A DNA stretch of 58,950 bases. Source: an uncultured Pseudomonadales bacterium. Its GTDB lineage: Bacteria; Patescibacteriota; Microgenomatia; UBA1400. A program made the position numbers and the translations under genes. The stretch is from contig CAZPUR010000004.1 in NCBI GenBank assembly GCA_964589815.1, positions 1 through 58,950 of the forward strand. The letters run 5' to 3'. The notes under the pieces were generated by a model. The model was not told where the DNA came from. It worked only from the letters and a program-made list of their open reading frames with translations, and did not search any database. This document shows positions 1 to 58,950 of this stretch, piece by piece (positions within the stretch are counted from its first letter, which is position 1; each line of letters opens with the position of its first letter).

Positions 1-1266
1 GATGTTCATCCGCCTTTATATCAGTTAATCTTGCATTTTTGGTGTAAAGTTTTGCCTTATAATGAATTTTTTCTGAGATTACCGAGTATTATCTTTAGCT
101 TATTAACTTGCTGTTTTATCTATAAAATCTATCAATTAATTTTTAAAGATAAACAAGGGGCTTTTTTTTGTTTTCTATTTTTACTAACTTCGCCTTTATT
201 TATTTACTATGCCCAAGAGGCAAGAATGTATAGCTTATCTGCTTTTTTGGTCACTGCCTCGGTGTATTATTTAATTAAATTTTTTAAGATTAAAAAGATT
301 AAATTCTTAATTCTTAATTCTGCGTTTTTAATCCTTAGTTTTTATTCTCATTATTTATGCTGGTTGATTCTGCCGGTTCAATGGTTATTTTTTTTAATCC
401 AAAAAAACAAAAATAAAAGAATAATTCTCAATTATTTAATTATTCAATTCCTCAGTTACTTTTTCTATTTGCCTTGGTTTCCTGTTCTATTTAACCAATG
501 GAAGATTGGCCAGCAAGCGGCTTTGACGAATAAAGTTTGGGCTCAAACAGTAGGCGGCTTAACCTTTAAAAGCCTGGCTTTATTGCCAATTAAATTTATT
601 ATAGGCAGAACCTCTTTTGATAATAAATTAGTTTATGGTTTTATTGTCTCAGGTTTACTAATTTTTTTCGCTTATTTATTTTGGCGGACGCTAAAAAATA
701 TAAACAATCAGTTTATAAGGTTTTTTTGGTTATGGTTAATTCTGGCGCCATTATTAGGAGCAATCATTAGTCTTAAAACACCGGTTTTTACTTATCATCG
801 CTTTCTTTTTTGCTTGCCTGCTTTTTCCCTGTTACTCAGTAGAGGGATTCTTAGTTTCAAAAGTAGAAAGGTGGTTAACATAATGGCGGGACTGGTTTTA
901 TTAATTAATTTATTTTTTAGTTTTAGATATTTATTAAATCCTAATTTTCATCGCGAAAATTGGAAAGAAGCAGTAAAGATACTCCATCAAAAAAACAAGG
1001 AAGAGGCACCAGTTTTAATTCTTCAAAATGTTACTGCCCCTTTTGATTATTATGATCAAGGGAGAAGCCACAAGGTTTACTTATATCAAAAAGAGGCGAT
1101 TGGGGGGGTTGATTCGGTTTGGTTAATCCCTTATGCTTTGCCTATTTTTGATCCCCTGGATGAAACCAGAGCCTTTTTAGAAAGTAGGGGATTCGTGAGG
1201 GTTTATGAAGAACATTTCAGCGGAGTAACTCTAGAAAAGTGGGGGAAAATTTTAGCGAAGAATTGA
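1..1266 (+). CDS. GT-C fold membrane glycosyltransferase (GT39/PMT/ArnT-like), 5' end outside window
   Basis: Frame is open from base 1 (DVHPPLYQLILHFW), giving the DxHPPLY motif; also the AQEARMYSL motif and many TM segments. Confidence 0.8.
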   Translation, partial: DVHPPLYQLILHFWCKVLPYNEFFLRLPSIIFSLLTCCFIYKIYQLIFKDKQGAFFCFLFLLTSPLFIYYAQEARMYSLSAFLVTASVYYLIKFFKIKKIKFLILNSAFLILSFYSHYLCWLILPVQWLFFLIQKNKNKRIILNYLIIQFLSYFFYLPWFPVLFNQWKIGQQAALTNKVWAQTVGGLTFKSLALLPIKFIIGRTSFDNKLVYGFIVSGLLIFFAYLFWRTLKNINNQFIRFFWLWLILAPLLGAIISLKTPVFTYHRFLFCLPAFSLLLSRGILSFKSRKVVNIMAGLVLLINLFFSFRYLLNPNFHRENWKEAVKILHQKNKEEAPVLILQNVTAPFDYYDQGRSHKVYLYQKEAIGGVDSVWLIPYALPIFDPLDETRAFLESRGFVRVYEEHFSGVTLEKWGKILAKN

Positions 1267-1286
1267 TATAATGAAGAAGGTGTTTT

Positions 1287-2414
1287 ATGAAAATCGGAAT
1301 TGATATTTCTCAGATTGTTTATCCGGGCGGAGTAGGGGTTTATACCAAGAATTTAATTTCTCATTTAGTTAAGATTGATGGCCAAGATCAATATGTTTTT
1401 TTTGCCGCTTCTTTGAGAAAAAAACAGCTTTTAGAAACCTGGTTTTCTCAATTAAAAAAAAAGGCCACGAAAACTAATGTTCAGAGCAGGTTTTTTCCTT
1501 TACCCCCCGTCCTAACGCAGTTGCTTTTTAACCAACTGAGATTTACCAGGATAGAAATTTTTACCGGTAAAATCGACCTTTTTCATACCAGCGACTGGAC
1601 CGAGCCTAAAACAAATTGTTCTAAGGTAACGACGGTTCATGATTTGGCGCCTTTAATCTATCCCCATTTACATCATCCCAAAATTGTGAAGGTTTTCAGC
1701 CAGAAATTAGCTTTAGTAAAGAGAGAGTCTGATTTTATTATCGCTGTTTCCAAAAGCACTAAAAAAGACTTGGTTAATAAATTAGGGATTAAATCAGAAA
1801 AAATAAAAGTGATTTACGAAGCCTTAGATGATGATTTTAAAAAGGCTGAGCCAGACATAAGTTGGTTTAAAAGTTTAGATCTAGGCAATTTTATTGTTTC
1901 TGATGCGATTAAAAACCCCAGAAAAAATCTTAAAAATTTACTTAGGGCTTTTGAGAAAGTTAAAAACAAAAAAATAAAACTGGTTCTTGTAGGCCAGCCT
2001 TTATGGCAGCAAAAAGAATTAGAAGCCTTACTGGAAAAATCAGTTTTTAAAAATAGAATTGTTAAGCTAGATAGAGTTTCTTTAGCCCAGCTTAAAGCCT
2101 TATATCAGAAGGCCAAACTGGCTGTTTTCCCTTCTTTTTATGAGGGCTTTGGCTTACCTCTTTTAGAAGCTTTAAGTTGCGGTTGTCCAGTGGTTTGCTC
2201 TGATAATTCTTCTTTTCCTGAAATAGGAGGAAAAGAAGCCTTATATTGTAGCCCCAATAAGCCAAATCAAATAGCCCAAAAGATTAATCAATTGATTGAA
2301 AATCCAGACTTAAGACTAGAGTTGAAACAAGCAGCTAAGAAGCAAATAAAAAAATTTTCTTGGCAAAAAACAGCCAAAGAAACATTAGAAGCTTATCAAG
2401 AGGCAGTAAGATGA
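1287..2414 (+). CDS. GT4 glycosyltransferase
   Basis: MKIGID N-terminus, TTVHDL, PRKNL, PSFYEGFGLPLLEA. Confidence 0.92.
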   Translation: MKIGIDISQIVYPGGVGVYTKNLISHLVKIDGQDQYVFFAASLRKKQLLETWFSQLKKKATKTNVQSRFFPLPPVLTQLLFNQLRFTRIEIFTGKIDLFHTSDWTEPKTNCSKVTTVHDLAPLIYPHLHHPKIVKVFSQKLALVKRESDFIIAVSKSTKKDLVNKLGIKSEKIKVIYEALDDDFKKAEPDISWFKSLDLGNFIVSDAIKNPRKNLKNLLRAFEKVKNKKIKLVLVGQPLWQQKELEALLEKSVFKNRIVKLDRVSLAQLKALYQKAKLAVFPSFYEGFGLPLLEALSCGCPVVCSDNSSFPEIGGKEALYCSPNKPNQIAQKINQLIENPDLRLELKQAAKKQIKKFSWQKTAKETLEAYQEAVR

Positions 2415-3577
2415 TAATCGGCATTGACGCTAATGAAGCTAATGTAAAAAATAGGGTAGGCAGTAATGAATATGCATATCAAGTGCTAATGCACTTGTAT
2501 AAAAATCAATCCGCCGGCCGGCGGATAAAATTTAAAATTTTTCTCAAAGAAAAACCTTTAAAAGATTTACCCAAAGAAGCAAGTTGGTGGCAATACAGGG
2601 TGTTAAAACCCAAATTTTTATGGACCCAGTGGCGTTTGCCTTTAGCACTGATTTTAAATAGGGGAGAGGTTGATGTTTTTTTTAGCCCCGGGCACTATGC
2701 TCCCCGCTTTTGCCCCAATCCCCTAGTAATTTCGATTATGGACTTGGCTTTTTTACGCTTTCCTAAACAGTTTAAAAAAGACGATCTGTATCAGCTTAAA
2801 AACTGGACCGAAAGGTCAGTTAAGCAAGCTGATCATATTTTAACCATTTCTGAGTTTACTAAAAAAGAAATTATTCATTTTTATAATTATCCGGCTGATA
2901 AAATTACGGTCACTTACCCTGGAACAAGAAAGTTAAAAGTTAAAAGTGAAAATTCAAAAGTGAAAATTCAAAAGGCAAAGATTTTAGAACAATATAAGAT
3001 AGAAAAAAATAAATACTTTCTTTATATTGGTACGCTTCAACCGCGAAAGAATTTAATTAGGCTAATAGAGGCATTTGCCCGAGCAATCAACAATGAAACA
3101 ATGAAACAATTTAACAATTTGGTTATCGTAGGTAAGAAGGGTTGGTTGTATCAAGAAATATTTGAGAAAGTAGAATCCTTGGGCCTAGAGAAAAATGTCA
3201 TTTTTACTGGTTATGTTGAGGAAAAAGAAAAGAATGCTTTTTTAGAAAATGCTTTTGCTTTAATTCTTCCCTCTTTATATGAGGGTTTTGGTATCCCGGT
3301 TCTGGAAGCAATGCAACTAGGTTGTCCTGTGATTGTTTCCCAAAACTCTTCTTTACCGGAATTAGTAGGGAAAGGAGGATTATATATAGATAATCCTCTA
3401 TCTGTCGATTCTATTTATAAAGCTTTGTTAAAAATGGTAAAATTAGATAATAAGACAAGAAAAGAATTAATCAATAGAGCCCTTAAACAAGCTAAAAAAT
3501 TTTCTTGGCCAAAAGTAGCTAAAGAGATATTGGAGGTTTTATGTTTTACCTTGAAACTAAATCAGGCGAGAAGTTAA
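2411..3577 (+). CDS. GT4 glycosyltransferase
   Basis: Likely start ATG 2411 (MIIGIDA) overlapping upstream stop; GTLQPRKN, PSLYEGFGIPVLEA. Confidence 0.92.
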   Translation: MIIGIDANEANVKNRVGSNEYAYQVLMHLYKNQSAGRRIKFKIFLKEKPLKDLPKEASWWQYRVLKPKFLWTQWRLPLALILNRGEVDVFFSPGHYAPRFCPNPLVISIMDLAFLRFPKQFKKDDLYQLKNWTERSVKQADHILTISEFTKKEIIHFYNYPADKITVTYPGTRKLKVKSENSKVKIQKAKILEQYKIEKNKYFLYIGTLQPRKNLIRLIEAFARAINNETMKQFNNLVIVGKKGWLYQEIFEKVESLGLEKNVIFTGYVEEKEKNAFLENAFALILPSLYEGFGIPVLEAMQLGCPVIVSQNSSLPELVGKGGLYIDNPLSVDSIYKALLKMVKLDNKTRKELINRALKQAKKFSWPKVAKEILEVLCFTLKLNQARS

Positions 3578-4143
3578 ATATTAAACAAGCCTTACCGAAA
3601 ATAATCAATCGTTGGTATAATTATTGCCTTGATTTCAAGTTAATGCTACTTTGTTATGTTGGTTATATTCCTTCTCATTGTTTTCGCCGGTTTTGTTATC
3701 GATTGGCGGGAATTAAAATTGGTCGAGGTTCTACTATTCATATGTGGGCCAGGTTTTATGAGTCAAAGAATATTGTTATTGGAGAAGATACGATTATTGG
3801 CGACCATTGTTTTTTAGACGGCAGAGCCTCGCTTAAAATTGGTTCTCATACCGCCATTGCTTCTCAGGTTTTGATTTATAACAGCCAGCATGATGTTGAT
3901 TCTGAAGATTTTCGGCCAGTTGAATACCCAATCGAGATTGGCGATTATTGTTTTATTGGTGTCCGAGCCATTATTCTTCCTGGAGTAAAAATTGGTAGAG
4001 GAGCAATAGTTGCTTCTGGAGCAGTGGTGACCAAAGATGTAGCTCCAATGATGATTGTAGCCGGAGTGCCGGCTAAGGAAATAAGAAAAAGAGGGGTGAA
4101 AAAGCTTAATTATAGATTAGGACGGGCAAGACTGTTTCAATAA
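3541..4143 (+). CDS. Left-handed beta-helix sugar O-acyltransferase
   Basis: Hexapeptide repeats (IVIGEDTIIG, IEIGDYCFIG, VKIGRGAIVASGAVVTKDV), VAGVPAK. Confidence 0.88.
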   Translation: MFYLETKSGEKLNIKQALPKIINRWYNYCLDFKLMLLCYVGYIPSHCFRRFCYRLAGIKIGRGSTIHMWARFYESKNIVIGEDTIIGDHCFLDGRASLKIGSHTAIASQVLIYNSQHDVDSEDFRPVEYPIEIGDYCFIGVRAIILPGVKIGRGAIVASGAVVTKDVAPMMIVAGVPAKEIRKRGVKKLNYRLGRARLFQ

Positions 4144-4145
4144 TT

Positions 4146-4362
4146 TTAAGAATATGCTGAGGTCGTTTAGTTAAAAATTTTTTCTTCCAATCGCACGCGA
4201 ATATATTTGGAAGACCTAAAATAGTTGGTATTAAATAAGGCATAAAGACGCCCTCGAGTTATTAAAGAACAATCCTTAGGGCGAGGGAAGAGTAAAGTCA
4301 AAGGCGCGATGCTATCAATAGGAAGAAAGAAAATTTTTCCTAAACTTCCCGCATATTCTTAA
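4146..4362. mobile_element. 217-bp non-coding element with long imperfect terminal inverted repeats (MITE-like)
   Basis: Perfect 12-bp TIR ttaagaatatgc/gcatattcttaa extended by about 30 bp of imperfect IR; inner stems atcgc/gcgat and cgccct/agggcg; no ORF. Confidence 0.5.
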
Positions 4363-4366
4363 TAAA

Positions 4367-5263
4367 TTGTTAGTTTCCATCATTATTCCCAGCTTTAATA
4401 CTAAAAAACTTTTGCAAAACTGCCTAAGGTCTATTTTTGAACAAACAAAAAATATTAGTTTTGAGGTGATTGTAGCGGATAATGCTTCGACTGATGGTAC
4501 CGTTAAACTGATTCAAACTAAATTTCCCCAAGTAAAGTTGATCAAGAATCGAACTAACTTAGGTTATGCTAAGGCCAATAATCAAGCCCTGCGGCAAGCT
4601 CAAGGCAGGGTCATTTTATTTCTTAATTCAGACACCATCATTTTAGAGAAGGCCATAGAAAAATCAGTTGAGTTTATAAGACAAAGAGAAGATGTTGATA
4701 TTTTGGGCTGCCAGCTTTTATATCAGGATAAAACCATTCAACCATCAGGCGGCTTTTTCCCCAGCTTAACAAGAGTTTTTTTACAAATGTTCTTTATTGA
4801 CGATTTGCCTTTAGTTAATCATTTGGTAAAACCTTATCAGCAAAAAAGAAAAAGCTTTTATCGAAAAACTCAAAAATTGGATTGGGTTACGGGAGCATTT
4901 TTAATGGCAAAAAAGAAAGTGGTTGATAAGATTAAGGGTTTTGATGAAAAGTTTTTTATGTATAGCGAAGAAGTTGATTTTTGCTATCGAGCTAAAAAAG
5001 CGGGTTTTCAAGTTTGGTTTTGCCCCTTGGCTAAAATAGTTCATTTAAAGGGAAAAAGTTCGGCTGATGGTTTCAGAACCGCAGTTTTAGGCGAATACCA
5101 GGGACTGAGAAAATTTTATGAGAAATACCAGCCTGGATTAGGCTTGCTTATCTTAAGATTTTTGCTTAAAATAGGGGCCCTTTTAAGAATCTTTGTTTTT
5201 GGTATACTTAAAGGAGACAAGAATAAAAAGGAGATTTATGAAAAAGCTTTTGCTTTGGCTTGA
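4367..5263 (+). CDS. GT2 glycosyltransferase (rhamnosyltransferase-like), TTG start
   Basis: VSIIIPSFN, DNASTDGT, FLNSDT, DWVTGAF, FFMYSEEVDFC. Confidence 0.9.
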   Translation: MLVSIIIPSFNTKKLLQNCLRSIFEQTKNISFEVIVADNASTDGTVKLIQTKFPQVKLIKNRTNLGYAKANNQALRQAQGRVILFLNSDTIILEKAIEKSVEFIRQREDVDILGCQLLYQDKTIQPSGGFFPSLTRVFLQMFFIDDLPLVNHLVKPYQQKRKSFYRKTQKLDWVTGAFLMAKKKVVDKIKGFDEKFFMYSEEVDFCYRAKKAGFQVWFCPLAKIVHLKGKSSADGFRTAVLGEYQGLRKFYEKYQPGLGLLILRFLLKIGALLRIFVFGILKGDKNKKEIYEKAFALA

Positions 5264-6860
5264 CGAGAACATTTTGACGGTTTTTTCCTTTTTCTTGATT
5301 ATTTTCATCCCTCTATATCCTAAGATTCCTTTGTTTGAGGCGATTCCTGGTTACATTGTCAGAGTCCGCTTAGAAGATGTTTTTATTTTAATCGCCTTTT
5401 TGGTTTTTTTGATTCAGGTAATAAGAAAAAAAGCCCAGTTTAAATCGATTATTTTTTGGCCTATGGTGGCCTATCTTTTTTTTGGCCTGATTTCTATTCC
5501 TTCGGCAGTTTTTATTTCCAAAACCATTCCTTTGGACAAACTTCATATTTATAAGGCGGGGCTCCATTGGTTGAGGAGAATAGAATATTTTAGCCTCCTT
5601 TTTATTTTTTACAACGGCATTAGAACTCTAAGAAAGGGAAAGAAACTTTTTCTTTTGGTTTTACTGGCTTTGATTTTAGTTTCTATTTACGGTTTTGGTC
5701 AAAAATATCTTTATTGGCCGCTTTACTCGACTATGAACCGGGAGTTTTCCAAAGGGATGAAACTTTATTTGACTGAACATGCCCGAGTCCCTTCTACTTT
5801 TGGCGGCCATTATGACTTGGCCGCCTTTTTAGTTTTATTTTTAACCTTATTAATGAGTTTCTTTGTTATTTTAAAAGGGAAGGTTTTAAGATGGCTTTAT
5901 TTACTGGCTTTTATACTTAGCTACTGGCTTTTAATTTTAACTGCCTCCAGAACCTCATTTATTGCCTATATTGCGGCGATTACAGTTTTATTTTTTATTT
6001 TTATTTTTAAAAAGGGTTTTTTGTGGTCTTTGCCCCGTTGGTTGAGTATTATTTTATTTAGTTTTTCAGTGATGCTTATGTTTGGTGACTTATCAGATCG
6101 CTTTGCCCACTTTTTTAAGATGCCCCAGATTAAGGAAAAATTAAAACTTAATACCCTTCTTCAACCGCTTAGACCCGCCCCTAAAGAAGCCTTAAAGATT
6201 AGCGATGAGATTGCTTTGGTTATGGATAAAACTGACGAACGACCGGTTTTAGAAAAACCAGAAGACTTAGGCGGGAACCAGAGCGGTAGAGCCACTAGTT
6301 CTGCTGGGCTTCCACCTGATGTTTACGAAGACATTCCTGATTATTACCTTGAAGCAACAGGAAGCGCTACTATGGCAGCAGTTTTAATTCCGGTTCAGCG
6401 TACTTTTTCTGAAAACGCTTATAAATATGGTTTATCTACCGCTATTAGATTGGACGCTTTATGGCCTCGGGCGATTGCCGGTTTTAAGAAAAATCCCCTC
6501 TTAGGATCAGGTTATTCTACTCTGAGTAAAAACGCGGTTGAGCAATTTACCGAAGCTGAATCAACAGATAATGATTATTTAAGAACTTTAGGAGAAACAG
6601 GAATTTTAGGCTTTCTTTCTTTTTTCAGTATTATTTTCTTACTGATTAAAACCAGCTTTGAACTTTTAAAAAGAAAAAAACTAGACCCTTATGTTTTAGC
6701 TTTTAGCGCCGCCTTTTTATCTTTTACCGTAGGGCTTCTGATTAATGCTTTGTATATTGATGTTTTTGAGGCCTCAAAAGTAGCTTTTATGTTTTGGGCT
6801 CTAAGCGGGGTTTTATTGGCTTTTGCCAGCGAAATAAAAAATCCGGCCATTAAAAGATGA
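5238..6860 (+). CDS. O-antigen ligase/polymerase family membrane protein
   Basis: Multi-TM; RVPSTFGGHYDLA, LTASRTS, NPLLGSGY, DNDYLRTLGETGILG; start placed at ATG 5238 after GGAG. Confidence 0.85.
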   Translation: MKKLLLWLDENILTVFSFFLIIFIPLYPKIPLFEAIPGYIVRVRLEDVFILIAFLVFLIQVIRKKAQFKSIIFWPMVAYLFFGLISIPSAVFISKTIPLDKLHIYKAGLHWLRRIEYFSLLFIFYNGIRTLRKGKKLFLLVLLALILVSIYGFGQKYLYWPLYSTMNREFSKGMKLYLTEHARVPSTFGGHYDLAAFLVLFLTLLMSFFVILKGKVLRWLYLLAFILSYWLLILTASRTSFIAYIAAITVLFFIFIFKKGFLWSLPRWLSIILFSFSVMLMFGDLSDRFAHFFKMPQIKEKLKLNTLLQPLRPAPKEALKISDEIALVMDKTDERPVLEKPEDLGGNQSGRATSSAGLPPDVYEDIPDYYLEATGSATMAAVLIPVQRTFSENAYKYGLSTAIRLDALWPRAIAGFKKNPLLGSGYSTLSKNAVEQFTEAESTDNDYLRTLGETGILGFLSFFSIIFLLIKTSFELLKRKKLDPYVLAFSAAFLSFTVGLLINALYIDVFEASKVAFMFWALSGVLLAFASEIKNPAIKR

Positions 6861-8296
6861 AGTTTAAAATTATTTTTTTAATTCTTATTTTTCTGTTAAG
6901 TTTTGCTTTGAGAACCTACCGGATTGACAATCCGATCGCTGACTGGCATTCTTGGCGTCAAGCGGATACCGCCGCCGTGGCTAGGAATTTTGCTACTCAA
7001 GGGGTTAACTTTTTATATCCTCAAAATCATAACTTTTTTAAGCAAAACCCTAATGATTTGCCTAATCCCAATCGTTATTTTCTTAATGAATTTCCTTTAT
7101 ATAATGCCGCCGTAGCTGGAGTTTATAAAATTTTCGGTATTGAAGAAAGATATGCTCGTTTGGTAAGCGTTTTTATGGCTTCTTTGACAGGAGTTTTCCT
7201 TTATTTGTTAGTAGAAAAACATTCTTCTAAACTAGCCGCTTATTTATCAGCTTTTTTTTGGGCAGTTTTACCTTATAACATTTACTATGGCCGGGTGGTT
7301 ATGCCGGACCCGACTTTTATCTTTTTTTCTGTTTTATCTTTATACTTGATTTCTTTATGGACAGAAAAAGAGGGTCTGATTTGGGCCATTTTTTCAGGCA
7401 TGGCTTTGACTTTAGGGATGTTGGTTAAACCTTATACTATTTTCTTAGGTTTACCGGCGGCCTATTTAATTTTTAAAAAATGGGGTCTTAAAAGTTTTAA
7501 AAAGCCCGAGGTTTATTTATTTGGGATGGTTAGTTTACTGCCCTTTTTGGCTTGGCGCTGGCACATCAACCAGCATCCTGAAGGAATGTTTGGTTCAAAC
7601 TGGCTGATTAATGCGACTGAAATTAGGTTTAAAGGCGCTTTTTTCCGTTGGATTATTTTTGACCGGATGAACCGCCTGATTTTTGCCACCGGTGGTTTTG
7701 TGCTCTTCTTTTTTGGTCTGGTGGCCAAGAAAAATAAAGATGAAGCTTTATTTTTCTTCTCTTGGTTGGTGGCCATAGCCGCTTATATCACTTTTTTTGC
7801 TATGGGTAATGTTACTCATGATTATTACCAGATGCCTTTGGTGCCGATTGGCTGTTATTTTATGGCCAAAGGGGTAGAATTTTTAGTGGTTAAAAAGAGA
7901 AACTTTTTTGAGCAGATTTTTAATATCGGTCTGGCTTTGGCTTTAATCTTATTAATGCTGGCTTTTGGTTGGTATGAAGTGAGGGGGTTTTTCAGTATTA
8001 ACCGCTGGGAAATCGTCGAAGCAGGCAGAGAAGTTGATCAAATTGTTCCTCAGGGGGCCAAAGTGATTGCCCCCTATAACCGGGACCCAGCTTTTTTATA
8101 TCAGACCAATCGCAATGGCTGGTCAGGCTTAAGAAATATGGAAGAATTGAAGGAATATATGCAAGAAGGAGCCACCCATTATGTCAGCGTAGATTTTGAT
8201 GAGATGACCAATGAATTAATGCAGGCCTGCCAGGCAATGGAAAGAACAGACAAGTATGTTATCATTGACCTTCAAGAGTGTGATAATCTAAATTAA
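6857..8296 (+). CDS. GT-C fold glycosyltransferase (ArnT/GT39-like)
   Basis: WRQADTAAVARNF, EFPLYN, YGRVVMPD, HDYYQ; many TM segments. Confidence 0.8.
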   Translation: MKFKIIFLILIFLLSFALRTYRIDNPIADWHSWRQADTAAVARNFATQGVNFLYPQNHNFFKQNPNDLPNPNRYFLNEFPLYNAAVAGVYKIFGIEERYARLVSVFMASLTGVFLYLLVEKHSSKLAAYLSAFFWAVLPYNIYYGRVVMPDPTFIFFSVLSLYLISLWTEKEGLIWAIFSGMALTLGMLVKPYTIFLGLPAAYLIFKKWGLKSFKKPEVYLFGMVSLLPFLAWRWHINQHPEGMFGSNWLINATEIRFKGAFFRWIIFDRMNRLIFATGGFVLFFFGLVAKKNKDEALFFFSWLVAIAAYITFFAMGNVTHDYYQMPLVPIGCYFMAKGVEFLVVKKRNFFEQIFNIGLALALILLMLAFGWYEVRGFFSINRWEIVEAGREVDQIVPQGAKVIAPYNRDPAFLYQTNRNGWSGLRNMEELKEYMQEGATHYVSVDFDEMTNELMQACQAMERTDKYVIIDLQECDNLN

Positions 8297-8428
8297 ATGA
8301 TCAAATTCCAAGCAACAAATTCCAAACAATATTCAATGTCAAAATTCAAAACTCAAAACAGTTTAGAATTTGAGAAATTTGAATTTAGAATTTGTTTGCG
8401 ATTTGTAATTTGTTATTTGTGATTTATT
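8297..8428. repeat. Intergenic imperfect inverted repeat built of 7-8-nt periodic units
   Basis: A/C-rich arm (caaattc, caaaact) followed by complementary G/T-rich arm (gaatttg, gtaatttg, gttatttg). Confidence 0.75.
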
Positions 8429-9634
8429 ATGAAAATCCTCATGCTTACTTCCTACCTTCCTTATCCTCTTTTTTCTGGCGGGCAAATAAGGACATACAAT
8501 CTTTTAAAAAACCTGGCGGCCAAACACCAAATAACTTTATTTTCTTTTATTAGACACGAAAAAGAGACTCAATATATTCCTAAGTTGCAAAAGTTTTGTT
8601 ATAAAGTCAAAGTTTTTAAACGCCGGTCAGCCTGGAATTGGCGCAATATCCTTTTTGCCATCTTGAGCCCTTTCCCTTTTGTGATGATTTCTACTTATCT
8701 TTCTTTGCGGGTGCGCCAGGCCATTTTAAAAGAAATGCAAGGTGATGCCTATGACTTGATTCACGCCGAACCCTTTTATATGGTGCCTAATATTCCCAAG
8801 ACGGATATCCCTATTTTATTAGTAGAGCAAACCATAGAGTATTTGGTTTATAAAAAATACGTTGATAATTTTCCTTTAGGTTTTGTTAGGCCTCTGATGT
8901 ACCTTGATGTTTTGAAACTGAAGATTTGGGAGGAAGGTTATTGGCGAAAAGCCACTTCTTTAGTCGCCATGTCTGAGGCGGACAAGGAAATTATGGCCAA
9001 AGCGGCTCCAGAGAAGACCATCAATATTGTTTCCAATGGCGTAGATATTGAGTTTTTTAATCAAACTTTGATTAAAAAACCTCAAAAACCAACCGTTTTA
9101 TTTGTGGGTAATTTCAAGTGGCTGCCTAATAAAGACGCGGCTAAGTTTTTAACCCATAAGATTTGGCCTAGAATCAAAAAAGAGATTCCTGGTGCCAAAC
9201 TTTGGATTGTAGGCAAAAACCCGACTCCAGAAATTTGGGCCTTAGCTAAGAAGAGCGATGTCGAAGTTGAGGATAAGATTAAGGATATTAGGCAGGCCTT
9301 TGGTCAAGCCTCGGTTCTTTTAGCGCCAATCAGAAATGGGCGGGGGACCAAATACAAAGTTTTAGAAGCGATGGCGACCAAACTGCCAGTGGTGGCCACA
9401 CCTTTAGGAGTTGAAGGGACAGGAGCAGAGAACAGGAGAGAAGCTTTAGTGGCTCAGGGGGCTGTTGATCTCGCTTCAGCGACAGTGGAATTACTTAAAA
9501 ATCCTAAGTTGGGAGAAAAATTAAGCTCCTCAGCCTATGAGTTAGTTAGAAAAAAGTACAATTGGCAGTTAATTTCTAAAAACTTGGACAAAATTTACCA
9601 GGAGCTAGGAGAAAAAGTACTTGGAGCGTCCTAG
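8429..9634 (+). CDS. GT4 glycosyltransferase
   Basis: PYPLFSGGQIR, VSNGVD, FVGNFKWLPNKDA, GTKYKVLEAMA. Confidence 0.9.
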   Translation: MKILMLTSYLPYPLFSGGQIRTYNLLKNLAAKHQITLFSFIRHEKETQYIPKLQKFCYKVKVFKRRSAWNWRNILFAILSPFPFVMISTYLSLRVRQAILKEMQGDAYDLIHAEPFYMVPNIPKTDIPILLVEQTIEYLVYKKYVDNFPLGFVRPLMYLDVLKLKIWEEGYWRKATSLVAMSEADKEIMAKAAPEKTINIVSNGVDIEFFNQTLIKKPQKPTVLFVGNFKWLPNKDAAKFLTHKIWPRIKKEIPGAKLWIVGKNPTPEIWALAKKSDVEVEDKIKDIRQAFGQASVLLAPIRNGRGTKYKVLEAMATKLPVVATPLGVEGTGAENRREALVAQGAVDLASATVELLKNPKLGEKLSSSAYELVRKKYNWQLISKNLDKIYQELGEKVLGAS

Positions 9635-9646
9635 TAAATAATTAAA

Positions 9647-10561
9647 ATGAAAAAAGTTGACCTTTCAATTATTATTGTTAATTACAATACAAAAAAACTT
9701 TTAAAGAATTTGTTAGATTCTTTATATAAATCAAAGCTAGATAATTACAAACTAGAAGTTTTTGTAGTAGACAATAGTTCGGCTGACGGAAGTAAAGAAT
9801 ATCTCAAATCTCATCCGCTATCTACCAGCTGGCGGAGCGGATCAAAACTCAAAATAATTTTAAATACAGAAAATTTAGGTTATGCTAGAGCCAATAATAA
9901 AGCCCTTCGACGAGCTCAGGGTGAAAACATTCTTCTTTTAAACTCAGATACCTTATTGCAAAAGGAGACTCTTTTTAAAATGCTTAGATTTATGGAGGAA
10001 AATCAGGAGTGGGTGGCGGCTACTTGTAAAGTGGAGCTGGCTGACGGCCGGGTTGACCCGGCTTGCCACCGAGGCTTCCCTACGCCTTGGGCAGCCTTCA
10101 CTTATTTTTCCGGTTTGGAAGAACTTTTTCCCCAATCAAGAACTTTTGGTCAGTACCATCAGACTTGGAAAAGATTGGACTTAGTCCATGAAGTTGATGT
10201 TATTTCCGGCGCTTTTTTCTTGGTGAGAAAAAAGATTCTTGACCAAATTGGTTTGTTGGACGAAAGATTTTTTGTTTATGCTGAAGATATTGACTTGTGT
10301 TTCAGAATTAGGCAGAGGGGATATAAAATTTGTTATAATCCGATGACAAAAATTATTCATTTTAAAACTTCTTCGGGAAGAAAGAAATATCAGGATAAAA
10401 AAATTACCCTAAAAGATAAAAAGATGAAGAAAGAAGCGACTAAACATTTTTTTGAAACGATGAAATTGTTTTATGATAAACATTATAAGGATAAATACCC
10501 TTGGTTGATGAGAAAAATGGTTTTGTTGGGAATATGGGTTGTGAGTAAATTTAAAAATTAG
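9647..10561 (+). CDS. GT2 glycosyltransferase
   Basis: LSIIIVNYN, LLLNSDT, DVISGAF, FFVYAEDIDLC. Confidence 0.9.
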   Translation: MKKVDLSIIIVNYNTKKLLKNLLDSLYKSKLDNYKLEVFVVDNSSADGSKEYLKSHPLSTSWRSGSKLKIILNTENLGYARANNKALRRAQGENILLLNSDTLLQKETLFKMLRFMEENQEWVAATCKVELADGRVDPACHRGFPTPWAAFTYFSGLEELFPQSRTFGQYHQTWKRLDLVHEVDVISGAFFLVRKKILDQIGLLDERFFVYAEDIDLCFRIRQRGYKICYNPMTKIIHFKTSSGRKKYQDKKITLKDKKMKKEATKHFFETMKLFYDKHYKDKYPWLMRKMVLLGIWVVSKFKN

Positions 10562-10610
10562 AAATTATCATCCAGAGGATGATCGTCCCCTGGATGAGGA
10601 ATTAGAAATT
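10556..10610. repeat. 33-bp palindromic insert flanked by 11-bp direct repeats
   Basis: aattagaaatt (10556-10566) atcatccagaggatgatcgtcccctggatgagg aattagaaatt (10600-10610). Confidence 0.8.
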
Positions 10611-11752
10611 TGCGAATAGCAATAGATTGCCGTTTTTGGGGCACAAAACATACGGGTTTGGGTAGATATACTGAGAACCTTGTTTTAAATCTGCTCGAAA
10701 TAGACAAGGTTAATCGTTATTTTCTTTTTGTTTCTGAGAACAATGAAACAATGAAACAATGTAACAAGGCAACAGTTCTCCCACTTAATACCCCGCACTA
10801 TTCTTTAAAAGAACAAATTATCATTCCGAAAATTTTAAAAGAAATCAATCCCGACTTAGTCCACTTTCCTCATTTTAATGTGCCGATTCTTAATAATTTT
10901 CCTTATTTGATTACCATTCATGATTTAATCAAACACTATTCCAAAGGCAAAGAAACAACCACCAGAAACTCTTGGATTTATTTATTAAAATATTGGGGAT
11001 ATAAAACTGTTTTTACTCAAGCAGTAGGAAAAGCTAAAAAAATCATTGTTCCTTCAAAGTTCGTCAAAAGAGGATTATTGAAAAATTATCTCTTGGCTGA
11101 AGATAAAATCGAAGTTATTTATGAGGGAGTAGATAATAAGCTCAAAGCTCAAAGCTCAAAGCTCAAAGCTAAATCTCAAAAATCAAAACTTTTGAATAAA
11201 TATAAAATTAGAAGGCCCTATCTTTTATATGTTGGGAATGTTTATCCTCATAAAAACATCAGACGTTTAATTCTTGCAGTCAAAAAAATTAATCAAACAT
11301 TAATCATTGTTTGTTCCCGGGATGTTTTTTACCAGCGTTTGCAGCAGGTGGTTAAAGAATTTAAAGCAGAAAAATTTGTTAAATTAACAGGTTATGTTAC
11401 TGATAAAGAGCTAAACGTTTTATATGCTCAAGCTAAGGCTTTTATTAATCCTTCGCTAATGGAAGGCTTTGGTTTACCTGGCCTGGAAGCGATGCAGGCC
11501 GGTTGTCCGGTCGTTTGCAGCCAGATTCCTACTTTTAAAGAAGTTTATGACCAAGCGGTAGTTTATTTTAATCCCAAAAACATTGATGATATAGCAGAGA
11601 AAATCTTAAAAGTGATTAATTTTTCAGATAAAGAGAGGAAAGAGTTGATTAAAAAGGGAAAAAATCAGGCAAGCAAATACTCTTGGCAAAAATGCGCCCA
11701 AGAAACCCTTCAGCTATATCAGTCAATGGACAAATCAATAATCGGTAGATAA
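10610..11752 (+). CDS. GT4 glycosyltransferase, TTG start
   Basis: RIAIDCRF, GLGRY, ITIHDL, YPHKN, PSLMEGFGLPGLEA. Confidence 0.9.
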   Translation: MRIAIDCRFWGTKHTGLGRYTENLVLNLLEIDKVNRYFLFVSENNETMKQCNKATVLPLNTPHYSLKEQIIIPKILKEINPDLVHFPHFNVPILNNFPYLITIHDLIKHYSKGKETTTRNSWIYLLKYWGYKTVFTQAVGKAKKIIVPSKFVKRGLLKNYLLAEDKIEVIYEGVDNKLKAQSSKLKAKSQKSKLLNKYKIRRPYLLYVGNVYPHKNIRRLILAVKKINQTLIIVCSRDVFYQRLQQVVKEFKAEKFVKLTGYVTDKELNVLYAQAKAFINPSLMEGFGLPGLEAMQAGCPVVCSQIPTFKEVYDQAVVYFNPKNIDDIAEKILKVINFSDKERKELIKKGKNQASKYSWQKCAQETLQLYQSMDKSIIGR

Positions 11753-11759
11753 ATTATTT

Positions 11760-12884
11760 ATGAAGATTGCTTTAGTTTACGATCGGGTTAATAAGTTTGG
11801 CGGGGCAGAAAGGGTTTTGTTGGCCCTTCACCAAATCTGGCCTCAGGCCCCGCTTTATACTTCTGTTTATAATCCTGCTGGGGCAACTTGGGCCAAGGAT
11901 TTTGAAGTGATTCCTTCATTTGTTAATAAACTGCCTTTGGCTAAAAGTAATCACGAAATTTATCCTTGGTTAATGCCTTTAGCTTTTGAGTCCTTTGATT
12001 TTTCTGAATTTGATGTGGTGATTTCCGTCACGTCAGCTGAAGCAAAAGGAATTATTACCAGGCCAGAAACCCTTCATTTATGCTATTGTTTAACGCCTAC
12101 CCGCTATTTATGGAGCGGCTACCGTCATTATTATAAAAATCCCCGTTATGGTCTTTTAAATCCTTTGGCCAAAGTTTTGCTTCGGCCCATGCTTTTAAAG
12201 CTTAAACAATGGGACAAAATCGCTAGCCAGAGACCGGATTATTATTTGGCTATTTCTAAAACAGTTAAGAAAAGAATAAAAAAATATTATCAAAGAGACT
12301 CAAAGGTTATTTATCCAGCAGTTGATGTAAATAAATTTAAATCAACTAGACGCTATTTACTAGACGCTGGACGCTATTTTCTTGTTGTTTCTCGGCTGGT
12401 TTCTTATAAGCGGGTGGATGTTATTGTAGATGCCTTTAATCAACTAGGGTTGCCTTTAAAGATAATTGGCGATGGAAGTGAAAGAAAATATTTAGGAGCC
12501 AAAGCTAAGAAAAATATAGAATTTTTAGGACAGGAGTTGACGGACAATCAATTGGTAGGTTATTATCAAGAATGTTTAAGTTTGGTTTTTGCGGGTGAAG
12601 AAGACCTTGGTTTGGTTTCTTTAGAAGCTCAGGCTTGCGGTAAACCAGTGATTGCTTATAAAATGGGAGGAGTGGGAGAAACAGTTATTGATGGTAAAAC
12701 CGGCATCCTGTTTTATCCCCAAACCAGTCAAGCCTTGATTAAGGCAGTGAAAAATTTTAAAGCCGAGAATTTTGAAACCAAAGAGATTCGCCAAAATGCT
12801 TTAAAATATAGTGAGAAAATTTTTTGTCAAAAATTTAAAGCCAAAGTGGAGGATTTATGGCTGAAACACCAAAAATTGATATAA
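11760..12884 (+). CDS. GT4 glycosyltransferase
   Basis: GGAERV, CLTPTRYLW, VSRLVSYKRVD, EEDLGLVSLEAQACGKPVIA. Confidence 0.9.
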   Translation: MKIALVYDRVNKFGGAERVLLALHQIWPQAPLYTSVYNPAGATWAKDFEVIPSFVNKLPLAKSNHEIYPWLMPLAFESFDFSEFDVVISVTSAEAKGIITRPETLHLCYCLTPTRYLWSGYRHYYKNPRYGLLNPLAKVLLRPMLLKLKQWDKIASQRPDYYLAISKTVKKRIKKYYQRDSKVIYPAVDVNKFKSTRRYLLDAGRYFLVVSRLVSYKRVDVIVDAFNQLGLPLKIIGDGSERKYLGAKAKKNIEFLGQELTDNQLVGYYQECLSLVFAGEEDLGLVSLEAQACGKPVIAYKMGGVGETVIDGKTGILFYPQTSQALIKAVKNFKAENFETKEIRQNALKYSEKIFCQKFKAKVEDLWLKHQKLI

Positions 12885-13966
12885 AAGCAGTGGTTTTTGC
12901 GGGTGGAGTGGGGACAAGGATGTGGCCCTTGAGCCGGACACAGAGCCCAAAACAATTTGAGAAAATGGTAGACAACAAATCTACGGTTCAATTAACAGTT
13001 GCTCGCCTTCGTCCCGAGGTCGACTGGGGCAATATTTACCTTTCCACGGGCGAAGTTTATGCCCCTTTGGTAAAAAAACAGCTTCCCCGGATTCCCAAGA
13101 AGAATATTGTGGGTGAGCCAAAAATGAGAGATGTGGCCGGAGCCGTTGGTCTGATGGCGGCTATTATTGCTAAAAAGGACCCGGATGGTCCTTTGGCAAT
13201 TTTATGGAGCGACCACATTATGAAGCGAGTAGGTCAGTTTAAAAAAGCTTTAAGAGTAGGAAGCGAATATATTAGAAAGAATCCTGATAAGATTTTATTT
13301 CTAGGGCACAAACCTCGTTACGCTAATCAGAATTTAGGCTGGGTGCAGATGGGGAAGGAACTTAAAAAACTTAATGGCTTCAGAATTTTTGAGTTCAAAA
13401 GCTGGAAGTATAGGCCGGACTTTGAATTAGTCCAGAAATTTTTTAAAGATAAAAAATATAGCTGGAATCCAGGCTACTTTATCTCTACGCCTAAATTTAT
13501 TCTCAATCAGTACCAAAGATTTATGCCTCAGATGTATAAAAAGATAATGGAATTACAGCAAGCCTACGGAAGATTTAGTTATAAAAGAAAATTGAAGAAA
13601 ATTTATCCTACTTTTGAAAAGATCTCTTTTGATGACGCCATTTTAGAAAGGTTAGAACCGGAAAAAGCCGTGGTGATGTCCGTTGATTTTGGCTGGAGCG
13701 ATTTAGGGACTTGGTTGGCACTAAAAGAAGCTTTACAGAAATCCAATAAAGATAATGTGGCTAAAGGGAAAGTATTTTTATATCAATCAGAAGACAGTTT
13801 AGTTTACAACTGTTCTGACCAACTGCTGACCGCCATCGACCTTAAAGGCATGGTTGTTGTTAATACGGAAGATGTTCTTTTAGTTTGTCCTAAAGAATCA
13901 ATGAAAAATATTAAGAAAGTAGTTAATCAATTTAAAGAAAATAAAAATTACAAAAAGTTCACTTAA
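12857..13966 (+). CDS. manC: Mannose-1-phosphate guanylyltransferase
   Basis: AGGVGTRMWPLSR..PKQF, SDH, WNPGYF, ISFDDAILE, FGWSDLGTW. Confidence 0.85.
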   Translation: MAETPKIDIKAVVFAGGVGTRMWPLSRTQSPKQFEKMVDNKSTVQLTVARLRPEVDWGNIYLSTGEVYAPLVKKQLPRIPKKNIVGEPKMRDVAGAVGLMAAIIAKKDPDGPLAILWSDHIMKRVGQFKKALRVGSEYIRKNPDKILFLGHKPRYANQNLGWVQMGKELKKLNGFRIFEFKSWKYRPDFELVQKFFKDKKYSWNPGYFISTPKFILNQYQRFMPQMYKKIMELQQAYGRFSYKRKLKKIYPTFEKISFDDAILERLEPEKAVVMSVDFGWSDLGTWLALKEALQKSNKDNVAKGKVFLYQSEDSLVYNCSDQLLTAIDLKGMVVVNTEDVLLVCPKESMKNIKKVVNQFKENKNYKKFT

Positions 13967-13974
13967 AAAAAATA

Positions 13975-14592
13975 ATGGGTTATCAAGAAATTAAAAGGGT
14001 ATTAGACCTTTCATTAGCCCTATTTTTAGCTATCCTGTTTTTTCCTATCTGGATAATTGTGCCCCTGGTGGTTTTAATTGACTCCGGTCGGCCTATTTTT
14101 TACCGTCACCGTCGGGTAGGTAAAGGCGGGAAAGAATTTTGGTTGTATAAATTTAGGAGTATGGTGGTTAATGCGGATAAGATGTTGCTTTGGAATAAAA
14201 GACTTTTAGCCGAATTCAAAAACAGTGATTGGAAGCTTGAGAATGACCCCCGGATAACCAAATTAGGCAGGATTTTACGTAATTTAACCATCGATGAGTT
14301 TCCTCAGTTGTTCAATGTTTTTAAGGGAGAGATGAGCATGATTGGGCCGAGAGCTTATGTTAAGAATGAGTTAAAAGAACAAGGCAAAAAATATCCCTCG
14401 ACTAAAAAATATATTGAAACCATTCTTGCCGTCAGGCCGGGAATCACCGGTGTTTGGCAAACCTCAGGCAGAAACGAAATCCCCTTTACTCAAAGAGCAA
14501 AAATGGACTATGATTATGTCAGGAAAATGTCCTTTTGGGAGGATTTAAAAATTATTTTGAAAACACCCAAGGCCATGATTTCTAAATGGTAG
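13975..14592 (+). CDS. Initiating sugar-phosphate transferase (Bac_transf, WbaP/WcaJ-like)
   Basis: IKRVLD, YKFRSM, DPRITKLG, IDEFPQLFNV..GEMSMIGPR, RPGITGVWQTSGR. Confidence 0.92.
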   Translation: MGYQEIKRVLDLSLALFLAILFFPIWIIVPLVVLIDSGRPIFYRHRRVGKGGKEFWLYKFRSMVVNADKMLLWNKRLLAEFKNSDWKLENDPRITKLGRILRNLTIDEFPQLFNVFKGEMSMIGPRAYVKNELKEQGKKYPSTKKYIETILAVRPGITGVWQTSGRNEIPFTQRAKMDYDYVRKMSFWEDLKIILKTPKAMISKW

Positions 14593-16550
14593 AAGGTTTA
14601 CAAAAGATTAAGGTAGGTGAGGAAAAAGAGTCTGTCCAAGACGAATCGGCGCCGGCGGTAAAAAAATCTAAATTGGGCAAGCGCATTTTAATTTTTCCCC
14701 TCGTTTTATTTTCTTTACTGGTTTTAATTGCTCTGCCTGGTTTCCTTTTGGCCCGACCCTTAATTAATTCAGTTCAAAAAACTTATAACTTAGCCCAGGA
14801 AGCATATCAGGCAGGAAAAAGTCAGGATTTGGTGACCACGGAGGTAAAACTAAAAGAAACCCAAGATGCCCTTCAAGAGACTCGGCAAAAATATCAAAAA
14901 TTGGCTTGGCTTAAAGTTATTCCTTTTTTAAGAGCTTATTATAAAGACGGAGAATATGGTTTAAATGCGGTTGCCAATGGTTTGGAGGCAGGAAAAATTT
15001 TGGTAGAGGCAATTACTCCTTATGCTGATGTTTTGGGTTTTAAAGGGCAGGGAAGTTTTATGGGCGGAACAGCCGAAGACCGGATTGCCAAGATTGTTCA
15101 AACCTTAGATAAAGTGACGCCGAAATTAGACGAGGTATCCGCCAAATTAAAACTAGTTGAGGAAGATGTAGAAAAGATTAACCCCCAGCGTTATCCTGAG
15201 GAAGTTAAAGGTAAGAAAATCAGGGGAAGAATAGAAAAACTCAAAACCACGATTAAAGAAATAACCTTAGGCATTGACGAAGCTCGGCCCATTATTAAGG
15301 TTTTGCCCCAAATTTTAGGCTACCCTGATTCTAAAGATTACCTGGTAATTTTTCAAAATGACGGCGAACTAAGAGCGACGGGTGGATTTATGACCGCTTT
15401 TTCCGTTTTACATTTAGAATCAGGCAAGGTCAAACCGGAAAAGAGCGACGACATTTATTCGTTGGATAAAAAGCTTAAGAGCCATTTGAAGCCGCCGGAG
15501 CCAATTGAAAAATACCTTTTCAGCACCGAATATAGCGCCAAGCTGGTGCCTTATTTCTATTTGAGGGATATGAATTTTTCTCCTGATTTTAAAGTTTCCA
15601 TGGAAACTTTTAAGACTTATTATGATAAAGTTCCGGGTGAATATGAAGTTGACGGTATTATTACGGTTGACACTTATGTTTTAAGAGATTTAGTTACCAT
15701 TTTGGGCCCGGTTGATGTGCCCGGTTACGGCACTTTTACCATAGAACCAGATGAACGCTGCCATAACATCCCTAATATTATTTGTGAGCTGGAATACATT
15801 GTCGATGAGCCTTTACCGACTCAATCAGGCAACCGGAAGCAGACTATTTTGGGGCCAATGATGCAGCAAATTTTGCTTAAGGCGATGGGTAGCCCTAAAA
15901 ATTTATGGCCTCAGCTCTTTACTACCGGCCTGAGATTGGTAAAAGAAAAACACGTTTTATTTTATTTAACCAATGGAGAGATTCAACAAGCGGTTGAGGC
16001 TTTTAATGCGGCCGGCAGGATTAAAGATTTCGAGGGCGACTATCTCCATATTAATGATTCCAATTTTGGAGGGGCTAAGGCCAACATGTTTACTAAACAA
16101 TCAGTGGAACAGGAGATTGAGATTGCCGAGTCAGGCAGAGTGACTAAAACTTTGACGATTGTTTACGAAAATCCGGAACCGATGGATGATTGCTATTTGG
16201 AAAGAAAAGGCGGTTTATGCTTAAACAGCATTCTTCGTAATTATTTTAGAATTTATGTCCCTCAGGGCTCCAAACTAATAGAAGCTTTGGGTTCAGAGGA
16301 AGAGGTAAAGACGCAGGAAGAGTTGGGTAAAACTTATTTTGATGGTTTCTTGACTGTCCGCGGTGAAGGCGGCCGGGCAAAATTGGTGATTAAATATGAA
16401 TTGCCTTTTACGGTTAATCCGGATGATAATTTTAAACTCTTGATCCAAAAGCAGCCAGGCACTTTAGGACATAAATACAAAGTTATTTTTGGCGAACAGG
16501 TTGAAGAGTTTGACCTTAGAACCGATCGAGAGTTTGTATTTGACTTTTAG
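14586..16550 (+). CDS. DUF4012-like membrane-anchored protein
   Basis: N-terminal TM; FQNDGELRATGGF, RDMNFSPDF, INDSNFGGAKAN, KQPGT. Confidence 0.8.
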   Translation: MVEGLQKIKVGEEKESVQDESAPAVKKSKLGKRILIFPLVLFSLLVLIALPGFLLARPLINSVQKTYNLAQEAYQAGKSQDLVTTEVKLKETQDALQETRQKYQKLAWLKVIPFLRAYYKDGEYGLNAVANGLEAGKILVEAITPYADVLGFKGQGSFMGGTAEDRIAKIVQTLDKVTPKLDEVSAKLKLVEEDVEKINPQRYPEEVKGKKIRGRIEKLKTTIKEITLGIDEARPIIKVLPQILGYPDSKDYLVIFQNDGELRATGGFMTAFSVLHLESGKVKPEKSDDIYSLDKKLKSHLKPPEPIEKYLFSTEYSAKLVPYFYLRDMNFSPDFKVSMETFKTYYDKVPGEYEVDGIITVDTYVLRDLVTILGPVDVPGYGTFTIEPDERCHNIPNIICELEYIVDEPLPTQSGNRKQTILGPMMQQILLKAMGSPKNLWPQLFTTGLRLVKEKHVLFYLTNGEIQQAVEAFNAAGRIKDFEGDYLHINDSNFGGAKANMFTKQSVEQEIEIAESGRVTKTLTIVYENPEPMDDCYLERKGGLCLNSILRNYFRIYVPQGSKLIEALGSEEEVKTQEELGKTYFDGFLTVRGEGGRAKLVIKYELPFTVNPDDNFKLLIQKQPGTLGHKYKVIFGEQVEEFDLRTDREFVFDF

Positions 16551-16553
16551 TCA

Positions 16554-16658
16554 GGAAACGTCATTCCTGAAATTAATTCAGGACAGGCTCCGAATCCTGA
16601 TATTCATCAGGACAAGCCTTATTGAAGGAAACGTCATCCTGAACTTGTTTCAGGATCT
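16554..16658. repeat. Cluster of three REP-like hairpins
   Basis: tcctgaa-attaa-ttcagga; tcctga-tattca-tcagga; gtcatcctgaacttgtttcaggatct; ggaaacgtcat repeated at 16554 and 16627. Confidence 0.85.
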
Positions 16659-16947
16659 ATATAATCTCCCCATATAAGTCTTTAAATCGAGGATTTTTTA
16701 ATTTAATAAGATTTAATTTCCATTGGCGATGCCAATTTTTTAATTGTTTTTCTCTTCGTATAGCTTCTTCAATTGATTCAAAACATTCATAATAGAGTAA
16801 CTTTGTTAGTTTATATTTTTGGCTAAAACCTTTAACTAAATGTTGTTTATGCTGGTAAACTCTTTTGATTAAATTAGAAGTTACTCCAATGTATATTGTA
16901 GGCCTATTATTACCAATAAAGTAAACATATCCTTTGTCTTTTGACAT
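16657..16947 (-). CDS. Small GIY-YIG nuclease family protein
   Basis: GYVYFI..IYIGVT..KRVYQH..YYE..AIRREKQLKNWHRQWK. Confidence 0.93.
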   Translation of the reverse strand: MSKDKGYVYFIGNNRPTIYIGVTSNLIKRVYQHKQHLVKGFSQKYKLTKLLYYECFESIEEAIRREKQLKNWHRQWKLNLIKLKNPRFKDLYGEII

Positions 16948-16968
16948 TAATTAAGTATACTTAATTAA
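16947..16968. promoter_or_regulatory. Perfect 22-bp palindrome at the GIY-YIG start codon
   Basis: ttaattaagtatacttaattaa, with tatact on both strands. Confidence 0.55.
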
Positions 16969-16997
16969 AATGTTGAAATAAATTAGATGCTGAAATG

Positions 16998-17023
16998 AGA
17001 TTCTGAAATAAATTCAGAATGAC
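16998..17023 (-). repeat. REP-like hairpin, inverted relative to the 16633 copy
   Basis: agattctgaaataaattcagaatgac; reverse complement gtcattctgaatttatttcagaatct matches 16633-16658. Confidence 0.85.
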
Positions 17024-17029
17024 GAGGAT

Positions 17030-17575
17030 ATGAAAACCTACAAAACAGAAGCTTTCGTGATTAAAAGAATCAATTTTGGTGAGGCGGATAAAATTCTAAC
17101 AGTTTATTCTAAGCATTATGGCAAGATTCGCTGTTTGGCTAAAGGAGTGAGAAAATTAACTTCCCGTAAAGCCGGTGCCCTAGATCTTTTTAACCAAGTA
17201 GTTATTTTTGTCGCCAAAGGCAAAAATTTGGACTTAATCACCGAGGCTAGGATTTTGAGATCTTTTAGCAGCTTTAAAAAAGACCTGAAAAAAGTGGCTT
17301 TGGCTTATAAATTTGTGGAATTAGTCGACCGCTTAAATGCTGAAAATCAAGCCAATCATTCAGTCTACCAACTTTTACTTGATTCTTTAAGAAAACTGAC
17401 TCGTTCCCAGGTGAACTTAAGTCAACTCTCTTTAGATTTTAAAAAAGATCTTTTGCAGTGGACAGGTTTTGGCTTGCCTGATGAGATTAGCAACCGGAGT
17501 TTAAACGAAGCTTTAGAAAAAATTATCGAAAAAAAGATTAACTCTCATTCTCTCTTGAAAAAGGTGATGGATTGA
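17030..17575 (+). CDS. recO: DNA repair protein RecO (short form)
   Basis: FGEADKILTVYSKHYGKI..AKGVRK..SRK..LDLFN. Confidence 0.9.
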   Translation: MKTYKTEAFVIKRINFGEADKILTVYSKHYGKIRCLAKGVRKLTSRKAGALDLFNQVVIFVAKGKNLDLITEARILRSFSSFKKDLKKVALAYKFVELVDRLNAENQANHSVYQLLLDSLRKLTRSQVNLSQLSLDFKKDLLQWTGFGLPDEISNRSLNEALEKIIEKKINSHSLLKKVMD

Positions 17576-17591
17576 AGGTAGAATAAAATTT

Positions 17592-18878
17592 ATGAAAAAC
17601 TTGATGCAAAAGATTGTTTCACTTTCTAAACGCCGGGGTTTTATTTTCCCCTCCTCAGAAATTTACGGCGGTTTTGGCGGCTTCTGGGATTTTGGCCCTC
17701 TGGGAGTGTTACTGAAAAACAATCTTAAGAAAATTTGGTGGCATGATTTGGTAGAGGTTAATGACAATATTTATGGCCTTGATTCCACTATTATTCTTAA
17801 TCCCAAGGTTTGGCAGGCGAGCGGTCATACCGGACCAGGATTTGCCGACCCCCTGCGAGAATGTAAAATCTGTCACCATCGTTTTCGGGGAGACGATTTG
17901 AAGACAGATAAATGCCCTGATTGCGGCGGAGAATTAACTAAGGAAAAGAAATTTAATATTTTAGTCAAGACTTTTATTGGGCCGGTAGAGGATCAATCAA
18001 CCCTAAGCTATTTAAGGGGTGAAACTTGTCAGGGAATATTTGTTAACTTTAAAAATGTAGTCGATGTGGTTAGACCAAAGATGCCTTTTGGGATTGCTCA
18101 GATTGGTAAAGCTTTTCGCAATGAAATTACTCCCGGTAATTTTAACTTTCGTTCTCGGGAATTTGAACAAATGGAGTTAGAGTTTTTTGTCAGGCCCGGT
18201 GAAGATGAGAAATGGTTCGAATTTTGGAAAAAAGAAAGAATGAAATGGCATTTATCTTTAGGGATTAAAAAAGACAAACTTCGTTTTTACGAGCATCCTC
18301 AGGAAAAACTGGCCCATTATTCAAAAAGAACGGTGGATGTGGAATATAAATTTCCTTTTGGCTGGGGTGAGATCGAAGGGGTGGCTAATCGAACTGATTT
18401 TGATTTAAAAAATCACAGCCAGCAGTCGGGCAGAGACTTAAGTTTTACTGATGAAAAAGGAAAGAAATTCTATCCTTATGTGATTGAACCTTCAGTAGGA
18501 ACCGACCGTTTAGCCTTAACTCTTTTAGTTGATGCTTATACTGAAGAAAAGGATCGAGTCGTTTTAAAACTGGAGCCATGTTTGTCACCCTATCAAGTGG
18601 CGGTTTTCCCTCTTTTGAGAAACAAGCCTCAGTTAGTCAGTCTGGCTAAAAAAGTTTACCAGGGTTTACAAAAAGAGCTTATTTGTGTTTGGGATGAGCG
18701 GGGCAATATCGGCAAGCGTTATTATGCTCAGGACGAGATTGGCACGCCTTGGTGCGTCACCATTGACTTTGACTCCTTAAAAAATCAGGATCTTACTGTC
18801 AGAGACAGGGATACGATGAAACAAAAAAGAGTGAAAATCAGTAAGTTAAAAGAATACTTTGACTCTAAACTTAAATAA
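17592..18878 (+). CDS. glyQS: Glycine--tRNA ligase, alpha2 type
   Basis: KRRGFIFPSSEIYGG, YLRGETCQG, GKAFRNEITP, FRSREFEQMELEFF, VIEPSVG. Confidence 0.96.
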   Translation: MKNLMQKIVSLSKRRGFIFPSSEIYGGFGGFWDFGPLGVLLKNNLKKIWWHDLVEVNDNIYGLDSTIILNPKVWQASGHTGPGFADPLRECKICHHRFRGDDLKTDKCPDCGGELTKEKKFNILVKTFIGPVEDQSTLSYLRGETCQGIFVNFKNVVDVVRPKMPFGIAQIGKAFRNEITPGNFNFRSREFEQMELEFFVRPGEDEKWFEFWKKERMKWHLSLGIKKDKLRFYEHPQEKLAHYSKRTVDVEYKFPFGWGEIEGVANRTDFDLKNHSQQSGRDLSFTDEKGKKFYPYVIEPSVGTDRLALTLLVDAYTEEKDRVVLKLEPCLSPYQVAVFPLLRNKPQLVSLAKKVYQGLQKELICVWDERGNIGKRYYAQDEIGTPWCVTIDFDSLKNQDLTVRDRDTMKQKRVKISKLKEYFDSKLK

Positions 18879-18911
18879 TTTAGAACTTTTATTTTTTCAA
18901 GGGTTATTTTT

Positions 18912-19733
18912 ATGAAAAAGATACTGTTAATTGTAGTCATTTTTATCATTTTAGGAGTTGGTGGTTTTTTTGTTTATAAAAAGGTGATCAGTAGGCCTAA
19001 AGATGAGGCTAGAAAAACCATTACCAGTAAAAAACCGGAGGTTAACCTTTTAGAGCGGGAGAAAAGACCTTATGTGACTCTTATTCCCCGAGCTGATGGC
19101 CGTGAAGTTTCCATGACCATTAATGACCTGAAAAACCAAGAAGAGCTGGTGGAATATGAGCTTGAATATCAAGCCGGCAGTATGCTTCAAGGGGCGGGCG
19201 GCAGAATTGATTTTAGTGAAGAACCGGCGCCGGTGACCAAGAAGCTCTTATTCGGCTCCTGCTCCAAAGGTAAATGTAAATATGACGAAGATGTTTCCGG
19301 AGGCAGTCTGACTTTATACTTTACCGGCCAAGAAGAATATGGTTTGAAAACGGAATTTACTTTAAATAAGATGGAAGATAAAAAAGGTGTTTTTACTTCC
19401 AGAGATGTTAAAACTAGCTTAGATGTGGGAGAAAAGGGTTTAGATAATGATGTTTTTGTGATCGTGGCTTCAACCATGGGGTTGCCTGCCTCGCCGGCAG
19501 GCGGGCCGAGTGAAGTAGGGGGAGAAGTGGTAGCTGGTCCAATTGGATTTTTTACCGCCGAGAAACAGACAATTAAAAAAGCGACCTTGACTTTTAAAGG
19601 CATTAAAGCAGAAGGAAACTTGAAAGTTTTAGGCTGGGACGGAAGCAATTGGCAAGAATATGAGACAAAATTAGAGGATAATACGGCCACTGCCCAGGTT
19701 GACCAATTAGCCACTTTTGTTTTGGTTAAATAA
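18912..19733 (+). CDS. Membrane-anchored hypothetical protein
   Basis: N-terminal TM, long ORF with beta-rich content; no family recognised. Confidence 0.7.
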   Translation: MKKILLIVVIFIILGVGGFFVYKKVISRPKDEARKTITSKKPEVNLLEREKRPYVTLIPRADGREVSMTINDLKNQEELVEYELEYQAGSMLQGAGGRIDFSEEPAPVTKKLLFGSCSKGKCKYDEDVSGGSLTLYFTGQEEYGLKTEFTLNKMEDKKGVFTSRDVKTSLDVGEKGLDNDVFVIVASTMGLPASPAGGPSEVGGEVVAGPIGFFTAEKQTIKKATLTFKGIKAEGNLKVLGWDGSNWQEYETKLEDNTATAQVDQLATFVLVK

Positions 19734-19788
19734 GAGAACAGGAATAACTTTGTCTATATTTTGTATCAGATATGGTAAAATAATTAAT

Positions 19789-20073
19789 ATGGACGAAAAA
19801 AAAGAGATAACTCCCGAAAATTGTCGTTTTCGGGTAACCACTAAACCTCGGGCAGAAGGCACCCTCGGGAACGAAAATATATGTGCTCCAAGCTTTGGCA
19901 GCCAAGGAGGTTTTAGTAGTACTTTAGTCTGTTTGAAGCAAGGAGATGGACAATACGCCCATCTTTGCCCCCTCGAGCAAGCTTTAAAAGCCGACGAGTT
20001 TTTTAGAGAACGGAAATTAGCAGAGTTAGATAAAAGTTTAGCTAGGTTAAAAGATTTAGGTTATATTGATTAG
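19789..20073 (+). CDS. Small Cys-containing hypothetical protein
   Basis: ATG 19789 preferred over upstream TTG; no family recognised. Confidence 0.5.
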   Translation: MDEKKEITPENCRFRVTTKPRAEGTLGNENICAPSFGSQGGFSSTLVCLKQGDGQYAHLCPLEQALKADEFFRERKLAELDKSLARLKDLGYID

Positions 20074-20081
20074 TAGAATTT

Positions 20082-20170
20082 ATGCCTCCACAGCAATTTC
20101 CTGAGCCCACGGTCGGCGCCTTGATTTAGAGCCTTATACCAGGAAAGTAATCAAAGAATATAAAAAATAA
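20082..20170 (+). pseudogene. Internally deleted NUDIX hydrolase remnant
   Basis: MPPQQFPEPTVGALI* fused out of frame to LEPYTRKVIKEYKK*; resembles NUDIX termini with the core missing. Confidence 0.45.
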
Positions 20171-20211
20171 TTATAGTGTCTGAGTTGGCGTGAAAACGCT
20201 AGAACTGCTTC

Positions 20212-20273
20212 TTGACAGTTTCCGTGAAAATATATAAAAATAGATAATAGTGGCATAAAGTGGTGAAAAAGGG
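20212..20273 (+). promoter_or_regulatory. dcw promoter region with MraZ-type repeats
   Basis: ttgaca at 20212; gtgg-N6-gtgg-N6-aggg at 20250-20273 upstream of mraZ. Confidence 0.7.
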
Positions 20274-20298
20274 TGCTTAATCATCCAGAGGACGATAA

Positions 20299-20736
20299 AT
20301 GTTAATTGGTAATTATCAGGGTAAATTAGATTTGGAAAAAGGAAGAACCGCTCTTCCCAAGAAGTTTCGTTCTTTATTGGGCAAAAAAGTAATTATTACC
20401 GCCGGATATGAGAAATCTTTAATGATTATTAGCCTTGACTCTTGGGAGAAAGTCGTCGGTCAGATTGTTAATAAGCCTTTTATTTCTGGTTCTGCCCGAG
20501 AAACTGACCGGTTTTTGCTTGGTTCTGCTTTTGAGGTAGAACTTGATAATCAGGGAAGAATGATTATTCCTGTTTCTTTAAGAAGTTATGCCGCTTTGTC
20601 CGCTGATATTGTTTTTGTTGGCATCGGCAATCGAGTTGAAGTTTGGGATCAGACAGGCTGGGAAAAACACCAGCAATATTTAGATGAAAATATCAGCCAG
20701 ATAAGCGAGAAACTTGATGAAACAGAGAACAAATAG
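20299..20736 (+). CDS. mraZ: Transcriptional regulator MraZ
   Basis: GRTALPKKFR, ELDNQGRMIIP, GIGNRVEVWD. Confidence 0.95.
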   Translation: MLIGNYQGKLDLEKGRTALPKKFRSLLGKKVIITAGYEKSLMIISLDSWEKVVGQIVNKPFISGSARETDRFLLGSAFEVELDNQGRMIIPVSLRSYAALSADIVFVGIGNRVEVWDQTGWEKHQQYLDENISQISEKLDETENK

Positions 20737-21640
20737 GGCTAAAGAGGGCTCGAAACCCTTTCATCAGCCCGTACTTTTAAAAGAAGTAATAGAATTTTTA
20801 AATATCAAACCCGGTGAGGTTTATATTGATGCCACTGTCGGCGGCGGAGGCCACACAGCGGCGATTTTGAAGAAAGGAGGCAGGGTTTTTGGCTTAGACC
20901 GCGATCCTGAAGCAGTAAGTTTTGCTAATCAACGTTTAAAATCTGTCTGCCCTAACGCTGATTATCAAATTGTTCAAGGTAATTTTGTTGATTTAGAAAA
21001 GATTATGGTTAGCCATCAGGTTCAACGGCCGGCTGGAATCCTTTTCGACCTGGGGGTTTCATCCCATCAGTTAGACAAGAAAGAACGCGGTTTTTCCTTT
21101 TCAGCTGAAGCACCCTTAGACATGCGGATGGAACCCTCATTAGCCGTTAAAGCGGCTGACTTAATCAACGGTCTGCATCAAGGAGAACTGGAAAAGCTTT
21201 TTTCCCGCCTGGGTGAAGAACTTTTGGCCGTACCCATTGCTAAAGTGATTGTTCGGGCCCGGAAGAGAGCGGCAATTAAGACTACTAAACAATTGGCCGC
21301 AATCGTCAGCCGAGTTTATCAAAGGAGGTATAGAAGCAAAAGTAGGATTCATCCGGCGACTAAAGTGTTTTTAGCCCTAAGGATTGCGGTTAATGACGAG
21401 CTTAATAATTTAAAAGAAGGTTTAGTTCAGGCAATGAGGGTTTTAAAGAAAAAGGGTCGGTTAGTGGTAATTAGTTTTCATGGCTTGGAAGATAAAATAG
21501 TCAAAGATTTTTTTAAGAAAGGAGGTCAATCAGAATGGTGGGAGATTTTAACCAAAAAACCAGTTGTTCCCCAAGAGGAGGAAATAAAAGACAATCCTCG
21601 CTCTCGCAGCGCCAAGCTGAGAGCCGTGGAAAAAATCTAA
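20717..21640 (+). CDS. rsmH: 16S rRNA m4C1402 methyltransferase
   Basis: HQPVLL, DATVGGGGHT, FDLGVSSHQLD, PLDMRM, HPATKVFLALRIAVNDE, NPRSRSAKLR. Confidence 0.97.
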   Translation: MKQRTNRAKEGSKPFHQPVLLKEVIEFLNIKPGEVYIDATVGGGGHTAAILKKGGRVFGLDRDPEAVSFANQRLKSVCPNADYQIVQGNFVDLEKIMVSHQVQRPAGILFDLGVSSHQLDKKERGFSFSAEAPLDMRMEPSLAVKAADLINGLHQGELEKLFSRLGEELLAVPIAKVIVRARKRAAIKTTKQLAAIVSRVYQRRYRSKSRIHPATKVFLALRIAVNDELNNLKEGLVQAMRVLKKKGRLVVISFHGLEDKIVKDFFKKGGQSEWWEILTKKPVVPQEEEIKDNPRSRSAKLRAVEKI

Positions 21641-21924
21641 CCAAAAGGAAAAAATTGTTTTATTTCATCCCCTTGTTTTTAATGGTTGTTTTAGGTGTGG
21701 CCCAAATATACTTTTCGACGCAATTAGCCACTAAAGGTAAAAAAATCACCACCTTAGAAAAAGAAACGCAAATTTTAGAGGAGGAAAACAAAAATTTAAA
21801 AAGCGAAATTGCCTCTTTTGGCGGCCTAAATAAACTTTTAAGCCTGGCGGCGGAAAAAGGTTTTACTAAAGACTTTCAGATTATTAACTTAAGTAGTAAA
21901 GTTCCTGTAGCCCTGAACCCATAA
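21535..21924 (+). CDS. ftsL: FtsL-like cell division protein (start uncertain, probably downstream)
   Basis: Single TM plus coiled coil, between rsmH and the PBP gene. Confidence 0.6.
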   Translation: MVGDFNQKTSCSPRGGNKRQSSLSQRQAESRGKNLTKRKKLFYFIPLFLMVVLGVAQIYFSTQLATKGKKITTLEKETQILEEENKNLKSEIASFGGLNKLLSLAAEKGFTKDFQIINLSSKVPVALNP

Positions 21925-21928
21925 TTTT

Positions 21929-22018
21929 ATCCCGCAGTCCCGACGTAACGTCGGGGTACGGGATGAAAACTATTACTTTTTAGGAACTGCAGATTTAAAA
22001 AATCTGCAGAGTTTTCAT
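21929..22018. repeat. Two-hairpin element, copy A
   Basis: atcccgca..tacgggat stem, then atgaaaact..ctgcagatt/aatctgcag..agttttcat; second copy at 37273. Confidence 0.75.
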
Positions 22019-23783
22019 GAAAAAGAAATTTACTAACTGGCGACCCCTAGTTTTAGTGGTCGTTTTTTTTATTCTTTTTTTGCTTATTCTGCTGCGTTTA
22101 TTTTATTGGCAGGTTTTAGCCAGCGAAAAACTGCTTCAACTGGCTAAAAATCAATACCATTCTCAAGAAGAAATCATGCCTAATCGGGGAGAAATATTAG
22201 CGACCGACGGCTTTCCCTTGGTGACTAACAAAAAGGCCTATTTACTTTACAGTGCTCTAGGCCAACTGGATAAGCCCAGCGACGAAGTGGCGGAAACCTT
22301 AGCGCCTTTATTAATTGAACCTGAGAATGTTGAAGCCAGTCTGTCAGCTGGAGAAAAAGAAAAATTAACTAAAAATTTGATTAAAGATAAAGAAGAAGAC
22401 TTAAAGACAAAGCTAAGTTTAGACCTTTCCTGGATTATTTTGGAGCATAAACTTTCTGAAGAAATTAAAGAAAAGATAAAGCAGTTGGAAATAACTGGTT
22501 TAGGTTTTGAAAACGAATCAACCAGATTTTATCCTGAAGCTTCAATGGCTGCTCATCTCCTGGGTTTTGTCGGTAAAAATGAGACCGGTTTGGACACGGG
22601 TTATTTTGGACTGGAAGGTTTTTATGATATGGAGCTTAGAGGCAGGCAGGGAGTTCTTATCCAAGAAAAAGACGCCGCCAACAGGCCGATCTTGGTCGGC
22701 TTTTTTTCCACCGAGGAAAAAAAGGACGGCCAAAATTTGGTTTTGCATTTAGACCGAACGGTTCAGTTTATCGTCGAACAAGAATTGGAAAAAGCAGTCA
22801 AAAGATATGGAGCCAAATCTGGCTCGGTCATTATTATGGATCCTAATACCGGTGGGATTATAGCCATGGCCAGCTGGCCTAAATTTGAACCGCAAAAATA
22901 TTTTAAATCGGATAAAACTCTTTTTAAAAATCCTCTTATTTCTGATACCTATGAACCGGGCTCCACTTTCAAAATTTTTGTCATGGCCGCCGCCTTAGAT
23001 AGTGAAGCGGTAGAAAAGGAAACCAAATGTGATGTTTGTGACCACGCCCTGAAAATTGATAAATATGAAATTAAAAATTGGAATGATAAATATCATCCTC
23101 AGTCGACCATGGATGAAATCATCCAGCATTCAGATAATATTGGGATGGTTTTTGTCAGCCGCAAACTGGGTTTAGATAATTTCTTAAAGTATATTAAAGA
23201 TTTTGGTTTTGGTCAGGAAACTAATATTGACCTTCAAGGAGAAGCGGCCAGTCCTTTAAGGCCTGATAATCAATGGAGTGAAGTTGATTTGGCCACGGCT
23301 GCTTTTGGGCAAGGAATCACGGTGACCGGCATCCAAATGGTTCAGGCCTGTAGTGTCATTGCCAACGGCGGCTGGTTAATAGAGCCTCAAGTGGTTAAAA
23401 AAGTCATTTCGGGCAAGGAAGAAATAGAAATGAAAGTAAAAAAAATCAGACAAGTAATTAAGCCTAAAACAGCCAGAATAGTTAAAGAAATGATGGTTCA
23501 AGCGGTGGACAAAGGAGAAGCCAGTTACCTGAAGAAAAAAATACCCGGATTTAAGATTGCCGGTAAAACCGGCACCGCCCAGATTCCGGTGGCCGGGCAC
23601 TATGACGAAGAAAAAACCATTGCTTCATTCATTGGTTTTGCTCCGGCGGATAAACCCCGATTGGTGATGCTGACCAGTCTGCGGGAGCCAGAATCGTCTC
23701 CTTGGGGTTCAGAAACAGCAGCCCCTTTATTTTTTAATATTGCCAAACAACTTTTCCCCTATTATGGCATTCAACCGGAGTAA
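22017..23783 (+). CDS. ftsI: Class B penicillin-binding protein (FtsI-like)
   Basis: EPGSTFK (SxxK), SDN (SxN), GKTGTAQ; N-terminal TM; dcw position. Confidence 0.88.
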   Translation: MKKKFTNWRPLVLVVVFFILFLLILLRLFYWQVLASEKLLQLAKNQYHSQEEIMPNRGEILATDGFPLVTNKKAYLLYSALGQLDKPSDEVAETLAPLLIEPENVEASLSAGEKEKLTKNLIKDKEEDLKTKLSLDLSWIILEHKLSEEIKEKIKQLEITGLGFENESTRFYPEASMAAHLLGFVGKNETGLDTGYFGLEGFYDMELRGRQGVLIQEKDAANRPILVGFFSTEEKKDGQNLVLHLDRTVQFIVEQELEKAVKRYGAKSGSVIIMDPNTGGIIAMASWPKFEPQKYFKSDKTLFKNPLISDTYEPGSTFKIFVMAAALDSEAVEKETKCDVCDHALKIDKYEIKNWNDKYHPQSTMDEIIQHSDNIGMVFVSRKLGLDNFLKYIKDFGFGQETNIDLQGEAASPLRPDNQWSEVDLATAAFGQGITVTGIQMVQACSVIANGGWLIEPQVVKKVISGKEEIEMKVKKIRQVIKPKTARIVKEMMVQAVDKGEASYLKKKIPGFKIAGKTGTAQIPVAGHYDEEKTIASFIGFAPADKPRLVMLTSLREPESSPWGSETAAPLFFNIAKQLFPYYGIQPE

Positions 23784-23799
23784 ATTGATATAATACTTA

Positions 23800-25035
23800 A
23801 TGTTTATGGCAAAGCTATTAAAAACAGTTAGGAACTGCTCCTTTATTTGTCGATTAAGAGGGTTAATCCCCGAAGTTTTAGTCAACTACATTTATCATTT
23901 CCCCCAAGCCTTGTTAGCCATTAGCTATTATGGTTATCCGGCCAAAGATTTAAAAGTGATTGGGGTAACCGGTACGGACGGCAAAACTACCACCGCCACT
24001 TTAATTTATGAGATTTTAAAAAAGGCCGGCTTGAAAACTGCCCTGATTTCCACGGTTTCGGCCAAAATCGGAAGCAAAGATTTACCGACTGGCCTTCATG
24101 TAACTTCACCCCATCCCTGGGAACTGCAAAGACTTTTAAAATTAATCAGAGACAAAGGATTTAAGTATCTGGTTTTAGAAACCACCTCTCATGGTCTGGA
24201 GCAATTCAGGCTTTTGGGAGCCAATTTTTACATTGGTTTAATTACTAACGTTACTCATGAGCATTTAGACTACCATAAGACTTTTAAAAACTATCTCAAA
24301 GCCAAAGCCAAACTTTTTAAAAAGACTAAATTCAGCGTTTTAAATCAAGATGATAGCTCTTTTGCTCCGCTCAAAAAAGTGGCGTCAGGTAAAATCATTA
24401 GTTATGGCCTAAAAAGCGGTGATTATCATCTCAAAAACTTTGCTTTTAAAACCAGACTTTTGGGAGAATACAATTTATACAACTGTTTGGCCGCCATTAG
24501 CGTCGCTAAAACCTTAGGCATCAAAAATGAGGTTATTCGTCAAGTAATCGCCGATTTTAAAGGGATGATTGGCCGCATGGAGGAGATAAAAACCAATAAA
24601 GGATTTAGGGTTTTTGTTGACTTTGCCCACACGCCCAATGGGCTTAAAAATGCCCTAAAAACCCTTAAAAGCCTAAAACCTGAGCATCTAATGGCTGTTT
24701 TTGGTGCCGCCGGATTAAGGGACCGAACGAAAAGACCTTTAATGGGGCAAGTTGCCTGTCAACTGGCTGATAAAGTGATTTTAACTGCCGAAGATCCGCG
24801 AACAGAAGCAGTTAATCAAATTATTAAGGCAATAGCTAGCGGTTGCAAGAGCCAGGATAAGATTATTAAAGAACCAGACAGGCAGAAGGCGATTAATTTA
24901 GCCCTTAAAATGGCCCAGAAAGGCGATATTGTTGGTATTTTTGGCAAGGGCCATGAACAATCTCTGTGTTTTGGGACCCAAGAATACCCCTGGTCAGACC
25001 AGGAGGCAGTTAAAAAAGCCCTGAAGAAAAAATAA
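23800..25035 (+). CDS. murE: UDP-MurNAc-dipeptide amino acid ligase MurE
   Basis: GVTGTDGKTTT, ETTSHGL, HEHLDYH, VDFAHTPN, GAAGLRD, EDPR, GKGHE. Confidence 0.92.
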   Translation: MFMAKLLKTVRNCSFICRLRGLIPEVLVNYIYHFPQALLAISYYGYPAKDLKVIGVTGTDGKTTTATLIYEILKKAGLKTALISTVSAKIGSKDLPTGLHVTSPHPWELQRLLKLIRDKGFKYLVLETTSHGLEQFRLLGANFYIGLITNVTHEHLDYHKTFKNYLKAKAKLFKKTKFSVLNQDDSSFAPLKKVASGKIISYGLKSGDYHLKNFAFKTRLLGEYNLYNCLAAISVAKTLGIKNEVIRQVIADFKGMIGRMEEIKTNKGFRVFVDFAHTPNGLKNALKTLKSLKPEHLMAVFGAAGLRDRTKRPLMGQVACQLADKVILTAEDPRTEAVNQIIKAIASGCKSQDKIIKEPDRQKAINLALKMAQKGDIVGIFGKGHEQSLCFGTQEYPWSDQEAVKKALKKK

Positions 25036-25036
25036 A

Positions 25037-25654
25037 ATGAATTTTCCCTTAATTGACCAATTTTTTAACCTTAAAGACTTCCGTCATCAAAGTCTTTTTA
25101 AGAAGATTAAATATCCCTGGGAGATTTTAAAAAGACTTGACCAATATGTCTCCGAGTTTTTAAAAGAAAAAAAGAAAAAAGACGTTTTTATTGGTCAAGG
25201 AGTCAAAATTGATGAGTCAGCCAGAATCAAAGGGCCGGTTCTAATTGGTAAAAATACGGTTATTGGTTTTGGAGCTCTACTAAGAGGGCCTCTTATTATT
25301 GGTGACAACTGCATCATTGGTAGGAGCGAGATTAAACATTCGATTCTTTTAAATCAGGTTTTCGCGGAGCACTTTAATTATATTGGCGACAGCATTATTG
25401 GTAACAAAGTTAATTTTGGGGCCGGAACAAAAGTGGCCAATTTAAGATTTGACTGGCAGAATATTAAGATTGACTATCAAGAGAAAAAGATTGACACCAG
25501 TTTACAAAAATTAGGGGCTATTATTGCTGATGGTTGCCAGCTGGGTTGTAACTCAGTTTTGAATCCAGGCACAATTTTAGGTAAAAAATGTTCTGTTTAC
25601 CCTTTAGTTTCGGTTAAAGCCGGAGTTTATAAAGATAATTCGATAATTAAATGA
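25037..25654 (+). CDS. Stand-alone LbH acetyltransferase (GlmU C-terminal-like)
   Basis: Hexapeptide repeats, HFNYIGDSIIG, NFGAGT, KLGAII. Confidence 0.75.
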   Translation: MNFPLIDQFFNLKDFRHQSLFKKIKYPWEILKRLDQYVSEFLKEKKKKDVFIGQGVKIDESARIKGPVLIGKNTVIGFGALLRGPLIIGDNCIIGRSEIKHSILLNQVFAEHFNYIGDSIIGNKVNFGAGTKVANLRFDWQNIKIDYQEKKIDTSLQKLGAIIADGCQLGCNSVLNPGTILGKKCSVYPLVSVKAGVYKDNSIIK

Positions 25655-25690
25655 GAGGAATGATAAAATAATAACTGCCCTGAAGGGAGA

Positions 25691-26440
25691 ATGATGAATT
25701 TCAAGAATATGGCCGCCATTGTTTTGGCGGCGGGTAAAGGCACCAGAATTAATGCCAAAGAGATCAATAAAGTGATGTATCCCTTGGCCGGGAAGCCGAT
25801 GCTTTGGTATACCATTAATCTTTTAAAAAAAGTGGGTTTCTCAAAGATTATTATTGTGGTAGGGTTTTTAAAAGAATCAATCATTAATTATTTTGGTAGG
25901 AAAGATTTCATCTACGCGGAACAAAGAAAAAGGCTGGGGACAGCTCATGCGGTCAAAACCGGCCTTAAAAAAATACCTTCAGGAATTAAAAATGTTTTAG
26001 TTCTCCATGCGGATGATTCAGCTTTTTATCCAGTAAAGGTGATTAGAAACATGATTAATCAACATCTAAGAAAGGGAAATGACTTAAGCTTTCTAACGGT
26101 GGAAATAAAAAATCCAAACATTGCCAGAGTGATTAGAGATAAAAAAGGAAAAGTTTTGGGGATAGTTGAACAGCAAAATCTCAAGCCTGGTCAGGAAAAA
26201 TTTAAAGAAATCAATTGTGGTTGTTATTGCTTTAAAATAGAATTTTTGAAAAAATTTCTGCCTCAAATTAAAAAGAACTCTCTAACTAAAGAATATTATT
26301 TGCCTTTATTAATTGATTTAGGTATCCAAAATAAGGCAAAGGTGAGGGCTTTTAAAATGAATAAATCCGATTACTGGCATGGAATTAATACTAGAGGAGA
26401 ATTGCAAAGAGCAGAAGGAGTAATGCGGAAAAATGTTTAA
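25691..26440 (+). CDS. Stand-alone nucleotidyltransferase (GlmU N-terminal-like)
   Basis: LAAGKGTR, QRKRLGTAHAV, EINCG, EYYL, GINTR. Confidence 0.82.
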   Translation: MMNFKNMAAIVLAAGKGTRINAKEINKVMYPLAGKPMLWYTINLLKKVGFSKIIIVVGFLKESIINYFGRKDFIYAEQRKRLGTAHAVKTGLKKIPSGIKNVLVLHADDSAFYPVKVIRNMINQHLRKGNDLSFLTVEIKNPNIARVIRDKKGKVLGIVEQQNLKPGQEKFKEINCGCYCFKIEFLKKFLPQIKKNSLTKEYYLPLLIDLGIQNKAKVRAFKMNKSDYWHGINTRGELQRAEGVMRKNV

Positions 26441-27197
26441 GAAGTACCTTAAGTTTAAGAATCTCAGTAAACAAAAAAAATTAGTTCATGGGATTTTTGA
26501 TAAAAATTTTGGCAATTTAAGTCTGAAATATGGGAGCAAGAAAGAAGTAGAAAAGAATAAAAAAAATGTAGCTAAAATTTTAAACATTAATGGACAAAAA
26601 ATCTTTTCTCTTAACCAAATTCATAGCAGTAAAGTTAAAATAATTAAAAAGGATAAAAATTTCTTAAAAGAAGAAAAAGCAGATGCTTTAGTTACCAATC
26701 AGAGGGACATATTTTTAATGATTAAAACCGCCGATTGTTTTCCGGTTTTGATGTTTGATCCCAGGCAAGAAGTAATGGCCGCAATTCACGTTGGTTGGCG
26801 CGGAGCGATCGAAAAAATCTTTTTAAACGTCTTACTGAAAATGATAACCAATTTTAATTGCCGGCCTCAAGACATATTAGTAGCCATCGGTCCGGGCATG
26901 GGCCCCTGTTGTTTTAAACATAGACATTTAATTCAGGAAAAACTACCTGACTGGCAAGAATTCATTAAGGTAGATAAGAATGATTGGAGAACCTTAAACC
27001 TTAGGAAATTTATTGAAGATAAATTAATTGAGGCGGGGATTAGGAAAAACAATATCGAAACAATGGATATCTGTAATAGTTGCAATGCGACCCCGAACAA
27101 TAAATATTCGGGGCAAAGGTTTTTTTCCCATTTACGTAGTTTAAATACGGGTGAGCCAGAAGGCCGTTTTGCCACCATTATTGGTTTAAATGATTGA
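26433..27197 (+). CDS. pgeF: Peptidoglycan editing factor PgeF/YfiH family
   Basis: QIHS, ADALVT, TADCFPV, HVGWRG, IGPG. Confidence 0.88.
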   Translation: MFKKYLKFKNLSKQKKLVHGIFDKNFGNLSLKYGSKKEVEKNKKNVAKILNINGQKIFSLNQIHSSKVKIIKKDKNFLKEEKADALVTNQRDIFLMIKTADCFPVLMFDPRQEVMAAIHVGWRGAIEKIFLNVLLKMITNFNCRPQDILVAIGPGMGPCCFKHRHLIQEKLPDWQEFIKVDKNDWRTLNLRKFIEDKLIEAGIRKNNIETMDICNSCNATPNNKYSGQRFFSHLRSLNTGEPEGRFATIIGLND

Positions 27198-28641
27198 TCT
27201 AAAGAAAATTAAAAAAATTCATTTTACCGGCATTAAAGGTGTGGGTTTAACCGCCTTGGCCTTGGTGGCTAAAGATATGGGTTTTAAGATTTCTGGTAGT
27301 GATGTGGCCGAATCTTTTGTGACTGATGAAGCATTGAAGAAAGCAGGCATTAAGACTCAAATTGGTTTTAATGAGAAAAGAATTAAGGATGCAGATTTGG
27401 TGATTTTTTCTGCCGGTCATGGTGGATCGGAGAATATTGAAGTTCAATCAGCTAGAAAACAGGCAATTCCGATTTTATCTCATGCTCAGGCTTTGGCTTT
27501 GCTGGTAAAGTCAAAAAAAGCCATTTGTGTGGCTGGGGTGGGAGGGAAAACCACGACTTCTTCGATGATTGCTACCGTTTTCCAAGTGGCTGGGGTTCAT
27601 CCCAGTTATGCCATTGGCGTGGGTGGGATTAGACCTTTAGGCCTACCGGCAAAATTTGACAAAAAAGGTAAATATTTTGTGGCCGAGGCGGATGAATATT
27701 TTTCTCCACCCCCAGACTCTAAACCTAAATTTTGGTATCAAAATCCTTTTGTAGCCGTAATTACCAATCTAGAATATGATCATCCTGATGTTTATAAAAA
27801 CCTGGAACATACTTTAAAAGTTTTTGCTAAATTTATTGAAAGGACGCCAAAAGAAGGTTTGGTTCTAGTTTGTATTGATAATCCCAATACAGAAAAGCTA
27901 ATTCAATTTTGGCCAAAGACCAATCGTCCTTTGGACGAAATTAAAGTACCAATTAGTACCTATGGTTTTTCCAGAAAAGCTGATTGGCAAATTACTTTAA
28001 TTGATAAAAGTGAAGAAAAAATCAGTTTTAACTTAAAGTATAAGAATAAAGTTTTCAAGAATATCGAGTTAAATATTCCAGGAGAGTTTAATGTTAGAAA
28101 TGCGGCGGCCGCTTTTGCTGTCGGCCGCTTTTGCGGCATTAGCCCCAGAAAAATCAGGGAAGGGTTAAAGGCCTTTAAGGGTACCCAAAGAAGATTTGAG
28201 CTTATTAGGGAAATCAAGGGGATTAAACTTTATGATGATTATGCTCATCATCCAGTCCAAATAAAAGCAACTCTAAAAGGAGCCAGAGACTGGTTTGGTA
28301 AGAAAAGAATTATCGTTGTTTTCCAACCCCACACTTATAGCCGCACTAAAGCCTTATTAAAAGAATTCAGTTTGGCTTTTAATGAGGTTGACTTAGTAAT
28401 TATTACTGATATTTATGCTTCGGCTCGAGAAAAAGATAATCCTACCATTTCAGGAAGGCTGTTAGCTAAAAAAATAAAAGAACATCAGGCCAATGTGGTT
28501 TACCAGGGTGGGGAGAAAGAAGTGGCCAGTTATTTAGGAAAAATAGCTAAAAAAGGAGATGTAATTTTTACTTTAGGAGCCGGAGATATATTTAAGTGGC
28601 ACAACTCAATTGCAAAAGCAATTGAGAGAAATCAGAAATAA
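27190..28641 (+). CDS. murC: UDP-N-acetylmuramate--L-alanine ligase
   Basis: HFTGIKGVGL, GVGGKTTT, EADEY, YDHPD, RRFE, DDYAHHP, FQPHTYSRT. Confidence 0.96.
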   Translation: MIDLKKIKKIHFTGIKGVGLTALALVAKDMGFKISGSDVAESFVTDEALKKAGIKTQIGFNEKRIKDADLVIFSAGHGGSENIEVQSARKQAIPILSHAQALALLVKSKKAICVAGVGGKTTTSSMIATVFQVAGVHPSYAIGVGGIRPLGLPAKFDKKGKYFVAEADEYFSPPPDSKPKFWYQNPFVAVITNLEYDHPDVYKNLEHTLKVFAKFIERTPKEGLVLVCIDNPNTEKLIQFWPKTNRPLDEIKVPISTYGFSRKADWQITLIDKSEEKISFNLKYKNKVFKNIELNIPGEFNVRNAAAAFAVGRFCGISPRKIREGLKAFKGTQRRFELIREIKGIKLYDDYAHHPVQIKATLKGARDWFGKKRIIVVFQPHTYSRTKALLKEFSLAFNEVDLVIITDIYASAREKDNPTISGRLLAKKIKEHQANVVYQGGEKEVASYLGKIAKKGDVIFTLGAGDIFKWHNSIAKAIERNQK

Positions 28642-28676
28642 GTTCATTAGGTTATTAAGTTATTAGCAATTAAGGG

Positions 28677-29534
28677 ATGAAAATATTAAAAAACAAAATT
28701 TTAGCTCCATATACGACTTTTAGCATTGGTGGGCCAGCTGATTATTTGGTTGAAGCAAAGACAAAAAAAGAAATTATCAAGGCGCTAATTTGGGCAAAAA
28801 AAAGAAAAATTCCCTGGTTTGTTTTAGGCAGTGGCAGTAATATATTGGTCAGCGATAAGGGACTTAGGGGGCTAGTGATAATGAATAAAAACTCCAAAAC
28901 TCCAAAACTCCAAAACTCCAAGATTATGGCTTCTTCAGGCGTGAGTTTGGCAAAATTAATAGACTTTGCTACTCAACATCATCTTGCTGGGTTGGAGTTT
29001 CTGGCGGGGGTTCCGGGGACAGTAGGAGGGGCGATTGTGGGCAATAGTGGACCCAAGAATGACTCTATGGCTCAAGCTGTAGAAAAGGTGATTGTTTTGG
29101 GAGAAGATGGCTTAATTTATGATTTAACCAAGGAAGAATGTCAGTTTAATTATCGTAGCAGTCGATTTAAAAAAACAAAAGAAATTATTTTAGAAGTAGT
29201 TTTTAAATTAAAACCTTCAAAACCAGAATTAATCAAGAAAAAAATTGAACGAGCTTTATCTTTAAGAAAAAGTCAGCCTCAGGGGAAAAGCGCGGGCAGT
29301 ATTTTTAAAAACCCGCCAGGAGAAAAGGCCGGCCATCTGATTGATAAAGCCGGGTTAAAAGGAAAGAAAATAGGCGGGGCGATGATTAGCAAAGAACATG
29401 CTAATTGGATTGTCAATTTAGGCCATGCCCAAGCTAAAGATGTGATAAAATTAATCGGTCTTTGCAAAAAGAAAGTTAAAGAGAAGTTTAACATTGAGTT
29501 GGAAGAAGAAATTAGGTTGATAGGGAATTTTTAA
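28677..29534 (+). CDS. murB: UDP-N-acetylenolpyruvoylglucosamine reductase
   Basis: TTFSIGG, GSGSN, GVPGTVGGA, YRSSRF, SAGSIFKNP, HANWIVN. Confidence 0.96.
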   Translation: MKILKNKILAPYTTFSIGGPADYLVEAKTKKEIIKALIWAKKRKIPWFVLGSGSNILVSDKGLRGLVIMNKNSKTPKLQNSKIMASSGVSLAKLIDFATQHHLAGLEFLAGVPGTVGGAIVGNSGPKNDSMAQAVEKVIVLGEDGLIYDLTKEECQFNYRSSRFKKTKEIILEVVFKLKPSKPELIKKKIERALSLRKSQPQGKSAGSIFKNPPGEKAGHLIDKAGLKGKKIGGAMISKEHANWIVNLGHAQAKDVIKLIGLCKKKVKEKFNIELEEEIRLIGNF

Positions 29535-29675
29535 AATTGACCTAATTAATTTAATTTCTAATTGACCTAAATAAGCACCAAGTACCAATTAAAATTTTAA
29601 ACTTTTTGAAAATTGGAATTTAGAATAATTGCGGTTTGTTTAGAATAATTAGGTTAATTAGAATAATTAGAAATT
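29535..29675. repeat. Intergenic periodic inverted-repeat element
   Basis: aattgacct units facing agaataatt units; aatttctaatt (29553) pairs with aattagaaatt (29665). Confidence 0.7.
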
Positions 29676-29682
29676 CAAAGAT

Positions 29683-30999
29683 ATGTCTAAATTCATTATC
29701 CAGGGCGGTCGACCTTTAAAAGGGGCGGTTAGGTTAGGCGGCGCCAAAAATGCCGGCTTCAAATTAATGATTGCCGCCGCCTTAGGCGAAACAGATTCGC
29801 GCATTTTGAATTTATCTTATATTAATGACGTAGAAATGACGGCTATGTCTTTAAAAAGACTGGGCGTTAAAGTCAAGCAGTGTGGCGAGAGAACTTTTTT
29901 TGTTGGTTCGGATGGAGTTAAAAGTAAAAAACTGCCTCAGTTTAGCGGGAAAAAAACTCGGGGCTCAACTTTATTTGCCGGCATGCTTTTGGCCAAAAAG
30001 GGCGAGGCGATTATTCCTCTACCAGGCGGTTGTGTTTTAGGAGCTCGACCTATCAATCGTCATCTTCAGGCTTTCGCCAGCTTGGGAGCAAAGATCAAAT
30101 ATCAAGATAAATTTATTTATATTAAAGCGAAAAAACTCAGAGGCGCTACTTTTAGATTTTCTAAAAAAACTCATACCGGAACCGAAGCCATGCTTTTGGC
30201 AGCGGTTAAAGCCCGGGGGACAACGGTGATTGAAAATGCCGGCCAAGAACCGGAAATAGATGATATGATTTTGTTTTTAAATAAAATGGGAGCTAAAGTT
30301 AAACGGATTCATCCAGAAAAAATCATTATCCAAGGAGTCAGACATTTGAAAGGAGCGATCCATAGGGTTATGCCTGATAGAAATGAGGCAGTTTCTTATG
30401 CCGTAGCTGCTTTGGCGACTAAAGGAGATGTTGTCTTGGAAAATGCTCGGCAAGAAGATCTGAAAGTTTTTTTGGAAAAATTAGATGGAGCCGGAGCCAA
30501 ATTTAAAATTTCCGAGTTTGGGATCAGATTTTGGTATCAAAAACAACTTAAGGCCACTAGTTTAGAAACCGCGCCGGCCCCTGGCTTTATGACAGATTGG
30601 CAGCCTCTTTGGACGGTTTTAATGACTCAAGCAAAAGGAACAAGTTATATTGTCGAAAGAGTTCACAATAATCGTTTTCAGTTTGCCCAGCAATTAAATC
30701 AAATGGGAGCTAAAATTACCTTTTATAATCCTCAGGTGAAAAACCTGCAAGAATATTATGAATTTGACGAACCAGAAAAAGATCCTAATTTTCATGCGGC
30801 CAAAGTAACTGGTCCTAGCTTGTTAAAGGGAAAAAACCTTCAAATAACTGATCTTCGGGCCGGTGCCACTTTAGCCATTGCTGCCTTGGTGGCCAGAGGC
30901 AAGTCGACTTTGACCAATATCGAACATATTGATCGTGGTTATGAACAATTAGATGAAAAACTGAAACAATTAGGAGCCAAGATTAAAAGAACCAGCTAG
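29683..30999 (+). CDS. murA: UDP-N-acetylglucosamine 1-carboxyvinyltransferase
   Basis: GAKNA, PGGCVLGARP, EPEIDD, PDRNEA, DLRAGA, IDRGYE. Confidence 0.96.
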   Translation: MSKFIIQGGRPLKGAVRLGGAKNAGFKLMIAAALGETDSRILNLSYINDVEMTAMSLKRLGVKVKQCGERTFFVGSDGVKSKKLPQFSGKKTRGSTLFAGMLLAKKGEAIIPLPGGCVLGARPINRHLQAFASLGAKIKYQDKFIYIKAKKLRGATFRFSKKTHTGTEAMLLAAVKARGTTVIENAGQEPEIDDMILFLNKMGAKVKRIHPEKIIIQGVRHLKGAIHRVMPDRNEAVSYAVAALATKGDVVLENARQEDLKVFLEKLDGAGAKFKISEFGIRFWYQKQLKATSLETAPAPGFMTDWQPLWTVLMTQAKGTSYIVERVHNNRFQFAQQLNQMGAKITFYNPQVKNLQEYYEFDEPEKDPNFHAAKVTGPSLLKGKNLQITDLRAGATLAIAALVARGKSTLTNIEHIDRGYEQLDEKLKQLGAKIKRTS

Positions 31000-31733
31000 A
31001 GCATTCGCCAGAGATGGTTAAAAATGAGCTTCATAGTTTGACTGATGCTTTCTTCCCGAATAACTACCGCATAAGGCAACTCATCTTTAGTTAAAGAGAT
31101 TAGGGATAATTTATTAGCATAAATGATAATATAGCTGGAACCAGTATCATTACGAGAACTTAACCATTTTCTTTGGGCCAAAGCCGCTTCTTCGCCACCT
31201 TTACCCAGAGCAATAACTTTAACCCTGATTTTGTGTTTAATTCTTTGTTTAGTGTAGGCTGGGAAAAAGCGGTAAAGGTATTTTCTTAAAAGCCTGGCAG
31301 AAAAAACAAAATATTCTTTAGGCTTAGTTTTTTTCATAATGGCCAATACATCTTTAAGCACTTTTTCAATTCCTTCATCGCCTTCATAATACTGAACCAC
31401 AGGTTTTTCCGGGATAAAGCTTTGATCTTTTAATTGAGGAATTAACTCGTTTTTTAAAAATTTTTCAGTTTGGTTTAAAAATTGGTGTTTTTGCTGGAGG
31501 AGAGAATTAAGTTTCTCTGCTGGCTCAGCTAAGTAATGTTTTCTTTTTCCCTTGAGCTGAAAACTAACCAAACCTTTATTTTTCAACTGCCTAAGGATTT
31601 CGTGAGTCGTACCCCGATTAATCTGAGTTTTTTCTGCCACTTCCCTGATAGAAGTAGCCCCTAATTGAAGCAGCGTTTTATAAACCAAATATTCTTTTTT
31701 ATTTAAGCCTAAAGCCTGCCAAAAGTTTTTCAT
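30996..31733 (-). CDS. TrmB-family transcriptional regulator
   Basis: N-terminal wHTH (LGLNKKEYLVYKTLL..INRGTTHEIL), YYEGDEG, C-terminal IYANKLSLI. Confidence 0.82.
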   Translation of the reverse strand: MKNFWQALGLNKKEYLVYKTLLQLGATSIREVAEKTQINRGTTHEILRQLKNKGLVSFQLKGKRKHYLAEPAEKLNSLLQQKHQFLNQTEKFLKNELIPQLKDQSFIPEKPVVQYYEGDEGIEKVLKDVLAIMKKTKPKEYFVFSARLLRKYLYRFFPAYTKQRIKHKIRVKVIALGKGGEEAALAQRKWLSSRNDTGSSYIIIYANKLSLISLTKDELPYAVVIREESISQTMKLIFNHLWRML

Positions 31734-31872
31734 AAATAATGATTTTAGATGAGTTAATTATAGGGTAGTATTTAATAATTGTCAAAAAATTGTTGACAAA
31801 AGATATTGACATAAGAAAAATATATCCATAAAATTATTGACATTTGTTGAAATTTGAAGAGGCGATATAAAA

Positions 31873-33642
31873 ATGTGCGGTATTGTTGCCTACATCGGTC
31901 CAAAAAAAACAGCAGCCCAGATTGTTTTTCAAGGTTTGAAAAAACTGGAATATCGTGGTTATGATTCTTGGGGGGTGGCAGTTAAACCTTTTAAGGCCAA
32001 TCAACTTAGGATTGAAAAACGTATCGGCAAGATTGGTCAAGCGAAACTAAGACTGCCTCAAGGGAACCTGGCGATTGGTCATACCCGCTGGGCCACCCAC
32101 GGTGGGGTTACTAATACCAACGCTCATCCTCATCTTGATTGTCAGAAAAAATTGGCCGTGATTCATAACGGAATTGTGGAGAATTACCAAGCTTTAAGGC
32201 AGGGTTTGAAAAATAGAGGCCACCTTTTTACTTCCGAAACAGACACCGAAGTAGTCGCTCATTTGATTGAAGAAAAATTAAAGAAAGAGTCTGTTGAAAA
32301 AGCGGTTTTCTCCTCTTTTAAAAACTTAGTTGGTTCTAATGCCATTGCCATTCTGGATTTAACCTCAGAGAAGATTATTGCCTGTCGTGACGGTTCACCC
32401 TTGGTCGTCGGCGTAGGCAAAGATGAATATTTTTTAGCCTCAGATGTAACTCCCTTTTTACCCTACACGAAAAAGGCCTTGTTTTTAAATGACGGTGAGG
32501 CGGTAGTTTTAAGTAAGAAAGGGGTTAAGCTTTATGATTTTAAGACTGGCAGAGAGAAAAAATATAGACTTAAAATTATTGATTGGCAAATAGAAGATGC
32601 CCAAAAAGCAGGTTACCCCCATTTTCTCATCAAGGAAATTATGGAACAGAAAAAAACCATTCCTCAAACGGCTTTTTTAAACGAAGCAGTGATTAAGGAC
32701 TTAGCTTTAGAAATTAAAAAGAAAAGGAAAGTTTTCTTAACTGCCTGCGGCACGGCCGCTTATTGTGCCTTAGCGGCGGAATATTTTTTTGCCAAAGAAG
32801 GCATTAATGTTGCCAGCTATGGTGCTTACGAGTTTTTACCTTTTGTGGATTTTTGTGACCAAAATAGTTTTTTAATTGCCATTTCTCAGAGTGGAGAGAC
32901 AGCAGACACTTTAATTGCCGCTAAAAAAGCTAAAGCAAAAGGGGCTAAAATTGTGGTGCTAGTCAATGCGGTCGGTTCGACTTTAGAGAGAATGGCAGAT
33001 TATGTTTTGTCTGTTGGCGCCGGTCCAGAGATTGCCGTTGTTTCTACCAAAGCTTTTACTTCTCAGCTGACCACTTTATATCTTTTATCTCGGGCAATCA
33101 CGGGTAAATATTTGTCAGCCAAAAAGCAAATTGCCAACCTTAAATCAAGATTAACCAGATGGCTAAATAAAAATTTACAGCAAAAAATTATAAATCTGGC
33201 TAAAAAACTTAAAGACCATCAGGATATTTATTTGATTGGTAAACATTTAAATTATCCTGGCGTTTTGGAAATAGCCTTAAAAATTAAAGAGACTTCTTAC
33301 CTTCATTCAGAAGCTTTTGCTTCAGGCGAGCTTAAACATGGGGTGATTAGTTTAATTCAAAAAGGGACACCCTGTATTGTTTTGGCCAACTTAGAAGGAG
33401 AAACCAGAAGAGAAGTGCTTTCTTCAGCCACAGAACTTAAGTCTAGGGGCGCAAAAATTATTGGTATTTCTCCCTTAAACGCGCCAGAATTTGATGAATA
33501 TATCAAAACTCCTGACCTAGGTGACCTAACTATTTTAGGCAATGTAATCGTCGGTCAACTATTGGGTTATTATTTAGCCATTGGTTGTGGTTGTGACCCA
33601 GATAAACCAAGAAATCTGGCTAAAAGTGTCACGGTAAAATGA
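31873..33642 (+). CDS. glmS: Glutamine--fructose-6-phosphate aminotransferase
   Basis: MCGI, EYRGYDS, GHTRWATHG, SQSGETADT, KETSY, PRNLAKSVTV. Confidence 0.97.
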   Translation: MCGIVAYIGPKKTAAQIVFQGLKKLEYRGYDSWGVAVKPFKANQLRIEKRIGKIGQAKLRLPQGNLAIGHTRWATHGGVTNTNAHPHLDCQKKLAVIHNGIVENYQALRQGLKNRGHLFTSETDTEVVAHLIEEKLKKESVEKAVFSSFKNLVGSNAIAILDLTSEKIIACRDGSPLVVGVGKDEYFLASDVTPFLPYTKKALFLNDGEAVVLSKKGVKLYDFKTGREKKYRLKIIDWQIEDAQKAGYPHFLIKEIMEQKKTIPQTAFLNEAVIKDLALEIKKKRKVFLTACGTAAYCALAAEYFFAKEGINVASYGAYEFLPFVDFCDQNSFLIAISQSGETADTLIAAKKAKAKGAKIVVLVNAVGSTLERMADYVLSVGAGPEIAVVSTKAFTSQLTTLYLLSRAITGKYLSAKKQIANLKSRLTRWLNKNLQQKIINLAKKLKDHQDIYLIGKHLNYPGVLEIALKIKETSYLHSEAFASGELKHGVISLIQKGTPCIVLANLEGETRREVLSSATELKSRGAKIIGISPLNAPEFDEYIKTPDLGDLTILGNVIVGQLLGYYLAIGCGCDPDKPRNLAKSVTVK

Positions 33643-33670
33643 TTCCGCTTAGCGGGATAAAATTAATTTT

Positions 33671-34657
33671 ATGAGAAAGAAAAAAGATAAGATTGTGGTC
33701 ATTGGCGGTGGCACCGGCAGTTTTGTAGTTCTTTCCGGTTTAAGAAATTATCCGGTTGATTTAACGGCCATTGTCACCGTGGCCGATAGCGGCGGTTCCA
33801 CCGGTAGACTGCGGACAGAATTTGGCTTTTTGCCGGTAGGAGATATGCGTCAGTGTTTGGCCGCTTTAGCCTCAGAGAGCGGTGAGAATTATATCCAAAA
33901 ATTACTTTTATACCGGTTTGCCAAATGTAAAGGACTTAAGGGTCATAACCTGGGTAATCTTATTCTTACCGCTTTAACAGACTTGAGCGGTTCTGAAGCT
34001 AAAGCCCTAGAAATAGCTGCTCGAATTTTTCGTTTACACGGCACAATTTTACCCATTACCAAAACCAATATTGATTTAGTCGCTACTTATGAAGATGGTA
34101 AGACAGTGATAGGTGAGCATGAGATTGATGAGCCTAAACATCAAGGAGGGAAAAGGATTGTTAAACTCACCACTAAACCACGAGCCAAGATTTATCCACC
34201 AGCTCAAAAAGCAATTGAGCAAGCAGGCCTAGTCGTTTTAGGACCAGGTGATCTTTATACCAGTATTTTGCCAAACTTGGTCATTGAAGGGATTAAGAAG
34301 GCTTTTAACCGCTCAAAAGCAAAAATAGTCTATGTAGTTAATTTAATGACTCGCTATAGCCAAACTCATAATTTTACCGCTCAAGACCATCTTAATGAAA
34401 TAGAGAGGTATTTAGATCAAAAAGTAGACTTTGTTTTAATCAATAATCACAGGATACCCAATAATATTCTAAAACTTTATCAAAAAGAAAAAGGGATTCC
34501 GGTCAAAGATGACTTAGTTACCCAAGCTCATTGCAAAGTGATCAGAAAAGATTTGCTAGCCCCAACAGTAATCATCAAACCCAAGGGAGATTTATTAAAG
34601 CGAAGCTATCTACGTCATAACTCGGCTAAATTAGCTCAAGCTCTAATTCAGCTTTAA
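33671..34657 (+). CDS. yvcK: YvcK/GlmR (CofD-like) family protein
   Basis: GGGTG, VADSGGSTGRLR, GDMRQC, GHNLGNL, GPGDLYTSI. Confidence 0.9.
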   Translation: MRKKKDKIVVIGGGTGSFVVLSGLRNYPVDLTAIVTVADSGGSTGRLRTEFGFLPVGDMRQCLAALASESGENYIQKLLLYRFAKCKGLKGHNLGNLILTALTDLSGSEAKALEIAARIFRLHGTILPITKTNIDLVATYEDGKTVIGEHEIDEPKHQGGKRIVKLTTKPRAKIYPPAQKAIEQAGLVVLGPGDLYTSILPNLVIEGIKKAFNRSKAKIVYVVNLMTRYSQTHNFTAQDHLNEIERYLDQKVDFVLINNHRIPNNILKLYQKEKGIPVKDDLVTQAHCKVIRKDLLAPTVIIKPKGDLLKRSYLRHNSAKLAQALIQL

Positions 34658-34707
34658 GCCTAGTATAATTTCGCTACTATAGGACTAGAAGTACAATTAT
34701 AAGAAGA

Positions 34708-34735
34708 TTGACTTCTGTCTATTTTAGGATATAAT
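34708..34735 (+). promoter_or_regulatory. Sigma70-type promoter
   Basis: ttgact-N16-tataat upstream of ORF 34774. Confidence 0.65.
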
Positions 34736-34773
34736 GCTTGTTTGCTATAGGCATTATATTTTTTTAAACAAAT

Positions 34774-35043
34774 ATGGCTGCAGAAGCGTCAGATCAACAA
34801 TTACGAAGAGCAATAGAATCTCTTTCTTCTGAGGAAGCTCGTGTAGTAATGGGAGTTTTGAAGGAAACCACGCGATTTCTCCAGGGGGGGCCTGAACCAA
34901 ATTATGATCTAGTTCCGGGCCTGGACAGTCTCACTCCAGAGGGTGAAACGAGGGTGGCTAAGGTCATTAACGGAGTCAGCGAAGGTATTCAGGTTAGCAT
35001 GGCTTTACATCAAATCAACCTTCCCAAAACTTGGCAAGCCTAA
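34774..35043 (+). CDS. Hypothetical protein
   Basis: 89-aa ORF with its own promoter; no family recognised. Confidence 0.55.
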   Translation: MAAEASDQQLRRAIESLSSEEARVVMGVLKETTRFLQGGPEPNYDLVPGLDSLTPEGETRVAKVINGVSEGIQVSMALHQINLPKTWQA

Positions 35044-35114
35044 TTTCACAAGCTCTGTTTAAAACTTAATTTAACTCTTGTCAAATTTTTTTAACTTGCC
35101 TAAAATGAAAATAT

Positions 35115-35828
35115 ATGGATATGCCGATTATTATTCTTCATGGTTGGGACAGCAAGATTAAGAGATGGAGGAATTTCCAAGAGCAAATGGAGAAAAAAGG
35201 TTTTTTGACTTTTCTGCCTTCTTTACCAGGTTTTGGTAAAAGCCAATTAAAAGAAGTCTGGAGTCTTGATGATTATGTCAGCTGGCTGGAAAAGTATATC
35301 GCTATTAATCAATTCAAAAAATTTTATCTTTTGGGACATTCTTTCGGCGGTCAGGTGGCGATTAAATTCAGCTCTTTACGGCCCAAAGGCTTAGAAAAGC
35401 TGATTTTAGTTAACAGCGCCGGCATGAGGAAAAAATTAAGCTTAAAAAAATTGCTTTTTTGGGTTTTGGCTAAAACAGGAAAAATATTTTTTTATATTCC
35501 TCCTTTTTTGTTTTTTAGAAAACCGGCCCAATGGTTGCTTTATAAATTAGTGAGAGAAAGAGATTATTATCAGGCCTCGCAAATAATGAAAAAGACTTTA
35601 AAGAAAGTTTTGCAGCAAGATGTCAGTAAGAGTTTAAAAAAGATAAAAGCGCCGACTTTAATTGTTTGGGGGGAAAATGATAAAAAGACGCCTTTAAGCG
35701 ACGGTTTATTAATCAACAGCAAAATAAGAAAATCTAAATTAGTAGTTATTAAAGGAACCGGTCATGGTCTGCCTTTTGAAAAAACCGATTTACTAGTAGC
35801 CCAAATAGAAAGTTTTATTTTCGAATGA
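35115..35828 (+). CDS. Alpha/beta hydrolase
   Basis: LHGW, GHSFGG nucleophile elbow, WGENDKKTP, GH. Confidence 0.9.
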   Translation: MDMPIIILHGWDSKIKRWRNFQEQMEKKGFLTFLPSLPGFGKSQLKEVWSLDDYVSWLEKYIAINQFKKFYLLGHSFGGQVAIKFSSLRPKGLEKLILVNSAGMRKKLSLKKLLFWVLAKTGKIFFYIPPFLFFRKPAQWLLYKLVRERDYYQASQIMKKTLKKVLQQDVSKSLKKIKAPTLIVWGENDKKTPLSDGLLINSKIRKSKLVVIKGTGHGLPFEKTDLLVAQIESFIFE

Positions 35829-37270
35829 AATATTTAAATTTACTTTTACCACTGTTTTTTTTCTTTTTTATCTACTTGGGTATCCAGATTGTAAAAATTA
35901 ATTTATTTTTTATTTATCTGGTTCAGTTGAAAGAGTATCGTTGGGATAGGATTAAGGCCCATTTGAAAACTTTAACTGGGAGAAGACAGTTAATTGGTTA
36001 CTTTAATTTATTAAAGTGGCGGAAGTTTTATTCTCCTAAATTTACCTTAAGGGTAATTTTAATTTTAATTTTTACTTTTATAGCTCAATACAATTTTTTC
36101 TTTTTCGGCCTACGCTTCCTTTTCCGTTCTCTTGAAGATATTTCTAGCCTCATTCCTTTGTTGGTCTTATTAGTTTTGTTTTTGATAAACTTGATTACCC
36201 CTTTAGTTGTTTTTTTTGCCGCCGCCATTTCTGTTTTACTTACTGCTCCCATAAAAAAATTAACCATCTCTTTAGCCAAAGTCAAGATGAAGAGACGCCC
36301 TCATTTATTGGTTATTGGTATTACCGGCAGTTATGGTAAAACCGCGGTTAAAGAAATTCTTAGTTTTATTTTGAGTAATTTTTATCAAGTTTTGAAAACG
36401 CCATTGAATTGCAATACTCAGCTGGGAGTGGCTAAGTGGATTCTAAAGAAGCTGAAAAGAAAAGATGAAATTTTCATTGTAGAGATGGGAGCTTATAAAA
36501 AAGGAGAGATAAAGAAGATGGCCAAGATGGTTAAACCAAAAATTGGGATCATTACCGCGGTTAACGAACAACATTTAGCTCTTTTTGGTTCCATTACCAA
36601 AACTCAGTGGGCCAAATATGAATTAATTAAATCTTTACCCGAAGACGGTTTGGCCATCTTCAACGCTAACAATAAATACACCAAATATTTATATCAGGTT
36701 TGCAAAAAGCCTAAAAAATTATATGGTCAAAGAGGCAGCCGATTGCAAACTAAAATATTGGGTGATTGGCACAGAGATAATATCCAGGCAGCTTTGGCAG
36801 TTTGTGATTATTTGAAAATTCCCCGAAAAAAAGTTTACCGTCAAGTTAAAAAATTAAAAGAGTTTCCCCTGGGAATCCAAATTAAGAAAGGGAAAAGAGG
36901 AGCAAAAATTATCGATGATGCTTACAGCGCTAATCCGACTGGTTTTTTGGCGGCCTTAGAACTGCTCAGAAAGACTCCGGGGAAACAAAAAATTCTAGTG
37001 GCTCAAGGCATTATTGAGCTTGGCAACATGAGTCAAAAGATTCACCGGCAGATTGGTCAGAAAGCGGGAGAATTCTGTGACAAAGTTTTTCTGATTCAGC
37101 CTGATTTTTACCAAGCCATCATTGAGGGGGCCAATCGGGAAAAAACCTTTGTTGATGTCGAGGAAGATGGGGCTTTGTTATTGGCTAAAATTAAAGGCTT
37201 ATTAAATAAAAATACCGTGGTTCTTCTTGAGGGCGTACCTCCTTATTTAGGGAAAAAATTGACTGCCTGA
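35825..37270 (+). CDS. murF: MurF with N-terminal TM extension
   Basis: GITGSYGKTAVK, VEMGAY, QHLALFG, IDDAYSANP, ELG. Confidence 0.88.
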   Translation: MKYLNLLLPLFFFFFIYLGIQIVKINLFFIYLVQLKEYRWDRIKAHLKTLTGRRQLIGYFNLLKWRKFYSPKFTLRVILILIFTFIAQYNFFFFGLRFLFRSLEDISSLIPLLVLLVLFLINLITPLVVFFAAAISVLLTAPIKKLTISLAKVKMKRRPHLLVIGITGSYGKTAVKEILSFILSNFYQVLKTPLNCNTQLGVAKWILKKLKRKDEIFIVEMGAYKKGEIKKMAKMVKPKIGIITAVNEQHLALFGSITKTQWAKYELIKSLPEDGLAIFNANNKYTKYLYQVCKKPKKLYGQRGSRLQTKILGDWHRDNIQAALAVCDYLKIPRKKVYRQVKKLKEFPLGIQIKKGKRGAKIIDDAYSANPTGFLAALELLRKTPGKQKILVAQGIIELGNMSQKIHRQIGQKAGEFCDKVFLIQPDFYQAIIEGANREKTFVDVEEDGALLLAKIKGLLNKNTVVLLEGVPPYLGKKLTA

Positions 37271-37272
37271 TT

Positions 37273-37400
37273 ATACCGCACCAAAGAAAACTCCGTCAGA
37301 ATGATGAATTTAATCTAAAAGTATGATAAAGTTTTCTTGGTACGGTATGAAAACTATTACTTTTGAAAAACTGCAGATTAGAAATCTGCAGAGTTTTCAT
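37273..37400. repeat. Two-hairpin element, copy B
   Basis: ataccgcaccaaagaaaact/agttttcttggtacggtat stem, then atgaaaact..agttttcat as in copy A. Confidence 0.75.
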
Positions 37401-37412
37401 AATTAGAAAGAA

Positions 37413-38429
37413 ATGATCAGAACAGATTTTATAAAAGATAAAGAACTCTGGGAAAGATTTGTCTTAAATTTTCCTTCTGCCTCTTTTTTACAATCCTGGA
37501 ATTGGGGAGAAGTACATTCTGCCTTAGGAAAGAAAATTTTCCGCCTGGGATTTTTTGAAAAACAAAAGTTAACCGGCGCCTGCCTTCTGGTGAAACAGGA
37601 AGCCAAACGAGGTTTTTACTTAGAGTGTCCAGGCGGGCCCTTAATCGACTGGACTAAACCCATTTATCAAGAGGAATTTTTAAATCAAATTAAAAAAATT
37701 GGTCAAGAGGAGAATTGTGTTTTTGTTCGAGTAAGGCCGCAAATTTTAGAGACTTTAGCCAATAGGCTTTTATTTAAAAAACTGGGTTTTCTTCCTGCGC
37801 CCATGCATCTTCACGCTGAATTGACGCTTCAGCTTGATCTTCAGAAAAATGAAGAACAACTTTTGAGAGGGATGCGGAAAAATACCCGTTATTTAGTTAA
37901 AAAAGCCATTAAAGGAAATATAATAGTTGAACAAAGTACTAATTTAGAAGACATTGAAATGCTATACAAACTTCAACTAGAGACGGTTAAAAGAAGACAC
38001 TTTACTCCTTTTGCCAAAAAATTTTTTTTGGGAGAATTTAAAACTTTTTTAAAAGACGACCAGATTCGACTTTTTAAAGTTATTTATAAAAATAAAGTTC
38101 TAGCCGCGGCTCTAATTATTTTCTATGGTGGCGAGGCTATCTATCATTATTCTGGTTCCTCCTTGCGTTTTAGGAAAATTCCTGCTTCTTATGCTCTGCA
38201 ATGGGCGGCGATCAAAGAAGCAAAAAGGCGTGGTTGCCAAAGGTATAATTTTTGGGGAGTGGCTCCGCTTGATAAGCCTAAGCATCGTTTTGCCGGTGTC
38301 AGCTTGTTTAAAAGGGGCTTTGGCGGAGAAGAAGTCAGCTATTTACATGCCCATGATTTACCTTTAAACTTAAAATACTGGGTGGTTTATGTTTTTGAAA
38401 CTTTAAGAAAAATCTGCCGCGGTCTTTGA
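37413..38429 (+). CDS. FemABX-family lipid II aminoacyltransferase
   Basis: FLQSWNWG, GGP, MRKNTRY, YHYSGS, YNFWG, FKRGFGG. Confidence 0.88.
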   Translation: MIRTDFIKDKELWERFVLNFPSASFLQSWNWGEVHSALGKKIFRLGFFEKQKLTGACLLVKQEAKRGFYLECPGGPLIDWTKPIYQEEFLNQIKKIGQEENCVFVRVRPQILETLANRLLFKKLGFLPAPMHLHAELTLQLDLQKNEEQLLRGMRKNTRYLVKKAIKGNIIVEQSTNLEDIEMLYKLQLETVKRRHFTPFAKKFFLGEFKTFLKDDQIRLFKVIYKNKVLAAALIIFYGGEAIYHYSGSSLRFRKIPASYALQWAAIKEAKRRGCQRYNFWGVAPLDKPKHRFAGVSLFKRGFGGEEVSYLHAHDLPLNLKYWVVYVFETLRKICRGL

Positions 38430-38438
38430 AAAAGGAGA

Positions 38439-39488
38439 ATGCTGATGCATAAATCAATGGCTTTATTTTTAGGTCTACTTATTTTTTCTTTCATCATTAC
38501 CAGCATTTGTCTCGTGCCCTTTATTAATTTGCTTTATAAATTAAAGATGACGCGGAGGAAACAAAAAACCAAAGATTTTCAAAATAAACCGACTCCGATT
38601 TTTGACCGCTTTCATCAACATAAAGCCGGCACGCCGGTAGGCGGAGGCTTTTTAATCGTCGTCTTGGTTTGCCTGCTTTTTGCTTTCCTTTTCCCCTTGG
38701 GCAAATATTTGGGCGTGTTTGTGACTTATGTTTATCCTATTGCCGAAGAGATCAACATTATCTTTTTTAGCTTTTTATCTTTTGCCTTATTAGGTTTTTA
38801 TGATGATATTTTGAAATTCTTTAACTTCAAAAAAAGCGGCTTTTTTGGTCTGCGTATGCGCCATAAATTCATTATCCAGTGGATTTTAGCCTTAGTTATC
38901 AGTTTGCTTTTATATCAAAATCTTAAAATTGATATTTTTTATGTGCCTTTTGTTGGTGTTTTTCGATTGGGATGGCTTTATGTCCCTCTGGCGGCCATGG
39001 TGATTGTCGCCTTTGCCAACGCGGTTAATGTTACCGATGGCTTAGACGGTTTGGCCTCAGGAATTTTAATGATTTGTCTTTTTGCTTTTTGGATTTTATC
39101 AGCCTCAATTTTAGACACGCCTTTATCTTTCTTTATTTCTCTGTGGATAGGCTCTTTAATTGCCTTTTTATACTTTAATATTTATCCGGCTAGGATTTGG
39201 TTGGGCGATGTAGGCGCCTTGTCTTTTGGAGCTACCTTAGCGGTGGTGGGTTTGCTTTTAGGTAAAGTGATGGGTTTAGTCGTCATTGGCGGTATTTTCG
39301 TGGCGGAGATACTTTCCAGTTTGATGCAGATTGTCTGGAAGAAATTTAAAGGTAGAAAATTGTTTCCGGTAGCCCCTCTCCATCTTTGGCTTCAGTTAAT
39401 TGGTTGGGAAGAACCTAAAATCGTTCAGCGCGCTTGGTTGGCAGGAATTATGCTAGCCATTTTTGGTGTCTGGTTAGCCGTAATTTAA
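38439..39488 (+). CDS. mraY: Phospho-MurNAc-pentapeptide transferase
   Basis: KAGTPVGGG, GFYDD, NAVNVTDGLDGLA, WLGDVG, APLH. Confidence 0.95.
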   Translation: MLMHKSMALFLGLLIFSFIITSICLVPFINLLYKLKMTRRKQKTKDFQNKPTPIFDRFHQHKAGTPVGGGFLIVVLVCLLFAFLFPLGKYLGVFVTYVYPIAEEINIIFFSFLSFALLGFYDDILKFFNFKKSGFFGLRMRHKFIIQWILALVISLLLYQNLKIDIFYVPFVGVFRLGWLYVPLAAMVIVAFANAVNVTDGLDGLASGILMICLFAFWILSASILDTPLSFFISLWIGSLIAFLYFNIYPARIWLGDVGALSFGATLAVVGLLLGKVMGLVVIGGIFVAEILSSLMQIVWKKFKGRKLFPVAPLHLWLQLIGWEEPKIVQRAWLAGIMLAIFGVWLAVI

Positions 39489-39489
39489 G

Positions 39490-40590
39490 ATGGCCAGGGT
39501 TAATTTAAACCTTAAACAGATTTTAATTTTGGTTTTATTTTTGCTTCACTTGTTTTTACTTCTTAGAGTGCGTTTATTAAAAGCCCTTTTTTTTGGTTCA
39601 ATTAAGTTTTTGGATTTTGATAATTATTACTGGAGTTTAAAGGATATCTTGGCTGGGCAACATCCTTACCAATTGCCCTATATGCAAACTTTGGGTCCGC
39701 CTTTAGTCTATGTTTTTTTTCTTCCTTTTGTTTGGCTGCCTTTAAATCTGGCTAGAAGTTTGATTACCGGACTCAATTTATTCGGCGCCTACTTTTCTTC
39801 TTACCTTTTAGCTAAGAAGTTTGTTAAAAAAGAGAAGTTAATCATGACTTTAATCTTAAGTTTAATGCTTTTATCTTCTTTTACCGCTCGTTTCAATCTT
39901 TTGATGGGACAGCCGAATTTAATCATTACCTTGTCATTAACTATTTTTTTGTTGACGAAAAAATCTTACCTCCAGGGATTAAGTTTAGCTCTGGTAGCGG
40001 TAATCAAAACTTATTTAGGTTTTATTGCCGGTTCTTTGGTCCGTTTTAAAAGAAAATCTTTTTTATGGTTTGTGATTTTTTTCAGTTTCTTGTTTTGCAG
40101 CGCTTTACTAATCATTAAACCCAATTTTTACACCGATTATTTTCAAGAATCATTTTTAAACATTGCTTTTAAACCAACTTCGCTTAAAAATCTGGATTAT
40201 TATAACCAAAGTTTAAAAAGCACTTTGTCTCGTTTAGGCATGGAACAGACATATTTCTACTTTTATTCAGTCAGTTTAATTTTGGGCGGGATTTATTTGG
40301 TTTTTAGCGGCAATCAATTAGCGGCAATTCCTTTATCTCTTTTACTCTCACCCGTTTGCTGGCAGCACTATTTTGTGATTTTATTTCCCGTGATTATAAA
40401 ATTGTTTTATGACTTATGGATGAAGAAAGACCTGAAAGGACTGATTCTTTGGTCAATTGCCTTTTTTTTCTGGTGGATAGAGAGACCCTGGTTGCATTCA
40501 GGGCAAATGAATTTTTTAAACGGACTTTTGGCCTCTCATTACTTTCTCAGCAGCTTAATTTTTTTATTTTTGGCTTTAAAAAAGAAATAA
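39490..40590 (+). CDS. GT87-like GT-C membrane glycosyltransferase
   Basis: DFDNYY, PP-containing loop, GQPN, YNQS, SPVCWQHY; many TM segments. Confidence 0.7.
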   Translation: MARVNLNLKQILILVLFLLHLFLLLRVRLLKALFFGSIKFLDFDNYYWSLKDILAGQHPYQLPYMQTLGPPLVYVFFLPFVWLPLNLARSLITGLNLFGAYFSSYLLAKKFVKKEKLIMTLILSLMLLSSFTARFNLLMGQPNLIITLSLTIFLLTKKSYLQGLSLALVAVIKTYLGFIAGSLVRFKRKSFLWFVIFFSFLFCSALLIIKPNFYTDYFQESFLNIAFKPTSLKNLDYYNQSLKSTLSRLGMEQTYFYFYSVSLILGGIYLVFSGNQLAAIPLSLLLSPVCWQHYFVILFPVIIKLFYDLWMKKDLKGLILWSIAFFFWWIERPWLHSGQMNFLNGLLASHYFLSSLIFLFLALKKK

Positions 40591-40633
40591 ATAATGGATA
40601 AATAATGGAGATAATAGAGAAGTTTTTAAGATT

Positions 40634-41452
40634 TCATTTTGATGGTTTTAATGAAGGATAAAAGGTTTTAATTCTTTTTAATTCTTTCAGGTAAAAGTAA
40701 TAAGCACCTTCTCCTAAATAATTATCTCTCATTAGCTCAAAAGGGAGTTGAGGATCCTTTTTAAGAATGGAAAGATAAATTAATATTAATTGGATCTTTT
40801 TTAGTTTACCTTTTTCAACTTGATCAATGAACTTTCTATACTCACTATTTATTTTTTTAATCTCATAAACTTCCCCTAAGACATCTCTCATATCTTTACC
40901 ACCAATATGACTTCCTTCTCTTAATTCTGAAACTAAAACTAGCCCTATTGTTCCTGTTTGTTTAACAAAATCAGCAATTAATCTTTTGGGATTGTATGGA
41001 GTAATCCAGACACTTTGCTGAAGCATGCCACAACCTAATTTTTTAAGATAATTTCTTAAATAATCTCGAAATCTTTTCCTCTCTTCCGGAATATCATAGG
41101 TGATTAAATAAAGAATTCCGTCCCAAAGCCTCTTTTGTTCATATACTGGTAAGTTCCTTTTTAATCTTTTTAAGCCAAATCGAGTGATTTTAAAGTAATC
41201 TTCTTTCCTCTGAAGATAACCCTTAGTAGTAAGGTAGTAAATTGTTCTCTTCAAATTTTTTCTATGGACAATTTTTGTAAGATGAACAGCCTCGCTAATA
41301 ACGCCAGAAAGATCCTTATTACTTTTATAAGTTCCTATTAAACTCAGTTTAAAAAAGACAGTAAATAAGCATATATCAATTAAAGTGTCAAAAAGTCCAA
41401 GGGTTAACTTATTGAGTCTTTTCTTATAATTTTTTTTATGTTTTCTTGCCAT
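40634..41452 (-). CDS. PaaX-family regulator (wHTH + Cas2-like fold + PaaX C-terminal)
   Basis: WDG..YDIPEERKRFRD..LG..LQQSVWITP; DPQLPFEL. Confidence 0.82.
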   Translation of the reverse strand: MARKHKKNYKKRLNKLTLGLFDTLIDICLFTVFFKLSLIGTYKSNKDLSGVISEAVHLTKIVHRKNLKRTIYYLTTKGYLQRKEDYFKITRFGLKRLKRNLPVYEQKRLWDGILYLITYDIPEERKRFRDYLRNYLKKLGCGMLQQSVWITPYNPKRLIADFVKQTGTIGLVLVSELREGSHIGGKDMRDVLGEVYEIKKINSEYRKFIDQVEKGKLKKIQLILIYLSILKKDPQLPFELMRDNYLGEGAYYFYLKELKRIKTFYPSLKPSK

Positions 41453-41469
41453 AACTTGTTATAATTTTA

Positions 41470-41503
41470 TAATAATTGACACGCGGCCGCGTGTCAATTA
41501 TTA
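41470..41503. promoter_or_regulatory. Perfect 34-bp palindrome in divergent promoter region
   Basis: taataattgacacgcggccgcgtgtcaattatta, with ttgaca on both strands. Confidence 0.7.
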
Positions 41504-41599
41504 AGATTTATTTTTATTAAGATTTAGATTAGTATTCAGGGTAGAGAAAAGTAGTGGCTTGAGGTAGAATAAAAGAGTTAAAATAAAAAATCATCGTTT

Positions 41600-43003
41600 A
41601 TGCCAAACTTATTATTAACAGATTTAAGAAATAAATATCCAGAGTTTGTTTATCAGGACTTTTCTTATAAAAAAGTCGGTTCTGATTTAAGACTTGTTTT
41701 TGATTTTTTTATAAGACCAGATATTTATTTTAAACCTCAAATTATTATTAAAAATATTAAATTTTCTCAGTTAAACTCTCTGAATAAACAAACTCTTGAT
41801 AATTTTGTGTTTCATTTAGGCTTAATAGAGATGCTAAGTTATTGGAAGGTCACTTGTTCGCCAATAATAAGAATTGGGGCAGGTAGCCTTAGTCTTGCAC
41901 AGATTGACCGGTGGAAAGATTTATTTATTAAAGGTATGGGCCAGTTTTTTTATACCAATAAAATAGATTTTACTTCACCAGATTTTCTAGAGATTATTGC
42001 TGACAAAAACAAGAAATTCCCTATTTCTAAGAAGAAAGTTAATCAAAAAAATTTGTTAGCTTTGGTTGGCGGAGGCAAAGATTCGGCAGTAATGCTGGAA
42101 CTGTTAAAAAAAACCAAAAAAGAGATTTTCTGCTTCGCTGTTAATCCCAATAAAGCCATAAGGCAGGTTATTAAATTATCGGGAGTTAAGAATGAAGTAA
42201 TAGTAGAAAGAAGGATAGATCAGAAACTTTTAGAGTTAAATAAAAAAGGTTTTTTAAATGGCCATACTCCTTTTTCTGCTCTTTTGGCGTTTTTATCTGC
42301 TTTTTGTGGTTTGCTTTTTGATTGTGGCCAAATAGTAGTTGCCCAAGAGAGGAGTTCAAATGAGGGGAATGTTAATTATTTAGGCTATGAGGTTAACCAT
42401 CAGTACTCAAAGAGCTTTGAATTTGAAAATAAATTTAGAAGCTATTTAAATAAGTATTTAATTGCCAATTTAAATTATTTTAGTTTCTTAAGACCTTTAT
42501 ATGAGTTGCAGATTGGCAAAATTTTTTCTTCATATCCTCAATATTTTTCTATTTTTAAAAGTTGTAATGTTGGTCAGAAAACCAATACTTGGTGCACCCA
42601 GTGTCCGAAATGTTTATTTGTTTTTATTGCTCTTTATCCTTTTTTAAAATACGAAGATTTAGTGGAGATTTTTGGCCAGGATTTGTTTAAAAAAAGATCT
42701 CTTTTACCGGTTTTAAAAGGTTTGATTGGTTTAAAAGAATGCAAGCCATTTGAATGCGTAGGCACAAGAGAAGAAACTTTGGTGGCTTTGAAATTATGTT
42801 ATAAAAAAGCAGAGGAAAAAGAAGCGGAATTACCTTGTCTGCTACAGTTTTTTAAAAAGCAGATTACTATAACTAAGCCACGATCGTGGATGAGTTATAG
42901 TAAAATAAGAAGCGTGGAAGGAAACATTTTGAAAGGTTGGAATAAAGATAATAATTTACCTTTGGATTTTAAAAAGATTTTAAAAAAGGAATTAAATGAT
43001 TAA
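41600..43003 (+). CDS. murL: UDP-MurNAc-L-Ala-L-Glu epimerase MurL
   Basis: GGGKDS, NGHTPFS, SSNEG, NHQYSKS, YFSFLRP..ELQI, SCN, WC..CPKC, KPFECVG; directly upstream of murD. Confidence 0.8.
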   Translation: MPNLLLTDLRNKYPEFVYQDFSYKKVGSDLRLVFDFFIRPDIYFKPQIIIKNIKFSQLNSLNKQTLDNFVFHLGLIEMLSYWKVTCSPIIRIGAGSLSLAQIDRWKDLFIKGMGQFFYTNKIDFTSPDFLEIIADKNKKFPISKKKVNQKNLLALVGGGKDSAVMLELLKKTKKEIFCFAVNPNKAIRQVIKLSGVKNEVIVERRIDQKLLELNKKGFLNGHTPFSALLAFLSAFCGLLFDCGQIVVAQERSSNEGNVNYLGYEVNHQYSKSFEFENKFRSYLNKYLIANLNYFSFLRPLYELQIGKIFSSYPQYFSIFKSCNVGQKTNTWCTQCPKCLFVFIALYPFLKYEDLVEIFGQDLFKKRSLLPVLKGLIGLKECKPFECVGTREETLVALKLCYKKAEEKEAELPCLLQFFKKQITITKPRSWMSYSKIRSVEGNILKGWNKDNNLPLDFKKILKKELND

Positions 43004-44387
43004 AGCTTGGGAAGATAAAAAAATATTGATTCTCGGTTTTGGCCGTGAAGGTTTAAGCAGTTTGGAGTTTTTACGCCAAAAATTTCATGATAAAGAAATT
43101 GGTGTAGCTGATCAATTAAAATTTAGAGATTTAAACTATAAACTTAAAGAAAAAATTAAAAAATTTTCTCCCCTGAAATTGCATTTAGGAAAAGACTATT
43201 TAAAAGCAATTGATAAATATAACATTATTATTAGATCGCCAGGTTTGTCTATGGCTTCGCCAGCGCTAATTAGAGCCAAAGAGAAAGGTAAAATAATTAG
43301 CTCGCAGACAAAAATCTTCTTTGATCTTTGCCCGGGAATAATTATTGGAGTGACAGGGACAAAGGGCAAGAGCACAACATCTTCTTTAATCTTTGCAATT
43401 TTAAAGGCAGCCAGGAAAAAGGTTAAGTTAATTGGTAATATTGGTAAACCAGCTCTAACTTTTTTAAACGGAAATGGTAAAGATACTATCTTTATTTTTG
43501 AGCTTTCTTCTCATCAGTTAGTTGATTTAAAAAAAAGTCCTCACACTGCAGTTTTATTAAACATTGTCCCCGAGCATTTGGATTATTATAAAAATTTTAA
43601 AGAATATCTGAATGCTAAAAAGAGCTTTATCCTTTATCAAGACAAAGATGATTATTTAATTTACAATGCTTCTTTTCCTGTTACTAGAAAATTATCAAAA
43701 ATAAGCAAAGCTAAAAAAATTCCTTTTTATATTGATAGACAAAAATGCCCCGGTTGTTTTCCAGATGGAGGTAAGCTTGTTTATTGTTATTCTCAATCAG
43801 GCAAGGAAGAAATAATCAAAATAAAAGATATTCCCTTAAGAGGAAAATTTAATTTACAAAACGTAATGCCGGCGATTATCGTGGCTAAAATATTTAATCT
43901 TGATAATCAAACCATTGCTAGAGCGATTAAAAAATTTAAACCTTTACCTCATCGTTTAGAATTAGTCGGTATTTTTAAAGGCATTACTTTTTACAATGAC
44001 TCTTTAGCTACCAACCCTAATGCTACCATAGCCGCCATTGATACCTTTAAAAATAAAATTGGGACGATTTTTTTAGGTGGCCATGAGAGAAATTTAGACT
44101 TTAGCGCTCTGGCCAAACAAATTTTGCTTTATAAAATCAAAAATATTATTCTTTTTCCGGTCAATGGAAAAAGAATTTGGCAAGAGATTCAAAAAAGAGC
44201 AGGAACATTTTCTCCTCAACACTTTTTTGCTAAAAACATGAAAGAAGCAGTTAAATTAGCTTATCAACATACGCCTCAAGGGAAAATTTGTTTACTTTCT
44301 TGTGCGGCTCCAAGTTTTGGTTTGTTTAAGGACTATAAGGATAGGGGAGACCAGTTTAAAAAGTGGGTAAAGAAGTTAAGATCCTGA
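42996..44387 (+). CDS. murD: MurD-family glutamate ligase (probably MurD2)
   Basis: GFGREG, RSPG, GVTGTKGKSTT, ELSSHQL, EHLDY, HRLE, NDSLATN. Confidence 0.9.
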   Translation: MIKAWEDKKILILGFGREGLSSLEFLRQKFHDKEIGVADQLKFRDLNYKLKEKIKKFSPLKLHLGKDYLKAIDKYNIIIRSPGLSMASPALIRAKEKGKIISSQTKIFFDLCPGIIIGVTGTKGKSTTSSLIFAILKAARKKVKLIGNIGKPALTFLNGNGKDTIFIFELSSHQLVDLKKSPHTAVLLNIVPEHLDYYKNFKEYLNAKKSFILYQDKDDYLIYNASFPVTRKLSKISKAKKIPFYIDRQKCPGCFPDGGKLVYCYSQSGKEEIIKIKDIPLRGKFNLQNVMPAIIVAKIFNLDNQTIARAIKKFKPLPHRLELVGIFKGITFYNDSLATNPNATIAAIDTFKNKIGTIFLGGHERNLDFSALAKQILLYKIKNIILFPVNGKRIWQEIQKRAGTFSPQHFFAKNMKEAVKLAYQHTPQGKICLLSCAAPSFGLFKDYKDRGDQFKKWVKKLRS

Positions 44388-44404
44388 AATAAATTCAGGA
44401 TGAC
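44379..44404 (-). repeat. REP-like hairpin containing the murD stop codon
   Basis: agatcctgaaataaattcaggatgac, near-identical to 16998-17023. Confidence 0.85.
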
Positions 44405-44409
44405 AAAAT

Positions 44410-45510
44410 ATGGCTAAAAGAGATTGGGGAAATCATCGTAAAAAATCCTCATCAAAAAAGTTAGATTGGGCCTTGTTTGTTTTAGTCGGGGCTTTGACTT
44501 TATTTGGGGTTTTAATGGTCTACAATGCTTCGGTGGTGGAAGCGGATAGGGTTTTTAATGATAAATATTATTATTTAAAAAATCAAGCCTTATGGGCGGG
44601 CATCGGTTTGCTGCTGATGTTGGTTTTTTCCCGGATTAACTTTAATCTTATTAAAAAAATGGCCGCTCCCCTGTTTGTGATTAATTTAATTCTGCTAGTT
44701 TTAGTTTTAATTCCGGGAGTGGGGACGCAAATTAAAGGCGCTAGACGTTGGCTTAACTTTGGTTTTTTTATTTTACAGCCCTCAGAACTGATAAAGTTGA
44801 CCATGGTTTGCTATCTAGCTTCTTGGTTGGAGAAAAAAAGAAGAATCTGGCAATTCTTAAGCCTGATTGGTTTTATCTCTCTTTTGGTCCTGCTGGAGCC
44901 GGACTTAGGCACTTTGGCCGTAATTGTGGTTAATGCTTTTTTAATTTATTTCTTGTCCGGCGCTTCAGTTTTGAAATTGATTCCAATGGTGGTTTTAGTT
45001 TTTCTTGGAGGGCTTTTGGCGATTCTGAGCTCTTCTTATCGTCGGGATAGGCTATTAACTTTCCTCAATCCTACCCGCGACCCTTTAGGCAGTTCTTACC
45101 ATATTACCCAGGTTTTAATTGCCTTAAGTTCGGGAGGGATTTTTGGTTTGGGCTTGGGACAATCAAGGCAGAAATACGCCTATTTACCTGAGGTAACCAC
45201 TGATTCTATTTTTGCCATTATTGCCGAAGAGCTGGGTTTTATCGGCGCCGGGGTGGTGATTCTTATTTTTTTAGCCATTTTATTAAAAGGTTTTTTAATT
45301 GTTAAAAAAGCTGATCCTGGTTTCGCTCAGCTTTTATCCGGCGGCATTATTGGTTGGATTGGAATTCAAACTTTAATTAATTTGGCGGCGATGGTGGCTT
45401 TAGTGCCTTTGACAGGTTTACCCTTGCCTTTTATTTCTTACGGCGGGTCATCTTTAATTGTAACTTTAGTGGGAGTTGGGATATTATTAAATATTAGTAA
45501 AGATACATAA
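44410..45510 (+). CDS. ftsW: SEDS protein FtsW
   Basis: GARRW, QPSELIK, EPDLGT, YLPEVTTDSIFA, LPFISYGGSS; upstream of murG. Confidence 0.93.
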   Translation: MAKRDWGNHRKKSSSKKLDWALFVLVGALTLFGVLMVYNASVVEADRVFNDKYYYLKNQALWAGIGLLLMLVFSRINFNLIKKMAAPLFVINLILLVLVLIPGVGTQIKGARRWLNFGFFILQPSELIKLTMVCYLASWLEKKRRIWQFLSLIGFISLLVLLEPDLGTLAVIVVNAFLIYFLSGASVLKLIPMVVLVFLGGLLAILSSSYRRDRLLTFLNPTRDPLGSSYHITQVLIALSSGGIFGLGLGQSRQKYAYLPEVTTDSIFAIIAEELGFIGAGVVILIFLAILLKGFLIVKKADPGFAQLLSGGIIGWIGIQTLINLAAMVALVPLTGLPLPFISYGGSSLIVTLVGVGILLNISKDT

Positions 45511-45512
45511 TT

Positions 45513-45634
45513 AATTATCAAATCACAAATTCCAAATCACAAATAAATTCAAATATTCAAAATTCAAAATACAAAACGTTTAGAATTTATAATTTAGGAT
45601 TTTGGTATTATTTGTTATTTGGTGCTTGATAATT
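45513..45634. repeat. Intergenic periodic inverted-repeat element
   Basis: Terminal IR aattatcaa/ttgataatt; caaat periodic left arm, atttg periodic right arm. Confidence 0.8.
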
Positions 45635-45642
45635 GGAGTTTT

Positions 45643-46734
45643 ATGAAAAAAATAGTTTTCATCGGTGGTCATCATAATTCTGCTTTAGTGGTGGCTAAGG
45701 CCTTAAAGAAAAAAGGCTATCAAGTTTATTGGTTTGGTCATAAGCATACGATGAGAAAAGATAAAAGCTTAAGCTTGGAATTTTTGGAGGTGACTAGGGA
45801 AAAGATTCCTTTTTTTGAACTCAAAACAGGCAAGTTTTATCGAGCTTTTAATCCTCTTCAATTGATTAAAGTTATTTGGGGCTTAGCTCAGTCTTTTTAT
45901 TTACTTTTAAAAATCAAACCTCAACTGGTAGTTTCTTTTGGCGGCTATCTTTCTTTTCCGGTTTGTTTAAGTTCTTTTTTATTAAGAATTCCGTTTATCA
46001 TTCATGAGCAAACCACCAGGGCCGGCTTGGCCAACAGAATCTTGGCTTCTGGGGCAAAAAAAATTCTTCTTACCTGGTCCAGTTCTCGAAAATATTTTCC
46101 TCAGCCAAAGACTTTAGTCATCGGCCTGCCCTTATCAGAAGAATTTTTTTCCGCTAAAAAACCAAAACCGCTTTTTAAAAATCATCTCCCCACGATTTTG
46201 GTGACCGGAGGCAAACAGGGTTCTCATATCATCAATAAAAACATTGAAAAAAATTTGGAAGAGATTTTATCTTTCGCCAATTTAGTTCATCAAACTGGAG
46301 CTAATCTTAGAACCAAAGACTTTTCAAGATTAAAAAAGAAAAGATCTTTTTTATCGCTGGAGCGGCAATCGAGATATCTGATAAGTAAATTTTTCTTTGA
46401 AGAAAAAATGATCCAAATGTTTAAACGGGCGGATTTAGTTATCAGTCGCGCCGGAGCTCATACGGTTTATCAATTAGCAGTTTTGCAAAAAGCCAGCATT
46501 TTGATTCCTCTGCCTTGGGCTTATAACCAGGAACAAGAGGCCAATGCCTTGGTTTTGAAAAAATCAGGTCAAACCCTCATTTTACCCCAGTCGGAATTGA
46601 AAGATAAAAATTTGCTTAACAAAATAAATTATGTTTTAAAAAATCTGGACCATTTTAGAAAAAAGAAACTTTTACTCCCCTCCAAGGCAGCCCAGAAAAT
46701 GACCGAGGTTATTAAGAATTTAGTTAACTCATGA
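45643..46734 (+). CDS. murG: MurG glycosyltransferase
   Basis: GGHH, SFGGY, HEQ, TGGKQGS, SRAGA, QEANA; ATG 45643 after GGAG. Confidence 0.93.
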   Translation: MKKIVFIGGHHNSALVVAKALKKKGYQVYWFGHKHTMRKDKSLSLEFLEVTREKIPFFELKTGKFYRAFNPLQLIKVIWGLAQSFYLLLKIKPQLVVSFGGYLSFPVCLSSFLLRIPFIIHEQTTRAGLANRILASGAKKILLTWSSSRKYFPQPKTLVIGLPLSEEFFSAKKPKPLFKNHLPTILVTGGKQGSHIINKNIEKNLEEILSFANLVHQTGANLRTKDFSRLKKKRSFLSLERQSRYLISKFFFEEKMIQMFKRADLVISRAGAHTVYQLAVLQKASILIPLPWAYNQEQEANALVLKKSGQTLILPQSELKDKNLLNKINYVLKNLDHFRKKKLLLPSKAAQKMTEVIKNLVNS

Positions 46735-47462
46735 GATTTTTTAAAAACCGGCTTGCTTTGATTATCAAATCAATTTCTGCTTTTTTGGTTTTTGTTGGTT
46801 TAATCTACCTGGTTATTTTTATTTTTAGAAGCGATTATTTTAAAGTTTCTAATTTGGTTTGTCAAAGAAACGGTTTACCCTGCACTGATAAAGAAAAAGT
46901 TCTTTTCTTTCAGGTTTTAGGCAAAAATATTTTCACTTTAGATAGCAAAAAAATCGCTGAGGATATCAAAGCAGAGAATTTTTTGATTAAAGAAGTTGAG
47001 ATAGAAAAAAAACTTTTAAACAAAGTGGTCGTCAGGCTAGAAATTTATCAACCTTTTGCCTATCTCAGCCCAGATGAAGAAAAATGGTTTATTTTAAGTG
47101 AGAGCGGTTATCTTATGGAAGAGAAACAAGAGGCTAAAGAAAACTTGCCTAAAATTATAATTAAAAATTTGGCAGCTGATTTAAAAGTGGGAGAGAAATT
47201 AGACCAGAAGGAAATCTTATCAGCCCTGGAAATTATTGGTTTAACCAAAGACAATTCCATTCAGCTGCAAAAAATTATGCTGGATAGAGAAAAGGTAATT
47301 ACTTTAGCTTTAAATGAAGATATTTTGGCTTCTTTCTCGGCTCAGAAAAATATTGGCTTACAAGTTGACTCTTTACTTTTTATTTTGAGGCAGAGTAAAA
47401 TAGAAGGCAGCTTGCCACGATTTATTGATCTCCGGTTTGATAAACCGGTAGTAAGATTTTGA
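46731..47462 (+). CDS. ftsQ: FtsQ/DivIB-like protein
   Basis: TM plus POTRA-like region, IDLRFDKPV terminus; position before ftsA. Confidence 0.8.
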   Translation: MRFFKNRLALIIKSISAFLVFVGLIYLVIFIFRSDYFKVSNLVCQRNGLPCTDKEKVLFFQVLGKNIFTLDSKKIAEDIKAENFLIKEVEIEKKLLNKVVVRLEIYQPFAYLSPDEEKWFILSESGYLMEEKQEAKENLPKIIIKNLAADLKVGEKLDQKEILSALEIIGLTKDNSIQLQKIMLDREKVITLALNEDILASFSAQKNIGLQVDSLLFILRQSKIEGSLPRFIDLRFDKPVVRF

Positions 47463-47465
47463 TTT

Positions 47466-48749
47466 ATGCCTAAAGGTAGGATTGTTAGTGCTATCGACAT
47501 TGGCACATCAAAGATAACCACCATTATTGCTTCTCAACAGGAAGATTCAGAAAAGATTAATGTCATTGGGGTAGCCACTTTTCCCTCAATTGGTTTAAGA
47601 AAGAGTCAGATTGTTGACATTGAGGAAGCCATCAATGCCATTACTCAAAGCGTCGAGGCAGCCGAAAGAATGGCGGGCTGCGCCATTGCCAAATCCTTTA
47701 TTTCTATTAGCGGTAATCATATTCAGTCAAAGAACTCTAAAGGAGTGGTGGCCGTGGCCGAACCTGAAGGAGAAATTAGCATGGAAGATGTTTCTCGGGT
47801 GATTGAGGCGGCCAGGGCAGTTTCCCTGCCTGCTTCCCGGGAAATCCTCCACGTTATTCCCAGAGATTTTATTGTTGATTCTCAGGAAGGCATCAAAGAC
47901 CCTTTGGGCATGACCGGCGTCAGGTTGGAGGTAGAAACTCATATTGTCACCGGCTCTTCAACCGCGATGAAGAATTTGGGAAAATGCGTGGCTGAACTAG
48001 GAGTCGATGTCGAAGCCCTAGTTTTTTCTGGTTTGGCCGCCTCTGAGGCAGTTTTGACTGATACAGAAAAGGAACTAGGGGTGTGCTTGGTAGATATTGG
48101 CGGCGGCACCACTGCCATTGCCATTTTCGTAGAAGGGTCTTTAGCCTATTCTTCAGTTTTGCCAGTCGGGGCTAAGAATATTACTAATGATTTAGCCATT
48201 GGTTTAAGAGTTTCTTTAGATAGCGCGGAGAAAATTAAAAAAGCCTTAAGCCGCTATAAAAAAGTTGACCAAGACCAAGAAGCTAAAGAAAAAGATGAAT
48301 TGGATTTAAGTAAACTTGATTTGGAGGAGGAGATTAAATCAGTTTCTAAAAAGACGGTGGTTGACGGTATTATTCAGCCTCGCTTAAAAGAAATTTTCCA
48401 GATGGTAGGGGAAGAGTTGAAAAAATCGGGCTATGGGGGAGCCACACCCGCTGGGATTGTGGTCACCGGTGGCGGCGCGCGGACTGCCGGCCTTATTCCA
48501 GTTTGTAAGCGAACCTTATCTTTACCAGTCAGAATTGGCAGGCCTAGCGGACTGGACGGTTTAATTGACGAGATTAGAGAACCCGAATTCAGCACGGGGC
48601 AAGGTCTAATTCTGTATGGTTTGAAAAATTTTGAAAAACCGGCTACGGCTGGCTTTTCTTTTAAAAAGATTGGTAGCATTCTAGGGAGAATTCCTGCTAA
48701 AGGAGTTGCAGAAAAAGTAGTTGATTTTGTAAAATCGTTCTTACCATGA
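47466..48749 (+). CDS. ftsA: Cell division protein FtsA
   Basis: IDIGTSKI, EKELGVCLVDIGGGTT, VVTGGG. Confidence 0.96.
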   Translation: MPKGRIVSAIDIGTSKITTIIASQQEDSEKINVIGVATFPSIGLRKSQIVDIEEAINAITQSVEAAERMAGCAIAKSFISISGNHIQSKNSKGVVAVAEPEGEISMEDVSRVIEAARAVSLPASREILHVIPRDFIVDSQEGIKDPLGMTGVRLEVETHIVTGSSTAMKNLGKCVAELGVDVEALVFSGLAASEAVLTDTEKELGVCLVDIGGGTTAIAIFVEGSLAYSSVLPVGAKNITNDLAIGLRVSLDSAEKIKKALSRYKKVDQDQEAKEKDELDLSKLDLEEEIKSVSKKTVVDGIIQPRLKEIFQMVGEELKKSGYGGATPAGIVVTGGGARTAGLIPVCKRTLSLPVRIGRPSGLDGLIDEIREPEFSTGQGLILYGLKNFEKPATAGFSFKKIGSILGRIPAKGVAEKVVDFVKSFLP

Positions 48750-48802
48750 TCTTGATTTAATCGGGATCATAAATTTCTCCTGCCCAGAAAAAGGAGCCAG
48801 AT

Positions 48803-49963
48803 ATGGCTTTGGTAAAACCTGATTTGAACACTTTTGCCAAAATTAGAGTAGTTGGCGTTGGTGGTGGTGGCAATAATGCCGTTTCTTCAATGATTCTCAA
48901 TCAAAATATTAAAGGAGTAGAGTTTGTGGCGATCAATACCGACGCTCAAGTGCTATTAAATTCTCAAGCTCAGACCAAGGTTCAGATTGGAGAGAAACTG
49001 ACGAAAGGCTTAGGTTCAGGAGCCGATCCGGAAGTCGGGACTCAGGCAGCCGAAGAATCAAAAGAAAAAATCAAAGAAGTTCTCATTGACTCAGATATGG
49101 TTTTTTTGACTTGCGGCATGGGTGGAGGTACGGGTACGGGCGCTTCGCCTATAATTGCGGATATTGCCCGCGAAGTAGGAGCTTTAACTGTTGGCGTCAT
49201 CACCAAGCCATTTTTATTTGAGGGTACCAGGAGAATGGTGGTGGCCGAAGAAGGCGTCGAAAAGCTTAAAGATAAAGTTGACACCTTAATTGTTATTCCT
49301 AACCAAAGACTTTTAGACATTGTTGATAAGAAGATGACCTTGATTGAAGCCTTTCAAGTGGCCGACTCGGTTTTAGGTCAGGGCGTTCAGGGTATTTCTG
49401 ATCTGATTACCACGCCAGGCTTAATCAACGTTGATTTTAATGACGTCAAATCAATTATGAGCGGCGCCGGTAGTGCTCTGATGGGTATGGGCATTGGCAC
49501 CGGCGAGAATCGGGCTCAGGTGGCCGCCAGGTCAGCCATTTCTTCGCCCTTGATTGATATCTCCATGGATGGAGCCAAAGGCGTTTTGTTTAATGTCACT
49601 GGCGGCAAAGATTTGACCATGAGCGAGGTTAATCAGGCCGCAGAAATTATTTCCGGAGCGGCTGATGTTGACGCTAATATTATTTTTGGAACGGTGATTG
49701 ATGATACTTTGGTTGATCAGGTAAAAATTACGGTTTTAGCCACGGGCTTTGATGAAACTAGGCAAAGATTACAAGAGATTGCCAGCACCGGACCCTTAAG
49801 GCAGCCGGTTAAGAAAGCCTTTGTTTCTGACTTTGACGAAGAGGAAACCGTCGAAGAAGCAGAGGAAAAGCAAAAAGAAAAAGAAGAAAAAGACAAAGAT
49901 GGAGAAACTCCTCCGGAAGATTCCAAATTTGATATTCCGGCTTTTTTAAGACAAGGAAGATAA
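48803..49963 (+). CDS. ftsZ: Cell division protein FtsZ
   Basis: [34 protein letters not shown]. Confidence 0.98.
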
Positions 49964-50140
49964 ATCAAGCTCCAAATATCAAGCACCAAATTTCAAATAA
50001 TTTTCAAATTCCAATTTCCAAACAATTTATAATTTTGAATTTGGAGCTTTGAATTCCTGCCGGCCGGCAGGTTTAGAATTTTTAATTTTGAAAATTGAGA
50101 TTTATTTGGGATTTGTAATTTGGGATTTGTGGTTTTGCTG
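49964..50140. repeat. Intergenic periodic inverted-repeat element with nested 16-bp palindrome
   Basis: caagcaccaaat/caaatt left arm, atttggg right arm; cctgccggccggcagg at 50056-50071. Confidence 0.8.
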
Positions 50141-50163
50141 GGAAGATTGATATAATAAACTTC

Positions 50164-53085
50164 ATGAAGAAATTCGAGAATGTTAATCCCAGGCCAGATT
50201 TTCCTCAAATGGAGAAGGAATTGCTTCAGTGGTGGTATCAAACGGGAATAGTAAAAAAATACCTTCATAAGAATAAAGGCAGTCAGAAACGGTTTGCTTT
50301 TATGGATGGACCAATTACCGCCAATAACCCGATGGGGGTTCATCATGCCTGGGGCAGAACTTATAAAGATCTTTGGCAGCGCTATAAAAACATGAAGGGT
50401 TATGAGCAGAGATTTCAAAATGGTTTTGACTGTCAAGGTCTTTGGGTGGAAGTGGAAGTAGAAAAAGAATTGGGCTTCAAATCCAAAAAAGATATTGAGA
50501 AATTCGGTATCGCCAAGTTTGTTAATTTATGCAAAGCCAGAGTGAAGAAATTTGCCCGAGTGCAAACCGAACAATCGAAAAGACTAGGATACTTTATGGA
50601 TTGGGAACATTCTTATTTCACTATGAGCGATGAAAATAACTATATGATTTGGTATTTTTTGCAAAAATGCTGGCGGAATAGTTGGTTGTACCAGGGAAGA
50701 GATTCAGTCCCTTGGTGTCCGCGCTGCGGCACGGCTATTTCCCAGCATGAGATGCTCACCGAGGACTATAAAGAGGTAACCCATGAGTCGATCTATTTTA
50801 AACTTCCCATTATTTCAAAAGGCTGGCCCAAGACTTATTTTTTAGTTTGGACCACGACTCCCTGGACGATTCCGGCTAATGTGGCCTTAGTCGTTGACCC
50901 TAAAAAAGACTATCTTTTAATCAAAAACGGCTCGGAGAAATTGGTGGTTTTAAAAGAAAGAGCGAAAGTCCTTTTTCCTCAAAAATATACCAAGGCCCAA
51001 GTCGTCAAAGGCAAGGAACTGATTGGGCTTAATTATCAGGCTCCTTTTGCTCATTTGCCTCGGCTAAAAAAAAGCTTGGGTAGCTACGTTCATAAAGTAG
51101 TGGCCTCAGATGCCTTGATTTTACCGGTAGCAGATAATGAAGGCACGGGCGTGGTTCATATTAATACCGGCGGCGGGGCTGAGGATTATAAGATTGGTCT
51201 TAAAGAAAATTTGCCTTTAGTAGAGTCGATAGACGAAGAAGCCAATTATTTGGAGCAAATGGGAAACTTAAGCGGTAAAAATGCCAAAAAACATCCGGAA
51301 TTGATTTTGGACTATCTTAGAAATAAAGACAAAGGCAAGTTTTTCCTTAAGACGGAGAGGGTGACTCACCGTTATCCAGCCTGCTGGCGCTGTAAAGAAG
51401 AATTGGTTTGGCGGGCGGTTGATGAGTGGTATATTAGTATGGACAAGAAAGATCCGAATGATAAAAAAGGCCGGACTTTACGCCAAAAAATGATTGATGT
51501 GGCCAAAAAAATCCGCTGGATTCCGGGCTTTGGTTTAAAAAGAGAACTGGATTGGCTGAAAAATATGGATGATTGGCTGATTTCTAAAAAACGCTATTGG
51601 GGGTTGGCCTTACCGATTTGGCAATGCCAGTGCGGCCATTTTCAGGTTATTGGTTCTGAGGAAGAATTAAGTCAAAAAGCAGCTCAAGGCTGGTCTGAGT
51701 TTAAGGGTCATAGTCCCCATCGTCCTTGGGTTGATAAAATTAAAATAAAATGCTCCCAGTGTGGTCAATTAGCTTCTCGGATTGCTGATGTAGGCAATCC
51801 TTGGCTGGACGCGGGCATTGTTAATTTTTCTACTCTGATTGATCCGAAAACCAAGAAATTAAGTTATACCACTGACAAAAAATATTTTAAAAAATGGTTT
51901 CCGGCTGATTTTATTACCGAGTCATTCCCAGGACAGTTCAAGAACTGGTTTTATTCGATGATTGCTATGGCCACGGTTTTAGAAGATCAGGAGCCTTATA
52001 AAACCGTTTTAGGTTTTGGGACTTTGTTGGGTGAGGATGGCCGGCCGATGCATAAATCTTGGGGTAATGCGATTGAATTTAATGAAGGGGCAGACAAAAT
52101 CGGAGTTGATGTGATGCGCTGGATGTATCTGACTCACCATCCGGAAAAAAACCTGCTTTTTGGTTATAAAATTGCTGATGAAACCAGAAGAAGATTTCAT
52201 TTGACCCTATGGAACGTCTATAATTTTTTGGTTACCTATGCTAATTTAAACCATTGGCAGCTAAAAAAACTTTCTCCCCAGGGATTAAAAATTTTAGATA
52301 AATGGATTTTAACCAAGCTTGACCTTTTGGCCTTTCAGGTGGGAGGATTTTTAGACGATTATAAGCCTGACGAGGCGGCTCTTTTAATAGAGAAATTTGT
52401 TCAAGACTTATCCACCTGGTATGTGAGGCGCTCTCGGGATAGAGTCAGCTTATTAACCGATGATAAAAATGACCTAAATGTTTGTTTAAATGTTTTAAGC
52501 CAAGTTTTATTAATGCTTTCAAGAATATTAGCTCCTTTTAACCCCTTTATTAGTGAAATAATTTATAAAAACCTTAGTGGAGAAGAATCAGTTCATCTGG
52601 CTTCCTGGCCGGAAAAAAATTCTGAGATTAAAAAAACAGACAAAGATTTACTTAAACAAATGGATTTAGTGCGTCAAATTTGTGAGTTAGGTCACAGTCA
52701 AAGAAAAGAGAAGGGGATTAAAGTTAGACAACCACTAAAGAAGTTAAAAGTTAAAAGTGAAAAGTTAAAAGTGAAATTAAAGAATCAGAAAGAATTAATT
52801 CAATTAATTAAAGAAGAGCTAAATGTTAAACAGGTAGAATTTATTAAAGGTAAAAAACTAGAGGTAAGCTTGGAGACGAAACTAACTCCCCTATTGAAAA
52901 AAGAAGGGGAGGCCAGAGAGTTGATGAGGAAAATTCAAGAGCAACGGAAAAAAGCTGGTTGCCAATTAAGTCAGTTAATAGTTATTACTCTCCCTTCTTG
53001 GCCTAAAGAATTTGAAAAGGAAATTAAGTCAAAAACTTTGGTTAAAGAGATAAGAAAAGGGAAAGAAATTAAGATTGTTGAATAA
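50164..53085 (+). CDS. ileS: Isoleucine--tRNA ligase, type 2, with GVHH and PMHKS motifs
   Basis: DGPITAN, GFDCQGL, WTTTPWT, RYWG, EGEARELMRKIQEQRKKAG C-terminus. Confidence 0.93.
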   Translation: MKKFENVNPRPDFPQMEKELLQWWYQTGIVKKYLHKNKGSQKRFAFMDGPITANNPMGVHHAWGRTYKDLWQRYKNMKGYEQRFQNGFDCQGLWVEVEVEKELGFKSKKDIEKFGIAKFVNLCKARVKKFARVQTEQSKRLGYFMDWEHSYFTMSDENNYMIWYFLQKCWRNSWLYQGRDSVPWCPRCGTAISQHEMLTEDYKEVTHESIYFKLPIISKGWPKTYFLVWTTTPWTIPANVALVVDPKKDYLLIKNGSEKLVVLKERAKVLFPQKYTKAQVVKGKELIGLNYQAPFAHLPRLKKSLGSYVHKVVASDALILPVADNEGTGVVHINTGGGAEDYKIGLKENLPLVESIDEEANYLEQMGNLSGKNAKKHPELILDYLRNKDKGKFFLKTERVTHRYPACWRCKEELVWRAVDEWYISMDKKDPNDKKGRTLRQKMIDVAKKIRWIPGFGLKRELDWLKNMDDWLISKKRYWGLALPIWQCQCGHFQVIGSEEELSQKAAQGWSEFKGHSPHRPWVDKIKIKCSQCGQLASRIADVGNPWLDAGIVNFSTLIDPKTKKLSYTTDKKYFKKWFPADFITESFPGQFKNWFYSMIAMATVLEDQEPYKTVLGFGTLLGEDGRPMHKSWGNAIEFNEGADKIGVDVMRWMYLTHHPEKNLLFGYKIADETRRRFHLTLWNVYNFLVTYANLNHWQLKKLSPQGLKILDKWILTKLDLLAFQVGGFLDDYKPDEAALLIEKFVQDLSTWYVRRSRDRVSLLTDDKNDLNVCLNVLSQVLLMLSRILAPFNPFISEIIYKNLSGEESVHLASWPEKNSEIKKTDKDLLKQMDLVRQICELGHSQRKEKGIKVRQPLKKLKVKSEKLKVKLKNQKELIQLIKEELNVKQVEFIKGKKLEVSLETKLTPLLKKEGEARELMRKIQEQRKKAGCQLSQLIVITLPSWPKEFEKEIKSKTLVKEIRKGKEIKIVE

Positions 53086-53087
53086 TT

Positions 53088-54158
53088 ATGTTCAGAAATC
53101 TTGACTGCTGGTTTATCCTTCCAGTGCTGGTTATTTTCAGTCTGGGGGCTTTGACTCTTTTCAGTATTGATAGGAGTTTTTTCCAAAACCAGCTTTTATT
53201 TTTTAGCATCGGGGTTTTAGTTTTTTTACTTTTTTCTCTTATTGATTACCAGGTTTTTGAAAAACTTTATTTTCATTTATATATTCTGGCAGTTTTTTTA
53301 CTTTTGCTGACCTTTATTTTAGGCAGTTTAACCCGTGGCTCAATCCGCTGGATTAGAATAGGAAATTTAAGTTTACAACCTTCAGAACTAGTCAAACCCC
53401 TTTTACTTTTGAGCTTTTCCGGCCTAGCTTTAAAATTGGATTTTAAAAAGATTAAAGATTTAATTATCTTTTTAGGCCTTCTTTTTTTACCGGTTTTTTT
53501 AATTTTCAAACAACCAGACTTAGGCAGCGCTTTAGTTGTTTTTGTCATCGGCTTGGCGATTATTTTAAGTAAAGGGATGAGATTAAGATATCTTATTTTA
53601 GGCTTATTAGTTTTTTTAGCCAGCCTGCCTTTAGGTTGGCGGGTTTTAAAACCATACCAACAAGAAAGGGCCTTAAGCTTTCTTTATCCAGGTTTTGATC
53701 CTTTAGGCAGCGGTTACAACCTAATTCAGGCCAAAATCGCTATTGGTTCAGGTCAATTTTTAGGCAAAGGCTTGGGCAGCGGCACCCAAAGCCAGCTTAG
53801 ATTTCTACCGGAGAGACACTCTGATTTTATTTTTGCCTGCCTGGCAGAAGAATGGGGTTTTTTAGGCAGCAGTTTATTAATTTTTGCTTTTTATATTTTA
53901 ATTTTGAAAATTTATCTTTTAGGCAGGGAGAGCGAAACTTTAACGGGAAGCTTAATCTGTGTTGGAGGCGCCAGCCTGCTTTTTTTTCAATCTTTTATTA
54001 ATATAGGGATGAATTTAGGCTTAATGCCGATTACTGGAATTACTCTGCCTTTAGTTTCTTATGGTGGCAGTTCTTTAATCTCTACTTTTGTTCTATTAGC
54101 CTTAATTCGATCAGTGGCCAGGAATAGGCAAAAAGAAAAATCAATTGAAATAAGATAA
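53088..54158 (+). CDS. rodA: SEDS protein RodA
   Basis: QPSELVK, QPDLGS, GYNLIQAKIAIGSG, FLPERHSDFIF, LPLVSYGGSS. Confidence 0.9.
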   Translation: MFRNLDCWFILPVLVIFSLGALTLFSIDRSFFQNQLLFFSIGVLVFLLFSLIDYQVFEKLYFHLYILAVFLLLLTFILGSLTRGSIRWIRIGNLSLQPSELVKPLLLLSFSGLALKLDFKKIKDLIIFLGLLFLPVFLIFKQPDLGSALVVFVIGLAIILSKGMRLRYLILGLLVFLASLPLGWRVLKPYQQERALSFLYPGFDPLGSGYNLIQAKIAIGSGQFLGKGLGSGTQSQLRFLPERHSDFIFACLAEEWGFLGSSLLIFAFYILILKIYLLGRESETLTGSLICVGGASLLFFQSFINIGMNLGLMPITGITLPLVSYGGSSLISTFVLLALIRSVARNRQKEKSIEIR

Positions 54159-54180
54159 ACATTAAGTTAAAATACAGTCT

Positions 54181-54507
54181 ATGGTTAAAATAATAAAAAC
54201 AGCCGTAGTTAATATTGCTGGCAAACAACACCTAGTAGCCGAAGGCGAAGTCATTACCACGGAAAAGATTGAAGGGAAAAAAGGGGATAAGATTAATTTT
54301 GATCAGGTTTTAATGGTAAAAGACAATAAATTAAGCCTCGGTACTCCCCTGGTCAAACAAGCTCGGGTAAAGGGAGAAGTTGTCGAGCAGTTCAAAGATA
54401 AGAAAATCCGGGTGGCCACTTATAAAGCTAAATCCCGTTATCGTCGGGTTAAAGGCCATCGTCAGCAAAAAACTAAAGTAAAGATTTTAAAAATTACTTC
54501 TTCTTAA
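54181..54507 (+). CDS. rplU: 50S ribosomal protein L21
   Basis: GKQHLVAEG, YKAKSRYRRVKGHRQ. Confidence 0.95.
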   Translation: MVKIIKTAVVNIAGKQHLVAEGEVITTEKIEGKKGDKINFDQVLMVKDNKLSLGTPLVKQARVKGEVVEQFKDKKIRVATYKAKSRYRRVKGHRQQKTKVKILKITSS

Positions 54508-54606
54508 TCTGTTCCTAGTCAGTTTAGACTGAGCCCGCATTTTGCGGGAGAAGTGTGAAAATAAATAGTTGACTTTTGTGAAAACTTATGGTTACATAAG
54601 GTTGTT

Positions 54607-54852
54607 ATGGCGAAAAAGAAAACCGGCGGGAGCACGGTTCAACACAAAGGCAGGGTCGGTAAGCGTCTGGGCATCAAAATTTACGGCGGCCAAAACATTA
54701 AAACCGGTCAGATTATTGTCCGGCAAAGGGGTAGCAAATTTCATGCCGGCCAGGGCGTAGGGATGGGTAGAGACCACACCCTTTTTGCCTTAAAGACAGG
54801 TAGAGTTAGTTTTTCTAGTTTGCGAGGTAAAAAAGTAGTCTCTATTATTTGA
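54607..54852 (+). CDS. rpmA: 50S ribosomal protein L27
   Basis: [25 protein letters not shown]. Confidence 0.96.
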
Positions 54853-54874
54853 TTTTAAATAAAAGGAGTCAGTT

Positions 54875-55747
54875 ATGGATCAAATGGGTCAAAAAAATAT
54901 CGTTGATTTAGACGTTGAACAGCTTCAAGCCAATCCCCTCCAGCCCCGAGGAGTAATTACTTCGGAATCAATTGCTGACTTAGTGGAATCTATTAAACAA
55001 CACGGTGTTTTAGAGCCCTTAGTGGTGGCCCATACGCCGGCCGGTTATCAGATTGTGGTGGGTGAAAGGCGTTGGCGGGCGTCCAAAATTGCCGGCCTTA
55101 AAGATGTTCCCTGCATTGTCAAAGAGACCAGTCCTCAGGGGATGTTGGAGATGGCTATTGTGGAAAACGTCCAGAGAGAGGATTTGAATCCTATTGATCG
55201 AGCTAAGGCCTTTGAACGTTTAGTCGAGGAATTTATGCTTTCCAAGGCAGAGATTGCCAAGAGAATTGGCAAAAGCGCCCCTTATATTTCCAACACCTTA
55301 AAACTGCTTCAACTGCCAGATGCGGTCAAAGATGGTCTGCTTTCAGGTTTGGTTACTGAAGGTCATGCCCGGGCCCTTCAGGGTATTCACGATATGCGTT
55401 TAATGATTGAAGCTTATAAAATGGTTTTGAAAGAATCAGCTTCAGTCAGAAGAACAGAAGAAATAGCCCGAAGAATGAAGCTGGCTTCCGGTCAGCCCAC
55501 AGTTAAATTAGGTGATAAGAGTGAAGCCCGATTAAATAAATTTATTGTTGATGAAAAAGTAGACCAATATGAGGATGAAATGCGCGGGGCTTTAGGTAAA
55601 AAGGTAAAAGTGAGATTGAGAAGGAGTCTAAGGGAAACTAAATTATACATTGGTTTGGTGGGAACGCCCGAAGAAACAGATGAGCAATTAAGAAAACTTC
55701 ACCAGGCGATCTTAGGAATCAGTCCGGAAGCAGAGGGCGGCCAGTAA
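54875..55747 (+). CDS. parB: ParB/Spo0J family protein
   Basis: NPLQPR, GERRWRA, ENVQREDLNP, HTH, GHARAL. Confidence 0.92.
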   Translation: MDQMGQKNIVDLDVEQLQANPLQPRGVITSESIADLVESIKQHGVLEPLVVAHTPAGYQIVVGERRWRASKIAGLKDVPCIVKETSPQGMLEMAIVENVQREDLNPIDRAKAFERLVEEFMLSKAEIAKRIGKSAPYISNTLKLLQLPDAVKDGLLSGLVTEGHARALQGIHDMRLMIEAYKMVLKESASVRRTEEIARRMKLASGQPTVKLGDKSEARLNKFIVDEKVDQYEDEMRGALGKKVKVRLRRSLRETKLYIGLVGTPEETDEQLRKLHQAILGISPEAEGGQ

Positions 55748-56262
55748 CGCAGCCAAGCCCTGCCCACAATATCATCTTTAGAAATGTAACCCCATTCTCT
55801 TGAGTCGCTGGAATGGGAGCGATTGTCTCCAGCCATAAAATATTGTTCTTCAGGCACCACTATTTCTCCACCCTCAGGTAAAAATTGACCGCCCTGAGTG
55901 TAAACATCTTCAGCTAAATAAGCCGATTCATCTAAAAACTTATCATCAATAAAAAATCTTCCTTGTTTTAAACTGACGCTTTCGTTTGGCAGACCAATAA
56001 TTCTTTTAATATAATCATAGCTTTGATTAACCGGAGCTTTAAAGATAATGACATCGCCTCTTTCAGGTTCATGGATACGATAGGTAATTTTATTGGTCAG
56101 CAGATATTCGCCGTTTTCAAAATTGGGCTGCATGGAGTTGCCTTTAACCTGATGGGGCTGGAAAAGAAAGAGGTAGATAATGACGAAAATAACCAGGGCG
56201 GTGACAATGGTTTCAATAAAGTCCAAAATAAAAGCGCCGATGATTCTTAGTATCCGAAACAT
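55699..56262 (-). CDS. lepB: Signal peptidase I
   Basis: GNSMQP, YIKRIIG, GDNRSHSSDSR. Confidence 0.95.
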   Translation of the reverse strand: MFRILRIIGAFILDFIETIVTALVIFVIIYLFLFQPHQVKGNSMQPNFENGEYLLTNKITYRIHEPERGDVIIFKAPVNQSYDYIKRIIGLPNESVSLKQGRFFIDDKFLDESAYLAEDVYTQGGQFLPEGGEIVVPEEQYFMAGDNRSHSSDSREWGYISKDDIVGRAWLRYWPPSASGLIPKIAW

Positions 56263-56329
56263 AATATTTCATTATAAAGGGAAATTAGATTGTGACGCAA
56301 GAGCAATTTTGGTAAAATCATATCTAAAA

Positions 56330-56381
56330 GGGTCCATAGCTTGAGCCAGAGGCTCATCGTCCTCTGGACGGCAGTGGTAGA
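56330..56381 (+). pseudogene. tRNA-Val 5' fragment with palindrome inserted in the D-arm
   Basis: gggtcca-tagct-[tgagccagaggctcatcgtcctctggacgg]-cagtggtaga, ending 3 nt before the GIY-YIG ATG. Confidence 0.7.
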
Positions 56382-56384
56382 TAG

Positions 56385-56636
56385 ATGTTTTACTATGTTT
56401 ATTTACTAATAAGCCTTAAAAACGGGAAAACCTATGTTGGTTTTACGAGCAAACAGCCCCAACAACGTCTGGTAGAACACAACATGGGCGTTAATAAATG
56501 GACAAAGCAAAACGGTCCTTTTAAATTGATATATTGGGAAAAGTTTTTTTGTAAAAAAGATGCCATCATGAGAAAAAAATTTTTTAAAAGTGGACAAGGA
56601 AAGAAATTAAAACAGATAATAGTTAAATATTATTAG
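56385..56636 (+). CDS. Small GIY-YIG nuclease family protein (catalytic Glu apparently replaced by Lys)
   Basis: YYVYLL..TYVGFT..RLVEHN..YWE..AIMRKKFFKSG. Confidence 0.88.
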   Translation: MFYYVYLLISLKNGKTYVGFTSKQPQQRLVEHNMGVNKWTKQNGPFKLIYWEKFFCKKDAIMRKKFFKSGQGKKLKQIIVKYY

Positions 56637-56641
56637 ATTTT

Positions 56642-56713
56642 GGGCTCGTAGCTCAGTGGTAGAGCGTTCCGTTCACATCGGAGAGGTCATAGGTTCAATC
56701 CCTATCGAGCCCA
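56642..56713 (+). tRNA. tRNA-Val(CAC)
   Basis: Acceptor gggctcg/cgagccc, D-arm gctc/gagc, anticodon ttccg-ttCACat-cggag, T-arm atagg-ttcaatc-cctat; CCA not encoded. Confidence 0.95.
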
Positions 56714-56783
56714 CTATTTTAATAATCTAGTTGTTCCCAAAAAATAGATTGTAGTAGAAGGGCAATGTGAAATCGTTCTACCA

Positions 56784-56997
56784 GGGTCCATAATAGCTTG
56801 AGCCAGAGGCTCACCGTCCTCTGGACGGCAGTGGTAGAGCGTTCGGTTCACATCCGAAAGGCCCCCTGGTTCAAATCCAGGCACGGTCACTAGCTTTGGC
56901 AGGCGGGTCCGAAAGGTCAGAGGTTCGATACCTCTCGAGTCCACAAGTCCAGTCTGGCGGGTCGTAGGGGTTGATGGTTCAAGTCCATCTGGACCCA
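56784..56997 (+). other. Composite tRNA-Val relic: interrupted 5' half plus three stacked 3' halves
   Basis: gggtcca, D-arm with palindrome, ttcgg-ttCACat-ccgaa, then T-arms at 56865, 56919 and 56973; final tggaccc-a pairs with the 5' gggtcca. Confidence 0.75.
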
Positions 56998-57011
56998 CAA
57001 ATTAAATAAAC

Positions 57012-57377
57012 TTGCCCAGAAAAAGGTTGATTATATTTGTGAGAGAGAAAGTAGGAAAAAAAAGTAGGGGATGGCTTGTAGGACAGCCAGGCTATGTTGC
57101 TGTTGCCAGAACTAAGGATGGTGAGATTAGAAGAGGTTTTCTTTGTCCCCAATTTACTGTTAACAATGCCCAAAGATATGCAGGGACCTCAGAGCACAAC
57201 TTAAGACGATGTGGTTTTTTAACTAATCTGAATGTGACTGATTTTAATCAAGGAATAGATTGTTTTATTGAAGCCTTAGGATTCCCAGCCAGCAGACTAG
57301 ATAAGGGGATAGAGGCTTTCCATGAGGCGGAATATGGATCAAGAGTAGATGTTCAAGGATTTGATATTGAAGATTAA
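57012..57377 (+). CDS. Hypothetical protein (start uncertain)
   Basis: 121-aa ORF; no family recognised. Confidence 0.45.
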   Translation: MPRKRLIIFVREKVGKKSRGWLVGQPGYVAVARTKDGEIRRGFLCPQFTVNNAQRYAGTSEHNLRRCGFLTNLNVTDFNQGIDCFIEALGFPASRLDKGIEAFHEAEYGSRVDVQGFDIED

Positions 57378-57500
57378 TGATAAACAGATTTTTCTGCTAT
57401 AATATCTTATAGTATATAACACTGTCTGTATTTTGTCGCGAGGGAGCGGGCATGATTTTTCCCTATTGGACATAAGAGTGATTTCTTGTAAACTTAAAAC

Positions 57501-57713
57501 ATGTCATTTTATGGGAATATAAAGAGGTCGGTAGCTAAGTCTGTGACTTTTAGGATTTTAGTGATACTGGCTGATGGCTTGATTATTTACGTCATTACCA
57601 AAAAAGTCCTTTTGGCTCTAGGCATAATAATTTTTTCAAACATATCTAGTACCATAATTTATTATCTTCACGAACGAGTTTGGCATAAGATCAAGTGGGG
57701 GAAGAGAAAGTAG
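57501..57713 (+). CDS. DUF2061-like small membrane protein
   Basis: RSVAKSVTFR..YYLHERVW..IKWG. Confidence 0.8.
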   Translation: MSFYGNIKRSVAKSVTFRILVILADGLIIYVITKKVLLALGIIIFSNISSTIIYYLHERVWHKIKWGKRK

Positions 57714-57848
57714 ATTAAGTTAATGTGCTTCTGGCGGTAATTTGATACTTAATCATAAATTATTTACATTTTTTATAGTACTCCTTGCTATTTATCTGAA
57801 AAGTAGCATATACTACAGTAATGTATTAGTACTTAGTAAGGAGCATTT

Positions 57849-58352
57849 ATGAGAAACTTTAACCCAGGTAATAGATCAAGAGACAGAAGAGATTTTCCCA
57901 GAAGGAGTTTTGGCGATAGAGATTCAAGAAGGCCTTCATTATATGATGCAGTTTGTGATGAATGCGGTAAAGATTGCCAAGTGCCTTTTAAGCCAAGCGG
58001 CAAGAAGCCAGTATATTGCAGTGATTGTTTTGAGAAAAAAGGCGGAAGCAATGGTAATAGATCAAGAGACAGAAGAGATTTTCCCAGAAGGAGTTTTGGC
58101 GATAGAGATTCAAGAAGGCCTTCGCAAAGCAATATAAATAATCGCAGCATTTCCCAGCTTGTAGAAAAAATTGAAATTCTAAATACTAGGCTTGATACAA
58201 TTATTGGCTTGCTATCGTCAGCCGGAGAGAAAAAACCAAAGTTAGTAGAGAATAAGACGAAAAAGAGCAAAAAATCAACAATCAAGAAAACAGGTAAAGC
58301 CATTCAAGTGTTAACGCCAGTCGAGAAAAAGATGCCTAAGAAAAAAAGCTAA
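57849..58352 (+). CDS. CxxC-x17-CxxC domain protein
   Basis: YDAVCDECGKDCQVPFKPSGKKPVYCSDCF; GGAG RBS; upstream ttgcta-N18-tatact. Confidence 0.85.
   Translation: MRNFNPGNRSRDRRDFPRRSFGDRDSRRPSLYDAVCDECGKDCQVPFKPSGKKPVYCSDCFEKKGGSNGNRSRDRRDFPRRSFGDRDSRRPSQSNINNRSISQLVEKIEILNTRLDTIIGLLSSAGEKKPKLVENKTKKSKKSTIKKTGKAIQVLTPVEKKMPKKKS
57867..58123 (+). repeat. Exact 71-bp direct repeat inside the CxxC gene
   Basis: 57867-57937 equals 58053-58123. Confidence 0.9.
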
Positions 58353-58546
58353 AAATTTTGAACTTTATCTAAAATCCGAATCAGGTAAAGCCTTTACTAA
58401 AGAAAGATAATTGTCGAGACACTCTGCCCCGTAGTAAACCTCATTTGAATAGGTGAAATTAAAGCTCAATATTCTTAATTTTAAGATAAATTAGTTTCAT
58501 GGGTGATATAATATGGGTTAAAGCTAAATTAATCTATCTCTGAACT

Positions 58547-58765
58547 ATGTCAATTTTAAGAGAAAAACTTCCAGATGGAACAATTATAGGATATTTTGAT
58601 GAGCAGATGTTTACCCAAAATGACTGGGCAGAACTCTTTAATGTGGGCGCTGTCACGGTTCAGCAGAAAATTCATCAAGCGAAAGCAGAGGTAATTGAGG
58701 TTTCAATGGGCAGGAGGAGATCACCCAAGAGGCTTACTCCTGTAGCTGATTTCCCATTATTATAG
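58547..58765 (+). CDS. Hypothetical protein
   Basis: 72-aa ORF; a -1 frame stays open from 58750 to the window end. Confidence 0.45.
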   Translation: MSILREKLPDGTIIGYFDEQMFTQNDWAELFNVGAVTVQQKIHQAKAEVIEVSMGRRRSPKRLTPVADFPLL

Positions 58766-58950
58766 AAGGAGTTGAACTCGAGACAGATGAAGTAGCGTTG
58801 AGGTTTGCTAACGAGAGACAAGAGCAAATGTGCCTGGGTTTAGAAGATGGGGTATTTTGGCGAGGAAAAGAGTGCCCATTTGGAATAGAATGTAGTCCAA
58901 GACAATCAGCAGCAAAGACAGATAATGGTTGGGTACCGGCAATTAGGCCA

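Follow-up and report, generated by a model that had tools for sequence, protein, structure and literature searches.

Introduction

Small GIY-YIG nucleases and short hairpin repeats are combined in the Ssn/SRM system, for which the NTS/SRM repeats were defined, an NTS-ssnA-NTS layout was reported and single-stranded-DNA cleavage by four Ssn homologues was shown (Chenal et al., Nat Commun 2025; PMC11893778). The CGTC-tagged REPs, to which Neisseria dRS3 and Rickettsia RPE-4 and RPE-6 belong, are these same repeats (Di Nocera et al. 2013, PMC3733652). In REPtrons, a small nuclease gene is likewise bracketed by inverted tagged hairpins, which also occur singly and in arrays, but the nuclease (RAYT) is an IS200/IS605-like Y1 transposase with an HUH/Y1 fold and the tag is GTAG. 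Phage T4 SegB, a free-standing GIY-YIG homing endonuclease, is encoded among tRNA genes, and its proposed mechanism is cleavage of the gene-lacking allele and a repair in which the gene and flanking tRNA sequence are copied together (PMC2330249). Rickettsia palindromic elements, mostly of 100-150 bp, are short palindromes tolerated in frame in essential genes, while tRNA-targeting integrative elements supply a replacement tRNA or part of one and leave displaced tRNA fragments piled up.

Here we analysed computationally a 58,950-nt stretch of DNA (the window) from an uncultured ultra-small bacterium, together with comparative loci (L numbers). A preliminary description of the window had united its hairpins, inserts and inverted repeats in one undescribed system built around small GIY-YIG proteins; most of what it observed is real, but what it took for one system falls into at least four distinct things. 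A pair of separate nuclease-plus-hairpin partnerships, together with an unrelated periodic-repeat class, is probably the best overall explanation. The earlier analogies with REP/RAYT and Rickettsia palindromic elements are apt, as the first hairpin family falls in the CGTC-tagged REP class with RPE-4 and RPE-6 (PMC3733652), and the resemblance to REPtrons, with GIY-YIG in place of HUH/Y1 and CGTC in place of GTAG, is functional and not one of membership.

Results

Two GIY-YIG genes in an inverted-repeat-rich window

The window contains 18 local inverted repeats versus 1-3 in block shuffles, whereas for perfect short hairpins the excess is modest (29 versus ∼18 in shuffles). Two stand-alone GIY-YIG ORFs, recognised in the preliminary description and both matching Pfam PF01541, lie at the two densest hairpin clusters (Table 1). 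They belong to different subfamilies (28% identity) and have different hairpins, which argues against one common system. No transposase or integrase was found on reading the translations or in a Pfam scan of 10 unassigned ORFs, in line with the earlier statement. The tie between hairpins and GIY-YIG genes holds for two families, here and on dozens of unrelated contigs, but not for the periodic and large inverted repeats.

Table 1. Positions of genes, hairpins, repeats and tRNA remnants in the window
Feature	Position	Strand	Support
Period-7/14 run in glycosyltransferase gene	2929..2979	+	
Period-8 run (AACAATGA)n in glycosyltransferase gene; +5-8 residues versus paralogues	3089..3118	+	
Heptamer-periodic AT-rich inverted repeat 1	8303..8425	.	
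30-nt pair between two glycosyltransferase genes	10568..10597	+	
(AACAATGA)n-type period-8 run in another glycosyltransferase gene	10739..10774	+	
Period-7 run (AAGCTCA)n in glycosyltransferase gene	11138..11180	+	
SRM-like CGTC-tagged hairpin CGTCATTCCTGAAATTAATTCAGGAC	16559..16584	+	
Degenerate hairpin, same stem type as SRM-like neighbours (GAATCCTGATATTCATCAGGAC), without GTCAT tag	16592..16613	+	
SRM-like hairpin CGTCATCCTGAACTTGTTTCAGGATC, abutting GIY-YIG 1 stop codon	16632..16657	+	
GIY-YIG 1, 96 aa, Ssn-like single-domain putative nuclease	16657..16947	-	Pfam PF01541, E=1.5e-15
SRM-like hairpin, inverted, upstream of GIY-YIG 1	16999..17024	-	
GC-rich hairpin GCCTGCC-TCGCC-GGCAGGC in CDS 18912-19733	19484..19502	+	
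30-nt pair in frame within murC, adding FWPKTNRPLD (10 residues)	27909..27938	+	
Perfect period-8 run (AAAACTCC)x4.2 in murB	28888..28921	+	
Periodic AT-rich inverted repeat 2, between murB and murA	29526..29668	.	
Solo SRM-like hairpin, TGTC-tagged, murD/ftsW junction	44380..44405	-	
Heptamer-periodic inverted repeat 3, between ftsW and murG	45513..45634	.	
Heptamer-periodic inverted repeat 4, between ftsZ and ileS	49964..50135	.	
GC-rich hairpin CCTGCC-GGCC-GGCAGG, apex of ftsZ-ileS inverted repeat	50056..50071	+	
Period-7/14 run in ileS	52741..52776	+	
Ancestral tRNA-Val 5′ fragment behind conserved TTGGTAAAAT promoter; D-loop holds the 56342-56371 pair	56330..56381	+	
GIY-YIG 2, 83 aa, UPF0213-like	56385..56636	+	Pfam PF01541, E=1e-14
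Intact tRNA-Val(CAC), the only one	56642..56714	+	ARAGORN; Rfam 69.7 bits
Chimeric tRNA-Val pseudogene	56784..56890	+	Sub-threshold Rfam tRNA match, 25.7 bits; relatives' tRNAs
Junction AGCTTTGGCAGGCGGG, then displaced tRNA-Val 3′ part (acceptor CGAGTCC, as in L048)	56892..56943	+	
Junction GGCGGG, then oldest displaced tRNA-Val 3′ part	56956..56997	+	

GIY-YIG 1 and its SRM-like hairpins

Like the Ssn enzymes, GIY-YIG 1 is a single-domain protein of ∼96 aa encoded between inverted hairpins, the one at 16999-17024 completing the hairpin-gene-hairpin unit. The window hairpins share with the published repeats the (C/T)GTCAT tag, a stem of 8 bp that begins with AT, a loop of 5 nt and a final C, and solo copies occur in both, some of them in coding sequence. 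Different are the AT-rich stems (CCTGAA), which fail the published degenerate SRM pattern (0 strict hits in the window), the low copy number (4-5 in 59 kb) and the CPR host, a group unmentioned in PMC11893778. Homologues of GIY-YIG 1 are widespread across phyla (>1,400 at 60-79% identity), and those at 50-67% identity have canonical NTS on their flanks. At 80 loci of this type, the 100 nt upstream of the gene hold 47 hairpins (38 in + orientation, 41 loci) and the 60 nt downstream of it hold 58 (41 in - orientation, 42 loci), many of them canonical GTCATTCCCGCGAAAGCGGGAATC, compared with only 31 in the 1-3 kb flanks; the homologues P0083, P0056 and P0067 read through the hairpin equivalent to 16632-16657. 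The solo hairpin at 44380-44405 supplies the last codon and the stop codon of murD and is absent from the murD/ftsW junction of the closest relative (L004), and the DUF4012 and recO genes next to GIY-YIG 1 form an empty site in L062. Judged from these sequence features, GIY-YIG 1 and its inverted flanking hairpins (CGTCATYCTGAA-N5-TTCAGRATC) are probably a CPR member of the published Ssn/SRM system.

GIY-YIG 2 and a 30-nt mini-hairpin pair at tRNA genes

The second protein has as its nearest solved relatives the UPF0213/YhbQ-type structures 1ywl (EF2693; profile E=4e-8) and 1zg2 (BH0048; E=3e-7), which are of the same size and single-domain and carry the label hypothetical UPF0213 only. Its family comprises 6,365 proteins, mostly of Patescibacteria. 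In its RE(K)FFKSG motif, GIY-YIG 2 carries Lys in place of the Glu of almost all aligned relatives (L087; alignment A3), so the window copy may be inactive.

At each of 12 independent loci, which were picked non-randomly for long contigs and of which four share one genomic locus, the family gene adjoins a tRNA, a tmRNA or a tRNA-like sequence; the same holds for GIY-YIG 1-type genes at 2 of 80 loci. The RNA partners are Val-CAC (four loci), Val-GAC, Pro-TGG (three), Pro-GGG, Asp-GTC, tmRNA and one degenerate; the cassette occupies six different RNA genes whose surroundings are unrelated. Each cassette comes with partially duplicated tRNA, and no integrase was found at any of the 12 loci.

The 25-bp family reported previously from tRNA, murC and intergenic DNA is real and corresponds to a 30-nt pair of 15-nt mini-hairpins (6-bp/3-nt each), present at four sites in the window (Table 1), one of them at 56799-56828. 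A pair is found at a fixed point of the tRNA D-loop beside the GIY-YIG 2-type gene at 10 of the 12 loci, usually in a 5′ tRNA fragment just upstream. In an alignment of 14 copies, pairing holds for 98.8% of cells and both sides changed in 7 of 12 pairs, giving a covariation score of 0.465 versus 0.144 shuffled (reached by 0 of 500 shuffles), and all slid registers collapse. The in-frame murC copy is missing in all 32 best representative orthologues and corresponds to a gap in solved MurC proteins. It resembles the Rickettsia elements in being tolerated there, but is far shorter; RPE-4 and RPE-6, being of the CGTC-REP class, relate to the GIY-YIG 1 hairpin family and not to the murC element.

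The GIY-YIG 2 protein and its mini-hairpins fall outside the family treated in PMC11893778, where tRNA genes are not discussed. A literature search combining UPF0213 and GIY-YIG gave no hits, no paper was found that ties these proteins to tRNA genes or to hairpin repeats, and no description of the partnership of tRNA-gene cassette and 30-nt pair was found in the literature searched. The epithet 'undescribed' does not fit the GIY-YIG 1 half, which was published in 2025 as Ssn/SRM.

Stacked tRNA-Val fragments and GC-rich hairpins

According to ARAGORN and Rfam, the other 'tRNA copies' of the preliminary description, which had placed palindromes inside them, are fragments or a chimeric pseudogene; the D-loop pairs themselves are there. 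The pseudogene consists of a second copy of the 5′ fragment, including a mini-hairpin pair (a direct repeat, 98%), a CAC anticodon arm and a T-arm, and its acceptor 3′ strand CACGGTC mismatches its own 5′ end, while the acceptor TGGACCC of the oldest 3′ part pairs with the 5′ end GGGTCCA. The tRNA-Val 3′ ends are stacked and displaced, marked by GC-rich hairpins. In L020, an intact tRNA-Val lies between CCTGCCCGCC...GGCAAGCGGG inside the anticodon loop of an older tRNA; this inserted unit, in which two GC-hairpin arms enclose the tRNA, measures only ∼106 nt. Its right-hand type of junction is present twice in the window, and AGCTTTGGCAGGCGGG flanks the intact tRNA in L020 as well. At the orthologous lepB-tRNA-Val locus, L005 and at least 12 further relatives have an empty site and four lineages a filled one, with a decayed ORF in L020. 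Assemblies of other samples are identical, which rules out an artefact of assembly. Empty sites in relatives, proposed earlier as a check, were found for the murD hairpin, the murC pair and this locus, and show that the insertions are real.

The motif ggcaggcggg was correctly noted to be shared by the CDS at 19496 and by 56898, and is part of a GC-hairpin family recurring at related loci. At the former site, the L062 homologue is ∼5 residues shorter (by eye).

Heptamer- and octamer-periodic repeats

Tandem arrays of period 7/14/21 are ∼25-fold enriched (10 observed versus 0.4 in 30 dinucleotide shuffles), and those of period 8/16 number 4 versus 0.5 in shuffles. The four large periodic inverted repeats were confirmed, with RNA-fold z-scores of -1.9 to -3.6; repeats 1, 3 and 4 have arms of 56-59 nt with 64-68% ungapped complementarity, and repeat 2, which folds into a long hairpin with gaps, has ungapped arms of 29 nt at 79%. 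Near-identical runs occupy non-homologous positions (2930-2965 and 52741-52776 in ileS, 94%; 3089-3117 and 10739-10767, 97%). The view that such runs are inserts in genes fails for MurB, which shows no net length change versus solved MurB proteins, and is limited in IleS to +4-5 residues in a variable loop where orthologues already read IKVK.

Neither the periodic repeats nor the four inverted repeats show a spatial link to the GIY-YIG genes, from which the inverted repeats and six intragenic runs lie 3-30 kb away. Similar inverted repeats occur in L027, L029, L031, L037 and L062, none near a GIY-YIG gene, and tblastn detected no GIY-YIG homologue in relatives' stretches (13-23 kb each) with the same kind of repeat. 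The periodic runs and AT-rich inverted repeats form a class that is specific to the Microgenomates lineage and spread throughout it, and whose origin is most likely slippage or copying of periodic units, independent of the nucleases.

Discussion

The anatomy, associations, covariation and empty sites above are direct observations. Could all hairpins, palindromes, periodic inserts and large inverted repeats nevertheless be one micro-element family seeded or mobilised by GIY-YIG proteins? The clustering around both genes agrees with this, as does nesting, with GC hairpins found in SRM-hairpin loops (L090, L115, L086), at the apex of inverted repeat 4 and at tRNA junctions; but the two subfamilies with different cognate hairpins, the distance of the periodic repeats from either gene, the relatives' repeats without GIY-YIG and the periodic runs, in which no conserved tag or hairpin was found, make it improbable. 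For the periodic class alone, MITE-like mobile elements with an enzyme encoded elsewhere, the intragenic runs being truncated copies, are a weaker but serious contender: three inverted-repeat copies are alike in size and have a conserved centre, GTTTAGAATTT, in common, 2949-2989 matches an arm and the centre of repeat 3 at 76% identity, and the ftsW-murG repeat is present at the same junction in L029 but absent in L004, which has a short spacer only (∼24 nt by reading). As two intragenic runs resemble inverted-repeat arms, the class may be copied and not purely slipped. The low identity of the copies (only ∼59%), without defined ends or target duplications, the unchanged MurB and the IleS run extending a pre-existing motif favour local slippage.

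A different objection is that nothing here is mobile, the hairpins being ordinary regulatory or terminator structures and GIY-YIG 2 a housekeeping factor co-transcribed with tRNAs, for instance in tRNA-gene repair or RNA processing. Hairpin structure is conserved, and co-transcription is indicated by the tRNA promoter upstream and by the ORF stop codon, which in L169, L170, L176 and L185 overlaps tRNA positions 8-10 (U8-A9-G10). Yet solo copies in murC and at the murD stop that orthologues lack, varying presence at one orthologous locus, the decayed ORF in L020, and cassettes with partial tRNA duplications at six different RNA genes render this rather unlikely. Displaced tRNA 3′ ends starting at the anticodon loop are a mark of tyrosine-integrase attachment sites, and three stand in tandem in the window; they could reflect classical integrase-mediated events and later deletion, as scars of islands with GIY-YIG 2 an unrelated passenger. 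The lack of an integrase in the window and at all 12 loci, the ∼106-nt unit of L020 and a nuclease-tRNA adjacency at 12 of 12 loci, not expected of a passenger, leave little room for this. The cassette shares replacement tRNAs and piled-up fragments with tRNA-targeting elements, but differs in its small units and in junctions made of hairpins, not attachment-site core repeats. Instead, tRNA-carrying units bounded by GC hairpins would in earlier rounds have entered the resident tRNA-Val anticodon loop between positions 37 and 38, yielding the stack of displaced 3′ ends.

We favour two partnerships, for which enzymology, causal direction and insertion mechanism are inferred, and in which either nuclease may mobilise its elements. 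In the Ssn/SRM partnership, a small single-domain enzyme would bind its cognate hairpin in single-stranded DNA and cut beside it, and hairpin copies would have spread through the genome, one landing on the murD stop codon. In the other, a UPF0213-type nuclease would be carried on a cassette living in tRNA genes, with, from left to right, a 5′ tRNA fragment (30-nt pair in its D-loop), the ORF and a complete replacement tRNA. It would recognise hairpin or cloverleaf structures of tRNA genes and elements as single-stranded DNA and cut in exposed loops, with repair copying the cassette in a homing-like manner, much as proposed for SegB. SegB is, however, larger, phage-encoded and equipped with a DNA-binding domain, whereas GIY-YIG 2 is a chromosomal 83-aa catalytic domain accompanied by a hairpin-bearing tRNA fragment, its cleavage being predicted. 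Homing does not explain how the restored tRNA would avoid being cut again, nor the confinement of the pair to the displaced fragment. With only four copies in 59 kb, proliferation of the 30-nt pair is modest; it would be the cognate element of the nuclease, also able to insert alone and, as 30 is divisible by 3, to lie in frame inside a gene, as in murC.

GENE SETTING OF THE WINDOW

The host is of the Microgenomates type within the candidate phyla radiation (CPR), and the window has a GC content of ~37% with nearly all genes on the + strand, i.e. glycosyltransferases, the dcw cluster from mraZ to ftsZ, ileS, rodA, rplU, rpmA, parB and lepB. Based on IleS, the nearest genomes were L004 (73%) and L005, a Beckwithbacteria assembly (70%); L numbers denote fetched DNA stretches of relatives or homologous loci. 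Several public assemblies with the closest relatives, L004 among them, bear the labels Bathyarchaeia, Gammaproteobacteria, Clostridia or Nevskiaceae and show the Microgenomates-type order of dcw cluster, ileS and tRNA-Val, so they are probably mislabelled bins. Contigs from other samples were 100% or 99.9% identical over the compared region of 53.6-59 kb, ruling out an assembly artefact as the source of the unusual anatomy. Both stand-alone GIY-YIG genes named in the preliminary description were confirmed as ORFs (see the table).

Three further repeats were observed. The copies of a 46-nt direct repeat (87% identical), which terminates in the hairpin CTGCAGATT..AATCTGCAG, lie directly 5′ of ftsI (22017) and a FemAB-like gene (37413), and it may be a common leader or regulatory element of cell-wall genes. 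The perfect 34-bp palindrome TAATAATTGACACGCGGCCGCGTGTCAATTATTA, located between a PaaX-like regulator gene (40634-41452, -) and a divergent gene starting at 41600, is probably the operator of that regulator. A treble-clef zinc-finger gene (57849-58352) carries an in-frame tandem duplication of 186 bp, with 71 nt 100% identical, and the duplication was found in strain L087 as well.

Positions of the GIY-YIG genes, hairpins, tRNA pieces and other repeats in the window
Feature	Position (nt)	Strand	Setting
GIY-YIG #1 (96 aa)	16657-16947	-	
GIY-YIG #2 (83 aa)	56385-56636	+	
Hairpin CGTCATCCTGAACTTGTTTCAGGATC	16632-16657	+	One side of GIY-YIG #1
Inverted hairpin copy	16999-17024	-	Other side of GIY-YIG #1
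Two further related hairpins	16559 and 16592		Beside the GIY-YIG #1 unit
Solo hairpin copy	44380-44405		At murD/ftsW
Mini-hairpin pair	56342-56371 and 56799-56828		In duplicated tRNA-Val fragment
Mini-hairpin pair	10568-10597		Intergenic
Mini-hairpin pair	27909-27938		Within murC
Intact tRNA	56642-56714		
tRNA-like copy	56827-56889		
GC hairpin arms	19484-19502		CDS
GC hairpin arms	50056-50071		Apex of inverted repeat 4
Period-7/14 run	302-348		First membrane-protein gene (31-1266)
46-nt direct repeat	21955-22009 and 37339-37391		5′ of ftsI and of FemAB-like gene
34-bp palindrome	41470-41503		Between PaaX-like regulator gene and divergent gene
Tandem duplication	57867-57937 and 58053-58123		Treble-clef zinc-finger gene

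GIY-YIG #1 AND ITS HAIRPINS RESEMBLE THE PUBLISHED SSN/SRM UNITS

The preliminary description proposed a single undescribed system of GIY-YIG-associated micro-elements. That description picked up real features and aptly connected GIY-YIG genes to hairpins, but it merged at least four phenomena into one, and half of the supposedly undescribed system, namely GIY-YIG #1 with its hairpins (family A), was published in 2025 (PMC11893778). This match to the literature was obtained through the literal hairpin string GTCATTCC. The Ssn family (CDD cd10448) comprises small GIY-YIG nucleases of one domain, which cleave single-stranded DNA site-specifically and whose genes have NTS/SRM hairpins (CGTCATTCCCGCGMAVGCGGGAATCYRG) on either side; four homologues were studied experimentally, and the authors draw a comparison to insertion sequences and to REP/RAYT (Chenal et al. 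2025, PMC11893778). The same hairpins had been catalogued earlier as CGTC-tagged REPs, including Neisseria dRS3 and Rickettsia RPE-4/-6, with copies noted within coding sequence and no dedicated transposase found (Di Nocera et al. 2013, PMC3733652). Thus, family A is already known from the Ssn/SRM and CGTC-REP literature. REP/RAYT systems (REPtrons) differ from the window in having an IS200/IS605-type Y1 transposase and a GTAG tag, whereas the window hairpins are tagged CGTC/TGTC; no Y1 transposase was found among the translated ORFs of the window.

With 96 aa, PF01541 over residues 5-79 and no second domain, GIY-YIG #1 fits the small single-domain size of Ssn (~100 aa), and like Ssn genes it is bracketed on both sides by SRM-like hairpins. 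Over 1,400 homologues, spread over several phyla, share 60-79% identity with it, and the canonical NTS GTCATTCCCGCGAAAGCGGGAATC flanks relatives of 50-67% identity; the NCBIfam scan gave no informative match. By mapping hairpins in 80 fetched metagenomic loci encoding GIY-YIG #1 relatives, we detected 47 hairpins of the GTCATYY-stem-loop-stem type within 100 nt upstream (38 in + orientation, 41/80 loci) and 58 within 60 nt downstream (41 in - orientation, 42/80 loci), compared with only 31 in the 1-3 kb flanks. From genome to genome the stems covary and the tag is invariant, and the C-terminus of some homologues reads through the hairpin.

The published SRM pattern HGTCWYN(0-2)YYVSBRHN(0-5)WNVSBRGN(0-2)RNCYNB had at least one strict match in 26 of the 80 loci and none in the window, whose CCTGAA stem departs from the pattern at V-S-B. 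The window hairpins do fit the CGTC-REP description in their CGTC/TGTC tag, 8-bp stem starting with AT, 5-nt loop and trailing C, and so, judged by sequence, we treat them as a divergent, AT-rich CPR variant of SRM. At murD/ftsW, L004 has ctggtaaga|aaatatggc; at this point the window carries ~24 additional hairpin bases, which encode the final codon of murD and its stop; the DUF4012-recO spacing is 8 nt in L062 versus 479 nt with the GIY-YIG #1 cassette in the window. These empty sites identify both the GIY-YIG #1 unit and the solo copy as insertions. GIY-YIG #1 would then act by the published Ssn mechanism, i.e. hairpin-directed, site-specific cleavage of single-stranded DNA.

Besides, SRM/NTS-type hairpins (e.g. 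GTCATTCCGGCGCAGGCCGGAATC) were observed in ~22 kb each of L054, a Dehalococcoidia stretch of 61% GC (six, 1655-21066), and L062 (eight, 1404-20541), and no Ssn-like gene was present in these fetched stretches. In L054 the hairpins read as long spurious ORFs with '..IPACAGMT..'.

GIY-YIG #2 IS A UPF0213/YHBQ-LIKE PROTEIN ADJOINING TRNA GENES

GIY-YIG #2 is 28-33% identical to GIY-YIG #1 (28% between profiles). A profile of its aligned relatives (A3) matched the UPF0213 structures 1ywl (E=4.4e-8, positions 2-81) and 1zg2 (E=2.6e-7), so that UPF0213/YhbQ-like similarity extends across the whole domain, and a profile search yielded 6,365 relatives, for the most part from Patescibacteria. GIY-YIG #2 is thus no Ssn/SRM member, differing in both protein subfamily and hairpin type: its 15-nt hairpin units have the form TNNNCC-WNW-GGNNNA and lack the GTCAT tag. 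In literature searches on GIY-YIG with tRNA, palindromes, UPF0213/YhbQ, RAYT or Patescibacteria, the papers obtained were confined to fungal mitochondria, T4 SegB and CGTC-REPs, with no description of GIY-YIG #2 and its mini-hairpins (family B).

All 12 independent loci of the GIY-YIG #2 family adjoin tRNA, tmRNA or degenerate tRNA-like sequence, compared with 2/80 loci adjacent to tRNA in the family A control (ARAGORN). The neighbour is tRNA-Val (CAC in the window, L086, L170-175 and L020; GAC in L169), tRNA-Pro (TGG in L176-178, L181 and L185; GGG in L182-184), tRNA-Asp (GTC, L084/85), tmRNA (L042) or a degenerate tRNA-like sequence (L179/180). At most of these loci a tRNA 5′ fragment, the ORF and a complete tRNA follow in this order; in several the fragment is an exact duplicate of the 5′ part of the neighbouring tRNA, and in L169, L170, L176 and L185 the ORF stop codon is U8-A9-G10 of the downstream complete tRNA. 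A pair of 15-nt mini-hairpins, 30 nt in all, interrupts the D-loop of the fragment, at the same point each time; the 3-nt loop is A-rich in the first and T-rich in the second. As exceptions, the pair lies in a tRNA-like copy downstream of the ORF in L179, and an intact tRNA stands between fragment and ORF in L182. With 14 copies aligned, 98.8% of cells are paired and both sides change in 7/12 pairs; the covariation score is 0.465 versus 0.144 in shuffles and collapses in slid registers.

This pair corresponds to the '25-bp family' noticed previously, for which exact limits could now be set. Its murC copy encodes the residues FWPKTNRPLD, which are missing from solved MurC proteins and from all 32 best representative orthologues, bearing out an insertion there. 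At the site orthologous to that of GIY-YIG #2, L005 and similar relatives have lepB, the promoter TTGGTAAAAT and one clean tRNA-Val. The cassette occupies this locus in the window, L086, L170 and L020, whereas the site is empty in L005, L007, L041, L009-L012, L016, L019, L023, L024, L048 and L062, so its presence varies between lineages. The tRNA alleles at this locus are chimeric; presence/absence at a conserved locus with co-conversion of the flanks is expected of a free-standing homing endonuclease.

An exact-sequence look-up of GIY-YIG #2 matched only the same locus in other samples, 100% identical and without variation. In the RE(K)FFKSG motif (56571-56576), Lys in the window stands in place of the Glu of nearly all aligned relatives and of the 99.9% identical strain L087 (2984-2989). 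Over 5.4 kb the window and L087 differ at four places, three of them in the cassette (56334-56575), which may therefore be decaying or evolving fast.

STACKED TRNA-VAL FRAGMENTS AND GC-RICH HAIRPINS

Where tRNA copies had been described, tRNA-like pieces are indeed present, but only one intact tRNA passes the ARAGORN and Rfam gathering scores, and the rest are fragments. The copy at 56827-56889 reached 25.7 bits against an Rfam threshold of 29 and has a mismatched acceptor stem; by these scores, the hairpin-bearing copies do not qualify as functional tRNAs. A chimeric copy and then two 3′ fragments follow 3′ of the intact tRNA-Val, and the acceptor strands match tRNA-Val alleles of relatives, namely CACGGTC (L041/L005-like), CGAGTCC (L048-like) and TGGACCC (L023-like), only the last of which pairs with the 5′ end GGGTCCA. 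L020 illustrates how such a stack arises: an old tRNA-Val there is interrupted after TTCACA by CCTGCCCGCC-gcagat-[intact tRNA-Val]-cagcttt-GGCAAGCGGG and then resumes with T-CGAAG; this right-hand junction occurs twice in the window, as AGCTTTGGCAGGCGGG-T-CCGAAAGG and GGCGGG-T-CGTAGGGG. Tentatively, tRNA-carrying units bounded by GC hairpins would have been inserted repeatedly between anticodon-loop positions 37 and 38, followed by deletions between the repeated tRNA 5′ halves. The same GC hairpin arms recur in a CDS and at an inverted-repeat apex of the window, in tRNA loops of L182 and in SRM loops of L090, L115 and L086, which suggests that the insertions prefer hairpin loops.

Two other readings of these structures were considered. 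The stretch 56785-56997 could be one large tRNA/tmRNA-like RNA (fold z=-2.7); this was rejected because each of its pieces corresponds to the 3′ end of another tRNA-Val allele in relatives, three in all. Rfam searches of the whole window at the gathering threshold and of 56250-57100 at a permissive E-value gave no family accounting for the hairpins, the matches to tmRNA and other families being at chance level. The mini-hairpin pair as a tRNA intron was not adopted either, because nearly every locus has a complete pair-free tRNA of the same kind; L179/L180 alone has only a degenerate copy.

Hairpin insertions were also observed in several loops of the tRNA-Pro-like copies at L179 1764-1900 (mini-hairpin pairs in D-loop and T-loop) and L182 1747-1900 (a D-loop pair, with GC-rich hairpins in anticodon loop and variable region), and ARAGORN recognised neither copy.

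PERIODIC REPEATS PROBABLY FORM A SEPARATE CLASS

All four large periodic inverted repeats described previously were recovered, and they fold better than shuffled sequence. Local inverted repeats were sought by an ungapped diagonal scan, since blastn self-comparison scoring misses known ones. The four have in common CAAATTC-type heptamers in the left arm and GAATTTG-type ones in the right, three have the centre GTTTAGAATTT, and overall identity is ~59%. At a TRF score ≥40, a lower threshold being too noisy in relatives, tandem arrays of period 7/14/21 numbered 10 versus 0.4 expected from shuffles and those of period 8/16 four versus 0.5, while period-3n arrays were not enriched over shuffles. 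Several runs lie within genes, and two pairs are near-identical at non-homologous positions. The IleS run adds 4-5 residues to a loop for which orthologues already have IKVK, glycosyltransferase runs add 5-8 residues, and the MurB run leaves the length unchanged. A run of AATTCTT / AATTCTGAGTTTTT in the first membrane-protein gene, beyond the span given in the preliminary description, was observed to be of the same periodic class. Inverted repeats like the four large ones also occur in other Microgenomates (L027, L029, L031, L037 and L062); the ftsW-murG junction holds an inverted repeat in the distant L029 and, by our reading, a short spacer of ~24 nt in the close relative L004. No inverted repeat or periodic run described here lies near a GIY-YIG gene. 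We place these repeats (family C) in a class of their own, with slippage or copying as the driver and a MITE-like origin as a live alternative. The heptamer periodicity of repeats in Microgenomates, genes included, is strong.

A HOMING-LIKE MODEL FOR THE GIY-YIG #2 CASSETTE

By analogy, family B would be a homing-like cassette with a cognate 30-nt element, which the UPF0213-type nuclease would recognise on structured single-stranded DNA. Beyond the observed associations, covariation and empty sites, we infer the enzymology and the direction of causation. The model does not account for how the restored tRNA avoids being cut, or for why only the displaced copy bears the pair. It is possible, rather than probable, that UPF0213-type mini GIY-YIG proteins are the partners of unrecognised 30-nt double-hairpin elements and tRNA-replacement cassettes in CPR, acting on the loops of single-strand-folded tRNA genes or hairpin DNA. 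If so, action on loops would account for insertions in three loops of tRNA genes (D, anticodon and T), in those of other repeat hairpins, and in frame in essential genes. From sequence comparison, the tRNA-embedded UPF0213-type cassette with its 30-nt double-hairpin element appears to be a new form of the nuclease-plus-hairpin theme.

For annotation, such cassettes mislead tRNA detection, ARAGORN calling one tRNA where four tRNA-derived pieces lie, and they also put spurious peptides into annotated proteins. Hairpin-specific nucleases have been argued to be useful tools in the case of Ssn (PMC11893778), and new ones specific for single strands would serve likewise. If the proposal holds, very small CPR genomes would tolerate selfish elements in tRNA genes and essential cell-wall enzymes, and a second, independent GIY-YIG/hairpin partnership would stand beside Ssn/SRM, widening Ssn from one enzyme family with one hairpin to a general strategy of minimal GIY-YIG domains with cognate hairpins. 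It would also give a function to the UPF0213 family, whose widespread UPF0213/YhbQ-like members, 'hypothetical' in solved structures, would gain a testable role.

Follow-up and report, generated by a model that had tools for sequence, protein, structure and literature searches.

A 30-nt double-hairpin mini-element of Patescibacteria associated with GIY-YIG/tRNA cassettes

Introduction

Rickettsia palindromic elements (RPEs), reportedly described by Ogata et al. in 2000, are about 100–150 nt long and found in Rickettsia only; to our knowledge, no partner enzyme is known for them. The family described here, called the double-hairpin mini-element in this report, similarly consists of palindromes lying in frame in protein genes and in structural RNA genes, where tolerated peptide segments are added to proteins. 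It differs from RPEs by its length of 30 nt (10 codons), its clear double-hairpin plan and its linked nuclease gene. The family is taxon-restricted, its known hosts being Patescibacteria/CPR bacteria and especially Microgenomates.

The mitochondrial double-hairpin elements (DHEs) of Allomyces are said to have been described by Paquin et al. in 2000; we know of no report of a GIY-YIG/tRNA cassette, or of in-frame spread through protein genes, for these elements. DHEs and mini-elements alike have two adjacent stem-loops (26–79 nt) with compensatory stem changes and variable loops. Both insert in spacers, in structural RNA genes and in one another (“twins”), nested mini-element copies being observed at loci L138, L028, L120, and L154, and both lie near mobile endonuclease ORFs. 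DHEs are, however, organellar, and a sequence relationship is not expected. They are mentioned together with related hairpin elements of fungal and sponge mtDNA (PMC2800124, PMC10085805).

REP/REPIN elements and their RAYT transposases are found in Pseudomonas and Enterobacteria (PMC3116915, PMC3337134, PMC3733652). These are also short hairpin-forming repeats (20–40 nt), non-autonomous and spread genome-wide, which flank a partner nuclease gene and keep their stem structure as the sequence drifts. The partner of the mini-element is a GIY-YIG nuclease, whereas RAYT is a Y1 HUH transposase; its gene belongs to a tRNA-linked cassette whose presence varies between relatives, while vertical inheritance predominates in RAYTs. 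The mini-element lacks the GTAG tag of REP (its commonest stem contains CGTC, which is not conserved) and, unlike REP, is not limited to extragenic DNA, 38% of the copies lying within ORFs. Hairpins as recognized structures and insertion without target-site duplication are features shared with IS200/IS605. No TnpA or TnpB gene was seen adjoining the mini-elements which, unlike IS200/IS605, are not preceded by a conserved tetra- or pentanucleotide on the 5′ side of the insertion point, are only 30 nt long and are fully palindromic.

The T4 Seg proteins are free-standing GIY-YIG homing endonucleases, such as SegB in a tRNA cluster. Their genes, the GIY-YIG ORFs located in non-intron insertions of CPR rRNA genes (PMC11270868) and the present cassette have in common a GIY-YIG gene at or within a conserved structural RNA gene, patchy among close relatives and outside self-splicing introns. 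The cassette protein differs in being a bare 83-aa domain of the UPF0213/SLX1 branch, without a DNA-binding domain, and the cassette differs by its duplicated tRNA piece with the double hairpin and by a cloud of solo 30-nt copies.

Copies in the window

The window, i.e., the whole stretch of DNA analyzed, comprises 58,950 nt from an uncultured Pseudomonadales bacterium (Patescibacteriota; Microgenomatia; UBA1400; GCA_964589815.1, contig CAZPUR010000004.1). It holds four complete 30-nt copies plus a half copy, for a chance expectation of about 0.03–0.1:

10568..10597, + strand: solo 30-nt double-hairpin element, TCATCC-AGA-GGATGA TCGTCC-CCT-GGATGA, 45.6 bits
20280..20296, no strand assigned: half copy, ATCATCCAGAGGACGAT, single 15-nt hairpin TCATCC-AGA-GGACGA with one A.C mismatch
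27909..27938, + strand: solo element in murC, TTGGCC-AAA-GACCAA TCGTCC-TTT-GGACGA, 54.2 bits
56342–56371 and 56799–56828: tRNA-fragment copies, TGAGCC-AGA-GGCTCA (T/C)CGTCC-TCT-GGACGG

All the copies cited in a preliminary description of this DNA are present in the sequence, except that the one cited at 10567 starts in fact at 10568, 1 nt later. Tandem triloop hairpins as a class are common in the window (61 observed; dinucleotide shuffles give about 50). When stems of 6 bp or more and complementary 7-mers around the loops are required, 5 are left, versus 0.03 expected, and the pattern CCARAGNNNNAYCGTCCYYTGGA has 4 matches versus 0.08 expected. A covariance model built from outside copies recovers the four full copies (45.6–54.2 bits) and the half copy, with no further copies in its scan of the window.

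The 10568 element occupies the spacer between a GT2 gene (9647–10561) and a GT4/GT1 gene (10610–11752), and is bracketed by an 11-nt direct repeat, AATTAGAAATT, at 10556–10566 and 10600–10610. The same junction sequence is found in three more contigs with an identical upstream protein. The half copy, of arbitrary strand because it is palindromic, overlaps what is likely the ribosome-binding site of mraZ, whose ATG is at 20299; its covariance-model score of 15–17 bits (E about 0.01–0.03) is weak on its own. Hairpin 1 of the murC element contains a C.A mismatch on the + strand.

Anatomy and host range

The motif is a genuine and apparently undescribed 30-nt double-hairpin insertion of ultra-small (CPR) bacteria. 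It consists of two abutting 6-bp hairpins with 3-nt loops, usually with GATC at its center, and displays dyad symmetry at three levels. A degenerate 34-bit pattern retrieved more than 116 loci from public genomes, mostly CPR/Microgenomates, the hosts being mostly Daviesbacteria, Gottesmanbacteria, Levybacteria, Woesebacteria, Roizmanbacteria, and other Patescibacteria MAGs. Although this pattern did not constrain the outer stem pairs, 85 of the 121 matches form both hairpins, folding as TCNNCC-ANA-GGNNGA followed by TCNNCC-TNT-GGNNGA. The flanks of these 85 copies are biased, with a pyrimidine at −2 in 76/85 and a purine at +2 in 80/85.

Stem covariation and folding

The two tandem triloop hairpins, initially proposed from the window, are confirmed as a real repeated element; the stems covary strongly and the structure is kept in both the larger genomic and GIY-YIG-linked sets. 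Both sets were chosen for pairing, and some of the stem “covariation” may stem from a few master-copy lineages rather than from independent compensatory changes; read with this proviso, the genomic set has 67 cells changed on both sides versus 14.5 in shuffles (0/500 shuffles reach the observed value), one position of hairpin 1 being AU 38 times, GC 36 times, and CG 6 times. The GIY-YIG-linked set shows both-sided change at 8/12 pairs, with 116 such cells versus 29 in shuffles, and 98.9% of its cells are paired, versus 18–46% when the partners are slid. Across these alignments, the NN positions of both stems vary widely but always with pairing kept; hairpin or cruciform formation, and not sequence, appears to be preserved.

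The motif was also initially viewed as a conserved bistable switch of RNA or single-stranded DNA, that would alternate between a pair of hairpins and one long hairpin, its loops and stems evolving together. The single hairpin is physically possible and thermodynamically reachable, and it is the predicted MFE fold for the 10568 copy; in the two tRNA-fragment copies, the double hairpin is favored over it by about 2.5–5 kcal/mol. The outer loop bases (A.A and T.T), and only these, are fixed in the 85 genomic and 51 GIY-YIG-linked copies and, because the closing CC/GG pairs are conserved as well, a 6-of-7-bp alternative helix is nearly always available. The middle bases of the loops pair in 50% of these same copies, as expected by chance, which is at odds with the claim that stems and loops change together; the apparent loop complementarity results from the overall dyad symmetry of the element DNA. 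Because these middle bases vary independently, the alternative hairpin does not covary. Its only variable pair is unpaired in 26/85 and 26/51 copies, which is the chance level, its pairing is no better than in column shuffles, and the whole-element hairpin has 80.1% of cells paired versus 78.2% in shuffles. The bistable refolding is therefore unsupported in the larger copy set. Neither do the copies share a common RNA context, being found in both orientations to transcription and in four frames, as well as in spacers and dead tRNA pieces. Such a switch thus looks highly improbable.

Insertion sites

Mini-elements are inserted in protein genes, spacers, other hairpin repeats and the D-loop region of tRNA gene copies, and in the window they do occur in murC, in tRNA D-arm sequence and in an intergenic spacer. 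In murC (27190–28641), the element lies in frame and adds precisely ten residues, WPKTNRPLDE, which are absent from 16/17 aligned homologues, including the two closest (70–71% identity); excising the 10-codon insert restores the consensus protein. The filled site of the window, CAATT[30 nt]AATTAAAG, can be compared with an empty site in L200, where CAATT directly precedes AATTAAAG, reading CAATTAATTAAAG. An independent murC insertion, TCGGCCAGAGGCCGATCCTCCCCTGGTGGA, is found in L198, 4 nt downstream of the window's site, with a decayed version of it in L197. Among 89 solo copies, 34 (38%) lie in frame within long ORFs, where four frames and both orientations are represented, four of the six reading frames of the element being open.

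The insertions into tRNA copies follow position 12 or 17, and comparison of the tRNA fragments with the adjoining intact tRNA shows that exactly 30 nt were inserted and that the target was not duplicated. Direct repeats next to the copies are not a constant feature: the murC and tRNA sites have none, and a few spacer copies have repeats of 9–13 nt. No classical mechanism on its own accounts for the insertions. The occurrence in both orientations and four frames, together with the clean filled and empty sites, speaks for a mobile DNA insertion and against a conserved RNA switch. With filled and empty versions of one gene at hand, the element is seen to be inserted in DNA precisely, as a 30-nt unit.

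The tRNA-Val/GIY-YIG locus

Two copies of the window belong to a complex tRNA locus:

56330..56381, + strand: pseudo-tRNA 5′ fragment F1, GGGTCCATAGCT (tRNA positions 1–12), element 56342–56371, then CAGTGGTAGA (remaining D-loop/stem)
56385..56636, + strand: stand-alone GIY-YIG nuclease gene, 83 aa, UPF0213/SLX1-like branch, PF01541
56642..56714, + strand: intact tRNA-Val(CAC), working copy, 69.7 bits
56784..56889, + strand: pseudo-tRNA F2, GGGTCCATAATAGCT, element 56799–56828, then the body of a second tRNA-Val(CAC) allele (56829–56889)
56890..56997, + strand: two more tRNA 3′ remnants (T-arm and 3′ acceptor)

F1, which carries repeat D2/D5 and whose element scores 48.0 bits with the covariance model, begins at position +1 of the relatives' tRNA-Val, behind the same promoter-like leader (leader homology, L201–L203). 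At the syntenic site, the relative L202 has a single tRNA-Val, to which the intact tRNA-Val(CAC) is identical. The body of F2 resembles the tRNA-Val of L203; its acceptor stem is mismatched (3′ strand CACGGTC versus the 5′ strand), its tRNA-model score of 25.7 bits is under the 29-bit gathering score, and once the element is removed, ARAGORN detects a tRNA-Val with a mismatched acceptor stem. The copies cited in “tRNA D-arms” do lie in D-arm sequence, that of a pseudo-tRNA 5′ fragment duplicated beside an intact tRNA-Val and not of working tRNAs. The remnants at 56890..56997 are read as leftovers of earlier tRNA copies displaced at the locus: the last one ends with TGGACCC-A, complementary to the GGGTCCA of F1 and F2, and an antisense Plastid-ycf2 match corresponds to a tRNA-like 3′ half at 56937–56998. 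The window and L182 both retain the 3′ remnant of the old tRNA downstream of the new one. The syntenic relatives L201–L203 have a single plain tRNA-Val and lack both the nuclease gene and the element, and this comparison shows that the GIY-YIG/tRNA cassette of the window is an insertion.

The nuclease gene starts 13 nt past the F1 element. Its product scores 55 bits against PF01541 (cut-off 22.6) and corresponds to a bare catalytic domain, without a separate DNA-binding domain. Its relatives in structure databases are the UPF0213 proteins 1ywl and 1zg2 (PDB) and, weakly, SLX1. Residues Y6, Y17, R28, E31, H32, N33, and E52 are invariant across five genomes, and homologues comprise 178 cluster representatives at E ≤ 1e-10. 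The window also contains a second GIY-YIG gene, bordered by a different hairpin repeat of its own.

Introns can be found at non-canonical positions in archaeal tRNAs, and the 30 nt might likewise be spliced from functional tRNAs interrupted in their D-loop, as a few full-length copies with the element in the D-loop (L126, L128, L184) could suggest. Each inspected element-bearing tRNA copy is, however, adjoined by an intact tRNA of the same type, and the carriers are mostly truncated fragments, the window copy having a mismatched acceptor stem. Moreover, no exon–intron pairing is conserved at either insertion position, and the ORF copies are read through as ten extra codons in gene predictions, the insert being part of the predicted MurC. 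Hardly any credence can be given to splicing; the element-bearing tRNA pieces would rather be dead copies, in which the element stays in the RNA.

Linkage to the GIY-YIG gene and possible mobilization

The suggested link with GIY-YIG proteins proves very strong. Among 69 distinct metagenomic loci picked by GIY-YIG homology alone, an element lies within 130 nt upstream of the GIY-YIG gene in 52, an approximately 175-fold enrichment over a background density of 0.004 per 135 nt; it lies only downstream in 6/69, and some cassettes have none. Conversely, in 649 kb of element-centered loci, taken as 8-kb pieces of each genome, 5/5 GIY-YIG genes detected by regular expression start 17–20 nt from an element. 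The element usually lies in the D-loop of a tRNA fragment. The linked genes form a subfamily of 80–85-aa stand-alone GIY-YIG nucleases, and most of the 80 loci listed have an intact tRNA after the ORF. The cassette layout is a tRNA 5′ fragment or copy with the element in its D-loop, then the GIY-YIG ORF, then an intact tRNA of the same type.

We consider the element to be probably a REP/MITE-like mini-element, partnered with the GIY-YIG/tRNA cassette and mobilized by its nuclease, mobilization being deduced from this association, which fits “mobilized by” and “lands beside” alike. The protein, as a member of the structure-specific SLX1/UPF0213 branch, would recognize extruded hairpins and make the breaks that allow the cassette, and likewise the solo 30-nt copies, to spread. 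The cassette would be the autonomous form, surviving because it brings or regenerates an intact tRNA, and the solo copies its non-autonomous riders, as REP/REPINs are to RAYT. Against this reading, GIY-YIG nucleases hydrolyze DNA, we know of none performing transposition, and the 83-aa protein lacks a separate DNA-binding domain. The uninterrupted D-loop of the intact tRNA beside the nuclease gene is awkward if D-loop DNA is the cleavage target.

The double hairpin might instead have a function within a GIY-YIG homing cassette, as a plug destroying the nuclease target in the displaced tRNA copy (immunity) or as a 5′-UTR or processing signal of the nuclease mRNA; the solo copies would be break-repair by-products copied from cassettes. 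Its constant position, 2–50 nt upstream of the ORF, is consistent with this, as is a sequence reading in which the GA ending the element and the GG of the D-loop compose a Shine–Dalgarno-like GAGG in the insertions at D-loop position 17/18; syntenic relatives without the cassette are what homing predicts, and GIY-YIG lineages mostly track tRNA type. However, the D-loop of the adjoining intact tRNA remains unplugged, the solo copies in murC and 33 other ORFs lack the flanking homology needed for templated repair, and the element is absent or solely downstream in some cassettes, which makes a cassette part quite doubtful.

It is also possible, if unlikely, that the element is a mobile palindrome moved by some other enzyme, of the host or of an element, or by replication template switching. 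Proximity to GIY-YIG genes would then be due solely to a preference for D-arm-like or AT-rich Y-N|R-R sites, the dead tRNA fragment of each cassette being one of few harmless insertion places. The flank bias described above points in this direction, together with independent insertions at D-loop positions 12/13 and 17/18, double or nested copies within one tRNA fragment, fragment-plus-element units without a GIY-YIG ORF in L040 and L098, and two independent murC insertions at most 4 nt apart. Such a passenger would nevertheless need a very high insertion rate right at the nuclease gene, given the 75% occupancy of cassette fragments, and no alternative enzyme is seen adjoining the elements, the scanned ORFs of the window being housekeeping genes. 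The hairpin family flanking the second GIY-YIG gene suggests, for its part, a general nuclease–hairpin partnership.

Copies of the element in the window

The element is a 30-nt double hairpin of the plan TCNNCC-ANA-GGNNGA followed by TCNNCC-TNT-GGNNGA. Reading of the window sequence located every copy cited in the preliminary description.

Element copies in the window (hairpin 1 / hairpin 2)
10568-10597: element copy, TCATCC-AGA-GGATGA / TCGTCC-CCT-GGATGA, in the spacer between two glycosyltransferase genes
20280-20296: half copy with one hairpin, ATCATCCAGAGGACGAT, ending 2 nt short of the mraZ start codon
27909-27938: element copy, TTGGCC-AAA-GACCAA / TCGTCC-TTT-GGACGA, in murC
56342-56371 and 56799-56828: two near-identical element copies, TGAGCC-AGA-GGCTCA / (T/C)CGTCC-TCT-GGACGG

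Triloop hairpins in tandem are in themselves frequent in the window, of 37% G+C (61, vs about 50 in dinucleotide shuffles). In contrast, pairs of 6-bp-stem hairpins with complementary 7-mers around their loops occur five times vs 0.03 expected, and the common pattern CCARAGNNNNAYCGTCCYYTGGA matches four times vs 0.08 expected. A chance origin of the motif is ruled out by the shuffles together with the taxon-restricted distribution of the family. A covariance model trained on copies from outside the window recovers all four full copies (45.6-54.2 bits) and, weakly, the half copy (15-17 bits), with no further copy in the window.

An 11-nt direct repeat, AATTAGAAATT, lies on both sides of the 10568 copy (10556-10566 and 10600-10610). 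Adjacent repeats of 9-13 nt resembling this case are seen at the outside loci L002, L015 and L110, and none at the murC or tRNA sites. The 10568 sequence is the same in three other contigs encoding an identical upstream protein and, since the junction is identical in all three, this comparison is uninformative on strain polymorphism.

Distribution outside the window

The pattern CCARAGNNNNAYCGTCCYYTGGA was also searched against one genome per prokaryotic species. More than 116 loci were found among the matches listed, mostly in MAGs of Microgenomates and other Patescibacteria, the remaining listed loci including an 'uncultured Gammaproteobacteria' group with CPR-like G+C and scattered unrelated genomes. 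We estimate from the pattern's information content that about 70 matches would arise at random, in agreement with the 36 of 121 listed matches that do not fold. Folding is seen in the remaining 85, whose outer pairs in the hairpin-1 stem form even though they are unconstrained in the pattern. Their consensus is TC(A/G)GCC-A(A/G)A-GGC(T/C)GA-TCGTCC-T(T/C)T-GGACGA, with a pyrimidine at -2 and usually AA directly 3'. Hairpin 2 is variable too in diverged copies found with the model (TCATCC/GGATGG, TCCTCC/GGAGGA, TCGGCC/GGCCGA). A phage origin was rejected, the scan of viral contigs having given two matches, neither of which folds and which are attributed to chance.

Loci L002, L005, L010, L012 and about 20 more from 'uncultured Gammaproteobacteria' MAGs carry typical element copies and have 34-48% G+C, like the CPR-labelled loci; the taxonomic labels of these MAGs may be wrong. 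In Daviesbacteria (L033, L060, L063, L065, L099, L112), the element is nested in the loop of a second hairpin family, the one that borders another GIY-YIG gene of the window (see below): gATCCCGCAtca[element]aGTGCGGGATgac. The outer stem itself covaries, and the uninterrupted outer hairpin ATTCCGAAacaaGTTCGGAATGAC of L058 is its empty counterpart. General insertion into hairpin loops was discarded, since only a Daviesbacteria subfamily sits within a longer hairpin. A flank-closed helix forming a three-way junction was discarded as well, positions -1/+1 to -8/+8 pairing no more often than shuffled partners.

Covariation and folding

The two tandem hairpins with covarying stems, as first proposed from the window alone, are upheld in two copy sets. 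Among the genomic copies (n = 85), one hairpin-1 pair is AU in 38, GC in 36 and CG in 6, and two other pairs exchange similarly; cells with both sides changed number 67 vs 14.5 in shuffles, a value reached in none of 500 shuffles. The second set comprised 51 distinct copies picked by their position beside GIY-YIG genes, without any sequence pattern. Both sides change there in 8 of 12 pairs, and 98.9% of the cells are paired vs 18-46% with slid partners. Stem cells are paired at 98-99% over the two sets of distinct copies (85 genomic, 51 cassette-linked), and both hairpins covary. The property maintained in the family is thus the ability to form hairpins, not the sequence.

Two further parts of the preliminary description did not withstand this comparison. 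Stems and loops had been thought to change together, but the loop-middle bases pair in 26 of the 52 copies of a 52-copy list, which is the chance level (0.495 predicted by independent columns, our calculation). The complementary loops (A.A first, T.T second) result from the overall dyad symmetry of the element DNA, the reverse complement of which has the same plan. A bistable refolding into a single hairpin had also been proposed. Neither the alternative 7-bp helix CCANAGG/CCTNTGG, whose one variable pair is unpaired in 26/85 and 26/51 copies, nor the whole-element hairpin, with 80% of its cells paired vs 78% in shuffles, covaries. Energy predictions give the single hairpin as the MFE structure of the 10568 copy; in the tRNA-fragment copies it is less stable by about 2.5-5 kcal/mol. 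Such a refolding is physically possible, with no sign of selection for it.

Hammerhead ribozymes are recognised by an invariant CUGANGA and GAAA core with three helices around it. The element reads ...CUGAUCGUCC...GGACGAAA and lacks the G8-A9 dinucleotide. A hammerhead-like core (CUGAU...GAAA) was rejected for this lack and because its 'CUGA' is paired in a stem, with the U often replaced by C (TCGGCC/GGCCGA, 20/85 copies). No Rfam ribozyme match was obtained in the window at gathering thresholds, nor in 56200-57100 at E<=10.

Precise insertions in murC and other reading frames

The MurC protein encoded in the window has 483 aa, vs about 470-474 aa in relatives. An alignment of 18 sequences attributes to it exactly ten extra residues, WPKTNRPLDE, absent from 16 of its 17 homologues, including the two closest (70-71% identity); its surplus over Haemophilus MurC is also ten residues. 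At the DNA level, the filled site CAATT[TTGGCC...GGACGA]AATTAAAG corresponds to the empty site CAATTAATTAAAG of a relative (L200), and excising 27909-27938 gives LIQLIKVP, the MurC consensus. In two other relatives, L197 and L198, murC carries another ten-residue insert, SARGRSSPGG, encoded by the element TCGGCC-AGA-GGCCGA-TCCTCC-CCT-GGTGGA, the L197 copy being already degenerate. This insert lies 4 nt beyond the insertion point of the window and in a different reading frame, which indicates independent insertions into one small AT-rich murC site.

Such copies recur in the genomic set: 34 of 89 copies lie within long ORFs, in four frames and both orientations, and the two stop-containing frames of the element are avoided. 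Recurrent element-encoded peptides are QPKADRPLDE, SAKGRSSSGR, RPKDDQPLAE and SSKGRSASGR. Precise 30-nt palindromic insertions thus form a family. A fixed target-site duplication was looked for and not found, adjacent direct repeats being present at a few copies only.

The tRNA-Val locus of the window

The sole tRNA called in the window by ARAGORN and Rfam is tRNA-Val(CAC), at 56642-56714. The 56342 and 56799 elements lie on its two sides, inside a duplicated stretch, 98% identical between its two copies, GGGTCCATA(ATA)GCT[element]CAGTGGTAGA. This stretch corresponds to the beginning of a tRNA that the element interrupts after position 12. Downstream of the first copy, an ORF for an 83-aa GIY-YIG protein begins after 13 nt, and the intact tRNA-Val comes next. 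The second copy is joined to the body of a different tRNA-Val allele, with mismatched acceptor strands. The D-arm siting first described for these two copies is thus correct as to the surrounding sequence, but the carriers are truncated or mismatched pseudo-copies beside an intact tRNA-Val. A functional tRNA with an enlarged D-loop was rejected, since the element carriers are called neither by ARAGORN nor by Rfam, and since excision of the element from the window carrier leaves a tRNA-Val whose acceptor stem is mismatched. As judged from sequence, a tRNA intron (archaeal bulge-helix-bulge or group I), expected to carry a splicing motif and to interrupt a needed tRNA gene that otherwise works, does not appear tenable either: the carriers are truncated or acceptor-mismatched, with an intact copy beside each one inspected. 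No Rfam match to a group I intron was found in the window, nor in 56200-57100. RNA-switch, intron and ribozyme readings of the element are essentially excluded.

In three relatives (L201-L203), in which the FtsW-L21-L27-ParB-LepB gene order and the promoter-like leader match those of the window, the syntenic site holds a single intact tRNA-Val(CAC), without nuclease gene or element. The tRNA-Val of L202 is identical to the intact copy of the window, and that of L203 resembles the pseudo-copy body. Two tandem tRNA 3' remnants follow the pseudo-tRNA-Val (56890-56997), the last one ending TGGACCC-A, which pairs with GGGTCCA of the fragments; these remnants suggest that tRNAs were replaced here several times.

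The GIY-YIG/tRNA cassette elsewhere

In the element-centred loci, all GIY-YIG genes found begin 17-20 nt from the element, and the layout is constant: tRNA 5' fragment, element, ORF and intact tRNA (Asp, Ala, Pro). The element could be viewed as a plug or a 5'-UTR part of a homing cassette, a view that we consider improbable. A reverse analysis used five cassette GIY-YIG proteins as queries, the metagenomic loci being taken by protein homology alone. Among 69 distinct loci chosen in this way, the element occurs within 130 nt upstream in 52 and downstream only in 6, the background in the same loci being 0.004 per 135 nt. Downstream of the ORF, most of these loci have an intact tRNA (Pro, Val, Asp, Ala, His, Gly, Lys, Arg or Asn).

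The cassette element is an exact 30-nt insert after tRNA position 12 or 17, without duplication. Such siting would suit a mere passenger with a preference for D-arm DNA, an unlikely reading in our opinion, against which stands the frequency of the element next to homology-chosen nuclease genes. Cassette elements are sometimes doubled or nested (L028, L120, L138, L154). The order is mirrored in L128, L184 and L178, with the intact tRNA, the ORF and then a full tRNA copy containing the element, and the 3' part of the old tRNA persists downstream of the new one in L182 and in the window. Nuclease lineages mostly track the tRNA type, with occasional jumps. The element family is thus coupled to a GIY-YIG/tRNA cassette, which in turn is subject to gain and loss at tRNA loci.

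Some loci depart from this layout. L098 contains, at 281-785, at least four tandem 70-nt units, in each of which the element occupies the D-loop of a tRNA-Met 5' fragment; this array adjoins an intact tRNA-Met, without GIY-YIG ORF, and runs of N make its copy number uncertain. Downstream of the GIY-YIG ORF of L028 and L134, an intact tRNA-Pro(TGG) is apparently nested in another tRNA-Pro-like gene, in the anticodon-loop region, between flanks that are complementary in part. Immediately upstream of the element-linked ORF there is another GIY-YIG ORF, of typical UPF0213 type, so that a single tRNA locus has two nuclease genes in a row.

The partner nuclease

The 83-aa protein belongs to the GIY-YIG superfamily, as seen from its PF01541 match (55 bits vs a cut-off of 22.6) and from its conserved residues: Y6, Y17, R28, E31, H32, N33 and E52, of catalytic type, are invariant in five genomes. 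Among solved structures, it is closest to the UPF0213 proteins 1ywl and 1zg2, and weakly related to SLX1. The 83-aa protein consists of the bare catalytic domain, without a separate DNA-binding domain, and is matched by 178 cluster representatives at E<=1e-10. Many homologues among the database proteins P0241-P0390 are annotated with 100-130 aa, the match beginning at residue 20-47. Gene callers are suspected to have extended these ORFs upstream across the element, several frames of which are open.

Comparison with known systems

The closest likeness is with REP/REPIN sequences, which are also multi-copy short imperfect stem-loop palindromes. The partner differs: a Y1 HUH (IS200-like) RAYT is flanked by the repeats in that case, whereas the gene flanked by the element is a GIY-YIG gene (PF01541), and none of the 20 window ORFs scanned matches a transposase family. 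REP sequences have a conserved GTAG (or CGTC) at one end, whereas the element ends in TC...GA, with CGTC only in the commonest stem variant and replaced in many copies. REP sequences are extragenic, whereas 34/89 copies of the element lie in ORFs. The logic of element plus nuclease is thus that of REP/REPIN-RAYT, with a different enzyme. MITEs derive from a parent IS and possess terminal inverted repeats and a target-site duplication of fixed length. The element differs: no duplication was observed at its murC or tRNA sites, with 9-13-nt direct repeats at few copies, and no parent IS was found.

Mitochondrial double-hairpin elements have two adjacent stem-loops, compensatory stems, variable loops and nesting, and are matched in plan only. 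Rickettsia palindromic elements spread in frame as this element does, but are far larger and without partner enzyme. Free-standing homing endonuclease genes are present or absent among relatives, as is the window cassette (plain tRNA-Val in L201-L203), but their products have a separate DNA-binding domain, which the 83-aa protein lacks, and cleave the empty allele. With these genes, the GIY-YIG insertions, other than introns, that have been reported from rRNA genes of CPR bacteria (PMC11270868) are counted among the closest analogues. By these analogies, the element is rated as short palindromic non-autonomous mobile DNA. No description of this element, or of a partnership between GIY-YIG genes and hairpin repeats in CPR, was found in the literature searched, the coverage of which is incomplete, so an earlier description elsewhere is possible.

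A possible mobilisation mechanism

A new transposition system, in which a stand-alone 83-aa GIY-YIG nuclease mobilises 30-nt double-hairpin DNA, is put forward tentatively. The autonomous unit would be about 0.4-0.5 kb long, comprising the hairpin, the nuclease gene and a replacement tRNA; it would invade the D-loop region of a tRNA and replace the gene destroyed, while 30-nt non-autonomous copies would scatter in frame through genes. In the interpretation that we favour, the nuclease would recognise the hairpins or a cruciform and make breaks letting the cassette and solo copies spread, and the cassette would persist because it supplies an intact tRNA. The new transposition system would be the GIY-YIG counterpart of the RAYT-REPIN partnership, and we know of no smaller non-autonomous mobile element than 30 nt. 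Nuclease-driven mobilisation has weak points: no transposition chemistry is known to us for GIY-YIG enzymes, the intact neighbouring tRNA keeps an unprotected D-loop, and flanking repeats are inconsistent between copies.

Despite their very small size and dense packing with genes, CPR/Patescibacteria genomes tolerate a selfish 30-nt insertion in essential genes such as murC, and their tRNA loci are repeatedly rebuilt by a mobile cassette. If the nuclease drives the spread, a function would be provided for the very abundant, uncharacterised UPF0213/YhbQ-like small GIY-YIG proteins, and GIY-YIG, a class so far unlinked to repeat-element mobility, would join the repeat-spreading enzymes. It could also help account for the tRNA fragments uncalled by tRNA finders in CPR genomes, for N-terminally over-extended small ORFs, and for 10-residue inserts (QPKADRPLDE, SAKGRSSSGR) in unrelated CPR proteins. 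The element could be of use as a strain-level marker and as a compact, sequence-programmable hairpin substrate for tests of structure-specific nucleases.

A second GIY-YIG gene and other features of the window

Another GIY-YIG gene of the window, typically UPF0213/YhbQ-like (PF01541, 57.7 bits), is bordered by a hairpin repeat of another kind, ATCCTGAA-N5-TTCAGGAT(GAC), in four copies.

Second GIY-YIG gene and hairpin repeat
16657-16947, minus strand: UPF0213/YhbQ-like GIY-YIG gene
16565-16583, 16594-16613, 16636-16656, 17000-17020: second hairpin repeat, bordering the gene
44381-44401: fifth copy of the second hairpin repeat, in a spacer

This gene and its repeat look like a second nuclease/hairpin-repeat pair, a hint that such pairing is general in CPR genomes, typical UPF0213 genes in the fetched loci being too few to judge the generality of this second hairpin family.

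Elsewhere in the window, a perfect 71-nt direct repeat (57867-57937 and 58053-58123, 186 nt apart) lies inside an ORF (57849-58352) with a treble-clef zinc-finger match (PF23477). On the minus strand, a protein of 271 aa is encoded at 40634-41452; it has a PaaX central Cas2-like domain (PF20803, 58 bits) and also matches Cas2 weakly.

Follow-up and report, generated by a model that had tools for sequence, protein, structure and literature searches.

An Ssn-like GIY-YIG nuclease gene between inverted hairpins, inserted beside recO in a bacterium of the Candidate Phyla Radiation (CPR)

The stretch of DNA analysed here in full (58,950 nt, hereafter the window) carries a short gene, ssn, between a DUF4012 gene (stop at 16550) and recO (ATG at 17030). 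Its 96-aa product matches the Pfam family PF01541 (GIY-YIG) over residues 5–79 (E = 1.5e-15) with no further domain in the protein, and the gene occurs only once in the window. In an alignment of 32 homologues, window protein included, Y9, Y19, R29, E66 and N85 are invariant and H33 is nearly so. The invariance of Y9, Y19, R29 and E66, together with the near-invariance of H33, indicates that the catalytic set of the window protein is intact, in line with an earlier note on this DNA, which had described a 96-aa GIY-YIG gene with its motifs preserved.

The gene is bracketed by two inverted hairpins, whose arms at 16632–16658 (CGTCATCCTGAACTTGTTTCAGGATCT) and 16998–17024 (AGATTCTGAAATAAATTCAGAATGACG) are 27 nt each and 85% complementary. 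Each hairpin consists of GTC, an 8-bp stem, a 5-nt loop and C. The left arm shares 1–2 nt with the ssn stop codon and the right arm adjoins the ribosome-binding site of recO, ending 5 nt ahead of its start codon, an arrangement that the earlier note had also recognised. A solo copy occupies the 22-nt gap between a murD-like gene and ftsW, with the murD-like stop codon TGA (44385–44387) inside it and ftsW starting 5 nt after the hairpin. All three good copies in the window (Table 1) read GTC-ATYCTGAA-loop-TTCAGRAT-C, and single-stranded folding gave the expected 8-bp hairpin for each of them (z = -3.0 to -4.5; -5.4 kcal/mol and z = -4.5 for the copy 5' of ssn, -6.1 kcal/mol for that at its 3' end). 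The solo and recO-side copies have the same loop and differ in one compensatory stem pair, T-A vs C-G, which is the most variable pair of the family. The exact 25-mer of the copy at the ssn 3' end recurs beside homologues from an alphaproteobacterium (L003) and from a Saccharibacteria genome (L030); the solo copy has 2 mismatches to this 25-mer, of which no occurrence with ≤3 mismatches was found in 100 shuffles.

Table 1. Position of the ssn gene, its hairpin repeats (SRM, the general name of Ssn-associated repeats) and the inserted cassette in the window. CM R1 is a covariance model built only from hairpins that flank 80 homologues elsewhere, with no window sequence in it.
Feature	Position	Strand	Evidence
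ssn gene, 96-aa single-domain GIY-YIG nuclease	16657..16947, stop codon included	(-)	ORF list and Pfam
SRM 5' of ssn, forward on the strand of the gene	16994..17032, core GTCATTCTGAATTTATTTCAGAATC at 17023..16999	(-)	CM R1 39.7 bits, E = 1.8e-8
SRM at ssn 3' end, reverse relative to the gene	16624..16662, core GTCATCCTGAACTTGTTTCAGGATC at 16633-16657	(+)	CM R1 40.7 bits, E = 9.3e-9
Degenerate outer SRM, AGGAAACGTCAT prefix, then 7-bp hairpin TCCTGAA/TTCAGGA	16553..16585 (hairpin 16565-16583)	(+)	Repeat search and fold
Third hairpin, TCCTGAT-ATTC-ATCAGGA, with short outer stem	16586..16618 (hairpin 16595-16612)		Fold -7.0 kcal/mol, z = -3.2
Solo SRM between murD-like gene and ftsW	44375..44413, core GTCATCCTGAATTTATTTCAGGATC at 44404..44380	(-)	CM R1 36.9 bits, E = 9.8e-8
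Whole cassette, 479 nt, missing from the orthologous DUF4012-recO junction in relatives	16551..17029		Empty sites in L083, L085, L087

Hairpins of this form are rare by chance. The strict motif (GTC, perfect 8-bp stem and C) occurs three times in the window vs 0.025 times per dinucleotide shuffle; a looser detector allowing a 7-bp stem with one mismatch gave 4 hits vs 3.15 in shuffles, hence perfect 8-bp stems were required. CM R1 returned exactly three strong matches over the whole window (E from 9e-9 to 1e-7), the next best having E = 0.06. The two additional hairpins listed by the earlier note were found as well, both in degenerate form. Everything that the note described was recovered at its given position or a few bases away. 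The 12-nt prefix of the outer copy is identical to 16626–16637, its hairpin (-5.7 kcal/mol) has one T too many and lacks the 3' ATC, and CM R1 matches it only partially (E of 0.3–0.5). The third hairpin has no GTC...C flanks and no match to the model. Both look like decayed SRM copies, and the third hairpin is probably one.

Genes of this layout belong to a described system. The Ssn family comprises site-specific ssDNA endonucleases encoded between hairpin targets, known as NTS in Neisseria (CGTCATTCCCGCGMAVGCGGGAATCYRG) and as SRM in general (Chenal et al., Nat Commun 2025, PMC11893778). With a length of ~94 aa and GIY-YIG as their only domain, Ssn proteins fall into CDD family cd10448, and ssnA itself, the gene for a 94-aa cd10448 protein, has NTS/SRM on its flanks (PMC11893778). 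Purified Ssn from N. meningitidis, N. elongata, N. wadsworthii and Wolbachia pipientis bound the hairpin as ssDNA only, and the characterised enzymes cut a few nucleotides upstream of it while leaving dsDNA, RNA and the reverse strand uncut (PMC11893778). Cleavage depends most on the trinucleotide 5' to the palindrome, binding most on the C right after it, and cut positions differ among Ssn homologues (PMC11893778). The authors likened NTS-ssnA-NTS to an insertion sequence, IS200/IS605 and REP/BIME and proposed its domestication, with mobility put forward as a hypothesis only; CPR bacteria are not mentioned in the main text (PMC11893778). The architecture reported here and its analogy to REP/RAYT were therefore already published in 2025 (PMC11893778), and the core finding, which the earlier note reached independently, is not new.

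The window protein resembles this family on several counts. A tblastn search of PLSDB (7.3 Gb) matched an N. gonorrhoeae chromosome (2.17 Mb, labelled plasmid in that database) at E = 2e-23. The match is a 94-aa ORF lying amid NTS repeats, and this orthologue served as the stand-in for NMV_0044 in the SsnA homology test. By BLASTP the two proteins are 49% identical over 90 aa (E = 1e-33), so that, via the gonococcal orthologue, the window protein lies below the E<1e-10 to Neisseria SsnA by which homology was judged in the Ssn study (PMC11893778). Its 96 aa likewise place it among single-domain GIY-YIG proteins of ~94–100 aa without an added DNA-binding domain. No NCBIfam model matched it.

The protein has 1408 homologues at E≤1e-3, and Microgenomates and other CPR groups account for many of these. 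Hairpin sequence is translated in several annotated homologues, whose C-termini read ...DPETSSG or ...ILKQVQDD or whose N-termini read MLNLIQH; these termini gave the first hint of a general association between gene and hairpin. We sampled 80 loci, one genome per species, with proteins 45–64% identical to the window protein and spanning Saccharibacteria, other Patescibacteria, Alpha-, Gamma- and Deltaproteobacteria, Ignavibacteria, Bacteroidota, Melainabacteria, Chloroflexota, Planctomycetes and others. The earlier note had stated beforehand that homologues lacking flanking hairpins would count against its proposal. A GTC-stem-loop-stem-C hairpin was present within 150 nt of the gene in 70 of the 80 loci, forward upstream in 56, reverse downstream in 53 and on both sides, inverted, in 45. 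Hairpin density was 5.2 per kb in the flanks vs 0.17 per kb in the remainder of these loci. This detector has the GTC and C built in, and was complemented by a repeat test without flank requirement. Among the best perfect hairpins so found, GTC...C was forward in 48 of 63 upstream (reverse in 8) and reversed in 38 of 65 downstream (forward in 11).

The flanking hairpins vary in stem sequence, with ATTCCCGC (n = 30), ATGCTGAA (n = 16), ATCCTGAA (n = 14) and ACCCTGAA (n = 7) found alongside others, and those of the CTGAA type make up roughly 40% of the flanking hairpins in the sample. Compensatory double changes were observed in seven of the eight stem pairs in an alignment of 94 flanking hairpins. 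In that alignment 99.7% of cells are paired, a percentage that is circular as the sequences were selected for pairing, which does not apply to the diversity of pair types. Proteins with NTS-type stems had an identity of 0.60 to gonococcal SsnA vs 0.485 for those with CTGAA-type stems (Mann-Whitney p = 1e-6, kinship ignored), which suggests, in a test blind to phylogeny, that Ssn protein and hairpin type co-vary. The published SRM search pattern, HGTCWYN(0-2)YYVSBRHN(0-5)WNVSBRGN(0-2)RNCYNB (PMC11893778), matches 26 of the 80 homologue loci and nothing in the window. It misses the window hairpins because it requires V-S-B where the CTGAA-type stem has T-G-A. We take it to be an over-narrow heuristic for searching, built from 29 genomes, and do not read it as defining the family. 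The NTS pattern of Neisseria also has no match in the window.

CM R1 spans both types. Applied to the 3.3-kb gonococcal ssnA locus it found 16 NTS copies at 34–40 bits, and the window SRMs score equally under the same model (37–41 bits). Like the Neisseria and Wolbachia systems, the window has a single-domain GIY-YIG protein of ~95 aa encoded between inverted, oriented hairpins, and like NTS/SRM these have GTC on the 5' side, C on the 3' side and a palindromic stem closed by A-T, with solo copies elsewhere. The stem differs, being ATCCTGAA/TTCAGGAT with a 5-nt loop in the window and ATTCCCGC/GCGGGAAT in Neisseria NTS. The window also shows no massive expansion, with three good SRMs in 59 kb vs hundreds per Neisseria genome, and its host, unlike those of the characterised Ssn, is a CPR bacterium (Microgenomates/Beckwithbacteria-like). 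Homology to SsnA, the GTC...C hairpins, their inverted flanking arrangement and score parity with NTS under CM R1 together make the window protein a very probable Ssn.

Both the cassette and the solo hairpin are insertions relative to related genomes. The window shares the gene order glycosyltransferase, NTP-transferase, Bac_transf, DUF4012, RecO and GlyRS with the three genomes having the closest RecO (L083, L085 and L087; 76%, 61% and 60% identical). In all three, just 3–4 nt separate the DUF4012 stop from the start of recO, hence 16551–17029 is extra DNA in the lineage of the window. Fixation of the cassette across the lineage, the other outcome that the earlier note had named as speaking against its proposal, was therefore not observed. 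The cassette has a GC content of 29% (ssn ORF 26%) compared with 37% for the window, placing it within the lowest 3.3% of 479-nt windows. At the second site, murD and ftsW overlap or are split by unrelated sequence in the four FtsW relatives L089 to L092 (86% identical in L089, then 72%, 71% and 65%), and no SRM is present at the junction; the solo copy that the earlier note had placed at 44379 is real (44380–44404) and specific to the window in this comparison. CM R1 found no SRM in ~35 kb of the loci of window relatives. As to the source of the gene, a phage-borne origin of ssn is unsupported, with no homologue matched by tblastn in the 50,697 phage records of INPHARED and four only among IMG/VR viruses.

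The locus is very probably an Ssn/SRM module, with an Ssn nuclease, SRMs as its targets, action on ssDNA as in its relatives, and acquisition by insertion. Cleavage specific to ssDNA is attributed to the window protein from the literature on related Ssn enzymes. By that analogy it would bind the folded hairpin only on single-stranded DNA, as the Neisseria and Wolbachia enzymes do, and would read the GTC just 5' and the C just 3' of the palindrome; these nucleotides, important in N. meningitidis, are present in three of three good window copies. The strand would be hydrolysed a few nucleotides 5' of the motif, with dsDNA, RNA and the complementary strand spared. Extrapolating the N. meningitidis site, ~3 nt 5' of CGTCAT on our reading of the oligo-truncation data (PMC11893778), cuts are predicted near 16628/16629 (+) and 17028/17027 (-), with a further one near 16555/16556 should Ssn still recognise the degenerate outer copy. 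The module, comprising SRM, ssn, inverted SRM and two decayed hairpins, would have entered a Beckwithbacteria-like CPR lineage as a 479-nt insertion landing exactly between formerly abutting DUF4012 and recO genes, and the ~25-nt solo SRM would have inserted separately between murD and ftsW. Its cellular role might, for example, be the trimming of incoming or replicative ssDNA, by analogy with transformation in Neisseria.

The earlier note had compared the locus to REP-associated tyrosine transposases (RAYT), and this comparison holds in part. As in RAYT/REP and IS200/IS605 systems, a nuclease gene is flanked by short palindromes, solo repeats are dispersed in intergenic DNA and, by analogy with characterised Ssn, the repeats would be recognised as ssDNA hairpins with cleavage offset from the hairpin. 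The likeness ends at the chemistry and at the strand arrangement: RAYT and IS200/IS605 use HUH/Y1 enzymes with a covalent 5'-phosphotyrosine whereas the window protein is a hydrolytic GIY-YIG, the window SRMs lie on opposite strands while the hairpins of IS200/IS605 are on the same strand, and the GTAG tetranucleotide is absent from the window system. The hairpins also resemble the dRS3 repeats and NIMEs of Neisseria and MITE-like palindromes, which are intergenic palindromic repeats of ~20–30 nt clustered at gene junctions, and dRS3 is the core of NTS. Unlike dRS3, the window repeats are few, and they go beyond a bare palindrome in having oriented GTC...C flanks, as the longer NTS-type element does.

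Whether Ssn itself moved the cassette is a separate matter. It is possible, though less likely than not, that the cassette is an autonomous mobile element moved by Ssn acting as a hairpin-specific ssDNA 'transposase' or homing nuclease, with solo SRMs as MITE-like, non-autonomous elements. The placement of the cassette between abutting genes and the independent insertion of a solo copy are in keeping with this, as are homologues about 45–65% identical across very distant phyla and two independent assemblies that end exactly at 16632, the SRM edge; the same hypothesis was raised by the authors of the Ssn study (PMC11893778). Furthermore, the GTC (cleavage) side of each terminal SRM points outward, and the cuts extrapolated from the N. 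meningitidis enzyme come to within 2–5 nt of 16551 and 17029, the limits of the insertion. A more specific version, in which the ends of a mobile SRM-ssn-SRM element are set by Ssn nicks on opposite strands outside the outward-facing hairpins, seems to us rather unlikely. GIY-YIG enzymes hydrolyse DNA with neither a covalent intermediate nor religation, hence some other activity must join the strands, and the opposite-strand ends depart from the IS200/IS605 model. The cassette showed neither a target-site duplication nor an excision product, and two scans of metagenome contigs revealed no same-strain empty site or alternative 3' junctions. The single gene copy in the window and the rarity of ssn on viruses also weigh against Ssn-driven mobility, as do the 33 PLSDB records with a homologue, several of them chromosome-sized, of which all but one are typed non-mobilizable. 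We know of no Ssn for which transposition has been demonstrated. A domesticated host function, which is not mutually exclusive with a mobile origin or self-mobilisation, would have Ssn restrict or process SRM-bearing ssDNA (transforming, conjugative or from ssDNA phages) at loci marked by the hairpins. It draws on the modulation of natural transformation by SsnA/NTS in meningococci (PMC11893778) and on the position of the window SRMs at gene junctions, not inside genes. We consider it doubtful here: there are only three SRMs in 59 kb, the gene and hairpins are absent at these sites in close relatives and hence dispensable, and the sole defence-model match in PADLOC is a marginal one to PDC-S14 over a 25-residue stretch (E = 0.0022, 15 bits).

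Presence and absence by themselves give no direction, and the cassette could in principle be ancestral at the site and precisely lost in the relatives. Such repeated precise loss is unparsimonious and we judge it very unlikely, given a clean 3–4 nt junction in three relatives at differing distances, the low GC of the cassette and the patchy, cross-phylum distribution of the ssn family. The most improbable reading by far is that the hairpins are ordinary terminators or regulatory stems and the gene an unrelated housekeeping GIY-YIG of the UPF0213/YhbQ kind or a dsDNA homing endonuclease. The hairpins do sit at gene ends and beside start codons, UPF0213 BH0048 (PDB 1zg2) is the closest protein of solved structure, and PHROGs gave a weak homing-endonuclease match (E = 3e-4). 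However, the stems are not followed by T-tracts, a terminator scan passes over them and finds only an unrelated site inside the ssn ORF, and an Rfam scan of the whole window at gathering threshold returned one tRNA only and nothing at the hairpins. The GTC...C flanks and their orientation relative to the gene are also kept across phyla. UPF0213 proteins (B. halodurans BH0048, E. coli YhbQ) share with the window protein the small, stand-alone GIY-YIG format of ~100 aa, but the similarity is remote, with BH0048 at E = 0.0027 against 1e-33 for SsnA. They are assigned to another CDD family than Ssn, and we know of no link between them and flanking hairpins. Homing endonucleases of the I-TevI type have in common with it a GIY-YIG catalytic core and a selfish-element context, yet those enzymes bind DNA through separate domains, cleave dsDNA and are found in introns or as free-standing genes of phages, whereas the window protein is a bare catalytic domain. 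The BH0048 score, the lack of T-tracts and the flank orientation test essentially exclude the terminator or housekeeping reading.

As an Ssn/SRM module, the locus adds a CPR member, a hairpin subtype missed by the published pattern and comparative evidence of insertion to the known system, which are modest additions. Ssn modules occur in ultra-small CPR genomes with a CTGAA-type hairpin that the published search did not capture, and the large share of this type among the sampled flanking hairpins means that published counts of SRM association are probably underestimates. The clean empty sites offer direct comparative support for a mobility that had only been hypothesised (PMC11893778). If the cassette is indeed a mobile element with ends set by Ssn, transposition or homing would be driven by a GIY-YIG domain that stands alone and acts on hairpins in ssDNA, and solo SRMs would be MITE-like descendants of the element. 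The window would then hold one of the earliest insertions on record, with an empty site in relatives and boundaries so close to the predicted cuts. The window protein and its hairpin could, moreover, add a new specificity pair to the tools for cutting ssDNA.

Contigs L081 and L082 come from separate sequencing runs (SRR9706179 and SRR9707468), are identical in sequence to the window, and both end exactly at window position 16632. This base, the C of CGTCAT, marks where the Ssn-related hairpin motif (SRM) has its outer edge. This shared end point suggests a branch in the assembly graph, induced by either a repeat or a polymorphism, right at the hairpin boundary. At the solo hairpin, the 5′ arm contains the stop codon of the murD-like gene, hence the last residues of the murD-like protein were rewritten by the insertion, and ftsW starts 5 nt past the SRM motif. 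The features discussed here are listed below, together with a tRNA gene, the only Rfam match in a scan of the whole window.

Coordinates of sequence features in the window and on a viral contig
Feature	Sequence	Position	Strand	Remark
13-nt tandem pair, AAATTAGATGCTG / AAATGAGATTCTG	Window	16980-17005		Just inside the recO-side SRM
Promoter-like hexamers, TTGTCT-16-TATACT	Window	16934-16961	+	Inside the cassette, pointing to recO; consensus match only
murD-like ORF	Window	42996..44387		Stop codon at 44385-44387
tRNA gene	Window	56642-56713	+
Three strong SRM matches	L093 (IMGVR_UViG_3300045988_146177)	1501-1971		Just downstream of the ssn homologue

Hairpin traces also extend to the protein records of homologues. 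In the protein alignment, the database ORFs of P0047, P0058, P0071 and P0074 run on into the flanking hairpin, which adds residues such as DPETSSG and ILKQVQDD at the end of homologues or MLNLIQH at their start. Such extensions are recurrent annotation artefacts and can serve, at the protein level, as a signature of the CTGAA-type hairpin, the type found in the window. Upstream and downstream hairpins of a single locus often differed in stem type (L004, L012, L017, L057, L031 and others), such as ATCCCGAA on the upstream side combined with ATGCTGAA on the downstream side, reflecting either one enzyme which tolerates several stems or recombination between cassettes.

Only four homologues were detected on viral contigs; one of these, L093, is 64% identical and is accompanied by SRMs, hence the module can occasionally reside on predicted viral or proviral DNA. 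A Neisseria ssnA locus was available for comparison because NZ_CP119140.1 (L088) and NZ_CP119142.1 are labelled as plasmids in PLSDB, yet are 2.17-Mb N. gonorrhoeae chromosomes. In L088, this locus holds 16 copies of NTS, the Neisseria version of the motif, within 3.3 kb.

Within the cassette itself, the tandem pair resembles the multiple partial arms seen in two homologous loci (L011 and L022) and looks like the remnant of another half-hairpin (GATGCTGAAAT). Promoter-like matches in the region of the hexamers were no more numerous than in shuffled sequences; if functional, these hexamers could substitute for the coupling to DUF4012, whether transcriptional or translational, that was lost with the insertion.

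Follow-up and report, generated by a model that had tools for sequence, protein, structure and literature searches.

Two hairpin elements ahead of cell-wall genes in a Beckwithbacteria-like bacterium probably belong to a dispersed palindromic repeat family

The window, by which we mean the whole 58,950-nucleotide stretch of DNA that was analysed, carries two copies of a two-hairpin element upstream of cell-wall genes. Both are positioned as an earlier note on this DNA had described. Copy A (21927-22018, running TTATCCCG...AGTTTTCAT) separates a gene for an ftsL-like small membrane protein from an ftsI-type class B PBP gene, while copy B (37271-37400, running TTATACCG...AGTTTTCAT) lies between a Mur ligase gene and femX, which encodes a FemABX-family aminoacyl transferase. 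The ftsL-like protein has no match in a Pfam search, and its C-terminus (...NLSSKVPVALNP) aligns with that of the gene preceding ftsI in the related loci L085 and L086. The starts of both downstream proteins, MKKK..W for the PBP and MIRTDFIKDK for FemABX, are also kept in relatives. In a scan of genome contigs for MurC relatives, the closest belong to Beckwithbacteria, at ~50% identity. The features of both loci are collected in Table 1.

Table 1. Genes, inserted stretches, hairpins and short ORFs at the two loci (window coordinates)
Feature	Position	Strand	Basis
ftsL-like small membrane protein gene, upstream of copy A	21535..21924	+	C-terminus alignment
Insertion at the ftsL/ftsI junction, by comparison with close relatives	21922..22016	+	ftsL/ftsI junction comparison
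Copy A hairpin 1 (closing stem ATCCCG/CGGGAT around nested GC palindrome CCCGACGTAACGTCGGG, 21939-21955)	21929..21964	+	folding
Copy A hairpin 2 (outer stem ATGAAAACT/AGTTTTCAT)	21963..22018	+	folding; 81 bits against covariance model R1
Short ORF MKTITF* in copy A	21963..21983	+	direct reading
ftsI-type class B PBP gene, downstream of copy A	22017..23783	+	Pfam PBP_dimer + Transpeptidase
Mur ligase gene (murF-like), upstream of copy B	35825..37270	+	Pfam Mur_ligase_M, Mur_ligase_C
Copy B as clean insertion	37271..37398	+	blastn of window against L089
Copy B hairpin 1 (closing stem ATACCG/CGGTAT, second-level stem CCAAAGAAAACT/AGTTTTCTTGG, apex partly deleted)	37273..37348	+	folding
Copy B hairpin 2 (outer stem ATGAAAACT/AGTTTTCAT)	37347..37400	+	folding; 87 bits against covariance model R1
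Short ORF MKTITFEKLQIRNLQSFHN* in copy B	37347..37406	+	direct reading
FemABX-family aminoacyl transferase gene, downstream of copy B	37413..38429	+	Pfam FemAB

The two copies have in common the module ATGAAAACT-(15 nt)-CTGCAGATT-loop-AATCTGCAG-AGTTTTCAT, with 88% identity over 64 columns, in keeping with the near-identity of hairpin 2 that had been noticed between them. The inner stem of this hairpin is CTGCAGATTT/AAATCTGCAG in copy A (21987-22009) and CTGCAGATT/AATCTGCAG in copy B (37371-37391). The 18-mer ATGAAAACTATTACTTTT occurs exactly twice, and shuffling gives 0.00 expected chance occurrences of the 32-nt 3' pattern. Folding of the two regions was compared with that of shuffled sequences, yielding z = -7.1 and -6.1, with none of 200 shuffles equalling either. 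Four of the six CTGCAG sites of the window fall in A and B (about 6.6 expected overall).

Hairpin 1 differs more between the copies. The change in its closing stem is indeed two-sided, a C-G pair in A (ATCCCG/CGGGAT) corresponding to an A-T pair in B (ATACCG/CGGTAT). The interiors had been described simply as different, which they are, but the difference goes further: copy A holds a 17-nt GC palindrome with a single occurrence in the window, which is met again in further family members (in hairpin 1 or the loop of hairpin 2, as read from loose contig ends), and copy B a long second-level stem that re-uses the GAAAACT/AGTTTTC words of hairpin 2. In both copies the inner hairpin of hairpin 2 (9-10 bp, with 4 G-C pairs) is followed by AGUUUUCAU and passes a simple terminator scan, and in copy A the inner hairpin together with AGTTTTCAT has a terminator-like score; shuffled sequence gives as many sites, and AUGAAAACU, further upstream, offers the U run an alternative pairing partner. 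A scan of the plus strand of A and B found no sigma-70-like promoter, and an outward-facing promoter within the element was rejected.

Comparison of the two junctions with those of relatives reveals empty sites. In L085, L086 and L088, whose PBPs are 65-70% identical to that of the window, the sequence runs ...CCNNNATGAAAAA, the ftsL stop overlapping the ftsI start (ATGA) without any Shine-Dalgarno-like sequence, whereas the window reads AACCCA-[95 nt]-ATGAAAAAG; even the TAA stop of the ftsL-like gene (21922-21924) comes from the inserted stretch. An ATGA overlap likewise joins the Mur ligase and femX genes of L090 and L091, and in L089 a 21-nt spacer separates them. L089, with a femX protein 87% identical, has 3 nt (AGT) where copy B has 128 nt, and a blastn alignment of the window against it ends at 37270 and restarts at 37399. 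The element is absent at the orthologous junctions of A and B in all six close relatives compared. Since the relatives have an ATGA overlap or a 21-nt spacing at these junctions, A and B are clean insertions, and the alignments show that both arrived after the divergence of this lineage from its nearest sampled relatives.

A further case of an empty site, the third and again independent, involves another Microgenomates organism; its copy (L001) is situated between metG and tatD and extends MetRS by 6 codons. The corresponding spacers in the relatives L096 and L097 are 25 and 11 nt. The locus of MetRS P0254, on a 3525-nt contig, was taken as an empty-site control; the possibility that this is the repeat-bearing 3525-nt contig of run X1 was discarded, as the two come from different runs. 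Three independent filled/empty site pairs from two organisms form the basis of the case for colonisation. A covariance model of hairpin 2 (R1), a check that the earlier note had proposed, finds no copies in 84 kb of the closest relatives' loci or in 27 CPR dcw loci.

Further copies were sought together with their downstream genes. Four salt-marsh runs (X1-X4) carry the window at 100% identity. In these, summed contig depth (assembler contigs, not raw reads) increases about 7-12-fold across the element, from about 10 up to 70-120, and contigs (likewise assembler contigs, not raw reads) end inside it with at least nine different flanks. More copies are found on L002 and on L003/L004, the depths of which follow that of the window across the four runs. 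These are probably other loci of the window's genome, because their depths co-vary with the window and an exact match to its ParB is encoded in the same JGI sample. The genes behind the additional copies encode a GT2 glycosyltransferase, an unnamed membrane protein and tatD; the membrane protein has no Pfam match, and a RecF-like gene lies upstream of that copy. The salt-marsh assemblies show no presence/absence polymorphism in the population. An exact-pattern scan of the genome contig collection, which does not include the window's own genome, gave 0 matches, and viral contig, phage and plasmid collections hold no match to the element.

According to the earlier note, many copies next to unrelated genes in random orientation would favour a plain mobile repeat. 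The neighbouring genes are indeed unrelated, but orientation is uniform, with all five copies of full context co-directed with the gene on their 3' side. The 3' ends of these five lie between 2 nt inside the start codon and 14 nt before it (possibly 22 nt in L002). One further copy has no ATG within 30 nt downstream. This co-orientation bias can reflect either a function at the RNA level or filtering of insertions.

The five full sequences allow the conservation of hairpin 2 to be examined. Among them, 15 of 18 pairs are invariant while the loops drift freely, and this invariance extends to the copy from another organism, which is only 61-71% identical overall. A single compensatory pair occurs, in the inner stem, a result that 204 of 500 shuffles match with only five full sequences at hand. 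The minus strand folds at least as well as the plus strand in four of the five copies; RNA-specific structure was hence rejected, there being no asymmetry between strands. Taken together, invariant stems, free loops and folding of both strands may be read as signs of recognition of the sequence, and not of structure alone. Small palindromes recur within the hairpins: A-type copies carry CCCGACG...CGTCGGG in hairpin 1 and one other copy has it in the loop of hairpin 2, while an 18-nt GC palindrome is nested in the hairpin 1 apex of L003 only. Such nesting is typical of palindromic repeats. The notion that the interior of hairpin 1 is an inverted hairpin 2 copy, forming a REPIN-like doublet, was dropped; the local alignment is marginal, being matched by 7 of 500 shuffles for L002 and by 47-48 of 500 for B and L003.

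We consider it likely that A and B belong to a new family of dispersed, small, non-autonomous palindromic repeats in a Beckwithbacteria-like (Microgenomates/CPR) bacterium, best read, by analogy, as akin to REP, BOX or ERIC elements and MITEs. Because the element is scattered in the genome and absent at the same spots in the closest relatives, A and B represent repeat DNA that was inserted, as opposed to a conserved switch for cell-wall genes. The family unit would be non-coding and about 90-160 nt long; its first hairpin varies and its second is strongly conserved. The former appears to consist of a closing stem TATMCCG...CGGKAT with an interior that may accept deletions and further small palindromes, and the latter would take the form ATGAAAACT...CTGCAG..CTGCAG AGTTTTCAT. 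A and B entered junctions at which a stop codon had overlapped, or come very close to, the start of the following gene. Spread probably occurs at the DNA level and would involve a trans-acting enzyme for which the stem sequences of the hairpins, most likely as single-stranded DNA, are the recognition signal. REP/RAYT, IS200/IS605-derived elements and Ssn-type nucleases are candidate models for such an enzyme. Copies presumably persist only where gene expression stays intact, that is between stop and start codon, and would simply be transcribed with the operon, without themselves regulating cell-wall synthesis. Both insertions in the window broke ATGA-type coupling ahead of probably essential genes, and therefore the element must at least permit downstream translation.

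It is conceivable, though unlikely, that the element does more than permit it and, having arrived by insertion, now serves as a portable intercistronic module for translation of the downstream gene. Two routes can be envisaged. Folding of the two adjacent hairpins could place the stop of the upstream gene next to the start of the downstream one. In the other route, the internal AUG (MKTITF...) could open a relay ORF, the translation of which would melt the outer stem hiding the start and end a few nucleotides before the next gene. The placement of all five co-directed copies at or close to a start is consistent with either. In copy A, hairpin 1 begins 5 nt past the ftsL stop and hairpin 2 ends within the PBP AUG, the last two bases of the stem being the AT of the start codon (22017-22019), as had been pointed out; in copy B, the stem end lies 12 nt before the femX ATG (37413), again as described. 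Furthermore, the ancestral ATGA overlap lacks a Shine-Dalgarno-like sequence, so that under this reading downstream translation would have depended on coupling, which the insertion had to preserve.

The short ORF starting MKTITF is present in both window copies, as previously observed, and its behaviour cuts both ways. Its UAG in copy B lies 6 nt before the femX AUG, in L003 it stops 2 nt before the downstream AUG, and in L002, which has two candidate starts, it overlaps one of them or ends about 13 nt short of the second. Against a relay, the frame that is open in L002 and L003 closes early in A (after 6 codons) and L001 (after 11 codons), and apparently also in the copy on a 5543-nt contig, as read from a loose end. 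Lengths of 6, 11 and 19-21 codons likewise rule out a conserved leader peptide. The copy with no nearby downstream ATG and the lack of plus-strand bias in folding also speak against a role in translation. Five co-directed copies are weak statistics (about 1 in 16, two-sided), and gene-dense, mostly co-oriented operons offer few other places to insert. A broader version, in which a mobile hairpin element lands in stop-start junctions of coupled CPR operons devoid of Shine-Dalgarno signals and takes over their coupling as a portable cassette, appears doubtful. If true, essential genes such as ftsI would depend on an inserted repeat for their translation.

A second alternative is that the palindromic words (ATGAAAACT/AGTTTTCAT, and CTGCAG twice) are operators, or DNA-binding or restriction-modification sites, carried by the repeat. 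Invariant stem sequences with varying loops, palindromes identical on both strands and the share of the window's CTGCAG sites held by the two elements are compatible with binding of a protein to DNA. Yet recognition of the stems by a transposase or nuclease predicts the same conservation, the depletion of CTGCAG outside the elements is weak (2 observed), the neighbouring genes share nothing and none of the copies is linked to a candidate binding protein. We regard such a role as improbable.

Control of the peptidoglycan genes by a cis-regulatory RNA (riboswitch, attenuator or leader), which the earlier note had put forward, is highly improbable and already largely refuted: the strong fold, one two-sided change each in the hairpin 1 closing stem and hairpin 2 inner stem, the repeated GAAAACU/AGUUUUC words that permit alternative pairings and the resemblance of the inner hairpin plus AGUUUUCAU to a weak intrinsic terminator are outweighed by absence from the junctions of all close relatives and from 27 CPR dcw loci, by unrelated genes behind other copies, by the multi-copy nature of a repeat at which assemblies break, by stems conserved in sequence with little sign of covariation and by the lack of an Rfam match.

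The assignment to a repeat family removes a false lead, in that the peptidoglycan genes are not under a new riboswitch-like control here. A well-documented example is also gained for an emerging view in which small hairpin repeats can colonise tiny, gene-dense CPR genomes, inserting exactly between coupled, probably essential genes without killing them. This raises the question of how ribosomes gain access to starts that lie behind 90-140 nt of folded RNA at junctions without Shine-Dalgarno signals. In practice, the repeats matter because metagenome assemblies of the organism break at them.

No Rfam family matches the element, either at gathering thresholds or with E relaxed to 10; the sole Rfam match in the window is a tRNA at 56642-56713, and the best sub-threshold match scores 33 bits against a threshold of 50. 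Pfam searches of the window's ORFs found no transposase, no RAYT (Y1 HUH transposase) and, as nucleases, only small GIY-YIG proteins. The alternative suggestion of a MITE holds in substance, as many dispersed copies lie in one genome and contigs break at them, but a classical MITE is excluded by the lack of terminal inverted repeats and of a target-site duplication. The ends, TTATMCCG... and ...AGTTTTCATAA, share only TTAT/ATAA. At B, 128 nt stand in place of AGT with no duplicated flank, and at A the sole repeated stretch is ATGAAAA, present within the element as well as at the start of the gene. Correia elements (CREE/NEMIS, Neisseria) are similarly small, inserted beside genes and co-transcribed, and their hairpins can affect mRNA processing and expression; they possess 26-bp terminal inverted repeats and a TA duplication, whereas the present repeat has neither.

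Ssn GIY-YIG nucleases recognise a hairpin stem sequence on ssDNA, and their NTS/SRM repeats are dispersed and oriented (PMC11893778). The window similarly has small GIY-YIG genes flanked by hairpins (16657-16947). However, the hairpins flanking the GIY-YIG gene (GTCATCCTGAAC...) bear no relation to hairpin 1 or hairpin 2, and covariance model R1 finds no match near the gene at 16657-16947. Ssn is not known to spread its repeats. With the IS200/IS605-derived palindrome-associated elements (PATE), the element has in common a hairpin close to each end and an orientation or strand bias, and like them it possesses neither inverted termini nor a target duplication. They differ in that the left flanks here (CCTGA, CATAATT, AACTC, AGTTG and GATTTG) have no conserved target tetra- or pentanucleotide, and no TnpA is found in the window.

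BOX (Streptococcus pneumoniae) and ERIC/IRU (enterobacteria) are modular structured repeats of 100-170 nt in transcribed intergenic regions near gene starts, with modules that can vary or be deleted and no coding capacity; they have no known transposase. Modular structure, position and missing coding capacity suggest a likeness to the present element. Sequence similarity to them would be absent, and here ATGA-overlap junctions are entered, with one end fused with a start codon. Compared to the REP/BIME and REPIN repeats with RAYT of Enterobacteria and Pseudomonas, the unit here is larger and two-part (a variable hairpin plus a 56-nt conserved hairpin), lacks a GTAG-type head, has a low copy number (about 10) and comes with no RAYT gene in the window. 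Like these, it is a short non-coding palindromic repeat in many copies, placed between genes in operons and co-transcribed, with a conserved stem sequence, composite or nested arrangements and neither terminal inverted repeats nor target duplications.

Comparison with related loci indicates that both copies of the two-hairpin element in the window are insertions. The window MurC is nearest to Candidatus Beckwithbacteria, whose best genome representatives are ~50% identical to it, and closer relatives were located via the PBP and FemX proteins. In L085, L086 and L088 (PBP 65-70% identical) the ftsI start is overlapped by the ftsL stop (...CCNNNATGAAAAA), while the window reads AACCCA-[95 nt]-ATGAAAAAG, with the copy A insert supplying a new TAA stop for ftsL. 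The Mur ligase and femX genes share an ATGA overlap in L090 and L091 (FemX 71-72% identical), and are 21 nt apart in L089 (FemX 87% identical). The window-L089 DNA alignment ends at 37270 and restarts at 37399, L089 containing AGT where the window has 128 nt. The element copy found in the metagenome locus L001 follows the same pattern: in L096 and L097, its element-free relatives, 25 and 11 nt separate metG from tatD and the MetRS ends in ...PLFPRLS, whereas the L001 MetRS reads six additional codons from the element and the spacer is 107 nt. By parsimony, the ancestral junction was element-free and overlapping.

The two copies reported in the earlier note were recovered, with gene identities for Mur ligase, PBP and FemABX taken from Pfam. 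In hairpin 2, the conserved second hairpin, A and B share 88% identity, confirming the near identity seen from sequence inspection; it is laid out as ATGAAAACT / 15-nt one-sided loop / CTGCAGATT-loop-AATCTGCAG / AGTTTTCAT. Its 3' pattern has a chance expectation of 0.00 in shuffles, and both regions fold much more stably than shuffled sequence (z = -7.1 for A, -6.1 for B). In A the stem end provides the AT of the PBP start codon, so that two bases are common to element and ftsI, and in B the ATG lies 12 nt further on; an ORF beginning MKTITF is found in both. Rfam returned a tRNA as the sole match in the whole window, with no near-threshold match overlapping either copy.

Element copies, other repeats and associated features (window positions unless a locus is named)
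Feature	Position	Form	Context
Copy A	21927-22018		occupies the 92-nt gap from ftsL-like gene stop (TAA 21922-21924) to ftsI-type PBP ATG (22017)
Copy B	37271-37400		Mur ligase stop (37268-37270) to FemABX ATG (37413)
L002 copy		long "B-type"	spacer of a divergent GT2 glycosyltransferase gene pair; 1 or 22 nt ahead of one member
L003/L004 copy		long "B-type"	behind RecF-like gene; 14 nt before membrane protein gene without Pfam hit
L001 copy		diverged hairpin 1, hairpin 2 retained	metG-tatD spacer
GAAAACT..AGTTTTC..GAAAACT..AGTTTTC	37286-37292, 37330-37336, 37349-37355, 37392-37398	B-type word order	copy B
CTGCAG (PstI-type) sites	21987, 22004, 34778, 37371, 37386, 43546	n = 6	
RecF-like gene	L004 5370-6425 (-)	GTG start, then FLKILNLQNFRSF	just upstream of the L004 copy
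Putative short repeat	L001 3642-3685		inside tatD
Small GIY-YIG gene	16657-16947 (-)		between DUF4012 gene and recO
Spacer	29535-29682	148 nt, AT-rich	murB to EPSP-synthase-family (murA-like) gene
Spacer	34658-34773	116 nt, two strong hairpins, one with 16-bp stem (GGATATAATGCTTGTT...)	precedes small ORF 34774-35043 without Pfam hit
Direct repeats	56336-56381, 56793-56838	46 nt, 98% identical	flank second small GIY-YIG gene (83-aa PF01541 gene in L094/L095) and tRNA 56642-56713
Direct repeats	57867-57937, 58053-58123	71 nt, perfect, 186 nt apart	within zinc-finger (zf_Tbcl_2) ORF 57849-58352
AT-rich word arrays	2926-2990, 52737-52790, 8332-8425, 45513-45644, 49964-50135	7-14-nt words (AAAGTGAAAA, ATTTGTAATTTG, similar)	

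To follow up the proposed search for further copies, public metagenome contigs were scanned with the exact pattern. This yielded four loci with one copy each; L003 and L004 represent a single sequence recovered in two samples (99.98% identity). The downstream genes encode a GT2 glycosyltransferase, a membrane protein without Pfam hit and TatD. With L003 and L004 counted once, no DNA outside the element is common to these loci and the window, or among the loci.

The window is present at 100% identity in four salt-marsh metagenome runs, where summed assembler-contig depth rises from ~10 to 70-120 over the element alone and contig ends fall inside it. At least nine different flanks can be distinguished among the unmatched ends, together with several element variants: more "A-type" copies, which carry the CCCGACG...CGTCGGG palindrome in hairpin 1, one copy in which this palindrome is nested in the hairpin 2 loop, and copies in which AGCTTTCAT or CCGCAG replaces the usual words. 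The same runs also contain L002 and L003/L004, again at 100% identity, at depths that track those of the window (~11, 2.5, 8 and 4.5 versus 10, 3.7, 7.9 and 5 for the window), and the window's ParB is encoded exactly in the JGI sample that yielded L003. We infer that L002 and L003/L004 are other loci of the window's genome, which would hence carry roughly ten copies. The L001 element, from a subsurface metagenome and an organism whose MetRS groups with Microgenomates, is single-copy with flat depth. Separately, a short stretch of the L001 tatD gene rises in depth from 51 to ~370 in its own run and recurs in a marine-sediment run; it resembles a further high-copy repeat of very small size, here within a coding region. 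A hairpin 2 covariance model, also suggested earlier, recovers all known copies (72-91 bits), with no other match in the window, 27 CPR dcw loci or 84 kb of the closest relatives. On these sequence comparisons, the element family is specific to this lineage.

The element family is most likely a mobile repeat, and the MITE reading of the earlier note was right in spirit as to a multi-copy inserted repeat. However, the compared copies have no terminal inverted repeats, target duplication or common flanking target, which sets the element apart from classical MITEs, Correia elements and any obvious derivative of IS200/IS605. Random orientation, proposed alongside unrelated neighbours as the mark of a plain mobile repeat, was not observed: the neighbours are unrelated, but all five copies with context are co-directed with the downstream gene, the element ending at its start or up to 14 nt (possibly 22 nt in L002) away. 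This arrangement is suggestive but weak (~1 in 16, two-sided), and there are few alternative insertion sites in gene-dense operons. Apart from the L002 copy, which lies in a 5' leader, the copies are located inside operons; all are presumably co-transcribed, with the hairpins forming in mRNA. No Shine-Dalgarno-like sequence was found at the relatives' junctions, which probably relied on the ATGA overlap; downstream translation here must therefore tolerate, or use, a folded spacer of 90-140 nt. An unlikely but interesting residual possibility is that such cassettes have been built into the way the downstream genes are translated.

In B, L002 and L003 the short ORF reads through hairpin 2, stopping 6 nt (B) or 2 nt (L003) before the next start, but in A and L001 it is truncated, and so it does not define the family. 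The inner hairpin with AGUUUUCAU passes a simple terminator scan, although shuffled sequence yields as many sites; no plus-strand promoter-like site was found within the element. The short ORF peptide of the L003/L004 copy (MKTITFKKLQIINLQSFHS) resembles a RecF/SMC-type ATPase N-terminus, matching the start of the adjacent RecF-like gene at ~17/22 nt, which may be coincidence in AT-rich DNA. A cis-regulatory RNA of cell-wall genes, the other reading offered in the earlier note, is contradicted by the element-free orthologous junctions and by the copies preceding unrelated genes.

The two-sided change in the hairpin 1 closing stem (C-G in A, A-T in B) was confirmed. It is no argument for RNA, as stems are also kept in palindromic DNA repeats, and it is independent of interior type, since the C-G pair also occurs in L002, whose interior is B-type. 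The doubled words of B-type copies would allow the middle pair to form an alternative hairpin (12-nt loop) replacing hairpins 1 and 2; L001 has the same four-word arrangement with GCGAAAAC/GTTTTCGC. Four of the six CTGCAG sites in 59 kb fall within copies A and B and two elsewhere, with ~6.6 expected from composition.

Several other window spacers contain repeats. The murB spacer folds into one long imperfect hairpin of ATTAGAATAATTAG-type words and is another foldback family at a dcw junction, and some of the AT-rich word arrays are mutually related, direct or inverted.

No transposase gene was detected in the window by Pfam; a mobilising gene may lie elsewhere in the genome. Small GIY-YIG nuclease genes are present and resemble the Ssn family, which cuts its own sites (PMC11893778) but has no known role in their spread. 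The hairpins beside the gene next to recO are unrelated to those of the element. The DUF4012 gene and recO are adjacent in L086 (3840/3844), hence this GIY-YIG cassette is itself an insertion in the window.

Fifteen of the 18 hairpin 2 pairs are invariant while loops vary freely, even in the L001 copy at just 61-71% identity, which probably reflects the action of a protein that recognises DNA hairpins. The minus strand folds at least as well as the plus strand in four of five copies. Interiors are deleted or replaced in modular fashion, and further small palindromes sit within hairpin tips: an 18-nt GC palindrome is confined to L003, and the CCCGACG palindrome lies at two different positions depending on the copy. 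Our literature search turned up no account of such repeats in Patescibacteria. The modular build, nested palindromes, invariant stems and folding of both strands fit REP/BOX/ERIC-like palindromic repeats as a broad class, and the element is a new family within this known kind of small palindromic repeat.
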